The notes beneath the pieces were generated by a model that saw nothing but the letters and a program-made list of their open reading frames with translations, ran no database searches and had not been told where the DNA came from. From IMG/VR virus record IMGVR_UViG_3300029818_000004, positions 1 through 44,131 of that record: a DNA stretch of 44,131 bases; one strand, 5' to 3'. A program made the translations under genes and the position numbers. Positions within the stretch are counted from its first letter, which is position 1. The number at the start of each line of letters is the position of its first letter. Of the stretch, positions 1 to 44,131 are shown in pieces. Source of the stretch: a virus.

Positions 1-127
1 CGCCGGAATGGCCGGGGTGAAGGTCAAGCGGTCGTTTCCGCCAACCAAGGCGACGCCTGTAACGGCGGCGAAGTGTTGCGTTCCATCCGGCTTCGTTATG
101 ACGATACGGCGAAAGCTTGGCGAAGGG
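1..127. repeat. Terminal direct repeat, copy 1 (identical to 44005..44131); the genome closes into a 44004-bp circle or is circularly permuted
   Basis: Seen directly: the first 127 nt (cgccggaatggccggggtgaagg...gaaagcttggcgaaggg) recur verbatim as the last 127 nt. A minus-strand ORF reads through the junction in frame. Confidence 0.95.
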
Positions 128-1047
128 TGATAATGTTCGCTGTATTCAGTCCCGGCAAGCGTGACTTGGTTTCCACCGCCCGCAACAGCGGTAAACACTT
201 GGAAGTCATCGCGCCATGTGGGCAGAAAGAACGGGTTGGTTGAACCCCGGCAATAATCGGCGAACGTTTGCCACCATGTCCAATCGGCGGGGTCGAAACC
301 GCGCGGCGATTTGAACGTAAGCGGAAACGCAAATTGCGAAGAAGCCCATGACGAACGAAGCGACGGCCAAGCGCCATAGTCGGTTATTTCAAGCCCGGTT
401 ACGACCGATTGACTAAATTCAGTTCCAACGGCGCGCTTATTTAAGACAGGGTATCCGCCAAACATTTGAAGCGTCGCTTTGGCGGCTTCTTCAATGAATG
501 GCGCTAAGAAACCGTCTTCAAAAAACGTAAAGCTTGCGCTTCCCGCATGATTGACAGGGCGACGAATAAACGACGAATTGTCGCTTGAATAGGCGACAAC
601 AAGCGGACAAATTGAAGCGCGGTTCGAAAACGCCTTGGCCAGCGGCGCTAACAAGGCCAAGTTATCAACGTTGACTTCGTCAATGGTAACGACTTCGAAA
701 ACATCGCCTTCGATGATTAAAGCGGACATGCCGGGGCGAAAGTCCGACCGGGCCGGATTGCAAATCAACGTAGTTGCGCCGATTGCAGCTTTCACCTTCA
801 GCTTGACGGCCATGTGAAACAAAGGCCAATTGAACGTCGCTTTGAACTTCGCGAACATTGTTGCGATATGACGGCGAATATCTTGTTCGCGGTCGAAGGC
901 GAAATTCCCCGACCAATTACGCTTCGGAACCGCGCCAAGTGAAACGCGCTGTTCGGTTCCATCATCGGCAACCATTACGTCGGTTTGCCAAATCCATTTT
1001 TCCGTAATGGGCGTTTCGGGCTGTTGAACAAGCAATTCATACGCCAT
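1..1047 (-). CDS. Minor tail protein (lambda gpM / DUF2460-like position), 5' portion; the gene wraps around the window ends (continues 44004->43882, 389 aa on the circular map)
   Basis: Own translation. The ATG at 1047..1045 overlaps the tape-measure TAA (TAATG). The frame stays open for all 349 codons down to base 1 (MAYELLVQQPETPITEKWIWQTDV...TFTPAIPA) and continues in frame to the TAA at 43882..43884. It is absent from the ORF track because it runs off the window. Function inferred from its position directly after the tape measure gene. Confidence 0.8.
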   Translation of the reverse strand, partial: MAYELLVQQPETPITEKWIWQTDVMVADDGTEQRVSLGAVPKRNWSGNFAFDREQDIRRHIATMFAKFKATFNWPLFHMAVKLKVKAAIGATTLICNPARSDFRPGMSALIIEGDVFEVVTIDEVNVDNLALLAPLAKAFSNRASICPLVVAYSSDNSSFIRRPVNHAGSASFTFFEDGFLAPFIEEAAKATLQMFGGYPVLNKRAVGTEFSQSVVTGLEITDYGAWPSLRSSWASSQFAFPLTFKSPRGFDPADWTWWQTFADYCRGSTNPFFLPTWRDDFQVFTAVAGGGNQVTLAGTEYSEHYHPSPSFRRIVITKPDGTQHFAAVTGVALVGGNDRLTFTPAIPA

Positions 1048-4000
1048 TAGCCAAGCCCTAAAATGCCCGCCGTGTCGGACTTACGACGGCGAATAATGTT
1101 CATAATCACTTCTTCGCCGTCTTCGCTGTCCATGGCGCTGATAAATTCGCGTTCGTCAAACATATTCACAATCTTTTGCTTGACTTCGACGGGTTGTCCG
1201 CCGCCGTTGTTCATCGCTTCCCGCTGTTGTGCGGGCGTCTGAATTGTGACCCGTTCGCCGCGCGATACGTTCATGTTGATGTTGTTGTTATCAATCCCGG
1301 CTTTGCCTTGAACCATGAAGTCGCCGCCGGTCGCGAAGTTGCCCACATTGGTTGACATGATACCGGCGACTTGAACGCCCGTCTGAAGGGCGACCGCCCC
1401 GGCCAAGGCGAAGTTCCAAGGCGGGGGCGCGCTGGCCAACGCCTTTTGAACGGCAACGTATCCGTCAATCGTCGCCTGTGCGACGGCGGCGGCTTTGCCA
1501 ATCGCGGCAAGTTCCTTGTTGCCCGACGACGTAAGGCTTGCCAGTTGGCCGAAGAAGGTTGACGCGCCTTGCAAGCGCATTTCGCTGAAGCGCGCTTGAA
1601 GTTCGTATTTGGCTTGTTCATACTGTTGCGTTGACAAAACGTCGTTGTCGCGAAGGCGCTGAAGTTCGGCGTAATAGTTGCTTTCGTTTGCAAGCATGTT
1701 CTGCCGTTCAAGCAACGGGTCAACGATACTGGCGACCGTGCTTTGAATTGCCTGTTGTTCGCGAAGCGCGGCGTTGCGGGCAATCAAGCCTTGCACTTCT
1801 TCCGAAAGCATTTTGACGCGAAGGGCGTCGCCTTCGTAACCTTGTTCGACAAGTGCTTGGCGCACGGTTTCAAGATAGTTGTTAGCTTCGATTGCGTCGC
1901 CATACAGGCCAAGCGCACGTTCGCCCGCTGCCAATTCTTCCTTGAAGTTAAACAGCGGGTCGGTTGCCTGTGCCATCGCCCGACCGGCGCGCGTAATTTG
2001 TTCGGCGTATTGTTCGGCATTGATAACGCCGCGCGCCAACAAGTCGTTCGCCGCCGATTGAACGGCGTTATACGTCCGCATGGGCGCTTGAACTTCTTCG
2101 GTGATACGGTCAAGTTCCGACTGAACATACTTGTATTCGGTGATTGCTTCAATCTTTTCGCGGAACACCGCAAGTTGCGCTTGGTCAAGCGGCATACGGC
2201 GACGAATAAATTCTTGTTCGATTTGGTCAAGACGCTGTTGAACTTCGCGTTCGTCCTTCAACATACGCATACGCGCAAGTTCGTTGTCAAGCGCGTTGGT
2301 CGTTTCGTTGATATAGTCGATTTGCGTCTTGGCTTCCTGCCCGTCGCGCCGGTTGCGGGCGGCACGACCCGGCGAACGGTCGTCAAGGATTTCTTGGGCG
2401 GCGTTGCCGATACGGTCGCGCGCCGCCGTGCGGGCGTTGGCGTCCCAACGCTGCCCGAACGCCGTCAAAGTGCGGTCGGCTTCCCGAACCGCCCCGGTTA
2501 CTTCAGCCGCGATAATGTCGGCGGCGTCCGCCCCTGTGCGGGCGAAGCGTCCGAATGAAACATGCCCCATTTGTTCAATTTCAATGCCGAAGAAGCCCAA
2601 GACTTCGCTTGCCCCGGCGACGACGAAGTTAATTCCGTCGATAACCTTGTTGGTCATAAATTCAATTGCCGACAAGGTTACGTTGGCAATCGCCTTCGCC
2701 GTTTCGGCGGCGACGGTTGGAAGGTTGCCGATAATCTTCGCAATGCCGCGCATACCGCCGACAACCAAGCCGTAAAAGCCGACGAACGCCTTATACAGAA
2801 AGTCAACTGTGAAGTCCCAAGCTTCGCCGACGAAGTTCGTTACGCTGTCCCATTCATCGCTAAAGCCCGCCAAACCTTCCTTCACGGTCGCCCAAAAGCC
2901 CTTCCACATATCGCCCATGGTTACGGTAATGCCGCCGCTGTCTTCTTCAAGGCGCTTCAGTTCGTCGCGGGTCAAGCCAAGCGTATCGACAAAGGCTTTC
3001 AATTCGGGTTCGGCTTCGTCCTTAATCGCTTTATGGAACGAACGAAATTCAACCGCCAAAACGCCAACAATGGCCGCGACCGCTGCGAACGGCGCGAACA
3101 TACGAAGCGTCGCCATCGCCAGCGTTTTGAAGCCGCCTTCAACCCGCATGGACAAATCTTGAAGCTGCGAACCCTGTTGTATCATCACAATGAACGGGTT
3201 CTGTCCGCTGGCCAGCGAAACGCCAATGTCGTTAATCTGTGCGACCAAGTTCGCTTGATGATGACCGGCAAGCTTCGAAGCGTTGCCAGCTTTCAACGTC
3301 GAAGACGCTAAAGCGTCCATTCCCTTCGCGCCCTGTTGTGCGCCGCGCGGCGAAAACCAATGGTGCAAAGCGTCCCTTGTGCTGTCATAAGCGTTCAACG
3401 TCGCCGCTTTAATACGTCCGAAGCGCGATACGGTCGCGGTTTCAAACGCCGCCCCCGCCGCGTCGGCGCGTTGGGTTGCCTGTGTTACTTGGTCAAGACC
3501 GCTACGCATGGCTTCGGTTTGCGCCGCCGCCGTCGCCCGCGAACCGGCCATGCCGCCAAGTGCGCCCGGCGCGGCTTGACGTATGCCCGAACTAGCAACC
3601 GACCGTTCGACCATGGCTTTGATACGCGCTTGGGCGGCGGCTTCCCTGTCTAGCGCGGCGGTGTGTTCCCTTGCCGCCCTTGTCGCTTGTTCCTTGACCG
3701 CGTTCGCCCTGTCCTGTGCCGCCTGTGCCGCCTGTGTGGCGCGAAGGGACGCGCTGGCAGCGGTTGCGGTCGCTTGCATGGCGCGGGCCTGTGCGGCTTC
3801 GGTGCGGGCGGTTTCGGTCGCCAGCCGTTGCTTTTGAAGCGCCGCCTTCGCGTCTTCCATCGCACTACGCGCCGTAGCGGTCGCAAGCCGGGCTTGGGCG
3901 TTCATTTGGGCAGCAAGGGCGCGGGTCGTGCTGTTCGAAGCGGCTTGCAGCTTGACCAAGGCCGAAGTATTCATTGAACCAAGTTCGGCCTTCAGGCGTT

Positions 4001-4109
4001 CAACAAAAGTGTGGGCAGAACCCGCCGCGTCGCCGATTTCGCGAAGCTTCTTTTCAACGTTGGCCGAAACCTTGTCGGTTACTTCAACGTCAATCCGTTC
4101 GTCTGCCAT
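1047..4109 (-). CDS. Tail tape measure protein (about 1020 aa)
   Basis: Track ORF 1047..4157. The N-terminal third is Ala/Gln/Arg-rich coiled coil, followed by central hydrophobic segments and an IVMIQQGSQLQD-type motif. It lies just after the G/G-T chaperones. The likely start is ATG 4109 (MADERIDVEV), one base after the TGA of the upstream gene. The TTG at 4157 is created by a copy of the TGTGGGCA octamer. Confidence 0.85.
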   Translation of the reverse strand: MADERIDVEVTDKVSANVEKKLREIGDAAGSAHTFVERLKAELGSMNTSALVKLQAASNSTTRALAAQMNAQARLATATARSAMEDAKAALQKQRLATETARTEAAQARAMQATATAASASLRATQAAQAAQDRANAVKEQATRAAREHTAALDREAAAQARIKAMVERSVASSGIRQAAPGALGGMAGSRATAAAQTEAMRSGLDQVTQATQRADAAGAAFETATVSRFGRIKAATLNAYDSTRDALHHWFSPRGAQQGAKGMDALASSTLKAGNASKLAGHHQANLVAQINDIGVSLASGQNPFIVMIQQGSQLQDLSMRVEGGFKTLAMATLRMFAPFAAVAAIVGVLAVEFRSFHKAIKDEAEPELKAFVDTLGLTRDELKRLEEDSGGITVTMGDMWKGFWATVKEGLAGFSDEWDSVTNFVGEAWDFTVDFLYKAFVGFYGLVVGGMRGIAKIIGNLPTVAAETAKAIANVTLSAIEFMTNKVIDGINFVVAGASEVLGFFGIEIEQMGHVSFGRFARTGADAADIIAAEVTGAVREADRTLTAFGQRWDANARTAARDRIGNAAQEILDDRSPGRAARNRRDGQEAKTQIDYINETTNALDNELARMRMLKDEREVQQRLDQIEQEFIRRRMPLDQAQLAVFREKIEAITEYKYVQSELDRITEEVQAPMRTYNAVQSAANDLLARGVINAEQYAEQITRAGRAMAQATDPLFNFKEELAAGERALGLYGDAIEANNYLETVRQALVEQGYEGDALRVKMLSEEVQGLIARNAALREQQAIQSTVASIVDPLLERQNMLANESNYYAELQRLRDNDVLSTQQYEQAKYELQARFSEMRLQGASTFFGQLASLTSSGNKELAAIGKAAAVAQATIDGYVAVQKALASAPPPWNFALAGAVALQTGVQVAGIMSTNVGNFATGGDFMVQGKAGIDNNNINMNVSRGERVTIQTPAQQREAMNNGGGQPVEVKQKIVNMFDEREFISAMDSEDGEEVIMNIIRRRKSDTAGILGLG

Positions 4110-4110
4110 G

Positions 4111-4545
4111 TCACGACCAATCGTATTTGAAGTTCGTAAGTGAAGCCCTGCCCACAATAACCGAAGCTTTTACGAACCCGCCGGGGTGTTGGGTCGAAGA
4201 CCCTTCGTCTAGTCGCCTGATATACGGCAGCAAGTTCGAAAGGTAAATGGGTTCGCCGGGTTTTGCCGTCGCGATTATTTCCATGGCTTCAGCCAAGGCT
4301 TTACCGGCACTTACGGATTGCGTCGAACCCGCTTGACCAAGCACATACGCCCGAACGGGGAAGACGACTAGCGCCCCGGCGGACGCTTGCCAGTTCGACA
4401 AAGCTTGCGAAGTATCGACCGGCGTAATGTTCACTAGGTAGCGAACAATTTCGGTCGCAACGTGTTTCTTAGCTTCGTTGCCAGCGTCCGCCGCCTTGGA
4501 CGCCTTTTCATACATGCGTTTTTGCAACGTTGCTAAGTTACCCAT
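4111..4545 (-). CDS. HK97 gp10-like neck/tail-completion family protein (144 aa)
   Basis: ITPVDTSQALSNW and IYLSNLLPYIRRLDEGSSTQHPGGFV resemble the aPvdTG.Lr.s and pYa..vE.G motifs of the HK97 gp10 family. Tightly packed between the chaperones and the tape measure. Confidence 0.5.
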   Translation of the reverse strand: MGNLATLQKRMYEKASKAADAGNEAKKHVATEIVRYLVNITPVDTSQALSNWQASAGALVVFPVRAYVLGQAGSTQSVSAGKALAEAMEIIATAKPGEPIYLSNLLPYIRRLDEGSSTQHPGGFVKASVIVGRASLTNFKYDWS

Positions 4546-4894
4546 TGCGACCCTTCCTTGGCGGCTTTGGCGGCTTCGGCGGCGGATACTTCTTCTTATG
4601 CCATTCGAAAAATTCCGCGTCCATCTTCCGAACGTAAAACCAAAGGTCTAGCGTCTGTGTCCAAGTCAACGCATAGTCATACGCATATTCGAACACGTCC
4701 GAACGCTTGATACGTTGATACGACGAACGTTCGCGTTCACCGTCCAATTCGAACCATGCGTTGAAGAACAACGCTAGACCCGGTTTCAATACCGGCTTGT
4801 TCTTGACCCTTTCGGGCAGTTCTTCGCCGAATTTCCGCTTGTCTTCATAATAGGACCGTTCGACTTCCGGCGGAAAGTCCAACGTATAAAGCAA
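4538..4894 (-). CDS. Tail assembly chaperone, -1 frameshift extension (gpT-like part of a G-T fusion)
   Basis: This frame is open from the A_AAA_AAC slippery site at the end of the upstream chaperone ORF (reads ..AAA AAA CTA ATC GCC GTC TTG..). There is no ATG and no Shine-Dalgarno of its own. The position between major tail and tape measure genes is the conserved G/G-T arrangement. Confidence 0.7.
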   Translation of the reverse strand: MLYTLDFPPEVERSYYEDKRKFGEELPERVKNKPVLKPGLALFFNAWFELDGERERSSYQRIKRSDVFEYAYDYALTWTQTLDLWFYVRKMDAEFFEWHKKKYPPPKPPKPPRKGRNG

Positions 4895-4902
4895 GACGGC
4901 GA

Positions 4903-5349
4903 TTAGTTTTTTGCCGCTTTGTCCTTCGCAGCTTCACGGAAGTTCGACGCCTTCTTTGCCCGGCCTTCCCAATCGTCGTAAACGTCGGGATACTTTTCGA
5001 ACAACGCCAAGGCGTTTTCGCGGTTGTATTCCATGACCTTGTCGGCGTCTTTTTCGTCGCCGGTCAAATCGGAAAGCGGAACGTTTTCGATGCCGTGAAG
5101 GATTTCGTCAACGAACAGTTCGCGAACCAACTTGCGGGCAAGCATTTCGTCCATTGCGTCCGCCTGAATAGCGGTCATGTGCGGGTCGAACTTTTCGGTG
5201 AACGCTTGCTGATAGCGTTGATTGTTGCGCGACATGCGCGACACAACAATTGCCATGGGCTTGCCGTTGTGTTCGTTCATACCGACTTCAAGGCGAACGC
5301 CGGTCGTTTCTTTATTGGCGTCGGTTGCGTAAATCTTGCGAAGTGACAT
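4903..5349 (-). CDS. Tail assembly chaperone (gpG-like, 148 aa)
   Basis: Track ORF 4903..5469. The likely start is ATG 5349 (MSLRKIYATD) behind AAGGAC. The longer version would run through the terminator hairpin that follows the major tail gene. It ends at the slippery site. Confidence 0.7.
   Translation of the reverse strand: MSLRKIYATDANKETTGVRLEVGMNEHNGKPMAIVVSRMSRNNQRYQQAFTEKFDPHMTAIQADAMDEMLARKLVRELFVDEILHGIENVPLSDLTGDEKDADKVMEYNRENALALFEKYPDVYDDWEGRAKKASNFREAAKDKAAKN
4906..4912 (-). other. Programmed -1 ribosomal frameshift slippery heptamer A_AAA_AAC
   Basis: The minus strand reads GCG GCA AAA AAC TAA in the zero frame. After a -1 slip the frame continues AAA AAA CTA ATC GCC GTC TTG into ORF 4538..4894. 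Confidence 0.65.
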
Positions 5350-5367
5350 TTGGACGGTCCTTGCTGT

Positions 5368-5399
5368 TAAAGGAAAAGGCGGGACTTGCGCCCCGCCTT
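5368..5399 (-). terminator. Intrinsic terminator after the major tail protein gene
   Basis: Minus strand AAGGCGGG-GCGCAAGT-CCCGCCTT followed by TTCCTTTA. An 8-bp GC stem plus a T-rich tail, lying between stop 5427 and the next start 5349. Confidence 0.6.
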
Positions 5400-5426
5400 C
5401 CTGATTAGCCGAAGTTCGACCTAGCT

Positions 5427-6965
5427 TCAACCCGTCGCGTTCAAGTAAGACGGGATATAGGGCAACCAATTGACCAACAGCGTATGCCCGAACGGGCTTT
5501 CGGCGGCGGCGTTGGTAATGGGCAGCATAATGGCTTGGTCTTGTTCGACTTCAGGGCGACCGCCCCCGGTGCCGACAAGGGGCAAGTCCATGATGAACGC
5601 GACGTTCCGCTTGGAATAAATCGCGTCAAAGGTCACGTCGGCGTCGTTGTCGATTGCGTCGCCCGCCGCATGGTCGCGGAAATACGTCGTAAATTCGGCG
5701 TCAACTTCGAACATGCCTTCGGTCGTGTCGAACGCACCGTAAACGCCCTGTGCCTTGTCGGGCGACACGTTGTTGGTAATGGTCATTGACCATTCGGTGA
5801 CTTTGCCGAACAACGGCGTCGGGTTCAACGTCGTCGGGTCAACAATCGACATGCGCGCCCGGTAAAGGTTGCGCGAAGTGTTCCAACCGTCTTCGCCCGG
5901 CGCTGGCGAAAGGGTCGTTGTTCCCGACCCGGCCAAAAGACCTTCGGAACCGGGGCGACGCGCCTTGGTCATGCAAACGTAAGCAACGTCAACGTTCACA
6001 AGGTTGGCCAGCGGGCTATTCCAAGTGATTTCGTTCGGCGTCGCCCCGAACATGACTTCGGACATACGACCGTCGGCGTCGCGGCCAAGCGGGCGTTCGA
6101 TGGTATCGGTAAGCTTCACGATATTGTCGGGGTCGTCTTCGTTGCGAATGACGTTGCCGAAGAAAATCCGAAGCGTGTCGCCGCCACCGTCGTTGTTGGC
6201 CGGGGTGAACGTCGATTTGTCGAACGTAATCGTGTCGTCGCCCGCCGACGTAAGGCCGTCAACTGCGATACGGGCAAAGCCGGAAAGCGTCTGAAGCCCG
6301 CCCATGCGCGAAGTCGCTTCGTCGCCGCCAATGGCAACCCATTCGCCGGGGATAAGTCCGAACGTCGTCATGTCGAACGCGGCGCTGATAAGGCGGAACC
6401 CGCCGGTCGAAAGCGCCATGGAAACGTCGTCGGCGTCAAATTCAAATCCGACGACTTCGGCGGTTGCGTTTGCGCCCGCTTCGGTGCTGTTAATGTCGGC
6501 AATCGTGAAGTGCGTTCCGTCGGCGGCGGCGGTTACGCGCTTCAAGCCATTGTCGGCGGCGTCGGCAAGTCCTTTGATAAGGACAAGCGTTCCGTCAACA
6601 AAGCCGGTGCTGTCATCAACGGTAAAGACGCCGGTTCCGCTGTCCGCCGCCGAAATGGCAGCGACCGGCTTCGACCGAATGGCGGCGAACATGAAGCCGT
6701 CGAACACCGATTGCATGTTGCTTGCGGTGAAGTCTTCGTTCCAACCGGCGGCAACGTCCAAATCGACGCTTGAACCCTTGCGACGCTGGCGCGTCTGCGA
6801 AAACGGACGACGGGCAACCATGGTCAGTTCGCCGCCGAAATCGCTGAAGCTGTTCGGTTCGCGGGTTTCGAAAGCCGCCGTTGCGGAAATCGTCTGAATT
6901 GTTTCTTCGCGCGCCTTGAAGATGGTCGCTTGATTGGCGGACTGTTTTTCGGGGGCTAGTGCCAT
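5427..6965 (-). CDS. Major tail (tube) protein, 512 aa
   Basis: Large ORF immediately upstream of the G/G-T chaperone pair (conserved synteny). Followed by its own terminator, as expected for a highly expressed structural gene. Confidence 0.6.
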   Translation of the reverse strand: MALAPEKQSANQATIFKAREETIQTISATAAFETREPNSFSDFGGELTMVARRPFSQTRQRRKGSSVDLDVAAGWNEDFTASNMQSVFDGFMFAAIRSKPVAAISAADSGTGVFTVDDSTGFVDGTLVLIKGLADAADNGLKRVTAAADGTHFTIADINSTEAGANATAEVVGFEFDADDVSMALSTGGFRLISAAFDMTTFGLIPGEWVAIGGDEATSRMGGLQTLSGFARIAVDGLTSAGDDTITFDKSTFTPANNDGGGDTLRIFFGNVIRNEDDPDNIVKLTDTIERPLGRDADGRMSEVMFGATPNEITWNSPLANLVNVDVAYVCMTKARRPGSEGLLAGSGTTTLSPAPGEDGWNTSRNLYRARMSIVDPTTLNPTPLFGKVTEWSMTITNNVSPDKAQGVYGAFDTTEGMFEVDAEFTTYFRDHAAGDAIDNDADVTFDAIYSKRNVAFIMDLPLVGTGGGRPEVEQDQAIMLPITNAAAESPFGHTLLVNWLPYIPSYLNATG

Positions 6966-6968
6966 GGC

Positions 6969-7451
6969 TTAGTTCCTTTCGTCATATTGAAATTCAACGC
7001 TTACGTTCCAACGCCAAAACGAAGCTTCGGAAGTCACTTCCTTGGCGGTGCTATCGCGGAACCAAACGCCCGAAATGGTTTCGACGTTGCGGTATATACG
7101 GGCAATTCGCCCGGCCAGCAAGTCGCCAATGTTATAGCTGTTGACGACGTTACGGGGCGCGAAGACTTGAATAATCAGTTGGCCGTTCGTCTGCCAACAA
7201 GCGGGCGAACCGTCGGGTTCATCGGTCATCATGTGGGCAGATTGGCGCGACAACAGCACTTGCGAAAGCGCCCGCGTCCAAAACTTGCCGCCCATGGTCT
7301 TGTATGCTTCGGACACTTCGTCGGGCGTTTCAATTCCCTGCCAACGCATTGAAAGCGCGGCCAACGCCGGGTCAAGCGCCTTCAGCGTCGCGACTTCGTC
7401 CAACAACAGTTGAAACATTTCGTCGCGCGCTTGTGAACGTGTCGCAACCAT
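6969..7451 (-). CDS. Neck / tail terminator-like protein (position-based)
   Basis: 160-aa ORF. Its ATG overlaps the upstream stop (TAATG). Located between the head-tail joining genes and the major tail gene. Confidence 0.4.
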   Translation of the reverse strand: MVATRSQARDEMFQLLLDEVATLKALDPALAALSMRWQGIETPDEVSEAYKTMGGKFWTRALSQVLLSRQSAHMMTDEPDGSPACWQTNGQLIIQVFAPRNVVNSYNIGDLLAGRIARIYRNVETISGVWFRDSTAKEVTSEASFWRWNVSVEFQYDERN

Positions 7452-7837
7452 TACCGTTCAACCCATAGTTTCCAAAAGATGATTTGCCCGTTCGGTGCAA
7501 GCGGGGTCATCTTCACAATTTCAACAATGCGGTCGGTGCTGTCCGTCAACGTGTCCGACGTAGCGGGGTTGAAATCGACGGCGGACATAAGCCCGTATTC
7601 GCTGGCAATGTTTACGTCGGTATCGCCCAACATGGCGATGACGGCGGCAATGGATTGGTCGCCCCCGTTTGGAAAGAAGGCGACTTTGACCGGAACCGGG
7701 TCGGGCGGTTCAACTGAAGTGCCAACCCAAGGCTTTTCGGCGTCGTCCTTTTCGCCGGGCTTTTGCCAAAGACAGGCTTCGCCGTAGCGTTCGATTAACC
7801 GCCGCGCCGTTTCAACTTGGCGGTCGAACACGCCCAT
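7451..7837 (-). CDS. Head-tail joining protein (position-based)
   Basis: Track ORF 7451..7876. The likely start is ATG 7837 (MGVFDRQVETARRL), overlapping the upstream TAA. The ATG at 7876 is supplied by a copy of the TGTGGGCA octamer. Confidence 0.4.
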   Translation of the reverse strand: MGVFDRQVETARRLIERYGEACLWQKPGEKDDAEKPWVGTSVEPPDPVPVKVAFFPNGGDQSIAAVIAMLGDTDVNIASEYGLMSAVDFNPATSDTLTDSTDRIVEIVKMTPLAPNGQIIFWKLWVER

Positions 7838-8334
7838 TATACGCGCAACGTGCGAATACGCGCGCCATGCCCACATTCATAGGGGCGAAGGGCGGCGGAA
7901 ATGGCGGGCAGCGTCGGCGCGTCGTATGCCATCGCGGTTTCGTATTCGGTTTCGATTGGACCGACCTTTTCGCGCTTGACCGACGAAGACGAAGCCGAAA
8001 CGTTCGGGGTCAAGTCAACGCCGGAATGAATGGCAAGCGCCGCGTCAAGTTGGGCGCGCTTGATTGGCAGCGGAACCGCGTCGTTGGGAAATTCCAACGC
8101 CCCGTAATAGTTTTCGACATTACGCGGGAACGGCAAGGCTTGCGTCGCGACCGTCGGATTGCCGCGAAAGCACTTGGTTAGAATAAAGTCCATGGCCTTG
8201 ACCAAGTCAACGTCGCTGGCGTCGGCGTCCGCAATCGTAACGCCGCGCGCCGCCGCATAGGCGATGTATTCGGCGCGCGAAACGAACGACGCGGCGTCCG
8301 CTTTGCCTGTGCCGTCTTCAACAATCAAGGCCAT
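7837..8334 (-). CDS. Head-tail adaptor-like protein (gp6 / DnaT_2-like N-terminus)
   Basis: MALIVEDGTGKADAASFVSRAEYIAYAAARG resembles the lvvEDGtG..nAnSYvs.aeAdaY start typical of this adaptor family. Gene order is head genes, then this gene, then neck genes. Confidence 0.45.
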   Translation of the reverse strand: MALIVEDGTGKADAASFVSRAEYIAYAAARGVTIADADASDVDLVKAMDFILTKCFRGNPTVATQALPFPRNVENYYGALEFPNDAVPLPIKRAQLDAALAIHSGVDLTPNVSASSSSVKREKVGPIETEYETAMAYDAPTLPAISAALRPYECGHGARIRTLRV

Positions 8335-8346
8335 GGAACGCCCCCG

Positions 8347-8727
8347 TTATGGTGCGGTGTAAGTGAACGTTGCAACGCCGTCTTCGATTGCAACAGCAAT
8401 CGTTCCGCCGCCGACCGCGTCCAATTCCGCGCCGTCCGAAATGATGACTTGCGTTTGGCCGTCAACAATCGCGCCGGGGATAACGTCGGGGTCGATTGCG
8501 TCAATCGCGGCGTAAAAGTCGTTCACGTCGCTTTCGGCAGCGCCCGGCAAAGTCCCCGCGACAAAGTCGGCGGTTTCGTAACGACCTTCGCCGTATTGCG
8601 GAATGGCGACGTTCGAACGAATTGCCAGTTCATACGGCGCGATGGTCGCCGCTTCAAGCTTCGCAATGTCCGCCGCTTCTTCGACCGTCGGCGCGTTGCC
8701 CGCAATGAAATAGATAACTTTGGTCAT
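8347..8727 (-). CDS. Small head-associated protein, paralogue B (126 aa; possible decoration protein)
   Basis: Shares an N-terminal domain with the adjacent gene (KVIYFIAGNAPTVEE...ADFVAGTLP versus KTLYFVNGFAPSEEQ...FDYVAGEVP). Located just downstream of the capsid gene. Confidence 0.45.
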   Translation of the reverse strand: MTKVIYFIAGNAPTVEEAADIAKLEAATIAPYELAIRSNVAIPQYGEGRYETADFVAGTLPGAAESDVNDFYAAIDAIDPDVIPGAIVDGQTQVIISDGAELDAVGGGTIAVAIEDGVATFTYTAP

Positions 8728-8738
8728 GGTTCAATTTC

Positions 8739-9059
8739 CTAGTTCGGGGTCCAAGCCGACCCGGCCTTGCCTGAAGGCTTGGCCTGTGCCGTCTGTGGCG
8801 CGGCGGGGGCGCTTTGCGACGCCTTGGGGGCGGGAACCGGGTCGTCGCCGTTGGCGGTCTTCGCGTCCGCCTTGGCGGCATACAGGGGCGGCACTTCGCC
8901 CGCCACATAGTCGAAGTCTTCCAACGGGTCTTCGTCGCGAAGCTTGACGGCGTTACGGACACAAACGTTGCCCGGCATTGCGTCAATTTCGGCTTGCTGT
9001 TCTTCCGACGGCGCGAAGCCGTTTACGAAGTAAAGCGTTTTGACGACCTTCTTTCCCAT
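8739..9059 (-). CDS. Small head-associated protein, paralogue A (106 aa, Pro/Ala-rich tail)
   Basis: Track ORF 8739..9065 starts at a TTG. ATG 9059 (MGKKVVKTLYF) has AAGGGA 9 nt upstream. Confidence 0.45.
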   Translation of the reverse strand: MGKKVVKTLYFVNGFAPSEEQQAEIDAMPGNVCVRNAVKLRDEDPLEDFDYVAGEVPPLYAAKADAKTANGDDPVPAPKASQSAPAAPQTAQAKPSGKAGSAWTPN

Positions 9060-9091
9060 GTTCAAATTCCCTTGCTGCGAACCTTGCTAGA

Positions 9092-9134
9092 TATGAAAGG
9101 GGCGACGGCGATAGCAAGGAACCGCCGCCGCCCC
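9092..9134 (-). terminator. Intrinsic terminator after the major capsid gene
   Basis: Minus strand GGGGCGGCGGCG-gttccttgctat-CGCCGTCGCCCC (12-bp stem with one G.U pair) followed by TTTCATA. Confidence 0.6.
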
Positions 9135-9145
9135 AACGTCAAGCG

Positions 9146-10108
9146 TTACGCCGCTGCAAGCAACAGAACGCCAGCCGTATCCTTGTGCGAAGTCGCGACC
9201 CGGTCCCAATTGTTCGCAGTCGCAAGCGCCGCGTCGTTCGGCGACTTGCCGCCCGACGTTTTGTCCCAACTGTAACCCTTGATACCAAGGTTATACGACC
9301 ATTCCGCCTGAACCGACCGCTGAATATTTTCGTCGCCGTTGGTCGTTTCAATGTTTTGGTCGAAATCGTCGTTCTGTTCACAGACAATTGCGCCAGCGGT
9401 AAGCCCGGCGATGTAATATTCGTCGGGGTCGGGGGTCGTGTTGATAAGCGACGGGCTGTCCGTCACAATGAACGGACGACCGAAACCGTCCTGCCGAACG
9501 TTGACCGTGCCGAAGGTGAACAGTCCTTCAGTGTTGGCAAGCGCCGTGCCGAAAATCGTGAACATGGTCGTGCTGTGCATCAACCAAGCGCGAAGGTCGT
9601 TCGAACGGTCGCCGAACTTGGCCGAACCGCCAAGCAAGGTCGCGAAAGTCGTCGGGTTGGCCGAAACGTCTTCGTAAACGTCGGCTTCGCCGGTAAGCGC
9701 CGCGACGTATGCCATAATCGACGTGTTCAGCATGTCCGCCATTGCAGCAACGGCAAGCTGTTGGCCGAAGACCGCGCCGCCCTGTTCGGGGTTCTGTTGT
9801 ATCCAACGGAATTGTCCCGGCGGCATGTTGACGGGCGGCGTCCCGGCGGCGACCTTGACCATGGTATCAACCAAGTGTTCAAGGGTCTTCGGCGTTACCG
9901 CGCCCGCGCCATAGGCGTTACGACGACGAACAAGGCCGTCGATAAGCGCCCAATGGGCCTTGTCGCTGAAGTCGCCGACAATCGGGTTGGAACGAAGAAC
10001 AAGCGTGTTCTGCGAAGCGGCGTTGAACAGTTCGATTTGCTGCCGAAGAACTTCGGTCATGCTTTCGTAAGTGTATTCGGAAAACACCGCCAAATCGGAA
10101 AGTGCCAT
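9146..10108 (-). CDS. Major capsid protein (320 aa)
   Basis: Follows the scaffold gene. Strong RBS (GAAGGGAATTTCAAAATG) and its own terminator. Size and position fit an HK97-fold coat protein. Confidence 0.7.
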   Translation of the reverse strand: MALSDLAVFSEYTYESMTEVLRQQIELFNAASQNTLVLRSNPIVGDFSDKAHWALIDGLVRRRNAYGAGAVTPKTLEHLVDTMVKVAAGTPPVNMPPGQFRWIQQNPEQGGAVFGQQLAVAAMADMLNTSIMAYVAALTGEADVYEDVSANPTTFATLLGGSAKFGDRSNDLRAWLMHSTTMFTIFGTALANTEGLFTFGTVNVRQDGFGRPFIVTDSPSLINTTPDPDEYYIAGLTAGAIVCEQNDDFDQNIETTNGDENIQRSVQAEWSYNLGIKGYSWDKTSGGKSPNDAALATANNWDRVATSHKDTAGVLLLAAA

Positions 10109-10162
10109 TTTGAAATTCCCTTCAGTTGCGGTGTTCTTCCGAATTGGATTGAACGAACCGCG

Positions 10163-10861
10163 CTATGATTGCTGTTGCGCTTCGGCGTTGGCCGCTTTCC
10201 GTTCCGAAATACGCGCGGCCAAATCGGCAGCGGACAACTTGGAAAGGTCGGGCTTTTCGCCTTGTTCGCCATCCTTCGGTTGCGTCCCGCTACCAAGGGG
10301 CTTGACCGTCGTTTTCGGGGGCGTCCCGCCGCCCGAACCGTTCGATGCTTTGATAATAGCGGCGAAATCCTTGTTGGCAACAAATTCTTCGCCCAACTTG
10401 TCGATTGTCATATCAGACGGCTTGCCGTCCGCCCCAAGAACCTTCGTAACGGGTTCGTCGCCGGTCATGTCGGTGATAAGGCGCGACCGAATGTGCGGCA
10501 AAAGAAGGCTTGGCGACGTGCTGATTTTCGTCGCCAGCGCAAGCGCCGCATTGTCAACCAAGGTCTTTTCGGCGAACGTCTTCAGCTTGCCGGTTTCCTT
10601 GGCGTGTTCGGCCTTCAACGTTTCAACGTCGGGCATGGCTTCAATTGTCGCCTTCGCTTCGCTAAGCGCGGTCTTGGTCGCCTTGTGGGCTGTCCGTTCC
10701 GCTTCAAGCGCACGTTTGACCGGCCCAACGTCTTCGCCCTTCGGCAAGTCGGCAACGTCAAGGACGTATTCGCCGTCGGTTTCCCCGGCGATGTATTCGC
10801 CCTGAAGTTCGGGCGTAAGCTTGTCGTATTGCGCTTTGTTGACTTTGAAACGAAGTGCCAT
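10163..10861 (-). CDS. Capsid scaffolding protein (232 aa)
   Basis: Charged, Ala/Lys/Glu-rich helical protein located between the Mu-F-like gene and the capsid gene. Confidence 0.6.
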   Translation of the reverse strand: MALRFKVNKAQYDKLTPELQGEYIAGETDGEYVLDVADLPKGEDVGPVKRALEAERTAHKATKTALSEAKATIEAMPDVETLKAEHAKETGKLKTFAEKTLVDNAALALATKISTSPSLLLPHIRSRLITDMTGDEPVTKVLGADGKPSDMTIDKLGEEFVANKDFAAIIKASNGSGGGTPPKTTVKPLGSGTQPKDGEQGEKPDLSKLSAADLAARISERKAANAEAQQQS

Positions 10862-10879
10862 GGGTTGAACCTTTCCTTG

Positions 10880-11794
10880 CTATGCTAAAATAAACCGTCG
10901 TTTGCCTTCATACTGCCGAAGCGTAAGCGGCGCGGTGCCTTCATAACGCGCCGAAGGCGACCCGTCAAAGGCATCATTCAAGAATACCGCCGGTTGACGC
11001 TTTGCCCACATATCAAACCGAAGGTCGCGCGAAGGGCTATTGGCGTAAACAGGGACGATTGACGACCGGCAACGAACATGCGCCGGGGGAACCGGCCCTT
11101 TGCCGTAAGCGTAGCGGTTGCCGTCGCGTTGACGGCAAACGTCCGTCGTCGCTTCGTCCATTATCGAAACCCATTCGTATTGACCGAAGGCTTTCTTGGC
11201 CAAAGTCATGTTCGCCTGTGCCGATAGGTGTTGCATGATAGTTGCAATGGCGGCGACGCTGGCGTTGTCTAGCTGGCGACCAATGCCGTCTTTATAGCCG
11301 CGCGACTTCGTTCCAAGAAACCCGTTGATAACTTCGGCTTTGGTCAAACGGTTCGCGTATCCGTTCGTCACAAGCCGTTCAATGCGGGTCATCGCATACA
11401 CCGCCGAACCGTTTAGGAAGGCAACCCAAAACAAGCCATTCGCGCCCATAGGTTCGGTCTTCGACGCTGCGAAGATTGGGGCGGGGTCGGCTTCGGTGTT
11501 GAAGTAAGTTCCGAAGGCTTCGGCTTCAACGACAACGAACCGTTCAAGCCATTCGACAAGCGAACGCAACCATGGGTTGAAGATTGACCGCATGGACAAG
11601 CGAAGCGCGACCAAAAGCTTGTTCAATTCGGTCTTGTTAGCGTCGCCAAGGTTTTCGTATTGGATAAGCGAAAGGTGCTTACGAAGTTCGAAGTCAAGCT
11701 TCCCCAAGACTTGCGGGAAGTCTGCCGACCGGCCCGCCTTCAAACCTTCCAAATAGATTTGATGACGAACCAATATGTCGAACAAGTCCGCCAT
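10880..11794 (-). CDS. Head morphogenesis protein, SPP1 gp7 / Mu F-like
   Basis: C-terminal DEATTDVCRQRDGNRY...PPAHVRCRSSIVPV matches the D..tc..C..ldG / P.HpnCRC signature. Lies directly after the portal gene. Confidence 0.7.
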   Translation of the reverse strand: MADLFDILVRHQIYLEGLKAGRSADFPQVLGKLDFELRKHLSLIQYENLGDANKTELNKLLVALRLSMRSIFNPWLRSLVEWLERFVVVEAEAFGTYFNTEADPAPIFAASKTEPMGANGLFWVAFLNGSAVYAMTRIERLVTNGYANRLTKAEVINGFLGTKSRGYKDGIGRQLDNASVAAIATIMQHLSAQANMTLAKKAFGQYEWVSIMDEATTDVCRQRDGNRYAYGKGPVPPAHVRCRSSIVPVYANSPSRDLRFDMWAKRQPAVFLNDAFDGSPSARYEGTAPLTLRQYEGKRRFILA

Positions 11795-13275
11795 TACACG
11801 CCCGGTTCGTTGTTGTTCGCGCCGGTTGCCGCTGCCATTGCGGCGGCTTCTTCAACCGCCTTGGCCATGCGTTCGGCGTCTTCCTGTGCGGTTTCGGCCT
11901 TCGCTTCTTCGTCGGTAAGCGACGCAATGCCGCCCCGGCGCAAGCTGTCCCGGTATTCGCTGAAGGTAATTCCGCCCGACTGCCATTCGGCGATAAGCGT
12001 CTTACGTTCTTCAGGGGAAAGGTTGACCAAGTCAAATTCGGTGTTCAGTTCATACGCAATGTTCGTGTCGTCCTGTCCGACGAAACGCGCGCCGAAGCCT
12101 AGCGCCCATTGAAGCGCCGCGCCGACGTTCTTTGCGATAGTTCCAAGAACCGACGTTTCGGAAACGTTGTCAATGTCCGCTTCGGTCGCTGTCCGCTGAA
12201 CTTGCGACGCTTCGACAAGCTTCGCGCCAAGCGCCAGCATTTGCCCTTGCTTCATTTCCATGGCTTCTTTCGCAAGGGTGTTCGGTTCGGCCTGAAGGAT
12301 ACCGGCGGAACCGTCGGCGGGCAACGGTATGCCGCCAAGCGCGCCAAGGCGGATTGTTCCGCCCATGGTATCGTCAAGCCATTTCTGTGTAAGACCCGAA
12401 AACCAAAACGTCGGTTGGCCGACCGTATAAACGCTTTCTTCATAGTCCGCCGAATTGCGGTAATGTGCGATGTTGATAGCGCAAAGGTCATACATGGGCG
12501 GCAAGTCAACGTCGGGGTCATTGTTGACGCTGCCAATGAAGACGAACGGAATTTCATTGAAAGGTTCGCCGTTGGCGTCCTTCGGCGTGTAACTTTCTTC
12601 AGGCTTCAACGCCGACTTGCTGCGATAAATGTCGATAACGTAATGGTCGTTTTCGTCAAGACGAAGAACCCTGTATTGGTTTTCGGTCTTCACTTCGAAG
12701 CCGTCCGTTTCCGCTTCGTAATCTTCGCGGAATACGACCATTGACAAAATGATACGCGCCCCGCGCCGCTTCACGCGCCAGTTGATAGCGTCTTTCGGCT
12801 TCACAAGCTTGAACATGGGCTTGACTTCGCCGGTTTCGACTTCGGCCCGCGACACGCCCCGGCTTTCGCCTTCAGGCGTCGTCATGTTCGGATAATCGAC
12901 GTAAAGTCCAACGCGCCCGTAACCAAGGGCGTAGTCAACAAGTTCTTGGGCAAGCTGTTGCATGGTCACGCCCGACCCGGTCGCGTCGATAATGACGGGT
13001 TCAAGCAACGACGGAACTTCAACCAACGGGTCGCGAAGGAAGACTTGGCCGCGCATACCAAGTTGCGTCCGTTGTGCGACGTTGAAGAAGTTCGCCCGCG
13101 TAAGATAGCTTTCGTAACGCGCCATGTTTTCAACCGACGTGTCGTCGGGGTTCGGCATGGGCAAATATTTCGCACGACGAAACTTCACTTGCTGTTCGCC
13201 CGCCAAACAATCTTCAATCAATTCGTATTGACGAAGCATGTCGCGAAGTTCTTTGCGCTGCGATGAAACGGGCAT
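11794..13275 (-). CDS. Portal protein (493 aa, DUF4055-like N-terminus)
   Basis: Size, and position right after the large terminase. AKYLPMPNP...YESYLTRANFFNVAQRTQLGMRGQVF resembles the DUF4055 portal signature. Confidence 0.7.
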   Translation of the reverse strand: MPVSSQRKELRDMLRQYELIEDCLAGEQQVKFRRAKYLPMPNPDDTSVENMARYESYLTRANFFNVAQRTQLGMRGQVFLRDPLVEVPSLLEPVIIDATGSGVTMQQLAQELVDYALGYGRVGLYVDYPNMTTPEGESRGVSRAEVETGEVKPMFKLVKPKDAINWRVKRRGARIILSMVVFREDYEAETDGFEVKTENQYRVLRLDENDHYVIDIYRSKSALKPEESYTPKDANGEPFNEIPFVFIGSVNNDPDVDLPPMYDLCAINIAHYRNSADYEESVYTVGQPTFWFSGLTQKWLDDTMGGTIRLGALGGIPLPADGSAGILQAEPNTLAKEAMEMKQGQMLALGAKLVEASQVQRTATEADIDNVSETSVLGTIAKNVGAALQWALGFGARFVGQDDTNIAYELNTEFDLVNLSPEERKTLIAEWQSGGITFSEYRDSLRRGGIASLTDEEAKAETAQEDAERMAKAVEEAAAMAAATGANNNEPGV

Positions 13276-13287
13276 GTGCGGCGGTCC

Positions 13288-14841
13288 TTACGTTGGGCGC
13301 TTAATCTTTAGTTTCGTCGGCGCGCGGTTGTCACTATTCATAGTCCGATACCGTATCATGTCATACGGATGGTCTTCGGCGTCGGTATCCACGTCGTCGG
13401 GGTCGTCTTCGTCCCTTGGCAATGTGGGCAGCGTCGCAATTGAAGCCCGGCAATTTTCCATGAAGAACATAGCCGGGTCTTCAGGGTGTTTCAATGCGGC
13501 TTCTAGCCGGTCGCGGATAAGTTGCAAACCTATCTTGCGCGACCCCGGCGACTTGTCGCTTTCCGTCCATGCAACGCCTTCGTCTTCCATCTTCTTCGCG
13601 ATGGTATCAACGGCGGCGTCTTGCACGTTCCGAATTTGGTTATCGGCTGGCCCGGCGTAAGGTTGCTTGGGGAACCAACCTTGTTTCATTTGTTCAATTT
13701 CGTATGTCTTGACCGCGTTCGCTACGTCCGACGACGACATACGAAGCCCTTTGTTCGACCCTAGCTTTTCGGTCAAATACAGTTCGCCGATTTGGATAAG
13801 CGTTCCGCGCGGCGGGCAGAACTTCCAAATTGTGCCGTCTTGAAATTCAACGGTCGCTTCTTCGCCGTTCGCTTCGGCCCACCAACCGATTGAACAAGGG
13901 TGTGACGACCCCCAATCCATCGCCCTGTCAATATACCAACTATCGGGAACCGTGAAGCGCGGCAAAATATGGATTTCTTTCTTCCATACGTCATCAACCG
14001 CGCCGCCCGCGACAATGTCCCAATCGCCTTCTAGCCAAGCCTTGCGCTTGTTTTCGTCGGTTATGCTATCAAGTTCGGCGACGTATGCCGGGTCAAGGTA
14101 TGGGTTTTCTTTATACGAACCGAAGATTGCAACTTGTGTCCGACGAATGGTTACGTCTTTCTTCAATGCCGGATGGAACACGACGATTTCGGTTTCAAGC
14201 ACTTCGCCGGTTGGGGCGGGGTCAATGAAGCGGGACTTAACCCAATTGTGACCCGGCCCGTATGGGTTCGTCGTGCTGAAGACTTCAAGCGGCATTGGCG
14301 CGACAAGATAGTTGCCGTCTTCGTCAACCGGACTGTCTTTCGCTTGCGTCCATGACGAACGGTTGCAACTCATCATCGCGTCGTATGCGTCCGACGACGG
14401 ATACTTGCAAAGTTCGTTCCAGCCTATGAAGGGAAATTCTTGACCGTGATAATTCCAATAGTCATCGGCCTTCAAGAACTGGCGAAACATCAATTCTTCG
14501 CCAGTGTCCCAAACCCATTTGTAATCGCCCTTGCTTTCAAGGAACTTGCAACTGTTGCCGAAGATGGTTCGGAACATGCGCTTTGACTTGATAATCAAAT
14601 CGTCAAGGTTCTTGTATTTGCGGTCGAAGATTACGCCGCGCCAATACGAACCATAGCCTTGCCCGACGTTCGCCGCAAAGCGCGCCAACTGGCAATCGGT
14701 TTTGCCCGGCCCGCGCGTCCCATGATAAAGGATATGCGAAGCGTCGGTTGAAAGCGCGTCTTCCTGTGACGTGCCGGGAAGGAACGCCCAACCGTCTTCG
14801 TAAACCGTTTCGTCTTCAGTTTGGACGGCTGTTGCGAGCAT
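13288..14841 (-). CDS. terL: Terminase large subunit
   Basis: Walker A GTRGPGKT near the N-terminus, 517 aa, and an acidic nuclease-type C-terminal half. Adjacent to the small subunit and the portal. Confidence 0.85.
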   Translation of the reverse strand: MLATAVQTEDETVYEDGWAFLPGTSQEDALSTDASHILYHGTRGPGKTDCQLARFAANVGQGYGSYWRGVIFDRKYKNLDDLIIKSKRMFRTIFGNSCKFLESKGDYKWVWDTGEELMFRQFLKADDYWNYHGQEFPFIGWNELCKYPSSDAYDAMMSCNRSSWTQAKDSPVDEDGNYLVAPMPLEVFSTTNPYGPGHNWVKSRFIDPAPTGEVLETEIVVFHPALKKDVTIRRTQVAIFGSYKENPYLDPAYVAELDSITDENKRKAWLEGDWDIVAGGAVDDVWKKEIHILPRFTVPDSWYIDRAMDWGSSHPCSIGWWAEANGEEATVEFQDGTIWKFCPPRGTLIQIGELYLTEKLGSNKGLRMSSSDVANAVKTYEIEQMKQGWFPKQPYAGPADNQIRNVQDAAVDTIAKKMEDEGVAWTESDKSPGSRKIGLQLIRDRLEAALKHPEDPAMFFMENCRASIATLPTLPRDEDDPDDVDTDAEDHPYDMIRYRTMNSDNRAPTKLKIKRPT

Positions 14842-15328
14842 CTGTGACCAACTTCATTTGACGTTCTTTGAAGCCCGTCTTCCAATCTTCGCGGTTCGCT
14901 TCGGTGACACGTTCGGGAACGCGAAGAACTTTGACAACGCGGTTGTCGTTGTTGTTGGTCACGTTTACGCTTCCCTTGTTGACGAAACCCAAAACGTCCG
15001 CCGCTTTGTAATATCCGTCAATCTTCACTTTGGCGTCGGTTGAAGCGTCCGCCGCGTCAATCATCTTCTTTACAAGTTCAGCCTTGCTTGGCGTAACGTC
15101 GCCCGCGCCTTCATAGCGAAGACGACCAATTTCACTTTGAACAATCGGGTCGTTCAACCATGCTTGCGCCGCCATTGCGCGGCCATAGTTTTCTTCGCCT
15201 TTGAAAATGGCATATCCGGCCATGTGCCGGTTCGGCCAATCGCGAACGCACAGTTCAGCGAACTTCAGCTTCAATTGAAGTTCGTCTTCGTCTGCGAAGA
15301 TAGCCGGTTTTTCGTGCGCCCATGACAT
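14816..15328 (-). CDS. terS: Terminase small subunit
   Basis: 170 aa, directly upstream of and overlapping terL. FAELCVRDWPNRHMAGYAIFKGEENYGRAMAAQAWLNDPIVQSEI resembles Terminase_2-type small subunits. Confidence 0.6.
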   Translation of the reverse strand: MSWAHEKPAIFADEDELQLKLKFAELCVRDWPNRHMAGYAIFKGEENYGRAMAAQAWLNDPIVQSEIGRLRYEGAGDVTPSKAELVKKMIDAADASTDAKVKIDGYYKAADVLGFVNKGSVNVTNNNDNRVVKVLRVPERVTEANREDWKTGFKERQMKLVTDARNSRPN

Positions 15329-15370
15329 GCCGTCAACCTATGCGACGAACGGCGCGAAGTCTAGCCCACA

Positions 15371-15661
15371 TTAGGGCGTCGTCGGGGTTTCTTCATGCCG
15401 CCGGATAGCGTCACGACGCCATTTGCCGATACCTTCGACTTGGGCGGCGCAATCGTCGCGTTGACGGCGTGTCGTGTTCAGTTCTTCGACAAGCTGGCCA
15501 TTGGTCGCCGGGTCGCCTTCGGACGTATCACAGGGCGCGACAAGCGCCGCGTCGGGAAGGTCCAACGGCGGGCGCGACGTTTCAATTGGGACGTAGGGCT
15601 TCGCGCAACCGGCTAGGCACAGGCTGATTAACCCAATCGTTGCTTTCGGGGTCATTTTCAA
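15371..15661 (-). CDS. o-spanin (outer-membrane lipoprotein, Rz1-like)
   Basis: Signal peptide with lipobox LSLCLAGC|A, followed by a Pro-rich mature part. The start is embedded in the 3' end of the i-spanin gene in another frame. Confidence 0.75.
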   Translation of the reverse strand: MKMTPKATIGLISLCLAGCAKPYVPIETSRPPLDLPDAALVAPCDTSEGDPATNGQLVEELNTTRRQRDDCAAQVEGIGKWRRDAIRRHEETPTTP

Positions 15662-15959
15662 TCGCTTCCCTGATTACTTCGCGCGTATGAACTTCGCGAA
15701 CGCGGTTGCCTTCAAGCCGGGCAGCGACGGCGGCGGCGATAGCGTCGTTGTCGATTTGGGCTTGGTTCACTTTCTTGATTGCATCGGCCAACGTAGCGTT
15801 CGCGGCGGTCACGTCTTCAACGCGAACTTCGGCGGCTTCAAGGTCGGCGGTCGTCTTCGTCAAGGTGTTGCGCTGCCAAAGGAACGCAATCAACAGCGCG
15901 GCGATAATCGCATACGGAAGAAGCTTCAGCGCAACTTGAACACCTTTGCGTTCCAACAT
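15582..15959 (-). CDS. i-spanin (Rz-like)
   Basis: N-terminal TM helix (LLPYAIIAALLIAFLW), then a coiled-coil periplasmic domain. Overlaps the o-spanin gene by 80 nt. Confidence 0.7.
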   Translation of the reverse strand: MLERKGVQVALKLLPYAIIAALLIAFLWQRNTLTKTTADLEAAEVRVEDVTAANATLADAIKKVNQAQIDNDAIAAAVAARLEGNRVREVHTREVIREAIENDPESNDWVNQPVPSRLREALRPN

Positions 15960-16285
15960 TACAACAAGTCCTTCAACAAGCGGTTGGTTCGTTCTTGTTC
16001 TTCGTATATGTCGCCAAGCCGACCAATCAAGCGTTCCGTCTTGCGGTTCGCGCTTTCTTGCGCTTCAGCTAACCTAGTCGTCGCCGCAATCAATTCTTTC
16101 GTCATTGAAGTGTCGGGCGTAACGGTAACAACGGCTTCGGTTGGAACGGCCTTCGTATTTTCAAACGGGTTGTTCTTCTTAACCCAACCGTATATCGCAA
16201 TTCCCGAAGTGACAACAAGAACTATCGTTGAACCAACGTATTGCCAAATCAACGGCAAGCCTTCAAGGTTATTCGTTGGTTCCAT
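15959..16285 (-). CDS. Single-TM lysis-cassette membrane protein (holin or antiholin candidate)
   Basis: One TM (GSTIVLVVTSGIAIYGWV) plus a charged coiled-coil tail. Lies between the 4-TM protein and the spanins. Confidence 0.45.
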   Translation of the reverse strand: MEPTNNLEGLPLIWQYVGSTIVLVVTSGIAIYGWVKKNNPFENTKAVPTEAVVTVTPDTSMTKELIAATTRLAEAQESANRKTERLIGRLGDIYEEQERTNRLLKDLL

Positions 16286-16742
16286 TTACTTCGACCCGCG
16301 TATGTTCGTCATAGACTAGCCTAGCATCTATAGACGACCGAAGGACGTTGTAAACTTCGAATACCAACAAAACGGGATAAACCGCCAAGCCTGTGTTAAT
16401 TACGCCTGATAGCGCAAGCCCAAGCGAAATTTGATACCAAAAGAAGCACGATAAGAAAGCCGTCGCCATTCGCGCAAACGGCGTTTCACGGCGCGAACCG
16501 TTGACGTAAAGGGACAACAAACGAATGAAGCCCATTACGCCGCAAGCCCAAGCCCAAGTCGTTTGACTGAACAAGCGTTCAAGCGTCCAATAATAGTCGG
16601 AACCTTGTTCGAAGGTCGTCGGCGACGATAGCAGCACAACGCCCCAAAGGAACAAAACCGAAGCGCACAACCATTCGGTCGCGCGAACGCTGAACTTGTG
16701 GTTGAAGGTCAAAAAGAATTGCATCACGGATGAACGTTTCAT
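16269..16742 (-). CDS. Four-TM membrane protein (holin candidate)
   Basis: Four hydrophobic helices can be read in the translation. Immediately downstream of the endolysin gene and overlapping it. Confidence 0.5.
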   Translation of the reverse strand: MKRSSVMQFFLTFNHKFSVRATEWLCASVLFLWGVVLLSSPTTFEQGSDYYWTLERLFSQTTWAWACGVMGFIRLLSLYVNGSRRETPFARMATAFLSCFFWYQISLGLALSGVINTGLAVYPVLLVFEVYNVLRSSIDARLVYDEHTRVEVNGTNE

Positions 16743-17662
16743 TTCGTTGATTGTTCCCGACGGGCTTCGATGAACTTATATACGACAAGCCCGACGCCGA
16801 TAAGCATAAGCAAGCCGAACACTACGGCGGCAATTGTGCCGAACGTTCCTTCGCCAATGTGCGGCTTGATTTCTTCAGCCGCTTGAATGACCGTTGCGCC
16901 GGATACGCCGACACTTGCCACAATCGCGCCGACGCCTTCCTTGGACTTGGTAACGGCCTTGTCGGCTTCGCGACCCTTGCCGTTGACTTCGCCGGGCTTG
17001 TCGCCAATCGCGGTCGGCAGTTCCGCCGGGGCAATCGGAAACGCCAAATCGTTACGCGCCATCTTCACGGCAATGTCAATCACGCCATGGTCGCCTTCGT
17101 CGGCGGTCGGGTTTGGCTTGTCGCCAAGAACCCGACGTTGCCAGCCGCGACCGAACGTCGAATACGTCTTCAGCGAACGAAGAAACGACATGCGACGGTT
17201 GCAAAACAGTTCAATGAACGCGACTTCGTCAACATGGGCGCAACGTTCAACGGCGGTAAGGGTCGCCGGTCCAACGTCGCCGTCAACGCTTACGGTCGGC
17301 AAACCGTAGTTACCGAAGCGTTCAATCTTCGCAAATTCGTTGATTGTGCGCTGAAGGTCTTTGATTGAACGACCCGGCCCGCTGTTCACCGCGTAGTCAA
17401 ACACGGCGTAATCAATCCCGGCGGGCATGACGTTGCAACCCGACGCGCGCCAATAGTTGCGGTAATAGATTTCTTCAACTTCTTCGTCGGTGATTAAACG
17501 AACCGACCGGGTCGGAAGACCGTTCAACCGACGATAACCGTCGTATGTGCGTTGAATGACGCCCTTGTTCGTCGCGCCGCCGGGGTCTTTGGGATGGTTG
17601 ACGTATCCGCCTTCATGGGCAAGCGTCAAAGCCAAGCTTGGTTCAAAGTGCGTTTCGGTCAT
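16739..17662 (-). CDS. Endolysin: GH108 lysozyme-like domain + PG_binding_3 domain + C-terminal TM anchor
   Basis: LAHEGGYVNHPKDPGGATNKGV (GH108 EGGY motif). DYAVNSGPGRSIKDLQ...VDGDVGPATLTAV (PG_binding_3). The C-terminus FGTIAAVVFGLLMLIGVGLVVYKF is a predicted TM helix. Confidence 0.8.
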   Translation of the reverse strand: MTETHFEPSLALTLAHEGGYVNHPKDPGGATNKGVIQRTYDGYRRLNGLPTRSVRLITDEEVEEIYYRNYWRASGCNVMPAGIDYAVFDYAVNSGPGRSIKDLQRTINEFAKIERFGNYGLPTVSVDGDVGPATLTAVERCAHVDEVAFIELFCNRRMSFLRSLKTYSTFGRGWQRRVLGDKPNPTADEGDHGVIDIAVKMARNDLAFPIAPAELPTAIGDKPGEVNGKGREADKAVTKSKEGVGAIVASVGVSGATVIQAAEEIKPHIGEGTFGTIAAVVFGLLMLIGVGLVVYKFIEARREQSTK

Positions 17663-17713
17663 GTTTCGGTCGCCCGGTTGGTTACGCTTCGACCGTCATA
17701 GCGCCGCACAGGG

Positions 17714-17751
17714 CAAAAGGAAACCCCCGGCAAGCCGAAGCTTACCGGGGG
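17714..17751 (-). terminator. Strong intrinsic terminator after the 184-aa gene
   Basis: Minus strand CCCCCGGTAAGC-TTCG-GCTTGCCGGGGG (12-bp stem, UUCG tetraloop) followed by TTTCCTTTTG. It is preceded by a second hairpin at 17770..17789 (CCAGCGCC-CTAC-GGCGCTAGG). Confidence 0.8.
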
Positions 17752-17795
17752 CGTCCCGCGACCCGTTGCCTAGCGCCGTAGGGCGCTGGCAGGGC

Positions 17796-18350
17796 TTACT
17801 TGATACGCTTCACAAGCGCGCCGTCGGCGGGGGCGGTGAACGCGCCGTATGCAACGCCCGACTTCACGGCCTTGACGCTGAACTGCCGACCGTCCGCGCC
17901 TTCCTTGCGGAAACGCTTGTTGGCGCTGGAAACGGTCGAAGCCATCGACTTCGACGGGTTCGGCTTGTCTTCGGTCGCCGGAATGAAGAAGGACTGTCCT
18001 TCGTTCATGGTTTCGAACGGATAGGTCGAAGAACCGCGCGACGCGCGACCTTCGGGCAGTTCCGCGCCGTCGATAAGGTCGAACGACGGCGAAGCGGCGG
18101 GGGTGTTGGTCGTGGTCACGTTGTTGGTATTCCCTTCGGTTGCGGACGCGGCTTCGGCCATGCCCTTTTCGGTTGCGCGAACAGCGACCTTGTCGCCGTC
18201 GGCGATTTCTTCGTTGACTTCGACCATGTCGTTGTCAAGAAGGTTCTTCACTTCGGCCTTGGTCGCCATGTGATAGGGCGCTTCTTCGTTGGCCATCGAA
18301 GCGACGATTGCGGCCAAAAGCGAAACGCTGGCCTTGGTAAGCTTTGCCAT
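17796..18350 (-). CDS. Hypothetical protein (184 aa) in a stand-alone transcription unit
   Basis: Strong RBS (AAGGAAGGAATTTCAGATATG), own promoter-like element upstream and tandem hairpins downstream. The N-terminal domain, Thr/Asn-rich linker and C-terminal domain (YPFETMNEGQSFFIP...) show no family I can name. Confidence 0.75.
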   Translation of the reverse strand: MAKLTKASVSLLAAIVASMANEEAPYHMATKAEVKNLLDNDMVEVNEEIADGDKVAVRATEKGMAEAASATEGNTNNVTTTNTPAASPSFDLIDGAELPEGRASRGSSTYPFETMNEGQSFFIPATEDKPNPSKSMASTVSSANKRFRKEGADGRQFSVKAVKSGVAYGAFTAPADGALVKRIK

Positions 18351-18410
18351 ATCTGAAATTCCTTCCTTGCTGTCTTGCTATGTGGGCAAGCCCTTTGTTG
18401 CCCTGCCAAC

Positions 18411-18453
18411 GACCTAAGTTACGTCGGACGGCGTGTCAACACCTAAGTTCAAC
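18411..18453 (-). promoter_or_regulatory. Promoter-like element P1 (GTTGACAC -35) flanked by 9-bp direct repeats
   Basis: Minus strand GTTGAACTTAGGT-GTTGACAC-gccgtccgacgtAACTTAGGTC. The -35 TTGACA is at 18434..18439. The -10 is weak (TAGGTC after 17 nt). AACTTAGGT is repeated at 18412..18420 and 18441..18449. Confidence 0.35.
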
Positions 18454-18832
18454 CTTTTTTCGATTGGGCGACGATTGACTTCAACCCTTCGGTCGCTTGC
18501 CGTTGCGCCAAATTCAAGTTCGCGGCCATTTGTTCGAACGCCCCGGCAATCTGTGCCATGGTCGGCGTTCCGGCGTTGTAAAGGTGTTCGCTGTGCGCTT
18601 CCAAAAGCGTCTTCGCAGCTTCAACCATTTGATAAAGTATGACCGACGACGCCAATAAATGTTCATACTTCGGATTGACCGAACCCTTGGCAATGACAAG
18701 TTCAAAGCCAACGGGCGGTATGCCTTGGGCAATACGCGCGTTGTGTTCGGGACCGATAGGCATTGAAAACAGATTGCCCACATTATCGACAACGAATGTC
18801 CGTCCCATGATTTCCGCGCTGTCAATCGTCAT
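18449..18832 (-). CDS. Hypothetical early protein (127 aa)
   Basis: Track ORF with ordinary amino-acid composition. Overlaps the upstream gene by 11 nt. Confidence 0.7.
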   Translation of the reverse strand: MTIDSAEIMGRTFVVDNVGNLFSMPIGPEHNARIAQGIPPVGFELVIAKGSVNPKYEHLLASSVILYQMVEAAKTLLEAHSEHLYNAGTPTMAQIAGAFEQMAANLNLAQRQATEGLKSIVAQSKKG

Positions 18833-19133
18833 TGTGCTGCCCTTTGAAATACCGGCGCGTTGTGCGCCCGTCGCCTTCTTCGACTTGCCAACCGGCCATT
18901 ACGTCGTTCGGATTGCCGCCAGCCGCTTTGAAGCCGCGAATGTATTGGTTGATATGCAACAAGTCCATGCGTCCTTCGCACTTTTCGCATACCAACTTTT
19001 GACCGAACAGCGCGCCGGAACCTTTGGCAATCTGTTCGTCGGTTAGAACGAAGCGATGACGCGGGCAAGCGTCAAGACGGGCGACGTTATCTTGTGCCGC
19101 CGCCCAACGTTCGGACATGCCCGCGTCGGTCAC
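18822..19133 (-). CDS. Hypothetical early protein (103 aa), Cys/His zinc-binding candidate
   Basis: ACPRH...CEKCEG pattern. Abuts the neighbouring genes without gaps. Confidence 0.65.
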   Translation of the reverse strand: MTDAGMSERWAAAQDNVARLDACPRHRFVLTDEQIAKGSGALFGQKLVCEKCEGRMDLLHINQYIRGFKAAGGNPNDVMAGWQVEEGDGRTTRRYFKGQHNDD

Positions 19134-19544
19134 TTAGGTTGCGCCCTTGGCGGCGTCGCCTTCGGCTTCAGCTTCGCTTGCCGGGGTCTTGTCGCCCCAT
19201 GCGTTTTCGGCGTCGGTTTCGGCGACGGACGGACGGTCGCCCTTGGCTTCGGCAACTTCCTTGCCGTCCTTCGTCGTCACGTCGGTTTGTGCGTTGGCGC
19301 GCGACGAAGCGCGACGTTGCGGGTTGTAATCCGGCATGGACTTGACTTGCGCCGTCTGAACGGGCTTCGCCGGGTCAACCGTGTTGTGGTTGCTATCGAC
19401 TTCAGGCAGCTTTGCCGGGTCGCTTTCAACGTTCGTCTTTTTCTTCGCTGTCATGGCGTCTTTTTCCTTGTGGTTTGCCTTCAGGGAACCGCCGGGCCGT
19501 CCGTCGCCGTCATGGTCGAATGTGCCTTTACGCCAACGGGTCAT
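19134..19544 (-). CDS. Hypothetical, largely disordered charged protein (136 aa) with an FDHDGDGRPGGS motif
   Basis: RBS GAAGGAAACTGAAGCATG. Low-complexity Lys/Asp/Ala/Thr-rich sequence. Confidence 0.65.
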   Translation of the reverse strand: MTRWRKGTFDHDGDGRPGGSLKANHKEKDAMTAKKKTNVESDPAKLPEVDSNHNTVDPAKPVQTAQVKSMPDYNPQRRASSRANAQTDVTTKDGKEVAEAKGDRPSVAETDAENAWGDKTPASEAEAEGDAAKGAT

Positions 19545-19565
19545 GCTTCAGTTTCCTTCTAGCTG

Positions 19566-19603
19566 AAATGCCCGGCAACAACACAACGCGCCGCCGGGCA
19601 TTT
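19566..19603 (-). terminator. 11-bp hairpin between the MazG gene and the next gene (terminator-like)
   Basis: AAATGCCCGGC-16 nt-GCCGGGCATTT, a perfect inverted repeat in the 68-nt gap. The A/T ends give U-runs in either direction. Confidence 0.45.
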
Positions 19604-19612
19604 GGTTCTAGC

Positions 19613-20401
19613 CTAGCAGTCCATGCCTTCGCAATCGCCGATTGGCGTCTTGTGATGACGTGTCACAGTGCCAACCGGCTTGACCATGTCGGCGTTGTTC
19701 ACGGCCTTGATACGTTCGGCCATGTCGCCGACTTCGCCGCGCGGTTCGGGGTTCTTGACGACTTCGACGTTGTCGAACAACGGCGCGTCGGGCGCGGCTT
19801 CCTTGAAGGCGTCTTCAAGCTTGGCGTGTTCGCTGGCAAGGTCGCGGTTCGCGTCCCTGAATACGTCGAACGCTTCGCCGTGCCGACCGTGAAGCTTGTC
19901 GATATTCGCGCGGTCGCAATGGTCGCGCGTCATGCCGATACCGCGAAGCGAACGGACGACATACCAATTCAAGTCGCCCGCTTCTTCCATGACGTTGACC
20001 TTGTCGAACGGCTGGCCTTCAAGGAACTTCAACAGATATTCGGCGACTTCGCCCGCTTCGGTGATAACGCCGACCGCGCCGTGAAGCGTGTCAATGTCGG
20101 CGGGCGACCATTTGCCTTCGCGCTGCAATGCGTCGATAAGGTCGCCGACCGACGGCTTGTCGAACGGTCCAAAGTTCAGTTCTTCGCGCGTCTTGCCCCT
20201 GAACAACAGTTTCTTGATAAGGTTCAAGTCTTCAGCGAACCCGGCGACGCCCATAAGGATATGCCGCATGTCCAACACTTCGACTTGTTCGGGCTTGAAG
20301 ACGGTCGAACACGTCTTGTCACATTCGGCCATATAGTCGAACGACTGTCCGACGGCGGTTCCGTCTTCGCGCTTGCCGCTGCGAAATTCTTCTTCGGTCA
20401 T
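19613..20401 (-). CDS. mazG: MazG-like nucleoside triphosphate pyrophosphohydrolase
   Basis: ITEAGEVAEYL and MEEAGDLNWYV match the paired EExGE / EExGDxxWY metal-binding helices of the all-alpha NTP-PPase (MazG) fold. Confidence 0.75.
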   Translation of the reverse strand: MTEEEFRSGKREDGTAVGQSFDYMAECDKTCSTVFKPEQVEVLDMRHILMGVAGFAEDLNLIKKLLFRGKTREELNFGPFDKPSVGDLIDALQREGKWSPADIDTLHGAVGVITEAGEVAEYLLKFLEGQPFDKVNVMEEAGDLNWYVVRSLRGIGMTRDHCDRANIDKLHGRHGEAFDVFRDANRDLASEHAKLEDAFKEAAPDAPLFDNVEVVKNPEPRGEVGDMAERIKAVNNADMVKPVGTVTRHHKTPIGDCEGMDC

Positions 20402-20447
20402 ATTGGGATTGTCCTTCCTAAAAAGCCCACATATCGGGCCGGGCAGC

Positions 20448-20576
20448 TTACGCCGTCACATACCATTCGTCAACATAGGCGGACGGAATACCAACGTCGG
20501 GTTCGGCGGGGCAAACCGTGTATTCGATGGTTACGGGCAGTCCGCCAAGAACGGTTGTTTCAAGTTCATGTGCCAT
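20448..20576 (-). CDS. Small hypothetical protein (42 aa), not in the ORF track
   Basis: Own translation: MAHELETTVLGGLPVTIEYTVCPAEPDVGIPSAYVDEWYVTA. RBS GCAAGGAAGCGAACACATG. First ORF downstream of promoter P2. Confidence 0.5.
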   Translation of the reverse strand: MAHELETTVLGGLPVTIEYTVCPAEPDVGIPSAYVDEWYVTA

Positions 20577-20609
20577 GTGTTCGCTTCCTTGCTTCGTTGT
20601 GTTGAATGA

Positions 20610-20638
20610 ACGTTACGACGTTCATTCCAACGTGTCAA
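20610..20638 (-). promoter_or_regulatory. Sigma70-like promoter P2 (TTGACA-17-TAACGT) containing a 10-bp perfect palindrome
   Basis: The -35 is at 20633..20638 and contains the TGA stop of the upstream gene. The -10 is at 20610..20615. The palindrome GAATGAACGT-tacg-ACGTTCATTC at 20604..20627 covers the spacer and the -10. Confidence 0.5.
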
Positions 20639-20892
20639 CGAAAAAGCGCACGACCATTGCGACGACGTTCGACGGCTTGCGCGCCTTGCTTGTGAATACG
20701 CTTCAACCGCTGTTCGTCCTGCCATGCGGCGATATGATGGAAAGCGTAAACGGGTTGGCCGTCGTTGAAGTCGTATGACCATTCGGCATAGTTTTGCCCA
20801 AGCGGTGCGCCGACGATTGCGTTGGTATTGACGAACATTGAATTGCCTTTCGGTGTTTCGATGTTGCCGTTATCGACCACAAGTCTTAACAT
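20635..20892 (-). CDS. Hypothetical early protein (85 aa)
   Basis: Track ORF. Its ATG lies 5 nt after the stop of the upstream small gene. Confidence 0.6.
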   Translation of the reverse strand: MLRLVVDNGNIETPKGNSMFVNTNAIVGAPLGQNYAEWSYDFNDGQPVYAFHHIAAWQDEQRLKRIHKQGAQAVERRRNGRALFR

Positions 20893-20896
20893 TTCG

Positions 20897-21049
20897 TTAA
20901 AGCCTTTCGAACGCTTCGCGGTGCGCCGTCATGTGGGCAACCGTCCTGAAGTGATAGCCGCAAACCGGGCAGGGAACCGGGAAGGCCAACGACGGCGCTT
21001 CCCGGTTCGACTTTGGCTTACGCGGCGCGCAATGCGCTTCAGTTTTCAT
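20897..21049 (-). CDS. Small C2H2-type zinc-finger protein (50 aa), not in the ORF track
   Basis: Own translation: MKTEAHCAPRKPKSNREAPSLAFPVPCPVCGYHFRTVAHMTAHREAFERL (C-x2-C-x8-H-x3-H, reminiscent of Ros/MucR-type fingers). The ATG overlaps the end of the upstream gene by 11 nt. Confidence 0.55.
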   Translation of the reverse strand: MKTEAHCAPRKPKSNREAPSLAFPVPCPVCGYHFRTVAHMTAHREAFERL

Positions 21050-21956
21050 AGCCGTTGTCTTCCATGAACTGCCGAACGTGTTCCCAATTCGGCGCTAGAC
21101 CGCGAAGGAATTTCCGCGCGTCGTCTTCTTCGTTGCGTGTTTCGTTCCACACTTCAACGTCGATAAGCGACCGAAGTTCGTCGTCAACAAGACGTTCGAT
21201 AACCTTCGGTTCAAGGGCGTCTAGTTCCCATGACTTTTGACCGTGAACGGCGACGTAATCAGCCGCCCGGCGGTCGGTCATCTTGGCAGGGTTCGGCGGC
21301 GGGTTGTATTGGCGAACTTGGTTCATGTTCAACGCAATGCGCCGCACTTCGACGTTTTCGCCCGCGAACAGTTCAAGCCGTTCGCTGTTGTCCCGCGTCA
21401 TGTCAATGCCCGACGGGTCATGGTCGCCAAGATGGATAAGGACACATTCGCGACCTTGGTTCAACATTTCTTCGAACCGCTGGCCAGCGCGCCACATTTC
21501 CGACGCCGACGAATAGCCCTTGCAAGGCATGTAAGGGACGCGAAGCTTTTCGCATGGGCGACGAAGGACCGACGAAAGCGCGTCCTTTTCAACCCATACT
21601 TCGACGTATTTCCCTTGGCGCTGCCAAAAGTCCAACGCGAAACCGTGTTCAATGCCCTGAAGCGGTTCGGTTTCGTCTTCTTCAATCAACCATTCGTGAA
21701 TACCGCGCCCCCGGTCTTCAATCGCATACCAATCTATAAGACCGGCCAACCGGGCGTTCGTTACCAAAATGCCAAGATTGTGATACGACTTGTCGTTGTT
21801 CGGGATATAGTCGCGGGCGACGAACTGATAATACAACTGGCGAAGTGTCAACGTGTAACCTTGCGCGCTGTATTCGGCGATAATTTCATTCGCCTGTTCA
21901 ATCTGCCGTTCGGACTTGCTGCGAAAGTTGATTTCTTTGTATTGGATAAAAGGCAT
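21039..21956 (-). CDS. Topo VI subunit A / Spo11-like protein (5Y-CAP winged helix + Toprim), stand-alone mini-A type
   Basis: LTLRQLYYQFVAR (Tyr-Tyr in a winged-helix context). YVEVWVEKDALSSVL (Toprim Glu). VLIHLGDHDPSGIDM (Toprim DxD-P-x-G). 305 aa, with no B subunit nearby. Confidence 0.5.
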   Translation of the reverse strand: MPFIQYKEINFRSKSERQIEQANEIIAEYSAQGYTLTLRQLYYQFVARDYIPNNDKSYHNLGILVTNARLAGLIDWYAIEDRGRGIHEWLIEEDETEPLQGIEHGFALDFWQRQGKYVEVWVEKDALSSVLRRPCEKLRVPYMPCKGYSSASEMWRAGQRFEEMLNQGRECVLIHLGDHDPSGIDMTRDNSERLELFAGENVEVRRIALNMNQVRQYNPPPNPAKMTDRRAADYVAVHGQKSWELDALEPKVIERLVDDELRSLIDVEVWNETRNEEDDARKFLRGLAPNWEHVRQFMEDNGYEN

Positions 21957-22015
21957 GGTTCAAAGTCCTTCCTATGATTGCCCAAGGTCGCTTTTGAACC
22001 ATGCTTGAAGTTCTG

Positions 22016-22534
22016 TCAACCCCTAGCTTGTTCGATATAGGATTGCAGTTGCGTTGCCGCGTCGCGCCAGTTGAAGGCGACCCCGACGGCGTATCCAACA
22101 TGGCGAAGCTGGCCAATCCATTCGTCTTGAACGCCCGACGTGCTGCCCGCCGCCCGCTTGACGCGGGTTGCCTTGCGAACGCCTTCTTCGCGCTGTTCAG
22201 GGCGCTTCATTTCGATGAATAGCCCGGCATACGCCCGACACGGCCAAGGCAACATAAGGTCGGGAACGCCGGGCTTAACGCCTTCATGCTTCAGCTTGGC
22301 GGCGGTTATCTTGTCGCGAAGTCCGCCGTTCGGTATGGCGAACAACCAATTCAGTTCCGGCACAAGGTCTTGACCGTTGAACGACGACGCCTTGAAGGCT
22401 TCGCGCGACCCGCTGTCCGACCATGCCCAAGCGACGGCGAAGCCATGCTTGGCCGCTACGTTGCACCATTGAAGCAACGCGCGTTGATGACTATGTTCGC
22501 CGTCCGCTTTGGCCAGTTGGTCGGGCGTCATCAT
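22016..22534 (-). CDS. VRR-NUC domain nuclease (PD-(D/E)XK superfamily)
   Basis: GVKPGVPDLMLPW...AGLFIEMKRPE...VQDEWIGQLRHVGY fits the G.PD...E.K...Q..W signature of VRR-NUC. Confidence 0.7.
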   Translation of the reverse strand: MMTPDQLAKADGEHSHQRALLQWCNVAAKHGFAVAWAWSDSGSREAFKASSFNGQDLVPELNWLFAIPNGGLRDKITAAKLKHEGVKPGVPDLMLPWPCRAYAGLFIEMKRPEQREEGVRKATRVKRAAGSTSGVQDEWIGQLRHVGYAVGVAFNWRDAATQLQSYIEQARG

Positions 22535-22821
22535 TCCGCCCCTTCGTCCAATATGCGGATTGCGCGCGACAAACTGCCGATAATGCCGAACGTGTCGTAT
22601 TGCCCGGCTTGATACGTCGAAACGCTAACGTCGCCGTCTTTATGGCGCGTCGTCAATACGACGACCGCTTGAATAACGGGTTCATCGGGGTTCGCTTTGC
22701 CTATGTCGTCAAGGGCAGCGGCAAGCGCCCGGCTTGGCGGGTGTTCGGTTGAAGCTTGACGCTTTTCCCAAGCGGCACGTTCAAATTCGTTCACTTCAAC
22801 AAGCCTTCGTAAACTTCGCAC
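22531..22821 (-). CDS. Hypothetical early protein (87-96 aa)
   Basis: Track ORF. A GTG at 22794 overlapping the upstream TGA (GTGA) is the more likely start. Confidence 0.6.
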   Translation of the reverse strand: MRSLRRLVEVNEFERAAWEKRQASTEHPPSRALAAALDDIGKANPDEPVIQAVVVLTTRHKDGDVSVSTYQAGQYDTFGIIGSLSRAIRILDEGAE

Positions 22822-23018
22822 ATTTCGGCGTCGCTGCCGACGCCCTTATATACGACGGTATTGTAAAGGACCGTCACAGTCCAATAACGTTCGTATCCGC
22901 CTTGCGCCGCCGCAAGCGTGTTCAGTTCGTTGACGTATTCCAGCAATTCAAGCCGGTTCGTCGGGGCGCGCGGCGGGTCGCAAGCGATACGACCGGGCGG
23001 TTCAATAGGGCGCACCAT
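22791..23018 (-). CDS. Hypothetical early protein (75 aa)
   Basis: Track ORF 22791..23126 has an Arg-rich N-terminus that looks spurious. ATG 23018 (MVRPIEPPGRIA...) overlaps the upstream TAA (TAATG). Confidence 0.55.
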   Translation of the reverse strand: MVRPIEPPGRIACDPPRAPTNRLELLEYVNELNTLAAAQGGYERYWTVTVLYNTVVYKGVGSDAEMCEVYEGLLK

Positions 23019-23467
23019 TACGCTTCTTCCCCGACCGACGGAAAGGCACATTCGCCCAAATGGCAGCAACCGCAAGGGACGGCCTTCGAATATGGAAGCC
23101 CGGCCATTTCGCGGTATGCGTTGCACTGTTCAAGCGTCTTCATAACGGGCAGTTCGGCGACGACTTCGCCGATTGGCCTTGCTTCGCTTTCATCGCTGCG
23201 AACCGTTACGTTCTTCGGCAATCCGCCCAAGCCCATGATGACGAAGCCGGGCAGGATTGCCGGGAAGTCTTCAGCGGTCATCAAATAGGCGATTTCGAAC
23301 GGCCCGGTTTCGTTGCGCGTATAGCCAAACGACGGGTCATATTCGCGAAGCGTCATGGTATCGCCGACGCGATACTTGCGGTCGTCCCGACGTATTTCGA
23401 ACGTCTTCTTACCTTCGACAATCGCGGCGAAGAAGTGTGGATGACACTTCAATTCATGGTGCGCCAT
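23018..23467 (-). CDS. DUF3850 / ASCH (PUA-like) domain protein
   Basis: HELKCHPHFFAAIVEGKKTFEIRRDDRKYRVGDTMTLREYD closely follows the DUF3850 consensus (HELK.wP.yF.a...G.KtfEiRknDRdf.vGD.l.L.Ey). Confidence 0.7.
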   Translation of the reverse strand: MAHHELKCHPHFFAAIVEGKKTFEIRRDDRKYRVGDTMTLREYDPSFGYTRNETGPFEIAYLMTAEDFPAILPGFVIMGLGGLPKNVTVRSDESEARPIGEVVAELPVMKTLEQCNAYREMAGLPYSKAVPCGCCHLGECAFPSVGEEA

Positions 23468-23601
23468 TAGCCGAACTTGTCCATTGCGCGTTGCATGGCT
23501 TCAGCCTTCGACAAAGGCTTGGGACGCATGGCGAACGCCATAACGTGCGGCGACGACTGAAGCGCGGTCGAAAGAAGCGCCATCTTGCGAATTGAAATCA
23601 T
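23467..23601 (-). CDS. Small hypothetical protein (44 aa), not in the ORF track
   Basis: Own translation: MISIRKMALLSTALQSSPHVMAFAMRPKPLSKAEAMQRAMDKFG. RBS CAGGAAGGACAACCCGACATG. Its TAA overlaps the next ATG. Confidence 0.5.
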   Translation of the reverse strand: MISIRKMALLSTALQSSPHVMAFAMRPKPLSKAEAMQRAMDKFG

Positions 23602-23633
23602 GTCGGGTTGTCCTTCCTGAAGTTGCCCTTAGT

Positions 23634-24056
23634 TCATTTGCCCCATTTGCCCGGCGAAGGCAACGGCTTTCCCCAAGCGTCCCGTTTCGGCGCATTGCCC
23701 ACATTAGGCGGGGCGGGGTCGGGCGCTGGCGTCGGCTTGCCCCATTTGCCGCCTTCCAACACAAGCACGTCGTCAACAGGCGGCGGCTTGCCCCATGGTT
23801 GGCGCGACTTGGCGATACGTTCGGCTTGTTCCTTCGACGTGACGTTGGGCAGTTCAAGAACAATCGGTTCGTCGGGAACCAACGACCATTCGCACGTCAA
23901 GTCTTCGTCGCGCGCCGTAAAGCCCGACGACGAACCGCCCGCGTGATTGATACGAAGGCCGTTGAACTGATAATCAACGTATGTGCCTTCGCCGAAGCGT
24001 TCGCACGTTACGCGATAGCCTTCAACGACCAACGGCCATATTTCAGCGTATTTCAC
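23634..24056 (-). CDS. Hypothetical protein with a C-terminal WGKP repeat tail (140 aa)
   Basis: GTG start overlapping the upstream TGA. The C-terminus reads PWGKPPP..KWGKPTP..AWGKPLP..KWGK. Confidence 0.65.
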   Translation of the reverse strand: MKYAEIWPLVVEGYRVTCERFGEGTYVDYQFNGLRINHAGGSSSGFTARDEDLTCEWSLVPDEPIVLELPNVTSKEQAERIAKSRQPWGKPPPVDDVLVLEGGKWGKPTPAPDPAPPNVGNAPKRDAWGKPLPSPGKWGK

Positions 24057-24211
24057 GACACGTCCTTTTCGTATTCATCGCCGCACTTCGAACATTCGTA
24101 TATGATGCACATTCCGACGCGGTAAGGCGTCCGCTGCCAATCATGGTCGCACTTGGGCGGGTCGGGTTCAACCCAATGCGGCGGCGTAAGGTCGTCGGGG
24201 TTGTGCGCCAT
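24053..24211 (-). CDS. Small zinc-ribbon-like protein (52 aa)
   Basis: MAHNPDDLTPPHWVEPDPPKCDHDWQRTPYRVGMCIIYECSKCGDEYEKDVS. This is the 3' half of track ORF 24053..24370, whose Arg-rich 5' half overlaps a better ORF in another frame. Confidence 0.55.
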   Translation of the reverse strand: MAHNPDDLTPPHWVEPDPPKCDHDWQRTPYRVGMCIIYECSKCGDEYEKDVS

Positions 24212-24212
24212 G

Positions 24213-24386
24213 TCAACCAACCTTCTTTGCGGCTTGCGACCGAATGAAGTCTTCAGCTTCGCCAATGGTCGTAAACGTCTTGTCGGTGATACGGTCGCGC
24301 GGGCCGTCAACGGTCGGCGTCGTTTCGATAATGCGGAACGGCCTAGCGATAGGCGGAACCCGCTGTTCAAATATCTTCATGTTCAT
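24213..24386 (-). CDS. Small hypothetical protein (57 aa), not in the ORF track
   Basis: Own translation: MNMKIFEQRVPPIARPFRIIETTPTVDGPRDRITDKTFTTIGEAEDFIRSQAAKKVG. ATGA overlap with the upstream gene, and its TGA lies 1 nt before the next ATG. Confidence 0.55.
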   Translation of the reverse strand: MNMKIFEQRVPPIARPFRIIETTPTVDGPRDRITDKTFTTIGEAEDFIRSQAAKKVG

Positions 24387-24679
24387 TGCCCGGTTTCCTT
24401 TGCTTCCTTCGCCGCCTTAGCCTTTTCAACAAGGTCTTCAATGACCATGTTCAACCGGGCAGCGGCGCGGCGATATGCGTCTTCAAGCTGGCGCAAGTCT
24501 TTGACGCTGGCCTTGCCCGCGTTTGAAATGTTCATCACTTCGCGGGTTGTCGTGTCGGCAAGCCGAACGGTTTCGTCAAGGAACGTCTTAATGTTGAAGC
24601 GGGGTTCGCCCTTCTTCGGTTCGTATAAGTCAAGCATCGGCGCGACCTTCCCAAAGCTGATATTCGCCGTTGTCGCCAT
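24383..24679 (-). CDS. Hypothetical early protein (98 aa, helical, Lys/Glu/Ala-rich C-terminus)
   Basis: Track ORF. An alternative ATG at 24637 would reduce the 50-nt overlap with the upstream gene. Confidence 0.6.
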   Translation of the reverse strand: MATTANISFGKVAPMLDLYEPKKGEPRFNIKTFLDETVRLADTTTREVMNISNAGKASVKDLRQLEDAYRRAAARLNMVIEDLVEKAKAAKEAKETGQ

Positions 24680-24845
24680 GGGTGCAAAGCCCTTCGCGCG
24701 ACATAGCGTTGGTTGACAGTCCGAAGCCGGTCACTTCAAACGACTTCGCGTGTCCGCAATAATCGCCGTCGGGGTCGGCACCGAAGAAGCGACACGCGCC
24801 GGGGCAATCGCCCCAAGCCGGTTGACATTCCTTCTTAACGCCCAT
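24630..24845 (-). CDS. Cys-rich small protein (71 aa)
   Basis: Track ORF 24630..24932. The likely start is ATG 24845 (MGVKKECQPAWGDCPGACRFF...) behind AGGAAGGA. Confidence 0.55.
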   Translation of the reverse strand: MGVKKECQPAWGDCPGACRFFGADPDGDYCGHAKSFEVTGFGLSTNAMSREGLCTHGDNGEYQLWEGRADA

Positions 24846-24859
24846 GTTGAAAGTCCTTC

Positions 24860-25006
24860 CTATTGCCCTAACGTCTTCGATATGGGTTCGAACGCTTCGA
24901 TGATGAACGTTGCCGCTTCGCTGGCAAGCCAAACCGCCATGACGGCAGCGTAAAGCTTGACCATGAAGCCGCTAAACAAAAGTCCAAAGATACGTTCCCA
25001 TTCCAT
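24860..25006 (-). CDS. Small membrane protein (48 aa), possibly translated from a leaderless mRNA
   Basis: MEWERIFGLLFSGFMVKLYAAVMAVWLASEAATFIIEAFEPISKTLGQ. The ATG at 25006 lies 7 nt downstream of the P3 -10 hexamer. The longer track ORF would start inside the promoter. Confidence 0.4.
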   Translation of the reverse strand: MEWERIFGLLFSGFMVKLYAAVMAVWLASEAATFIIEAFEPISKTLGQ

Positions 25007-25013
25007 ACGATGA

Positions 25014-25042
25014 ACGATACGACGGGGGCGACGACGTGTCAA
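25014..25042 (-). promoter_or_regulatory. Sigma70-like promoter P3 (TTGACA-17-TATCGT) inside an 8-bp hairpin
   Basis: The -35 is at 25037..25042 and the -10 at 25014..25019. GACGGGGG (25021..25028) pairs with CCCCCGTC (25043..25050), enclosing the -35. Confidence 0.45.
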
Positions 25043-25057
25043 CCCCCGTCATACGAT

Positions 25058-25441
25058 TTATTGTGCGGCGTTCCGTTCGGCGTCGCGCGCCGCTTCACGT
25101 TCAGCCCATGCCTTATCGCGGCGTTCCTTTTCCTTGTCCGCTTCGACGCACAGGGCTTCAGCTTCCCGACGAAGTTCCTTCGCGCGGGCGTGATAGCGGT
25201 CGCTGCGATTGTGTCCGATGGATACCGCCGCGCCCTTTTCGTATGCGTCGGCGGCAAGCATGAAGATTTGCGCGACCAACGGGCCGTAATACGCTTCGAC
25301 GGCGTTCCGCGACCGATAGTCGGCAAGCAACAGTTCGCCCGCCTTGGCCAGCGCCGCGCCGTTGTCTTCGCCTGTGGCGGGAACGGCCCGCGTATCGTCG
25401 TGACGACGCGCCAACGTGAAATAAGCGTGATATGGTTGCAT
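25058..25441 (-). CDS. Hypothetical early protein (127 aa, C-terminal charged coiled coil)
   Basis: Track ORF. RBS AAGGAACGAACCACATG. First gene downstream of the consensus promoter P4. Confidence 0.7.
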   Translation of the reverse strand: MQPYHAYFTLARRHDDTRAVPATGEDNGAALAKAGELLLADYRSRNAVEAYYGPLVAQIFMLAADAYEKGAAVSIGHNRSDRYHARAKELRREAEALCVEADKEKERRDKAWAEREAARDAERNAAQ

Positions 25442-25483
25442 GTGGTTCGTTCCTTGCTACGTCGCCAACTTGACGACGCGCCT

Positions 25484-25512
25484 ATTATACGACGAACGTT
25501 ACGACGTGTCAA
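25484..25512 (-). promoter_or_regulatory. Consensus sigma70 promoter P4 (TTGACA-17-TATAAT)
   Basis: Minus strand GTTGACAC-gtcgtaacgttcgtcg-TATAAT. The -35 is at 25507..25512 and the -10 at 25484..25489, about 40 nt upstream of the ATG at 25441. Confidence 0.7.
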
Positions 25513-25516
25513 CCGT

Positions 25517-25669
25517 TCATTTCAACGGACATTCGGGCCGGGCTTCGTTCAACGACCAACGAAGCGCACAGTCGGGGCAATACACTTCGTCGCTTTGACG
25601 GATTGCCCGGCATGGTGCGAAGGCTTTGCCGCCGCCCTTGGTCGTCGCGTATAGCGTCCGCCGGGTCAT
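25517..25669 (-). CDS. Small zinc-ribbon-like protein (50 aa), not in the ORF track
   Basis: Own translation: MTRRTLYATTKGGGKAFAPCRAIRQSDEVYCPDCALRWSLNEARPECPLK. ATGA overlap with the upstream gene. Confidence 0.5.
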   Translation of the reverse strand: MTRRTLYATTKGGGKAFAPCRAIRQSDEVYCPDCALRWSLNEARPECPLK

Positions 25670-25929
25670 TCGTCTAACGCTTCGTCAATGGCGCGAAAGC
25701 AATCTTCAAGGGTCGCTTCGGTTCCAGCGCGGTTGTCTTCCGGCCCGTCATAGTCGTTATGGACGTATTGAAAGCCCGCCGCCCAATGGTTCGAAATCGC
25801 ATAGTCGCGATATTCAATCGAACCTTCGCCGTAAGGCTTAACGTCCTTATCCGGCCAATTGTGGCAATCGGCGTCAACGTGTTCGAAGATGGTCGGCACT
25901 GTCCGACCGCATGTTGGGCAATTAGCCAT
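25666..25929 (-). CDS. Hypothetical early protein (87 aa) with an N-terminal CxxC...C.H pattern
   Basis: Track ORF 25666..25935 begins at a TTG. ATG 25929 (MANCPTCGRT) has GAAGGAA 8 nt upstream. Confidence 0.65.
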   Translation of the reverse strand: MANCPTCGRTVPTIFEHVDADCHNWPDKDVKPYGEGSIEYRDYAISNHWAAGFQYVHNDYDGPEDNRAGTEATLEDCFRAIDEALDE

Positions 25930-26140
25930 GGTCAAGTTCCTTCAGGGCGCGGCGCACGTCCGCTAGGGCGTTGGCGACCGCATGTGGGCATGACGGGGTT
26001 CGGGACATGACGACAAGGCGCTTGCTGCCCTTGTGGTGCAACGTGACCTTGTCGTGACGCTTCCCGGCCCATACGTCGAACGTCGCGCCGGGGAAGTCGT
26101 CAACGACCGCTTGAACGGCCTTGTGGTGCTTGCGGTTCAT
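25922..26140 (-). CDS. Hypothetical early protein (72 aa)
   Basis: Track ORF with an ATGA overlap with the upstream gene. Confidence 0.6.
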   Translation of the reverse strand: MNRKHHKAVQAVVDDFPGATFDVWAGKRHDKVTLHHKGSKRLVVMSRTPSCPHAVANALADVRRALKELDHG

Positions 26141-26346
26141 GCCGTCGCCCCGTTGATTACGCGCTGAAGCTTGCCGTCCTTGCCGAAGACTTCAATCGGC
26201 TGGCAACCGCCCGCCGCCGCCCGCGCTGCCCGAATGGCGTCGCGCTTGTGAAAGGTAAATTCGGCGTCGCCAACTTGGTTTCGTTCGTCGTCAAGTTCGG
26301 CCATTGCCCAACCCGTCGCCGCGTTCACGAAAAATACTTCAAACAT
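26137..26346 (-). CDS. Hypothetical early protein (69 aa)
   Basis: Track ORF with a strong RBS (GAAGGAAGGATTGAACCCATG). Confidence 0.65.
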   Translation of the reverse strand: MFEVFFVNAATGWAMAELDDERNQVGDAEFTFHKRDAIRAARAAAGGCQPIEVFGKDGKLQRVINGATA

Positions 26347-26398
26347 GGGTTCAATCCTTCCTTCAAAGTGTGGGCGGGGTTGCCCCCGCCCGGCCCGG

Positions 26399-26803
26399 TT
26401 AAGCTTCGACCAACTTCACGTTGTTGTTGTGGTCGGGTTGCAGCGTGAACACCTTTCCTTGAAGAATGATGGTATCGCCGAAATTGAAGCCGGGAACTTC
26501 CTTCTTCACGACCGGCCCGTTGTGGATACAAACCGCGTTGGCGTTCGCCCAATAAAGCTTGTGACCGGCGTATTTGTCTTCGACCATTTGGCGCTTGCAA
26601 CGGTCGATTGCTTCAATCGGGTCTTCGCCGTTCTGAATTGCATAACCGGCGATGGTTCCAAGCGTGAAGAAGTGATAAAGCGTCCCATGCGACCGGCTTT
26701 CGAACGGCAGGGCGATAACGTCGCCATGCTTGAACTTGCGACCGTCATACGGCTTATAAATTCGGTATGCGGGAAAGTCGGCGATTGTTTCGTTGCGGGT
26801 CAT
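26399..26803 (-). CDS. Hypothetical early protein (134 aa)
   Basis: Track ORF. RBS ACAAGGAAACAACGACATG. Downstream of promoter-like element P5 (-35 at 26861..26866). Confidence 0.7.
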   Translation of the reverse strand: MTRNETIADFPAYRIYKPYDGRKFKHGDVIALPFESRSHGTLYHFFTLGTIAGYAIQNGEDPIEAIDRCKRQMVEDKYAGHKLYWANANAVCIHNGPVVKKEVPGFNFGDTIILQGKVFTLQPDHNNNVKLVEA

Positions 26804-26895
26804 GTCGTTGTTTCCTTGTCTTCGTTGTTGATGACCCCTTTTGCCCTATGTCCGACGTAGTGTCAAACGCTAATTTCAACGGTTCGTCGCAAAGT

Positions 26896-27216
26896 TCAAC
26901 GGTTGTCCTTCGCCGACCAATGCAACGACCCTGTGCTTTCGCGGGCCGGGCCGTCGTCACCTTTGCCCACATTGTTTGAAGGCAGCATTTGGGCAGGGTG
27001 AAGGCGCGCTTGCATGACAAGTTCAATCAAGCCGCCGCAATCATACGATATAGCTTCGTATGGCATTGCGCCGCCAACGTCGCCGTCACAGAACCAAAAC
27101 ATGACGCCTTCGCCGTTCGGGTTGTCCGCAATCTTGATAATGCGATGAACGTCGAAATACGCCATGGTTGGTTCGTCTTTGCGTCCGCTAATCTTGCTGA
27201 TAAGTCCGATAAACAT
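26896..27216 (-). CDS. Hypothetical protein, first gene of the leftward early region (106 aa)
   Basis: Track ORF 26896..27225 starts at a GTG. ATG 27216 (MFIGLISKISG) has AAGGTG 8 nt upstream. Confidence 0.6.
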   Translation of the reverse strand: MFIGLISKISGRKDEPTMAYFDVHRIIKIADNPNGEGVMFWFCDGDVGGAMPYEAISYDCGGLIELVMQARLHPAQMLPSNNVGKGDDGPARESTGSLHWSAKDNR

Positions 27217-27229
27217 TTCAATCACCTTA

Positions 27230-27447
27230 TAGAATGATATTGAAGAGGCAGCGAATGGGCTAAGTGCTTGTTTTTAAGCCAAATAGAATAAATAGAATAA
27301 TAGAATACATATACCTAGTCGTATTTTACGTCGGAACGGACATGAAACGCCCCCATTTGACCAACTAGCGTTCTATTGCTCTATTTGTTCTATTTCCCAT
27401 GATTTCAAGGGTTTAGGCCATTCTAAGGCCATTCACCCTTATTCTAT
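27230..27447. repeat. AT-rich iteron array arranged as an inverted repeat (candidate replication origin or early control region)
   Basis: AATAGAATA occurs three times at 27282..27307. The array is mirrored by TTCTATT / TCTATTT / TTCTATTT at 27371..27395 (22 of 25 positions match as an inverted repeat, with a 63-bp spacer). Extra TAGAAT/ATTCTA cores sit at 27230, 27420 and 27441. AGGCCATTC is directly repeated at 27415 and 27426. Confidence 0.6.
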
Positions 27448-29835
27448 GATTTTCGGGTTCGTAATCATCACCGCGCGTTGTGTCGTATTGAACGTCGCAA
27501 GCTGCGACTTCGGCACTTCCTGAAGGTCGCCGGTTTCGCACATAAGCTTTATCATCGCATTGATTGTTGAAGTCGGGTTCATCTTGGCGTTGCGGAACGA
27601 AGCCAAGGCGCGACAACCCTTATGGATTGCGCCGACCGGGAATATCGCAGCGTTGAACAAGTTCGTCGGGATTTGATACTTCTTTTCGGCTTCGGCTGGC
27701 GACATGCGAACGACACGCGCAAGGAACTTGCAAATGTCGGCGTATTGTTTGCCGTCGTTATGACCGCCCAAGCCGCCAACTTCGCCGCGTTCGAAGCGTT
27801 GAAGCAAGTTGCGAATGTCGCGCGACACTAGGTCAACGGCCCATTGGGCGCACGGCAAGTCAATGACCGGGTTCGACGGATAGATACCGACCGCGACCGT
27901 CGCCGCAAGCTTCAGCGCCTTTAGGTGCGCCCGGTTCCACAAGTGCCGGGTCACTTCAGCCGACGCGCTGTTGATTTGACTGTCTGCGAACTTGTCGAAG
28001 CGCGTTAGCAAATCCCGCGCGTCCTTCGAATACGGGACGTTCACGACGCCGTTCGTCGCTTTGTTGACATGGTTCACATGGGCGACAAGCGCCTTGATTG
28101 AACGAACCAAGTCTTCATGCGGTTGGACGTGCGACGCGGCTTCGTTGAACGGGGCGCGTATGCCGTCGTATTCGATGATGACGAAGCGCGGCAACAAGCC
28201 CGACGATACCATGGTTTCGTCAAGTGCTTCGTAAAACTTTTCGGGAACGCTTTCGCCAATCATTGTAAACGACGGCGCTTGAACGGGTTCGGTGTTCTTC
28301 GCGGCGTCGGAATACGCCATTGGGTTTAGCACGTTGCCAGCGCCCGACTTGTTGTAAAGGTCAAGCCAAACCTTCAACACGGCTTTGTCGTGCGGGTTGG
28401 CGTTAGGGTGTGACATACGGCTAATCGTCAAACCGATTTCGCCAAGGATGGAAAGGAAGCACTTCGATTTCATAAACCATTTGATAAGCGCGGCGTCCGA
28501 CCGAATTTCGCCCGGTCCAATGAAATCGTTAATTGCGGGCGCACCTTCAGCGCCATGGGCGACGGAATGAACAAGCTTCATTATGCCGTTCTGTATCGCT
28601 TCCTTGCCCGTCCCGGTCGGCGCAACCAACATGAAGTAATTGTTCAACCCTGTGCCGGATACGTTGTAAGCCCTGCCCACAATCCCCGATACGAAGGCCA
28701 GCGCGCCCGCTAGGCTGATTTGCATGACGGGCCGGGGCGACGCTTCGTAAATGAACCTTGCTACGTCGCCGACCAAGCCGGGCGGCAATGGGATTTCACC
28801 GTTGACGGCTTCGGTTGTCGCGGGCATAGGTGCGTTCGCGGTTGCCGTGTCGGTGCTGCCCGGTGCCATGATAGGCGCGGTTGACAACGCCGGGGGCGGC
28901 GGTCCTTCCCCGCCCCCGTTACCGGCTGAAGCCTTCGCCAAAGCTTCCTTCATGTGCAATTGTATGCCTTCCATGTCGATAGGCGGCAATTGACGGTCGA
29001 ACGACTTGTTCACCATATAGTTGACGTAATCGGCGCGCTTCGCTTTGTCGCGTTCGCCAAGCTTCGACGCCCTGAACATGCGTTCAATCTGAAGGCGGTT
29101 TTGCGTATAGAAGGCCAGTATATCGACAAGCGCAAAGTCCGCTTCGGATTGCGACGAATACATGGTTTCCCAATTGCCCGACCATAGGTCGCTGAACTTC
29201 GTTCCGTTCTGTGCGTTCGACGCTTGGTTGAACACTTCTTCGTCGGTTTGACGCTGTTCAATATCGCCCATGACGTTATACACTTGGGACGGCCCGCCCA
29301 ATTCGTCGTATAGGATACGGGCAAGTTCGCCGTATTCCCGAATGGGCGCTTCCCTGAATACGTCGCCCGTCATGGTCATGTAACGCTTAGACGTGTAAAG
29401 TTCGACGCTTGACCGCTTGCGTCCTGTGGGCAAGTCGGGCGACTTCACGATAATATGAAGCCCTTCGCCTGAAGGCGACCGTTCGGCGTAACTATCGAAG
29501 GCGTTGAAAATCTTCACTTGGCGGTCATGGACGCCTTGCGGGTCGCTATGGATATAAACGCCCGCTTCGTTTTTCTGCCAAGCGTTGTCTAGGTCGATAA
29601 AGCAATACGGGTCTTCGGCGGTCAATACGAACCCCGCGCCCGAAACTTCGCCGCTGTTGATTGCCTGAAGCGCCGTCGCAAAGTCCGACCAAGCCGCCGG
29701 GTTAGTGACCGACGCCGGTAACGCCGTAACAGGCGAATAAGGAACCTTGGTCGGTTTCGGCCCGCCATGGTCTTCTAAGCGCCATACAACCCATTGGTCA
29801 TACGCCTTCATTTCATCCGGTATGTTGTGAAGCAC
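27439..29835 (-). CDS. Bifunctional DNA primase-polymerase (AEP) / SF3 (D5-P4-like) helicase
   Basis: AEP motifs CFIDLDN, SPSGEGLHIIV and VELYTSKRYMTMTG in the N-terminal 180 aa. A Walker A motif (MLVAPTGTGKE) in the C-terminal half. 798 aa, GTG start abutting the upstream stop. Confidence 0.8.
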   Translation of the reverse strand: MLHNIPDEMKAYDQWVVWRLEDHGGPKPTKVPYSPVTALPASVTNPAAWSDFATALQAINSGEVSGAGFVLTAEDPYCFIDLDNAWQKNEAGVYIHSDPQGVHDRQVKIFNAFDSYAERSPSGEGLHIIVKSPDLPTGRKRSSVELYTSKRYMTMTGDVFREAPIREYGELARILYDELGGPSQVYNVMGDIEQRQTDEEVFNQASNAQNGTKFSDLWSGNWETMYSSQSEADFALVDILAFYTQNRLQIERMFRASKLGERDKAKRADYVNYMVNKSFDRQLPPIDMEGIQLHMKEALAKASAGNGGGEGPPPPALSTAPIMAPGSTDTATANAPMPATTEAVNGEIPLPPGLVGDVARFIYEASPRPVMQISLAGALAFVSGIVGRAYNVSGTGLNNYFMLVAPTGTGKEAIQNGIMKLVHSVAHGAEGAPAINDFIGPGEIRSDAALIKWFMKSKCFLSILGEIGLTISRMSHPNANPHDKAVLKVWLDLYNKSGAGNVLNPMAYSDAAKNTEPVQAPSFTMIGESVPEKFYEALDETMVSSGLLPRFVIIEYDGIRAPFNEAASHVQPHEDLVRSIKALVAHVNHVNKATNGVVNVPYSKDARDLLTRFDKFADSQINSASAEVTRHLWNRAHLKALKLAATVAVGIYPSNPVIDLPCAQWAVDLVSRDIRNLLQRFERGEVGGLGGHNDGKQYADICKFLARVVRMSPAEAEKKYQIPTNLFNAAIFPVGAIHKGCRALASFRNAKMNPTSTINAMIKLMCETGDLQEVPKSQLATFNTTQRAVMITNPKIIE

Positions 29836-30051
29836 TTACGTTCCCCGTTCGACGGTAATCAAATAGTCGTGCAAACGTTGCACCGTATTGACGCCGGGGT
29901 TGGGGATTTGTCCGTTGGCGAAGCGACTTATCCAAGCGACCGACACGCCCGCTTTCTGTGCCATCATTGTGAAAGTAACGCAACGCGGGGCGTTGGACAC
30001 TAGGGCTTGTGTTCGCGCCAGCAATGGCGCGCTATCCGTTGTGGTTTTCAT
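29836..30051 (-). CDS. Small helix-turn-helix transcriptional regulator (71 aa)
   Basis: Track ORF 29836..30096. ATG 30051 gives MKTTTDS... The HTH segment is VTFTMMAQKAGVSVAWISRFANGQ. It faces the divergent control region. Confidence 0.65.
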   Translation of the reverse strand: MKTTTDSAPLLARTQALVSNAPRCVTFTMMAQKAGVSVAWISRFANGQIPNPGVNTVQRLHDYLITVERGT

Positions 30052-30081
30052 GCAAAGCCTTCTTCGAATGGTTCGACCGGC

Positions 30082-30117
30082 AACATACAGGCGCAAACAT
30101 TTTGCACAATAGCAAAA
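30082..30117. promoter_or_regulatory. Divergent control region core: GCAAA/TTTGC palindromes overlapping a leftward promoter candidate
   Basis: GCAAA (30093..30097), TTTTGC (30100..30105) and GCAAAA (30112..30117) form nested inverted repeats. The minus-strand candidate promoter is TTGTGC (30104..30109)-16-TATGTT (30082..30087). Confidence 0.45.
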
Positions 30118-30226
30118 TAGGGCTTGACCGAACTTATCCGCAAGGGCATACGAAGCGGGCCGGTCGCCGAAGCAACCCCCGCTGAAGCGACCGGCAACCG
30201 GGCAACTTTAGGAAGGAATACAGATT

Positions 30227-30883
30227 ATGACTTGGGGCAATCCCGCCGCCGCGCCAGCCGCCGCACCGACCGCCATTATGTGCGACCATCCCGGTTGCAA
30301 CAATCCGGCGCACGTTACAATTGAAGTGTTGTCGCCGCCCATGTCCGAAACCGACATGGTCAAGGTCAATTCGTGCGTCGAACATTCCGCCGGTCATACG
30401 ATTGTCGGTATCATCGAAGGCAGCGGCATTGACGAAAGCATTACCAAGCGCCTTGTCGCCCAACACGACGCCGCGAAGGCCGTTCTTGAACGCGCGAAGA
30501 ACAGCGAAATGGAAGCCCGCCTTATGGTCGGCAATTATGCGTTCCCCGTCGCCGGTCGCAAGGAAGGCGTAAACAACCTTGAACTTTCCGACGGACGCAC
30601 CGTCAAGCTTGGCCATAAGGTCAATTACAAGCTTGTCGGCGACCATGACAAAATCGAAAAGGCCGAAGAAGCTTGCGAAGCTATCGGCAATGAAGGTTCG
30701 TTCTTGGTTGAACGTATCATCACTTGGTCGCCGTCCTTCAGCAAGTCGGAATACAACAAGCTTGACGCTTCCATTCCGACACATGCCAAGGTGAAGGCTG
30801 AAATTGACAAGGTGCTTGAAATCAGCAACGGAACGCCGTCGCTTGAAATCAAGGAACCAAAGGCCAAGTTGAACAACCAATGA
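30227..30883 (+). CDS. Hypothetical protein, first gene of the rightward replication module (218 aa)
   Basis: Strong RBS (TAGGAAGGAATACAGATTATG) and ordinary composition. The fully overlapping antisense ORF 30134..30880 looks spurious. Confidence 0.7.
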   Translation: MTWGNPAAAPAAAPTAIMCDHPGCNNPAHVTIEVLSPPMSETDMVKVNSCVEHSAGHTIVGIIEGSGIDESITKRLVAQHDAAKAVLERAKNSEMEARLMVGNYAFPVAGRKEGVNNLELSDGRTVKLGHKVNYKLVGDHDKIEKAEEACEAIGNEGSFLVERIITWSPSFSKSEYNKLDASIPTHAKVKAEIDKVLEISNGTPSLEIKEPKAKLNNQ

Positions 30884-31173
30884 CGGTTGAAGTCATCGGC
30901 GATGTTCTTCACTTCGACGGATACGTTGTCGGGCGTCTGAAATCGGACGTTCCGGCAACGGTTCGGGGTCGGCTTGAAGAAGCTTTGTCCAACGCTTACG
31001 TCGATACCGACGACGACAAGAAAGAAGTCGGCGAAGACGCTTGCAAGGCCGGATACGAACGCGGGCTTGACGACATGGCCAAACAAGCCGAAGAAGCGTC
31101 CGAAGCCGGGTTCGTTGAACTGAAGCAAATTCAGGATTTGGCCAAGACCTTGAAGGAACAATTTGAACCATGA
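30880..31173 (+). CDS. Hypothetical acidic protein (97 aa)
   Basis: Track ORF with ATGA-type overlaps on both sides. Confidence 0.65.
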   Translation: MTVEVIGDVLHFDGYVVGRLKSDVPATVRGRLEEALSNAYVDTDDDKKEVGEDACKAGYERGLDDMAKQAEEASEAGFVELKQIQDLAKTLKEQFEP

Positions 31174-32084
31174 ACGACTTTTCGTCCGCCTTTGGCAATA
31201 TCGTGCCGAACCGTCCCGCAAGCCCACAAGGGGCGGCGTCGGGCGGGCCGTCCATCCTTGGGCAAGTCACGCGCGGGCGGACGAACCAAGGCGCGCGTAT
31301 CGTCATTGGCGGGCAGGAAAAGCAAGGCAAGACGACCCTTGCCGCCGACGCGCCCCGCGCAATGCTTGTCCAATTGGAAGTCGGCGGCGCGGTCGTGTCG
31401 ATACCGAAGACGCCGCTTCTTTCGTCGTATGCCGAAATTATGCAATTCATCGCTGAAGTGAAGGCCGAAGCACAGGCGGGACGCTTCGAAGCGAAGACCC
31501 TTGTATTCGATACCGGCACGGCGCTTGAAATGCGTATCAACGACGCGACCGTTGCGGCGGACAACAAGGGCAAACAATCCATGGAAACCGCCCATGGCGG
31601 ATACGGCAAGGCGTATGCCTATGCGAACGGGTTGTTTGACGACTTCCTTCAAGCTTGCGACGAACTGGCCATTCATGGCGGCATTAACATTGTCTTGACG
31701 TGCCATGTCTTCGCAGCAAAGCAAATCGACCCGGCCTTTGGCGAATACGACCAATGGGACTTGTTGCTTCACAGTCCGAAGAACAACAAGACGTATGGCA
31801 AGCGCGAAATGTTGACGCAATGGGCGGACTTGGTCGGCTTTTTGCATGAACCGTTCTTCGTAACGAAGGGCGAAGGTGAAAACCTTCAGCGCGGCCAATC
31901 GAAGAATATGGGGCGCGTCTTGGGCGTGTCTAGGACGCCGGGTTATGTCGCGGGCAACCGCTACGGCATGACCGGCGAAATCGTAATTCCCGACCCGAAC
32001 GTGAACGGTTACGGTTCGGCGTGGAACGCGCTGGCGCAAGCAATATACAACGCCAGCGGTATCGACTTGTTCAATCGTGATTAG
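31170..32084 (+). CDS. RecA-fold AAA ATPase, Sak4-like recombination/replication protein
   Basis: Walker A IGGQEKQGKTT and Walker B-like TLVFDTGTALE. About 300 aa, followed by an SSB-like gene, which is the usual Sak4 context. Confidence 0.6.
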   Translation: MNDFSSAFGNIVPNRPASPQGAASGGPSILGQVTRGRTNQGARIVIGGQEKQGKTTLAADAPRAMLVQLEVGGAVVSIPKTPLLSSYAEIMQFIAEVKAEAQAGRFEAKTLVFDTGTALEMRINDATVAADNKGKQSMETAHGGYGKAYAYANGLFDDFLQACDELAIHGGINIVLTCHVFAAKQIDPAFGEYDQWDLLLHSPKNNKTYGKREMLTQWADLVGFLHEPFFVTKGEGENLQRGQSKNMGRVLGVSRTPGYVAGNRYGMTGEIVIPDPNVNGYGSAWNALAQAIYNASGIDLFNRD

Positions 32085-32898
32085 CGAAGACGAACGTTAC
32101 GAATTGAACGCATATTTGGACATTGCAAATATGTGGTCAATGCGGGCGAACTACTTGGCCAGCTTGGTTGAACAAGCATTTGAACTTGGTAGCATGAAAG
32201 GATTTGACCCAATGCCAGCTTTTAACTTTTCCACACAGGGCTTGACGCCGAAGTTCGGCGGCGGCGGCGGTTTGCCGATTGGCAAGCATCCCGTCGTTAT
32301 CTTCAACACGAAGATGGAAGCGACTTCGTCGGGAACGGGCGGCAAGCTTGTTCTTGAACTTGAAGTTATCGACGGTCCCATGAAGGGCGCGAAGGGCGTC
32401 GAAAACTTGACCCTTCAGCACGCAAACCCGGTTGTCGTTCGCATTTCCAGCGAACAGCTTACCGCGATTTGCCATGTCGTCGGACTGCCGAACGGTTTCC
32501 AGCAAACCGAAGAACTTCACGGCAAGCCCTTCGTCGTTGAAGTCGCACCGCAAAAGGACAAGCCGGAATATACGGAAGTCATCGCCGTGTTCGACATGCA
32601 AGGCAATGAACCCGGCAAGCAAACCGGCGGCGGACAGGGCGGCGGCAACGCTGGCAACTTCGGCGGCAACAACAACGCACAGGGCGGCGGCAACTTCGGC
32701 GGGAACAACGCCGGGGGCAACGCACAGGGCGGCGGACAGGCACAGGGCGGCGGTTGGGGCGGCAATGCGGGCGGGAACGCTGGCGGCGGCGCACAGGGCG
32801 GCGACAATGGCCAGAACGGCGGACAGGGCGGCGGTTGGCAACAGGGCGGCGGTGCTGCCAACGCCGGGGGCGGCGGGGGCGGTTGGGGCGCAAGGTAA
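32077..32898 (+). CDS. DUF669-like ssDNA-binding protein with a Gly/Asn/Gln/Trp-rich C-terminal tail
   Basis: The core LPIGKHPVVIFNTKMEATSSGTGGKLVLELEVIDGPMKG resembles the DUF669 pattern. The likely true start is ATG 32212 (MPAFNFSTQG) behind AAAGGA. The tail spans 32626..32895. Confidence 0.55.
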   Translation: MISEDERYELNAYLDIANMWSMRANYLASLVEQAFELGSMKGFDPMPAFNFSTQGLTPKFGGGGGLPIGKHPVVIFNTKMEATSSGTGGKLVLELEVIDGPMKGAKGVENLTLQHANPVVVRISSEQLTAICHVVGLPNGFQQTEELHGKPFVVEVAPQKDKPEYTEVIAVFDMQGNEPGKQTGGGQGGGNAGNFGGNNNAQGGGNFGGNNAGGNAQGGGQAQGGGWGGNAGGNAGGGAQGGDNGQNGGQGGGWQQGGGAANAGGGGGGWGAR

Positions 32899-32922
32899 AC
32901 CCGACCGACTTCGACGCGACCG

Positions 32923-32958
32923 ACGGGGCGGGCCTAACACGTCCGCCCCGTTCCTTTT
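32923..32958 (+). terminator. Intrinsic terminator after the SSB-like gene
   Basis: ACGGGGCGG-gcctaacacgt-CCGCCCCGT followed by TCCTTTTG. The only clear plus-strand terminator in the replication module. Confidence 0.65.
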
Positions 32959-32969
32959 GAAAGTGAACC

Positions 32970-33824
32970 ATGCTTGAAGACCCCAAATTTCGGAACGACC
33001 TTCTAGCGCAATTGAACGCCGACTTAGACCGCGTTTCGATTGAACTAGCCGACAACGACTTTCGTAATCACTTGGGCGCTTCAGTCATTGGCAAGCCCTG
33101 CCGTCGTCTTGCTTGGTTGTCGTTCCGTTGGGCGTTTCAAGAACAGTTCGAAGGCCGTATGTTGCGGTTGTTCGAACGCGGCCATTTGGAAGAACCGCGC
33201 TTCATTCGCTATCTTGGCGCAATGGGTTTCGACGTTCGGGAAGTTGACCCGACGACCGGCAAACAATACCGCATTTCGGCGCACCATGAACACTTCGGCG
33301 GTTCCGCCGACGCCATGATGTTAGCGCCGTCGCACTACGGATTGACCGCCCCTATCTTGGGCGAATTTAAGACGCACAACGACAACCAATTTAAGCAATT
33401 GGTATCGAAGGGCGTTCACACTTCACACCCTGCCCATGTGTCGCAAGTCGCTTGTTATGGCGACGGTTTGGGCGTCGATTGGACGCTTTACATGGGCGTC
33501 AACAAGAACACCGACGCCGTTCATTTCGATTGGATTAAGACCGACCGTCACCTTTCGACCATGATGTTGTCGAAGGCTGGCGAAGTCATATTCAGCCAAG
33601 AACCGTTGCCGAAGATTTCCGACCATCCTTCGTTCGCCGAATGTAAGAAGTGCGCCGCGCTTGGTATCTGTCACATGAAGCGCCCGCCTTTGGTCAATTG
33701 TCGGACGTGCCGTCACGCCTTCCCGGCGGAACAAGGCAAATGGTATTGCGAAACACATAACGGCATAATCCCCGACGAAGTCATATTGAAGACTTGCGGC
33801 AACGGTTACGAAAGGATTGTTTGA
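32970..33824 (+). CDS. PD-(D/E)XK exonuclease with Cas4/AddB-type Fe-S cysteines
   Basis: GGSADAMML...LGEFKTHN supplies the D...E.K core. The N-terminal Cys (GKPCRRLAW) plus C-terminal C-x2-C-x5-C (ECKKCAALGIC) is the Cas4-like 4Fe-4S arrangement. Confidence 0.7.
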   Translation: MLEDPKFRNDLLAQLNADLDRVSIELADNDFRNHLGASVIGKPCRRLAWLSFRWAFQEQFEGRMLRLFERGHLEEPRFIRYLGAMGFDVREVDPTTGKQYRISAHHEHFGGSADAMMLAPSHYGLTAPILGEFKTHNDNQFKQLVSKGVHTSHPAHVSQVACYGDGLGVDWTLYMGVNKNTDAVHFDWIKTDRHLSTMMLSKAGEVIFSQEPLPKISDHPSFAECKKCAALGICHMKRPPLVNCRTCRHAFPAEQGKWYCETHNGIIPDEVILKTCGNGYERIV

Positions 33825-33826
33825 CC

Positions 33827-35614
33827 GTGTCGGCTATCGTTCAAGGTTCGAAGTTTGACCCGCGTTGGTATCAAACCGAAGCGGTGAACGCGACGTTCGA
33901 TTACTTCGACAATGTGGGCGGTTGGGATTACGAAATTAACGCGCCGCGCCGGGCGAACCCGCTTATCTGTCTGCCCACAGGGACCGGCAAAAGCTTGGTC
34001 ATCGCAATGATTGTATATCGGGCGCTTATGGCGTTTCCCCAAACCCGTATCATCATGGGAACGCACGTCAAAGAATTGATTGGGCAGAACGCCGCGAAGC
34101 TGAAGCAAGTTTGGCCGGAAGTCCCGCTTGGTATCAACAGCGCCGGGTTGAAGTCCCGCGAATTTGCCGCGCCGGTCATATACGGCGGTATCAAATCCAT
34201 GGTCGGACAGTTGGACGACTTCGGCCATACGTCGTTCGGTCATCGCGACCTTATGTTGATTGACGAAGCGCACTTGGTTTCGCCGTCTGCCGATACGTCT
34301 TACGTCACGTTCATTCTTGAACTTATGGCGAAGAACCCATGGCTGAAGGTCATTGGACTTTCGGCGACGCCCTATCGTATGGGCTTAGGGCATTTGACGA
34401 ACGGAAAGATATTCACCGACGTTGCATACAACCTTTGCGACATGGAAGGCTTCGCCCGGTTGCTGTCCGACGGGTTCTTGTCGCCGATATATCCCCGGCC
34501 AACCGGGGTTAAGTTGGACGTGTCGGGCGTCGGCATATCGAACGGCGAATACAACATGAAGGCGCTTCAAGCCGCTGTTGACGACCGCGACGTTAGTTAC
34601 GCCGCACTTGGCGAAATGGTCAAGTATGGTTGGTCGCGTCAGGCTTGGATGATTTTTGCCGCTGGCGTTGAACACGCCGAACACTTGGCCGAAATCCTTC
34701 GCGTCTGCTATGGCGTGACGGCGGCGGCTGTTCATAGCAAGAACAGCGACAAGGTAAACGACGAAATAATTCGCGAATTTAAGCGCGGAAACCTTCGTTG
34801 CATTGTGAACGCCAACAAGCTTACGACCGGCTTCGATTTCCCGCCAATCGACCTAATCGGCATGTTCCGGCCTTCAACTTCAACCGGGCTTTGGGTTCAA
34901 ATGTTGGGCAGGGGAACCCGGCCATGGGGCGGCGGATATATCACCGTTGACGAAGCGACCGGCGAACAAGCGTATTGGCCGGGCGCAAAGAACGGTTGTA
35001 TGGTCTTGGACTTCGCGGGCAACACGCCGCGCCTTGGACCTATCAACGACCCCGTCATTCCCAAGCCGAAGTCGGAAGGACCGCCGGGCGACGCGCCCAT
35101 TCGGACTTGCCCCGAAGACCGCGAAGACGTTCACGGCAAAATCGGTTGTGGATTTTACAACCATTCATCGGCCAAATGGTGCGTCATGTGCGGCTTTGAA
35201 TTTCCGCCGGGCGACGGTCCCGACATATCGGCAGTCGCCGGAACGGACGAACTTATTCGGTCGTCGTCGGACTTGCCCGAAATGAAATACTTCAACGTTG
35301 ACCGCGTGATATACGTCAAGCATGTGGGCAGGAAGTCGGGCCGGTCAACAATTCGTTGCGCTTATTATTGCGAAGGCATCAACTGTTTTTATGAATATAT
35401 CACCGTTGAACCGAAGATTGAAGAAGACGGCACGACCAAAACCGATTTCGCCACAAAGAAAGGCCGCGATTGGTTCCGCCAACGCACAGGACAAGAACCG
35501 CCCGAAACCAACGACGAAGTGATTGCAAACAGTCATTACCTTCGGACGCCAACCCGTATCGTCGTTCATATCAACAAGAAACCATCGCCGGATATAAAAA
35601 GCTATGAATTTTGA
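33827..35614 (+). CDS. SF2 DEAD/DEAH-box DNA helicase with a C-terminal zinc-finger region
   Basis: Motif I LPTGTGKS, motif II LIDEAH, motif III LSATP and motif VI QMLGRGTR. The Cys cluster is CPEDREDVHGKIGCG...CVMCG. The track ORF starts at TTG 33794; a GTG at 33827 just after the upstream stop is more likely. Confidence 0.8.
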   Translation: MSAIVQGSKFDPRWYQTEAVNATFDYFDNVGGWDYEINAPRRANPLICLPTGTGKSLVIAMIVYRALMAFPQTRIIMGTHVKELIGQNAAKLKQVWPEVPLGINSAGLKSREFAAPVIYGGIKSMVGQLDDFGHTSFGHRDLMLIDEAHLVSPSADTSYVTFILELMAKNPWLKVIGLSATPYRMGLGHLTNGKIFTDVAYNLCDMEGFARLLSDGFLSPIYPRPTGVKLDVSGVGISNGEYNMKALQAAVDDRDVSYAALGEMVKYGWSRQAWMIFAAGVEHAEHLAEILRVCYGVTAAAVHSKNSDKVNDEIIREFKRGNLRCIVNANKLTTGFDFPPIDLIGMFRPSTSTGLWVQMLGRGTRPWGGGYITVDEATGEQAYWPGAKNGCMVLDFAGNTPRLGPINDPVIPKPKSEGPPGDAPIRTCPEDREDVHGKIGCGFYNHSSAKWCVMCGFEFPPGDGPDISAVAGTDELIRSSSDLPEMKYFNVDRVIYVKHVGRKSGRSTIRCAYYCEGINCFYEYITVEPKIEEDGTTKTDFATKKGRDWFRQRTGQEPPETNDEVIANSHYLRTPTRIVVHINKKPSPDIKSYEF

Positions 35615-35840
35615 AAAGCCATTGACCCGCGACGGCCTTTACAAAGGCGTGTCTGATTATCTAACCGAAGCCGTTCGCAAGGCGCTTGACGACGCGACAA
35701 GAACGTGTTTGAACTGCGAACACTTCGTTGAAGGACCGCCCGACCGTAGCGGCGAACATTGCGGTCTAAATGGATTGACGCCGCCGCCGTCGATTGCCGC
35801 GCGGGGTTGCGACAATCACATGGACAAGATACCGTTTTGA
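35604..35840 (+). CDS. Small Cys-rich protein (78 aa)
   Basis: CLNCEHF...HCG...GCDNH pattern. Overlaps the helicase stop by 11 nt. Confidence 0.6.
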   Translation: MNFEKPLTRDGLYKGVSDYLTEAVRKALDDATRTCLNCEHFVEGPPDRSGEHCGLNGLTPPPSIAARGCDNHMDKIPF

Positions 35841-35855
35841 CGAAGGACGAAGCAC

Positions 35856-36887
35856 ATGGCAGGACGTAAAAAGGCCGTATCGAAGACCGCCGAAAAGCTG
35901 GCGAAGGCGCTTACCTTCGTCGGACACGGCGTCGAAGAAGGCGGCGAAGTTTGGAAGGCGCACGGTCGGATTATCAACGGCTATCTTGTCACCTTCAACG
36001 GGACGTTGGCCGTTGGCCATCCTATCGAAGAAGAATTGACGACTTGCCCACATATCCCGAATTGGATTGCCGCCATAAACAAGGCCGGGAAGACCCTTGC
36101 CATGACACAGAACGACAAGGGCAACTTGTCGGTCAAGGGCGACAACATTCGGGCAATCGTGCCGTGCCTTAGCCCGTCGGACATGCCGCCGCTAATGCCC
36201 GACGTAAACATTGCCGTCGTCAACGACGCGCTGAAGGAAGGCTTCAAGGCGCTGTTGCCGCTTTGCAGCGACGACGGCGACCGGGTTCACGAAATCAGCA
36301 TCATGGTTCGGGCGAATACCATGGTCGCAACGAACGGAACGGTCATCTTCGAATATTGGCACGGCATTGACTTGCCCCAAATCGCTGTAATGAAGGCCAG
36401 CGCGAAGGCCGTTGCCAGCGTCGCCGAAAAGCTTGAAGGCTTCGGCTTTTCCGGTCGCACGGCAACGTTTTGGTTCGAAGGCGGGGCGTTCATGCAATGC
36501 GCGTTAGCCGCTGGCGAATGGCCAGCCGTTGACAAGGTGTTGAACACGCCGGGCGAACCCGACGAACTGCCCGCCGGGTTCTTCGACGGCATTGAAGCCG
36601 TAGCAAGCTTCAGTAAGGACGGGGCAATTCATTTCGATACCGACAAGGTTCGGTCGGGCTTTGCCAACTACGGCGACGACGGGCCGGTGTATGGGGCAAC
36701 CTATGACGTGCCGGGCATGTTGAAGGGTCACACCTTCAGCGCCCGCTTGTTGAAGCTGATTAAGCCTGTATGCGCCAAAATCGACTATTGGACGAACGAC
36801 GACCGGGCGACCTTCTTCGGCCCGGTTGCCAACGGCGAAACCGCCGCTAAAATTCGCGGCGTAATAATGAAAATGAAATCGAACTAA
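35856..36887 (+). CDS. DNA polymerase III beta-subunit-like sliding clamp (DnaN-like)
   Basis: Colinear with E. coli DnaN landmarks. LSVKGDNIRAIVPCLSPSDMPPL matches LVRSGRSRFSLSTLPAADFPNL. TMVATNGTVIFEY matches TVATDGHRLAV. AAGEWPAVDKVLNTPGE matches VDGRFPDYRRVLPKNPD. The C-terminus IRGVIMKMKS matches YVVMPMRL. 343 aa. Confidence 0.65.
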   Translation: MAGRKKAVSKTAEKLAKALTFVGHGVEEGGEVWKAHGRIINGYLVTFNGTLAVGHPIEEELTTCPHIPNWIAAINKAGKTLAMTQNDKGNLSVKGDNIRAIVPCLSPSDMPPLMPDVNIAVVNDALKEGFKALLPLCSDDGDRVHEISIMVRANTMVATNGTVIFEYWHGIDLPQIAVMKASAKAVASVAEKLEGFGFSGRTATFWFEGGAFMQCALAAGEWPAVDKVLNTPGEPDELPAGFFDGIEAVASFSKDGAIHFDTDKVRSGFANYGDDGPVYGATYDVPGMLKGHTFSARLLKLIKPVCAKIDYWTNDDRATFFGPVANGETAAKIRGVIMKMKSN

Positions 36888-36889
36888 CA

Positions 36890-38911
36890 GTGTTCTTTGA
36901 CGACAAACCAACACCCTTCAGGGAAAAGCGCCAACGGTTCAAGGGGTCGTTGAAAACGCTTTCGTATAAGCCGAAGGTTCGCGTCTTCAGCCAAGACCCG
37001 TTCAATGAATTTGGGCCGGGCGATACCGTCGTATTTGATACCGAACATTATCGCAACTATGCGTTGTATATGTTCAAGCACTTGAAGTCGGGCAAATACT
37101 TCTTCCTTGAAAAGCGCGGCGCTGGCAACTTCGAACATGGCAACGACCTTTCGCGCGCCATGTGGTTCTTTCGCGTCGTGACGTTCAACGGGCAAAAGTA
37201 TGACTTGCCTATGGTATCGCTTGCCATTCAAAACGCCGACACAGACAACTTGAAAGCCCTATCGGACGAAATCATTAAAGACGGGAAGATATTTCACAAC
37301 GCGAACCCCGGTTACAATCATATTGACCTTTGGGACGTTGCGCCGCTGCCCGAAACGTCGCTGAAGACATACGGCGCGCGGTTGCATACGAAACGACTTC
37401 AAGAGCTGCCCATTCACGAAGCGGCGATGTTGTCCGAAGAAGACATGGACGCAATTCTTGATTACTGTTGCAACGATTGCGACGTGACCGAAGAACTATG
37501 GGACGCAATGGCGGGCGCGATGGAACTTCGCGAAGCCTTGACGGCTGAATACAAAACCGACCTTCGGTCCAAGTCGGACGCACAGATTGCCGAAGCGGTC
37601 ATTGGTTCCGAACTGAAGAAGCTTACCGGCTATTGGCCGAAGCGCCCCGAATTTGACCCTGATTTTACCTTTCAATATACCGCCCCCGACTTCGTCCGCT
37701 TCACGACGCCAGCGTTCCAACGCGCGCTTGAAACGGTCCTGTCCGCCGACTTCAAGTTGGACAAGGGCGGGTCGCCGCAAATGCCTGAAGCGGTCGCCGG
37801 TCTTCGGACACGTTGCGGCGGGTCGGTCTATAAAATGGGCATGGGCGGACTTCATTCGTCCGAAAAGTCAACGACGCACCGCGCCGACGACGAATACGCG
37901 CTAATTGACCGGGACGTTGCGTCGTTTTATCCCCGGTTGATATTGAACAATTCATGGTTCCCCGAACACTTGGGAACCAAGTTCTTGACCATCTTCGACA
38001 CGATTGTTGAACGTCGCTTGGACGCCAAGGCGAAGTCGAAGGAATGTAAGAAAGCTGGCGACCCCGACGGCGCGCGTATGTGGGCAATCGTAAGCGACGG
38101 GTTGAAAATCACTATCAACGGAACCTTCGGCAAGCTTGGTTCGATGTATTCAACGATATATTCGCCGCGCTTGCTGTTGCAAGTCACGATTACCGGCCAA
38201 CTTTGCCTAATGATGTTGATTGAAGCAATCGAAGCAATTGGCATTTCGGTTGTAAGCGCGAACACCGACGGCATTGTGATAAAATGCCCCCGTCATCGCG
38301 AAGCTGAATTGAACGCGGTTGTCGCCGAATGGGAACGCACGACAAGCCTTGAAACTGAAGAAACCCGTTACAAAATGACGTGTTCGCGCGACGTGAATAG
38401 TTATATCGCGGTCAAAGAAGAACCGGGCGACCCGACAAGCCCATACTTTGACGAACGCATGGGCGTTAAGTCGAAAGGCGCGGGCGTGTATTGCGAACGC
38501 GGTTCGGCGCTGAATAGCCCGCTTTCAAAGAACCCCGAATATCTGATATTGAACGACGCGCTTGTTGCCTTGGTCGCGACCGGGCAGCGTATCGAAGACA
38601 CGATTAACGCTTGCAACGACATACGCCGGTTCGTCGCCGTCAAAAACGTTCGCGGCGGCGGTCATCAAGACGGGCAGTATCTAGGCAAGGTCGTTCGTTG
38701 GTATTTTGCCCAAGGTTCATTTTCCGAAATCAACTATACGGGCAGCGGAAACAAGGTCGGCGGAACGGACGGCGCGAAGCCGCTTATGGAACTGCCCGAC
38801 GAAATGCCCGACGATTTGAACCGTCAATGGTATATTGAAAAGGCATACGAAACGTTGGACAAGGTCGGTTTCTTCGGCGGCAAGTCCGAACAAACCGCCT
38901 TGTTCGACTAA
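36890..38911 (+). CDS. DNA polymerase with 3'-5' exonuclease domain (B-family-type motifs)
   Basis: Exo I VVFDTEH, Exo II FNGQKYDLP and Exo III YCCNDCD. Polymerase motifs DVASFYPRLIL (DxxSxYP), KITINGTFGKLG (KxxxNxxxG) and SANTDGIVI (DTD-like). GTG start 2 nt after the clamp gene stop. Confidence 0.75.
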   Translation: MFFDDKPTPFREKRQRFKGSLKTLSYKPKVRVFSQDPFNEFGPGDTVVFDTEHYRNYALYMFKHLKSGKYFFLEKRGAGNFEHGNDLSRAMWFFRVVTFNGQKYDLPMVSLAIQNADTDNLKALSDEIIKDGKIFHNANPGYNHIDLWDVAPLPETSLKTYGARLHTKRLQELPIHEAAMLSEEDMDAILDYCCNDCDVTEELWDAMAGAMELREALTAEYKTDLRSKSDAQIAEAVIGSELKKLTGYWPKRPEFDPDFTFQYTAPDFVRFTTPAFQRALETVLSADFKLDKGGSPQMPEAVAGLRTRCGGSVYKMGMGGLHSSEKSTTHRADDEYALIDRDVASFYPRLILNNSWFPEHLGTKFLTIFDTIVERRLDAKAKSKECKKAGDPDGARMWAIVSDGLKITINGTFGKLGSMYSTIYSPRLLLQVTITGQLCLMMLIEAIEAIGISVVSANTDGIVIKCPRHREAELNAVVAEWERTTSLETEETRYKMTCSRDVNSYIAVKEEPGDPTSPYFDERMGVKSKGAGVYCERGSALNSPLSKNPEYLILNDALVALVATGQRIEDTINACNDIRRFVAVKNVRGGGHQDGQYLGKVVRWYFAQGSFSEINYTGSGNKVGGTDGAKPLMELPDEMPDDLNRQWYIEKAYETLDKVGFFGGKSEQTALFD

Positions 38912-39702
38912 TAGACTTCGTATATTCCGTTCAATGCGTCGCAAACGGCTTCCATGTTTGCTTGGTTCATTGCAACGCTGCCGCCCCAAGCTAGAAATTC
39001 ATAAAACTTGCCGTCGAAATATTGGCTTCCCGCCGAACTGCCCATGCAACGCAAAAATTGCATTGCTGCGATTGCGCTTGAATTGCCGTTGGTCGATTGA
39101 CTTTGACTGTAATAGTTGCCGTTGATGACGCACCTAAACGAAGTTTCCGAACCAACAACAAAAACGCAAATCATAGGTTGGGCGATAACGCCAAGCGTAA
39201 TGTTGCTTTTGAAGAAACGAAGATTGCTTGAAGCCGCCGCCGTGCGAAGATAAGTCCCGAACTTACCGCCGTTGGTTAAGTTTGACCCTGTGATTGGGTT
39301 TAGACGTTCGGTCGCCAAATCGTAATCATCAATGACGAAAGCGAACGTGCGCCAAGCTGAAAGCGACGTAATTCCGCTTCTTTGCGTTATCGCAAGGTCG
39401 TTGAAAAACCTAGCGTCGCCAAGCGGACATTCAAGATAAGGCATACCGTTTAACCCGCCGAAGCGTTTTATTGGCCGGTTGCCGCTTGTGTCTTGAACTG
39501 CCGGGTCGGACGTTGCCGAACCAAGGTTGCCCCATACGCGAACACCGTCGCCGCTTGTTGCGGGCGTTCCCACATCATCGCGAAAGGTTTCAAGGTCGGC
39601 GCGGAACCAATGCGTAATGCTTGCTTCGCTTGGCAGCGTTGGCAGGGGCGGCGGTTCGAAGCCCGCGCCGGAACCGATTTGCGCCGTAATGCCCGGTATC
39701 AT
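38908..39702 (-). CDS. Distal tail / receptor-binding candidate with a LamG (concanavalin A-like) jelly-roll pattern
   Basis: Last gene of the late operon. VWGNLGSATSDPAVQDTSGNRPIKRFGGLNGMPYLECPLGDARF resembles W.D.SG.gn.a.q....P...nG...l.FdG of LamG-type fibre domains. The 3' two-thirds has visibly lower G+C. Confidence 0.5.
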   Translation of the reverse strand: MIPGITAQIGSGAGFEPPPLPTLPSEASITHWFRADLETFRDDVGTPATSGDGVRVWGNLGSATSDPAVQDTSGNRPIKRFGGLNGMPYLECPLGDARFFNDLAITQRSGITSLSAWRTFAFVIDDYDLATERLNPITGSNLTNGGKFGTYLRTAAASSNLRFFKSNITLGVIAQPMICVFVVGSETSFRCVINGNYYSQSQSTNGNSSAIAAMQFLRCMGSSAGSQYFDGKFYEFLAWGGSVAMNQANMEAVCDALNGIYEVY

Positions 39703-40190
39703 GCCGCCACCGTTTGACCTAGAAGGTCGAACACGTCTTCAGCCGCGCGCTTCAACGTAACGGTTCCGCCTTGTGGAACGACAAGCGTTCCGCCGTTGGG
39801 CGGATTGATAACAACGCCGGTTCCTTCAACGAAGGTCGCATTGTCCGCGCCAACATTGCGAAAATGCCATTCGCCGTTCGCTGGCAAAGCGGTTGTCGCT
39901 TCGTCTTCAACGGTAACGTTTTTCGCCGACGCGCTGATTAGGCGAATATATTTCGTAACGTCCGCCGGGGCAATCGTATAATCCGCCGCTTCGATTTGAA
40001 CGACCGAACCCGCCGTTGCGACTGAAGGAAGAAACGAAAGAACGAAGTCTTTGACTTGTTCCAACGTAATCTTCAGCAACCCGCTTGCGGCGGCTTTGCG
40101 TATGGGCAAAAGGTCGCCGGTTTCCGGCGTCGCTATGGCGTCCGCTGTTGATAGTTCACTAGGCATCGAACCCAATCCTTTCGCCGTCAA
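39699..40190 (-). CDS. Tail fibre-associated protein (155-163 aa)
   Basis: Track ORF (TTG start) overlapping the end of the gpJ-like gene. ATG 40166 (MPSELST) is an alternative start. Beta-rich composition. Confidence 0.5.
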   Translation of the reverse strand: MTAKGLGSMPSELSTADAIATPETGDLLPIRKAAASGLLKITLEQVKDFVLSFLPSVATAGSVVQIEAADYTIAPADVTKYIRLISASAKNVTVEDEATTALPANGEWHFRNVGADNATFVEGTGVVINPPNGGTLVVPQGGTVTLKRAAEDVFDLLGQTVAA

Positions 40191-42651
40191 TCAATACAAG
40201 GTCGTAATCAATAGTCAATTCGCCGTTGTTCGGAAGAACAATAACCGGCATAGGTGCGGACGCGATGGAATAAAGCCCGTCTTTCTTCGCTTCGATATGA
40301 ACGACGATATTTCCAACATGGTCTTCGTTGGTTGTGACGAAGTCATACGGCAAAGCTTGGTCGTCGGCAATGACCGTCACGACCCCGTCAAGTTCAAACG
40401 AAATGCGGTATGTCGTGCCAGCTTCAGCCGTCGCCGCCGCGTCGTCTTCGAACCATGCTTCAGTTACGTTTGCCCGGTTGCGCGGGCGCGCGTCGATTGG
40501 GATTGTCGCCCCTGCCGTGAAAATCTGCCATGCGGCCCGATTTCCGTCCGCTGTGGCATAGTCGGGGGCAATCACGCGGGAAACCCGCCCGACCGGGGTA
40601 AAGGGCGTCACAAGGGCGCTGTCCGCCGGGGAACTGCCCGTTGCCGTGCGGTCGATGAAATAAACGCTAAATTCTTCGCCGGTCACAACGGCGTCGTCAA
40701 AAAAGCCTTCCTGCCCTTCAAAGAAATAAAGCACGTCGTCCGCCGCATGGGCAAACCAACCCGTATCAAACATGGCGCGATGAACGTTGTTCAGCGTAAC
40801 GGTTCCGTCTTCGTTGTCCGTCGCGCTTTCATAAGCCAACAATTCGTTACCAAGAACGAACAAGTTACCGCCAAGGCGAATGTCTTCGGCATTGATGACT
40901 TCCGACACGTTACCGATATTATCAATCAACACTTCGGCAACAACGCCGTCGTCCCAACCTTCGAACCGCCCAAGCGGCGCGACAAGCTGGCCAGTGTTGG
41001 CATAAGGTGCCATGTTCAACACTTCAACGTCGTCGGTTCCTTCTTCAATGTAAGCGTTGAAGCCAAGCGTATAGCTTGACGGCGCTTTGACCAAAGAAGC
41101 GACGCTTGATTGACCTTCAGGGGTCGCCAACCCGGCGTTGTAATCAAGGAACGCGGGAAGTTCGAACAAGGCGAAGTCTTCAACGTCTTGCGGCGCATAG
41201 CTGTTCGGGACGTATCCCGACGGAACCGGGGCGCTGATAACCGTCGCGTCAAGCGCGTATTCGTCTTGAACAACCGAAAGCGTGATACGTCCGTTTTCAA
41301 GCGACCCGTTGCCCATTTTGCGAATACGCATGACCATTTGCGAAATGCCGTATTCCGGCCAAACCAAAATGAACGGGTCGCCCGGCCTAAGCGAAGACAC
41401 AACCCGGTTCATTGAAAGTTCGCACGAATAAAGCGGAACGTTCAAGTTGGACAGTTCACGCGCCGCAATGGCGTTCGCAAGGCCAGCTTCTTTGACGCCC
41501 GGCATGTTGATTTCAACCGGGCGTTGCTTTCCTTGGAAGCGCAACAAGGCGAAGTCTTTCGCGATTGCAACCTTGTCGTCAACGTATCCGGCTTCGCGGT
41601 CGATATACTTCAGCCGAACGACGTTGTTCGTTTCGCTCCAAAGCTTCTTCGTATAGTTGCGAACTTCGATGATTTCGGACGGCGTAAGAACCGGCAAATC
41701 AAGAATGTCGTAATCGTTCCGAAGAAGCTTCAGTTCGACAAGGCCGGTCGTCTGTTCTTCGAAGATAATGGCGTTCAACTGGCGAAGAATTTGTTTGACC
41801 GCGTCCTTTGCTTCGGTCGCGTTTGAAATTGAAATCGAAATGCCGTTGCCTTCGCCGAACGCCTGAAGCGCAACCGTGCGCCATTGTTCGACGTTTATCT
41901 TGGCCGGGTCATAGCCAAGGTTGCCCCAATCGGTTTGAAATATGTCGAACAGCACTTCAACAATGTTGGCGTCAAGACCGTTCGGCATAATGTGCCGCAT
42001 ATCAGCCAAGCCAAGGCCGTTAGTGAAGTAAGCGGCTTCGCATGACACGGCGTCGATTTGCGGCGAATTGCCCCACCAAAAATCGCGAAATACCATGTGG
42101 GCAATGCCCACATAAGCCGGGCAGTCCGCCCCCAAATGGGTTTCGTTCCAAACGTCCGCCGGTTGGTCGAAGTTACCGCAATACATGGCGATGTTGCCAG
42201 CAATGCCGCCCCGGTTGCCGTCGTTCGAACCGCCGTAAAGTTCAGGCAAGTTTATGTTGATTACATTAACGCAAGGGTCTTCGTAAAGGCAACCCGACCA
42301 AACAAGGTTTTCGCCGAACCAAAGCTTGCGGTAAACGACGCCCGGTCCAAGCGCCCAAGCCAAATCGACGCCCGAATAATACTTGTAACCCGTAATGACC
42401 TTCTTCGAACTGAATAGGCCAGTCTTTACCTTCTTCTTAATCGGTTCGGCGCGAAAGTTGCCAAGCCCGATAGTGTTCGGCGAAGTAAGCTTTAGCGTTC
42501 CATAAAAGCGCGTAACGGGGTCGCCTTCGTCCGACCGGGGAAAGCTGAAGTCGTCCAACCCTTTAGCTTGGGCGTTTTCCAACTTGATTTTCGGCGAAAG
42601 GAAGGCCGTCAAGATAAACCCGGCGACGAATAGTGCAATGAAGAACCACAT
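40159..42651 (-). CDS. Central tail-tip / host specificity protein (lambda gpJ / GTA g15-like, 830 aa)
   Basis: N-terminal TM, then LDDFSFPRSDEGDPVTRFYGTLKL, resembling the ..D...P.s.eG.PIP.vyGt.r. start of Phage-tail_3 host specificity proteins. Size and position after the gpL-like gene agree. Confidence 0.7.
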   Translation of the reverse strand: MWFFIALFVAGFILTAFLSPKIKLENAQAKGLDDFSFPRSDEGDPVTRFYGTLKLTSPNTIGLGNFRAEPIKKKVKTGLFSSKKVITGYKYYSGVDLAWALGPGVVYRKLWFGENLVWSGCLYEDPCVNVININLPELYGGSNDGNRGGIAGNIAMYCGNFDQPADVWNETHLGADCPAYVGIAHMVFRDFWWGNSPQIDAVSCEAAYFTNGLGLADMRHIMPNGLDANIVEVLFDIFQTDWGNLGYDPAKINVEQWRTVALQAFGEGNGISISISNATEAKDAVKQILRQLNAIIFEEQTTGLVELKLLRNDYDILDLPVLTPSEIIEVRNYTKKLWSETNNVVRLKYIDREAGYVDDKVAIAKDFALLRFQGKQRPVEINMPGVKEAGLANAIAARELSNLNVPLYSCELSMNRVVSSLRPGDPFILVWPEYGISQMVMRIRKMGNGSLENGRITLSVVQDEYALDATVISAPVPSGYVPNSYAPQDVEDFALFELPAFLDYNAGLATPEGQSSVASLVKAPSSYTLGFNAYIEEGTDDVEVLNMAPYANTGQLVAPLGRFEGWDDGVVAEVLIDNIGNVSEVINAEDIRLGGNLFVLGNELLAYESATDNEDGTVTLNNVHRAMFDTGWFAHAADDVLYFFEGQEGFFDDAVVTGEEFSVYFIDRTATGSSPADSALVTPFTPVGRVSRVIAPDYATADGNRAAWQIFTAGATIPIDARPRNRANVTEAWFEDDAAATAEAGTTYRISFELDGVVTVIADDQALPYDFVTTNEDHVGNIVVHIEAKKDGLYSIASAPMPVIVLPNNGELTIDYDLVLIDGERIGFDA

Positions 42652-42663
42652 GGAAGCGTCGCC

Positions 42664-43881
42664 TTAGAATGTGAAGAACCAATTATCAGGCCAAAGCCCG
42701 CGAATTGAAAACGGGTTGCCCATTGATTGCGAACCGGCCATTGGCAAGGGCGAACTGAAGCTTCCACTATCCCAACGCCTAGCGGCGAACGTCGCGGTTT
42801 GACCGCCGGGAACTGAACCGCTGTCGAACTGCAAACGCAAGTCGCGAACTTGGGGCGCGTAACTTGCGGGGTTGGTATGACGTATCAAGTAAGACTTCGG
42901 CGTTGGCCGAATTGTTCCGCCGCCTGTAAAGACCGTTTCGCCGCTTGTTTCGCTTTCAACGTAGCAACCGGGCGAATTGTCAACAACGCCCGCCGACCAA
43001 GAAACAAGATATTCAACATACCAACCTTCGAAATAGGGAATGTATGGAATACACGAAACGTCGGCAACGTCTTTGCCCGGTTCAAGCCCTGAAGCGAAAA
43101 TGTTCTTCGGCGGAATATACGGAAAGCCGCCGAAACGCTTCGTATTGTCGAACTTAACTTTGCAATCGCCTTGATAAGCAAGGTCGCAACCGGCGGCGAT
43201 AATTACCGCGTCGGTTACGCTTGCCCCGGCGAAGGGATAGTTGACAGTTATCACGTTGCCCGCTTGGGCGGTAATCATGCGCCGTTCGCCGCTGGCCAAG
43301 ACGGCTTCGCCGCCGACAAGCTGCCCGTCCAAAATACCAACGTCGTCTATTGTAATTGCGTTGGCGGCAATCGCGGTTATTGTCGCGGCAATTGACCAAT
43401 CGTCGTAAACTACGCCGCAACGTGCGTCGTATAAGTCATGGTTGCACGGCGTTTGAAAATAGACGTTGGGGAAGTCGGCGCTTAACGCCGCTGCAAGCTG
43501 CGAAGGAACGCGAATTGTCGCCGTCCCTTTGACGACTTGAATGTTTTCGACGTTGCCCGACCAATAGCGAACGTATTCGCCGGGGTTGTGACCGCGATAA
43601 ATAGTCAAGGTCAATTCAGGCGGTGAAATTTGAAAGCCGTATATCGCGATAATGTCCGTCGAAACCGGCATTTCAACCGTAACTTCGGCGTTGTCGTCGT
43701 TTTGGGTTGCGTTGTTAATCGCCGACCGACGCATTGCGCGAAGCGGGACGTAGTCGTTGCCTTCGAAGTTGACTAGCAGCGGTCCCGACGTATAGTAAAA
43801 GTTGGCGTATGTGCCTTCATACTTGAACAGTTCGACCGGGCGTCCGTCATGCTTCGATTGTTCGCTTGCTTCGTATGTCAT
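42664..43881 (-). CDS. Minor tail protein L-like (DUF2163 / BR0599-type Cys motifs) with an extra C-terminal domain
   Basis: CNHDLYDARCGVVY and AGCDLAYQGDCKVKFDNTKRFGGFPYIP match the C..lgd.rC / GC......C..kF.N..nFGGFP.iP signature of the gpL/BR0599 family. 405 aa. Confidence 0.6.
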   Translation of the reverse strand: MTYEASEQSKHDGRPVELFKYEGTYANFYYTSGPLLVNFEGNDYVPLRAMRRSAINNATQNDDNAEVTVEMPVSTDIIAIYGFQISPPELTLTIYRGHNPGEYVRYWSGNVENIQVVKGTATIRVPSQLAAALSADFPNVYFQTPCNHDLYDARCGVVYDDWSIAATITAIAANAITIDDVGILDGQLVGGEAVLASGERRMITAQAGNVITVNYPFAGASVTDAVIIAAGCDLAYQGDCKVKFDNTKRFGGFPYIPPKNIFASGLEPGKDVADVSCIPYIPYFEGWYVEYLVSWSAGVVDNSPGCYVESETSGETVFTGGGTIRPTPKSYLIRHTNPASYAPQVRDLRLQFDSGSVPGGQTATFAARRWDSGSFSSPLPMAGSQSMGNPFSIRGLWPDNWFFTF

Positions 43882-44131
43882 TTAATCGACCGTCCGAATG
43901 TTAAGCGTGACCAAAGAATTAAGCCCGCCATGTTCAGTTGAAACCGTATCATCGGCAATTCGACATTTCAACAGCAAGCTTACGGATTGACCCGACCAAT
44001 CGCCCGCCGGAATGGCCGGGGTGAAGGTCAAGCGGTCGTTTCCGCCAACCAAGGCGACGCCTGTAACGGCGGCGAAGTGTTGCGTTCCATCCGGCTTCGT
44101 TATGACGATACGGCGAAAGCTTGGCGAAGGG
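43882..44131 (-). CDS. 3' end of the junction-spanning gpM-like minor tail gene (same gene as 1..1047)
   Basis: In-frame continuation ...GDWSGQSVSLLLKCRIADDTVSTEHGGLNSLVTLNIRTVD ends at the TAA at 43882..43884, adjacent to the ATG of the next gene. Bases 44005..44131 duplicate 1..127. Confidence 0.8.
   Translation of the reverse strand, partial: PSPSFRRIVITKPDGTQHFAAVTGVALVGGNDRLTFTPAIPAGDWSGQSVSLLLKCRIADDTVSTEHGGLNSLVTLNIRTVD
44005..44131. repeat. Terminal direct repeat, copy 2 (identical to 1..127)
   Basis: Verbatim identity read directly from the sequence. Confidence 0.95.

Follow-up and report, generated by a model that had tools for sequence, protein, structure and literature searches.

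A conserved octamer dispersed through siphophage genomes is a candidate recognition site for a phage primase-helicase

The closest described counterparts of the word studied here are the template sites of archaeo-eukaryotic-type (AEP) primase-polymerases. Priming by the NrS-1 PrimPol requires its helix-bundle domain (HBD), and the initiating position is the base immediately 5ʹ of the recognition site; the best recognition sequences are GTGG and GTGA, an 8-nt site is used too, and the recognition site of pRN1 ORF904 is GTG (PMC8718748; PMC7102993). Template recognition is the role of the HBD (PMC8718748). NrS-1 itself has a cluster of GTG-containing iterons directly downstream of its primase gene; the reported 8-mer, for which the papers give differing exact sequences, is among them. 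A different kind of precedent is the 9-nt motif WACTRTGAC, whose 13 copies coincide with nicks and which is kept in 60 related phages (PMC11780129).

Here we analyse a stretch of 44,131 nt (IMG/VR record IMGVR_UViG_3300029818_000004; hereafter, the window). It spans the complete genome, circularly permuted, of a siphophage related to the Sphingomonas phages Lucius, Kharn and Eidolon.

The octamer in the window

An exact count on both strands yields 22 copies of TGTGGGCA, 11 per strand. All coordinates match those of a preliminary description made from the sequence alone, as do the starts of the six additional 7-mer cores that it listed.

217..224, + strand, TGTGGGCA; antisense within a small ORF
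1340..1347, - strand, TGTGGGCA; tape-measure gene; kept in Lucius, Kharn, Birtae and Kimi
4010..4017, + strand, TGTGGGCA; kept in Lucius, Kharn and Eidolon
4149..4156, - strand, TGTGGGCA; kept in Lucius, Kharn and Eidolon
7232..7239, + strand, TGTGGGCA; ortholog position CGTGGGCA in Lucius and Kharn, TGTGGGCA in Eidolon
7868..7875, - strand, TGTGGGCA; kept in Lucius, Kharn and Eidolon
10684..10691, + strand, variant TGTGGGCT (7-mer core)
11003..11010, - strand, TGTGGGCA; head-morphogenesis gene; kept in Lucius, Kharn, Eidolon and Birtae
13423..13430, + strand, TGTGGGCA; large-terminase gene; ortholog position CGTGGGCA in Lucius, Kharn and Kimi
15364..15370, - strand, variant TGTGGGCT (7-mer core)
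18381..18388, + strand, TGTGGGCA; sole intergenic site of the 22
18775..18782, - strand, TGTGGGCA
20425..20431, - strand, variant TGTGGGCT (7-mer core)
20932..20939, + strand, TGTGGGCA
23696..23703, - strand, TGTGGGCA
25983..25990, + strand, TGTGGGCA
26369..26376, + strand, variant TGTGGGCG (7-mer core)
26964..26971, - strand, TGTGGGCA; ~470 nt past the stop codon of the primase gene; kept in Lucius, Kharn and Eidolon
28674..28681, - strand, TGTGGGCA; within the primase-helicase gene; also in Eidolon, CGCGGGCC in Lucius; gain by 3 substitutions
29425..29432, + strand, TGTGGGCA; within the primase-helicase gene; ortholog positions ATTCGGAA or GTTCGGAA; gain by 4 substitutions
31222..31228, - strand, variant TGTGGGCT (7-mer core)
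33913..33920, + strand, variant TGTGGGCG (7-mer core)
33972..33979, - strand, TGTGGGCA; SNF2/DEAD helicase gene; ortholog positions GGTCGGAA; gain by 4 substitutions
35323..35330, + strand, TGTGGGCA; helicase gene; common to Eidolon only
36045..36052, - strand, TGTGGGCA; sliding-clamp gene; kept in Lucius, Kharn and Eidolon
38079..38086, + strand, TGTGGGCA; PolB gene; ortholog position CGTGGGCA in Lucius and Kharn, TGTGGGCA in Eidolon
42096..42103, + strand, TGTGGGCA; left half of the perfect palindrome TGTGGGCAaTGCCCACA
42105..42112, - strand, TGTGGGCA; right half of the perfect palindrome TGTGGGCAaTGCCCACA

The enrichment claimed earlier is borne out by every null model used. Dinucleotide shuffles of the window give a mean of 1.0 copies (maximum 4), the Markov expectation is 0.4–1.6 for orders 0–3 (0.5 at order 3), and TGTGGGCA ranks top among the window's 8-mers (Markov z = 31). 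Synonymous-codon shuffles, which preserve every protein and the codon usage of each gene, average 4.9 copies (sd 1.3), with 10 as the maximum in 1000; hence, 10 or more copies are not a routine outcome of codon-preserving shuffling, and the enrichment survives. The 24 one-mismatch neighbours of TGTGGGCA average 0.9 copies in the window, with a maximum of 4.

Flanks and codon contexts are also as first described. The base at -1 is A at 17 of the 22 sites, and that at +1 is a purine at 19 (A 11, G 8), T at three and never C. With respect to the local gene, 11 sites are sense, 10 antisense and one intergenic, and the codon contexts are xVGx (7), AH (4), W-A, LPT and CPH (3 each) and CGH (1). The arrangement along the genome is ordered. 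The strands of successive sites alternate more than expected by chance (18 runs vs 12 expected, z = 2.6), and the 11 sites on each strand are evenly spaced (CV 0.32 and 0.43; P = 0.0008 and 0.005); per-strand spacing was also obtained as CV 0.17–0.34 with P <= 0.001, a regularity far above random.

Conservation across phage lineages and hosts

TGTGGGCA is the top 8-mer in all syntenic relatives examined, which infect Sphingomonas, Rhodobacter, E. coli and Pseudomonas. There are 15–24 copies in Lucius, Kharn, Eidolon, Birtae and Kimi, and 16–19 each in RcSpartan and RcTitan (Rhodobacter), Halfdan (E. coli) and vB_PaeS_C1 (Pseudomonas). Among uncultivated IMG/VR contigs with a GC content of 35–58%, it is the top 8-mer in 60 of 78; these 78 contigs hold 500 copies in 1.34 Mb, with a family-wide strand bias of 325:175 (65:35). 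Across 608 unique sites, flank information is confined to the 5ʹ side, with 59% A at -2 and 76% A/T at -1. Separately, GAG/CTC is nearly missing from the phage clade of the window.

Sister clades carry variants, TGTGGTTA, TGTGGTCA and TTGTGGGT, all of which keep a TGTGG core: CAjan (E. coli) has 41 copies of TGTGGTTA, MMDA13 (Sphingomonas) and JG054 (Pseudomonas) have 39 and 29 of TGTGGTCA, and Zoltan (Salmonella) has 29 of TTGTGGGT. Further IMG/VR sub-clades have TGTGGGTA and TTGTGGGG. Two phage lineages on one host have different variants; the variant tracks phage lineage, not host. Sites on opposite strands can lie close together, 31 nt apart in JG054, 55 nt in CAjan and 9 nt in the window (42096+/42105-).

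Individual sites are conserved 2.7–4 times more than background 8-mers, and individual lineages have acquired new sites through 3–4 substitutions. The sites are thus under purifying selection and are repeatedly gained. Together with the synonymous shuffles, this upholds the earlier view that selection acts on the DNA word and not on a peptide.

Is the word a host signal? In 500 kb of a Sphingomonadales chromosome, TGTGGGCA occurs 6 times vs 5.8 expected and is unskewed; its density per kb is ~40 times lower in host than in phage. E. coli Chi is GCTGGTGG; a 50 kb segment of E. coli K-12 with 14 Chi has no copy of TGTGGGCA. Nor does Carli, an unrelated phage that shares its Sphingomonas host with Birtae and Kimi. 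Canonical DnaA boxes are not enriched in the window or in the genomes of its relatives. These results contradict two roles suggested in the preliminary description, a host Chi-like signal and a host-wide or uptake-type word acquired by amelioration. A third suggestion, binding sites for a protein, holds in part: a phage protein is the best-supported direction, whereas DnaA is disfavoured by the lack of box enrichment and by variants that follow phage lineage. Recurring in hundreds of related phages of very different bacteria, but without enrichment in the host DNA counted, the word looks like a cis-acting signal that belongs to the phages themselves.

Candidate readers of the octamer

Three features of the window bear on the reader that we consider best supported.

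27439..29835, - strand, primase-polymerase/helicase gene, 798 aa, the proposed reader; Pfam PF22763 and PF13148
29008..29154, - strand, predicted HBD, residues ~228–276; PF22763 match to residues 228–276
27226..27438, no strand, AT-rich intergenic region, putative replication origin; ATAGAAT/ATTCTAT iterons, no TGTGGGCA

The 798-aa protein has an AEP primase-polymerase N-terminus, an HBD and a DUF3987 (D5-like) helicase. It is 31% identical to the NrS-1 primase over 274 aa (E = 2e-28) and matches the PDB entries 7OLA (1e-27) and NrS-1 N300 (6A9W, 6K9A and 7RR3; 1e-22). By analogy, the HBD is the part expected to read template sequence. It contains a block, SQSEADFALVDILAFYTQNR, that is almost invariant in the TGTGGGCA clade; HBD alignment did not single out specificity-determining residues. 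The iteron region lies directly downstream of the primase gene, as do the iterons of NrS-1, which makes it a putative origin.

We propose, tentatively and as a reading that falls a little short of probable, that the copies of TGTGGGCA are dispersed recognition and priming sites for this primase-helicase. Replication would expose single-stranded DNA, on which the HBD would recognise 5ʹ-TGTGGGCA-3ʹ, and synthesis would start de novo immediately 5ʹ of the word, at the conserved A/T-rich dinucleotide. Such use would explain why selection maintains a site about every 3–4 kb per strand, an Okazaki-fragment-like interval. The TGTGG core would be the counterpart of the GTG/GTGG sites of the characterised homologs, and the last three bases would co-evolve with the enzyme, lineage by lineage. 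From these comparisons we infer both the identity of the reader and the event at the word, be it priming or the loading of the helicase.

The phages with TGTGGGCA or one of its variants described above all encode a PrimPol-helicase homologous to that of NrS-1; among CAjan, MMDA13, JG054, Zoltan and the variant IMG/VR sub-clades, identity is 22–59%. HK639 and AN14 have neither this primase nor a TGTGG word, though their large terminases are homologous to that of the window (49% and 41% identity, respectively). The one-sided 5ʹ flank and the 325:175 strand bias fit an enzyme that reads one strand and initiates 5ʹ of the word. Several observations count against the primase. SNF2 helicase, Cas4-like exonuclease, DUF669 SSB, clamp and TerL are co-inherited with it, which leaves phylogeny by itself unable to identify the reader. 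The NrS-1 sites are clustered at the origin, not dispersed, and the iterons beside the window primase gene are different and AT-rich. Characterised replicative primases use 3–4 nt sites, and a need for 8 nt in lagging-strand priming would be unusual. The putative origin is not a point of reversal for site orientation; there the bias only falls from 73% to 58%. Lastly, Klebsiella phage Carvaje has a PrimPol N-terminus with 35% identity, yet only a weak excess of TGTGGTTA (10 observed, 2.9 expected).

The strongest competitor, possible but unlikely, is that another conserved phage protein reads the word. In one form, the word is a Chi-like “self” mark that holds back a host nuclease or the phage's own pair of SNF2 helicase and Cas4-like nuclease; in the other, the reader is a DNA-binding protein, architectural or regulatory, that depends on evenly spaced sites. 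SNF2 helicase, Cas4-like exonuclease, DUF669 SSB, clamp, DUF7173 and VRR-NUC are present in all TGTGGGCA phages, and most have homologs in the variant-motif clades. Even spacing in two orientations also suits protection from a nuclease that enters at any break, and because host sites are ~40 times sparser per kb, the word could mark self. However, we know of no characterised member of these families that reads a specific 8-mer, and an asymmetric 8-mer with a one-sided flank is atypical for a dimeric dsDNA binder. These proteins also have no link to the GTGG core, while a homolog of the primase has one (PMC8718748). Other phage-encoded candidates are excluded or disfavoured. In RcTitan, which still has 17 sites, an endonuclease takes the place of the neighbouring HTH protein; PolB is swapped for Pol I in Birtae and Kimi, which retain TGTGGGCA; and TerS has no detectable conservation beyond Kimi. 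A role as promoters is excluded or disfavoured.

Less likely again is that TGTGGGCA marks single-strand nicks in packaged DNA, of the site-specific kind described for T5, for tf of Pseudomonas and for Rembedalsseter. WACTRTGAC is similar in motif length, copy number and independence of coding frame, and the family-wide strand bias would fit. However, its 13 copies are all on one strand, whereas TGTGGGCA is split 11:11 in the window and 65:35 in the family; nicking both members of the closely opposed pairs would break the duplex; and no nickase was recognised in the window.

We regard it as improbable that the words are dispersed packaging-recognition signals by which the terminase tells phage DNA from host DNA and initiates headful packaging at numerous points. 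Full circular permutation of these phages, in which neither a pac fragment nor biased read starts were detected (PMC5313236; PMC10385605; PMC8601537), would fit, as would the ~40-fold higher density in phage than in host DNA, the polarity of the sites and the conservation of TerL. Against this, the window TerS has no detectable similarity to those of RcSpartan, Halfdan, vB_PaeS_C1 and CAjan, where the word is the same or nearly so, and HK639 and AN14 lack such a word despite their homologous TerL. TerS is the usual DNA-recognition subunit of terminase.

Still more improbable is a target of sequence-specific DNA modification. Sister clades (Queuovirinae) carry 7-deazaguanines in their DNA, but a search of the window found no methyltransferase or other recognised modification gene, the modification contexts of CAjan are GA and GGC, not TGTGGTTA, and modification gives no obvious reason for 40-fold enrichment or even spacing.

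A host-derived or host-read word (a Chi site of RecBCD/AddAB, a word that is skewed or serves in uptake, or a weak DnaA box), suggested by the CCACA common to TGCCCACA and the DnaA box TTATCCACA and by the Chi-like length and density of TGTGGGCA, has a negligible chance of being correct and is already contradicted by the host counts, by one word in phages of four host orders, by different variants on the same host and by its absence from Carli.

Comparison with known systems

Chi, as in the Chi-rich, orientation-biased genome of phage P1, is also an asymmetric 8-mer that is frame-independent, dense in phage and orientation-dependent. However, it is the RecBCD/AddAB of the host that defines Chi, and the host chromosome contains Chi in excess and with a skew, neither of which is true of TGTGGGCA; moreover, TGTGGGCA is identical across hosts whose Chi sequences differ. 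The stoperators of cluster A mycobacteriophages (L5 gp71 sites) resemble TGTGGGCA as asymmetric sites (~13 bp) read by a phage protein, with 20–30 per genome. They are mainly intergenic and transcription-oriented and belong to temperate phages, whereas TGTGGGCA is intragenic at 21 of 22 sites, half antisense, and found in virulent phages.

The nick motifs (T5; TACT/RTGMC in tf; WACTRTGAC in Rembedalsseter) are likewise 8–9 nt long, lineage-conserved and gene-independent, with 13–25 copies per ~45 kb. In contrast to TGTGGGCA, which is on both strands and sometimes <=9 nt apart, these motifs and their nicks are confined to one strand.

T7 gp4 primes the lagging strand at 5ʹ-GTC-3ʹ and extended pentamers. 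These, too, are short strand-specific template signals repeated along the genome at Okazaki-fragment-size spacing, and the enzyme is a fused primase-helicase. T7 sites are 3–5 nt long, so that chance density suffices, whereas TGTGGGCA is a 16-bit word at 40-fold excess, and the gp4 family (DnaG-type/TOPRIM) is unrelated to the window primase.

NrS-1 has one or two copies of the long site, within the iteron cluster at the presumed origin (PMC7102993). The window family differs in having an 8-mer ~20–40 times per genome, on both strands, evenly spaced and intragenic, at which we infer priming. The likeness to the AEP primase-polymerases (NrS-1 and pRN1 ORF904) lies in the homology of the window primase to NrS-1 in the catalytic and helix-bundle domains, in the presence of GTGG, one of the NrS-1 recognition sequences, inside the TGTGG core of all octamer variants, and in flank information on the 5ʹ side, which is also where the NrS-1 enzyme initiates.

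The octamer and other sequence features of the window

The octamer TGTGGGCA occurs 22 times in the window, 11 times on each strand. An exact count confirmed every position reported in the preliminary description, and its statements on flanking bases and codon phase were correct on a recount in the window. Dinucleotide shuffles yield 1.0 ± 1.0 copies (maximum 4), and Markov models of order 0–3 predict 0.4–1.6. TGTGGGCA ranks first among the window 8-mers (z = 31), and its 24 one-mismatch neighbours have a mean of 0.9 copies. The preliminary description attributed the excess to selection on the DNA word itself, a view that withstood shuffling of synonymous codons gene by gene with proteins and codon usage kept. 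For this analysis we called 64 ORFs, guided by the strand layout of related phages; 1000 shuffles gave 4.9 ± 1.3 copies and never more than 10.

The sites lie almost entirely within ORFs (21 of 22), 11 in the sense and 10 in the antisense orientation, which argues against promoters, terminators or stoperator-type sites. Their orientation alternates beyond chance (18 runs vs 12 expected), and on each strand the spacing is far more even than for randomly placed sites (CV 0.32 and 0.43; P = 0.0008 and 0.005).

The window is an entire siphophage genome and is circularly permuted. In its structural genes it shares about 76% identity with the Sphingomonas phages Lucius, Kharn and Eidolon; the Sphingomonas phages Birtae and Kimi are more distant relatives.

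Gene order and sequence features of the window
Gene order, first part: TerS, TerL, portal, head genes, tail genes
Gene order, second part: opposite-strand replication block of PolB, clamp, SNF2/DEAD helicase, Cas4-like exonuclease, DUF669 SSB and AAA_24/Sak4
Gene order, third part: small HTH gene, then the 798-aa primase-helicase (27439–29835, minus strand)
Gene order, fourth part: small early genes, VRR-NUC, GH108 lysin
27226–27438: 213-nt AT-rich intergenic region directly downstream of the primase-helicase gene, with ATAGAAT/ATTCTAT iterons in both orientations
32677–32791: four copies of GCACAGGG (reverse complement of CCCTGTGC) in 115 nt, in the DUF669 SSB-like gene
42096–42112: two TGTGGGCA sites forming the perfect 17-bp palindrome TGTGGGCAaTGCCCACA, in the gene of an 830-aa tail protein
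14369, 14836, 27245, 27379, 37403, 41636: remaining copies of GAG/CTC
636, 1431, 3207–3216, 6005, 15493, 21479–21488, 22108, 25345, 32156, 36519, 40986–40995, 43291: second enriched word, TGGCCAGC

The AT-rich iteron region is likely to be the replication origin. It contains no TGTGGGCA, and two of the genome's six GAG/CTC copies lie within it. The octamer does not itself behave as an origin iteron, since it is dispersed genome-wide at regular spacing and the iterons at the putative origin are different. The palindrome in the tail protein gene would allow dimer binding at that one place.

Several other words are unusually rare or frequent in the window. GAG/CTC is nearly missing, with 6 copies on both strands where base composition predicts about 1500. 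It is likewise almost missing from Lucius (27 copies), Kharn (31), Eidolon (29), the Rhodobacter phage RcSpartan (5), the E. coli phage Halfdan (66), the Pseudomonas phage vB_PaeS_C1 (23) and the uncultivated IMG/VR loci L009 and L014. Kimi (986), CAjan, MMDA13, JG054 and Carli show no such depletion, and Birtae (356) shows it in part; Kimi and Birtae are the carriers of Pol I. Because the avoidance is independent of host, it may reflect self-immunity to a phage-encoded frequent-cutting nuclease, or an answer to a widespread defence. GATC and GTAC have zero copies in the window (about 150 expected for each), GGCC is at half of expectation, and many 6-bp palindromes are missing, among them ACGCGT (0 observed, 39 expected), ACCGGT (0, 31), AGCGCT (0, 27) and ACATGT (0, 21). 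The avoided short palindromes vary among relatives: Birtae has 451 copies of GATC but none of GTAC, and Kimi has only 28 of TCGA. GTGG/CCAC outside the octamer is also scarce in the window (68 in total vs 149 expected; 31 within GTGGG). Lucius, Kimi and Carli do not share this scarcity, which is hence probably no general property.

A second dispersed word, TGGCCAGC (consensus YTGGCCAGCG), has 14 copies vs 0.5 expected and forms the palindrome GCTGGCCAGC three times; it was not found among the top 8-mers listed for relatives. GCACAGGG/CCCTGTGC has 10 copies in total vs 0.55 expected, and its cluster is probably a repeated peptide-coding unit.

Conservation and lineage variants of the octamer

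TGTGGGCA is under selection. It is the top 8-mer in all nine syntenic relatives examined, with 15–24 copies in each: Lucius (19), Kharn (18), Eidolon (24), Birtae (15), Kimi (18), the Rhodobacter phages RcSpartan (16) and RcTitan (17), Halfdan (19 in 42 kb) and vB_PaeS_C1 (18 in 40 kb). Scanning IMG/VR by alignment turned up at least 584 relatives of the primase. In the best 78 loci of at least 8 kb (1.34 Mb in total, GC 35–58%), TGTGGGCA has 500 copies, and it outnumbers every other TGTGGNNN word in 60 of the 78. In pairwise genome alignments, full conservation of sites is 2.7–4 times more frequent than that of background 8-mers; between Lucius and Eidolon, 13 of 17 sites are conserved, against a background of 19% (P = 6e-7). 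Some positions are retained from the window to Kimi and Birtae. Others are lineage-specific, and the orthologous positions read CGTGGGCA or differ by 3–4 bases (GGTCGGAA, ATTCGGAA, CGCGGGCC), so sites have been newly created again and again.

The arrangement of the sites is also shared. Per-strand spacing is even in Halfdan (CV 0.17), Lucius (0.28), RcSpartan (0.30) and Eidolon (0.34), with P ≤ 0.001 for all. Across 608 unique sites, flank information lies solely 5ʹ of the octamer, with A at -2 in 59% and A/T at -1 in 76%. In the 78 IMG/VR loci the strand split is 325:175, favouring the primase/terminase sense strand; the bias is pronounced (73%) in the region downstream of the primase gene and slight (58%) in the region upstream of it, so that orientation does not flip at the putative origin and the bias merely weakens. 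At one site each in Lucius (~34793) and Eidolon (~34975), the octamer falls within the loop of a hairpin that is short and GC-rich (GCCCC...aTGTGGGCAaat...GGGGC) and could present it as single-stranded DNA.

More distant phages have the same replication-module architecture, with a primase-helicase 22–32% identical to that of the window, and a variant of the octamer as their top, dispersed 8-mer.

Octamer variants in phages with more distant primase-helicases
CAjan, E. coli host: top word TGTGGTTA, 41 in 50 kb
MMDA13, Sphingomonas host: top word TGTGGTCA, 39 in 50 kb
JG054, Pseudomonas host: TGTGGTCA and TGTGGTTA, 29 and 13 in 50 kb
Zoltan, Salmonella host: top word TTGTGGGT, 29 in 50 kb; core TTGTGGG 40 times

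Sub-clades in IMG/VR carry TGTGGGTA, or TTGTGGGG at 14–20 copies. TGTGG is invariant across TGTGGGCA, TGTGGTYA, TTGTGGGT, TGTGGGTA and TTGTGGGG. Sphingomonas and Pseudomonas are each infected by both TGTGGGCA and TGTGGTCA phages, and E. coli by both TGTGGGCA and TGTGGTTA phages. The variant tracks phage lineage and is uncoupled from host.

The word also varies with primase lineage and is lacking from phages that lack this primase. Two phages share TerL with the window but not the primase: the lambdoid phage HK639 (49% TerL identity) and AN14 (41%), whose own primase is unrelated. Neither has such a word. The association with the primase-polymerase/helicase is nonetheless confounded, because the replication module is inherited as a whole. 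Carvaje, which shares the PrimPol N-terminus alone, has a weak excess of TGTGGTTA.

Carli (OR225223), unrelated to Birtae and Kimi but isolated on the same strain (PMC10385605), has zero copies of TGTGGGCA. It has its own dispersed word, the near-palindromic 13-mer GGAAAYGATTTCC, with 36 copies at intervals of about 1.6 kb (CV 0.42, P < 0.0002); they lie in either orientation and genome-wide, annotated genes included. Its primase-polymerase is of a different type (Prim-Pol + PriCT-2 + DUF5906/VapE), of which no relatives were found in IMG/VR. Since a different type of primase-polymerase is here accompanied by an evenly spaced word of its own, such lineage-specific words may be a general feature of phages with enzymes of these kinds.

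Candidate readers and alternative roles

Which protein might read the octamer? Conserved in all TGTGGGCA phages are the primase-helicase, SNF2 helicase, Cas4-like exonuclease, DUF669 SSB, clamp and TerL. Several other candidates can be set aside. The HTH protein encoded beside the primase has no detectable homologue in vB_PaeS_C1, and RcTitan has an endonuclease in its place (PMC8601537) yet keeps 17 sites. PolB is exchanged for Pol I in Birtae and Kimi, and conservation of TerS is undetectable beyond Kimi. TerL is conserved, but HK639 and AN14 carry TerL homologues without such a word. That one of the conserved phage proteins other than the primase-helicase reads the octamer, for instance as a Chi-like mark of self, appears unlikely. 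Even with another reader the octamer would be noteworthy, as a universally conserved and regularly spaced word in hundreds of phages.

Nicking of the phage DNA at the octamer has a precedent in the nick site WACTRTGAC of other phages (PMC11780129). We consider it distinctly improbable, because copies lie on both strands (11:11 in the window, 325:175 in the 78 IMG/VR loci) and sites of opposite strand can be just 9–55 nt apart. The palindrome TGTGGGCAaTGCCCACA likewise argues against nicking at both of its sites. Dispersed packaging signals are very unlikely: there is no conserved TerS to read them, and comparison of the window TerS with those of RcSpartan, Halfdan, vB_PaeS_C1, CAjan and HK639 revealed no similarity. 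A role as modification target is less to be expected still, and no methyltransferase or other modification genes were found among the genes of the window.

It is extremely improbable that the octamer is read by the host. From a collection of species-representative genomes, a scan with a 16S primer specific to Sphingomonadales gave 120 loci, and we restricted the count to their 499,700 nt of non-rRNA flank (GC 64.8%). TGTGGGCA occurs there 6 times vs 5.8 expected and ranks 13,244 of 30,462 words. E. coli K-12 has 0 copies in 50 kb, in which Chi has 14. A sliding-clamp homology search for host DNA returned phage contigs only, with no host homologues. The chance-level count in Sphingomonadales, together with the absence from 50 kb of E. 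coli K-12, speaks against two roles suggested in the preliminary description, a host-wide skewed or DNA uptake word and a Chi-like signal for RecBCD/AddAB. Nor is the word co-oriented with host replication, as Chi would be; the copies split 2:4 relative to the rRNA operon direction, although these counts are small. It is also not specific to a host enzyme, since phages of four host orders share the word and one host has phages with different variants. A third suggestion, the DnaA box (TTWTNCACA), fares no better. YTGCCCACA is two positions off, its variable positions track phage lineage, canonical boxes are at expectation (0–8 copies) in 10 of 10 phages tested, and TTATCCACA is missing or all but missing from them.

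The primase-helicase and known primase-polymerases

The N-terminus of the primase-helicase comprises an AEP primase-polymerase and a helix-bundle domain (PF22763); DUF3987 was also matched. By BLAST it is 31% identical to the primase of phage NrS-1 over 274 residues (E = 2e-28), and matches in the PDB include the primase-helicase 7OLA and NrS-1 N300 (6A9W/6K9A/7RR3). Priming by NrS-1 PrimPol requires the helix-bundle domain; its most efficient recognition sequences are GTGG and GTGA, an 8-nt site is used too, and synthesis starts at the base immediately 5ʹ of the site (PMC8718748, PMC7102993). An alignment of the helix-bundle domain across the phages pointed to no residues that would determine specificity. 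The enzyme ORF904 of pRN1 recognises GTG (PMC8718748). All octamer variants keep TGTGG, which contains the GTG/GTGG core read by NrS-1 PrimPol and pRN1 ORF904, and flank information is on the 5ʹ side, the side on which NrS-1 PrimPol initiates. Given this homology, the GTGG specificity of homologues, the TGTGG core and the 5ʹ flank, we tentatively favour the primase-helicase as the protein for which TGTGGGCA is the recognition site.

A broader proposal, which we hold to be possible but somewhat doubtful, is that the octamer is a genome-wide “address code”: an evenly spaced word, read by a fused primase-polymerase/helicase, in which the TGTGG core is fixed and the three bases at the 3ʹ end depend on the lineage. 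As part of the same proposal, its carriers would be a large group of siphophages from diverse hosts, among them Septimatrevirus, Lokivirus, Titanvirus, the Sphingomonas phages, Queuovirinae, Rosemountvirus and at least 584 uncultivated relatives. Such a code would confine replication priming or helicase loading to phage DNA, and enzyme and word would co-evolve in lock-and-key fashion.

What would be the significance of such a code? If it exists, this would be the first replicative primase to depend on a long, selected word spread throughout the genome. A replication enzyme would impose a 16-bit sequence requirement on a whole phage genome, shaping codon choice in nearly all genes and frozen even between phages of such distant hosts as E. 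coli and Sphingomonas. It would represent a self/non-self principle in phage DNA replication, and a natural system for DNA reading by the helix-bundle domains of archaeo-eukaryotic-type primases. TGTGG plus three bases would serve as a host-independent metagenome signature for the phage group and its sub-lineages. Phage engineering would also be affected, since recoding, or site-free inserts of several kb, could cripple replication. Cultivated members exist among phages of E. coli (Halfdan, CAjan), Pseudomonas and Rhodobacter.

The NrS-1 genome (AB746912) has 11 GGTTACACTTT iterons at 17062–17371, clustered just downstream of the primase gene. They contain GTG and include the published in-vitro 8-mer (TTTGGTTA at 17198) and TGTGGTTA/TGTGGTCA-like forms. 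The iterons that follow the primase gene in the window are AT-rich (ATAGAAT/ATTCTAT), unlike those of NrS-1. In the published work, the NrS-1 8-mer has one or two copies only, in the centre of the genome (PMC7102993), and the exact 8-mer is inconsistent between papers (PMC8718748, PMC7102993). This inconsistency, the clustering of the NrS-1 sites, the different iterons of the window, the co-inheritance of the replication module, the lack of an orientation flip and the weak excess in Carvaje are the reasons why our preference for the primase-helicase is a tentative one.

A full-text literature search with the words TGTGGGCA, TGTGGTTA and TGTGGTCA and the phage genera found no description of the motif, in agreement with the preliminary description; in the Loki paper, MEME was applied to upstream regions only (PMC5313236). 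The sites of NrS-1 are clustered, whereas those of TGTGGGCA are dispersed. Primase recognition sequences are already known; what would be new is an 8-mer in 40-fold excess whose copies are evenly spaced along each of the two strands, which has lineage-specific variants, and which hundreds of phages of different host orders retain.
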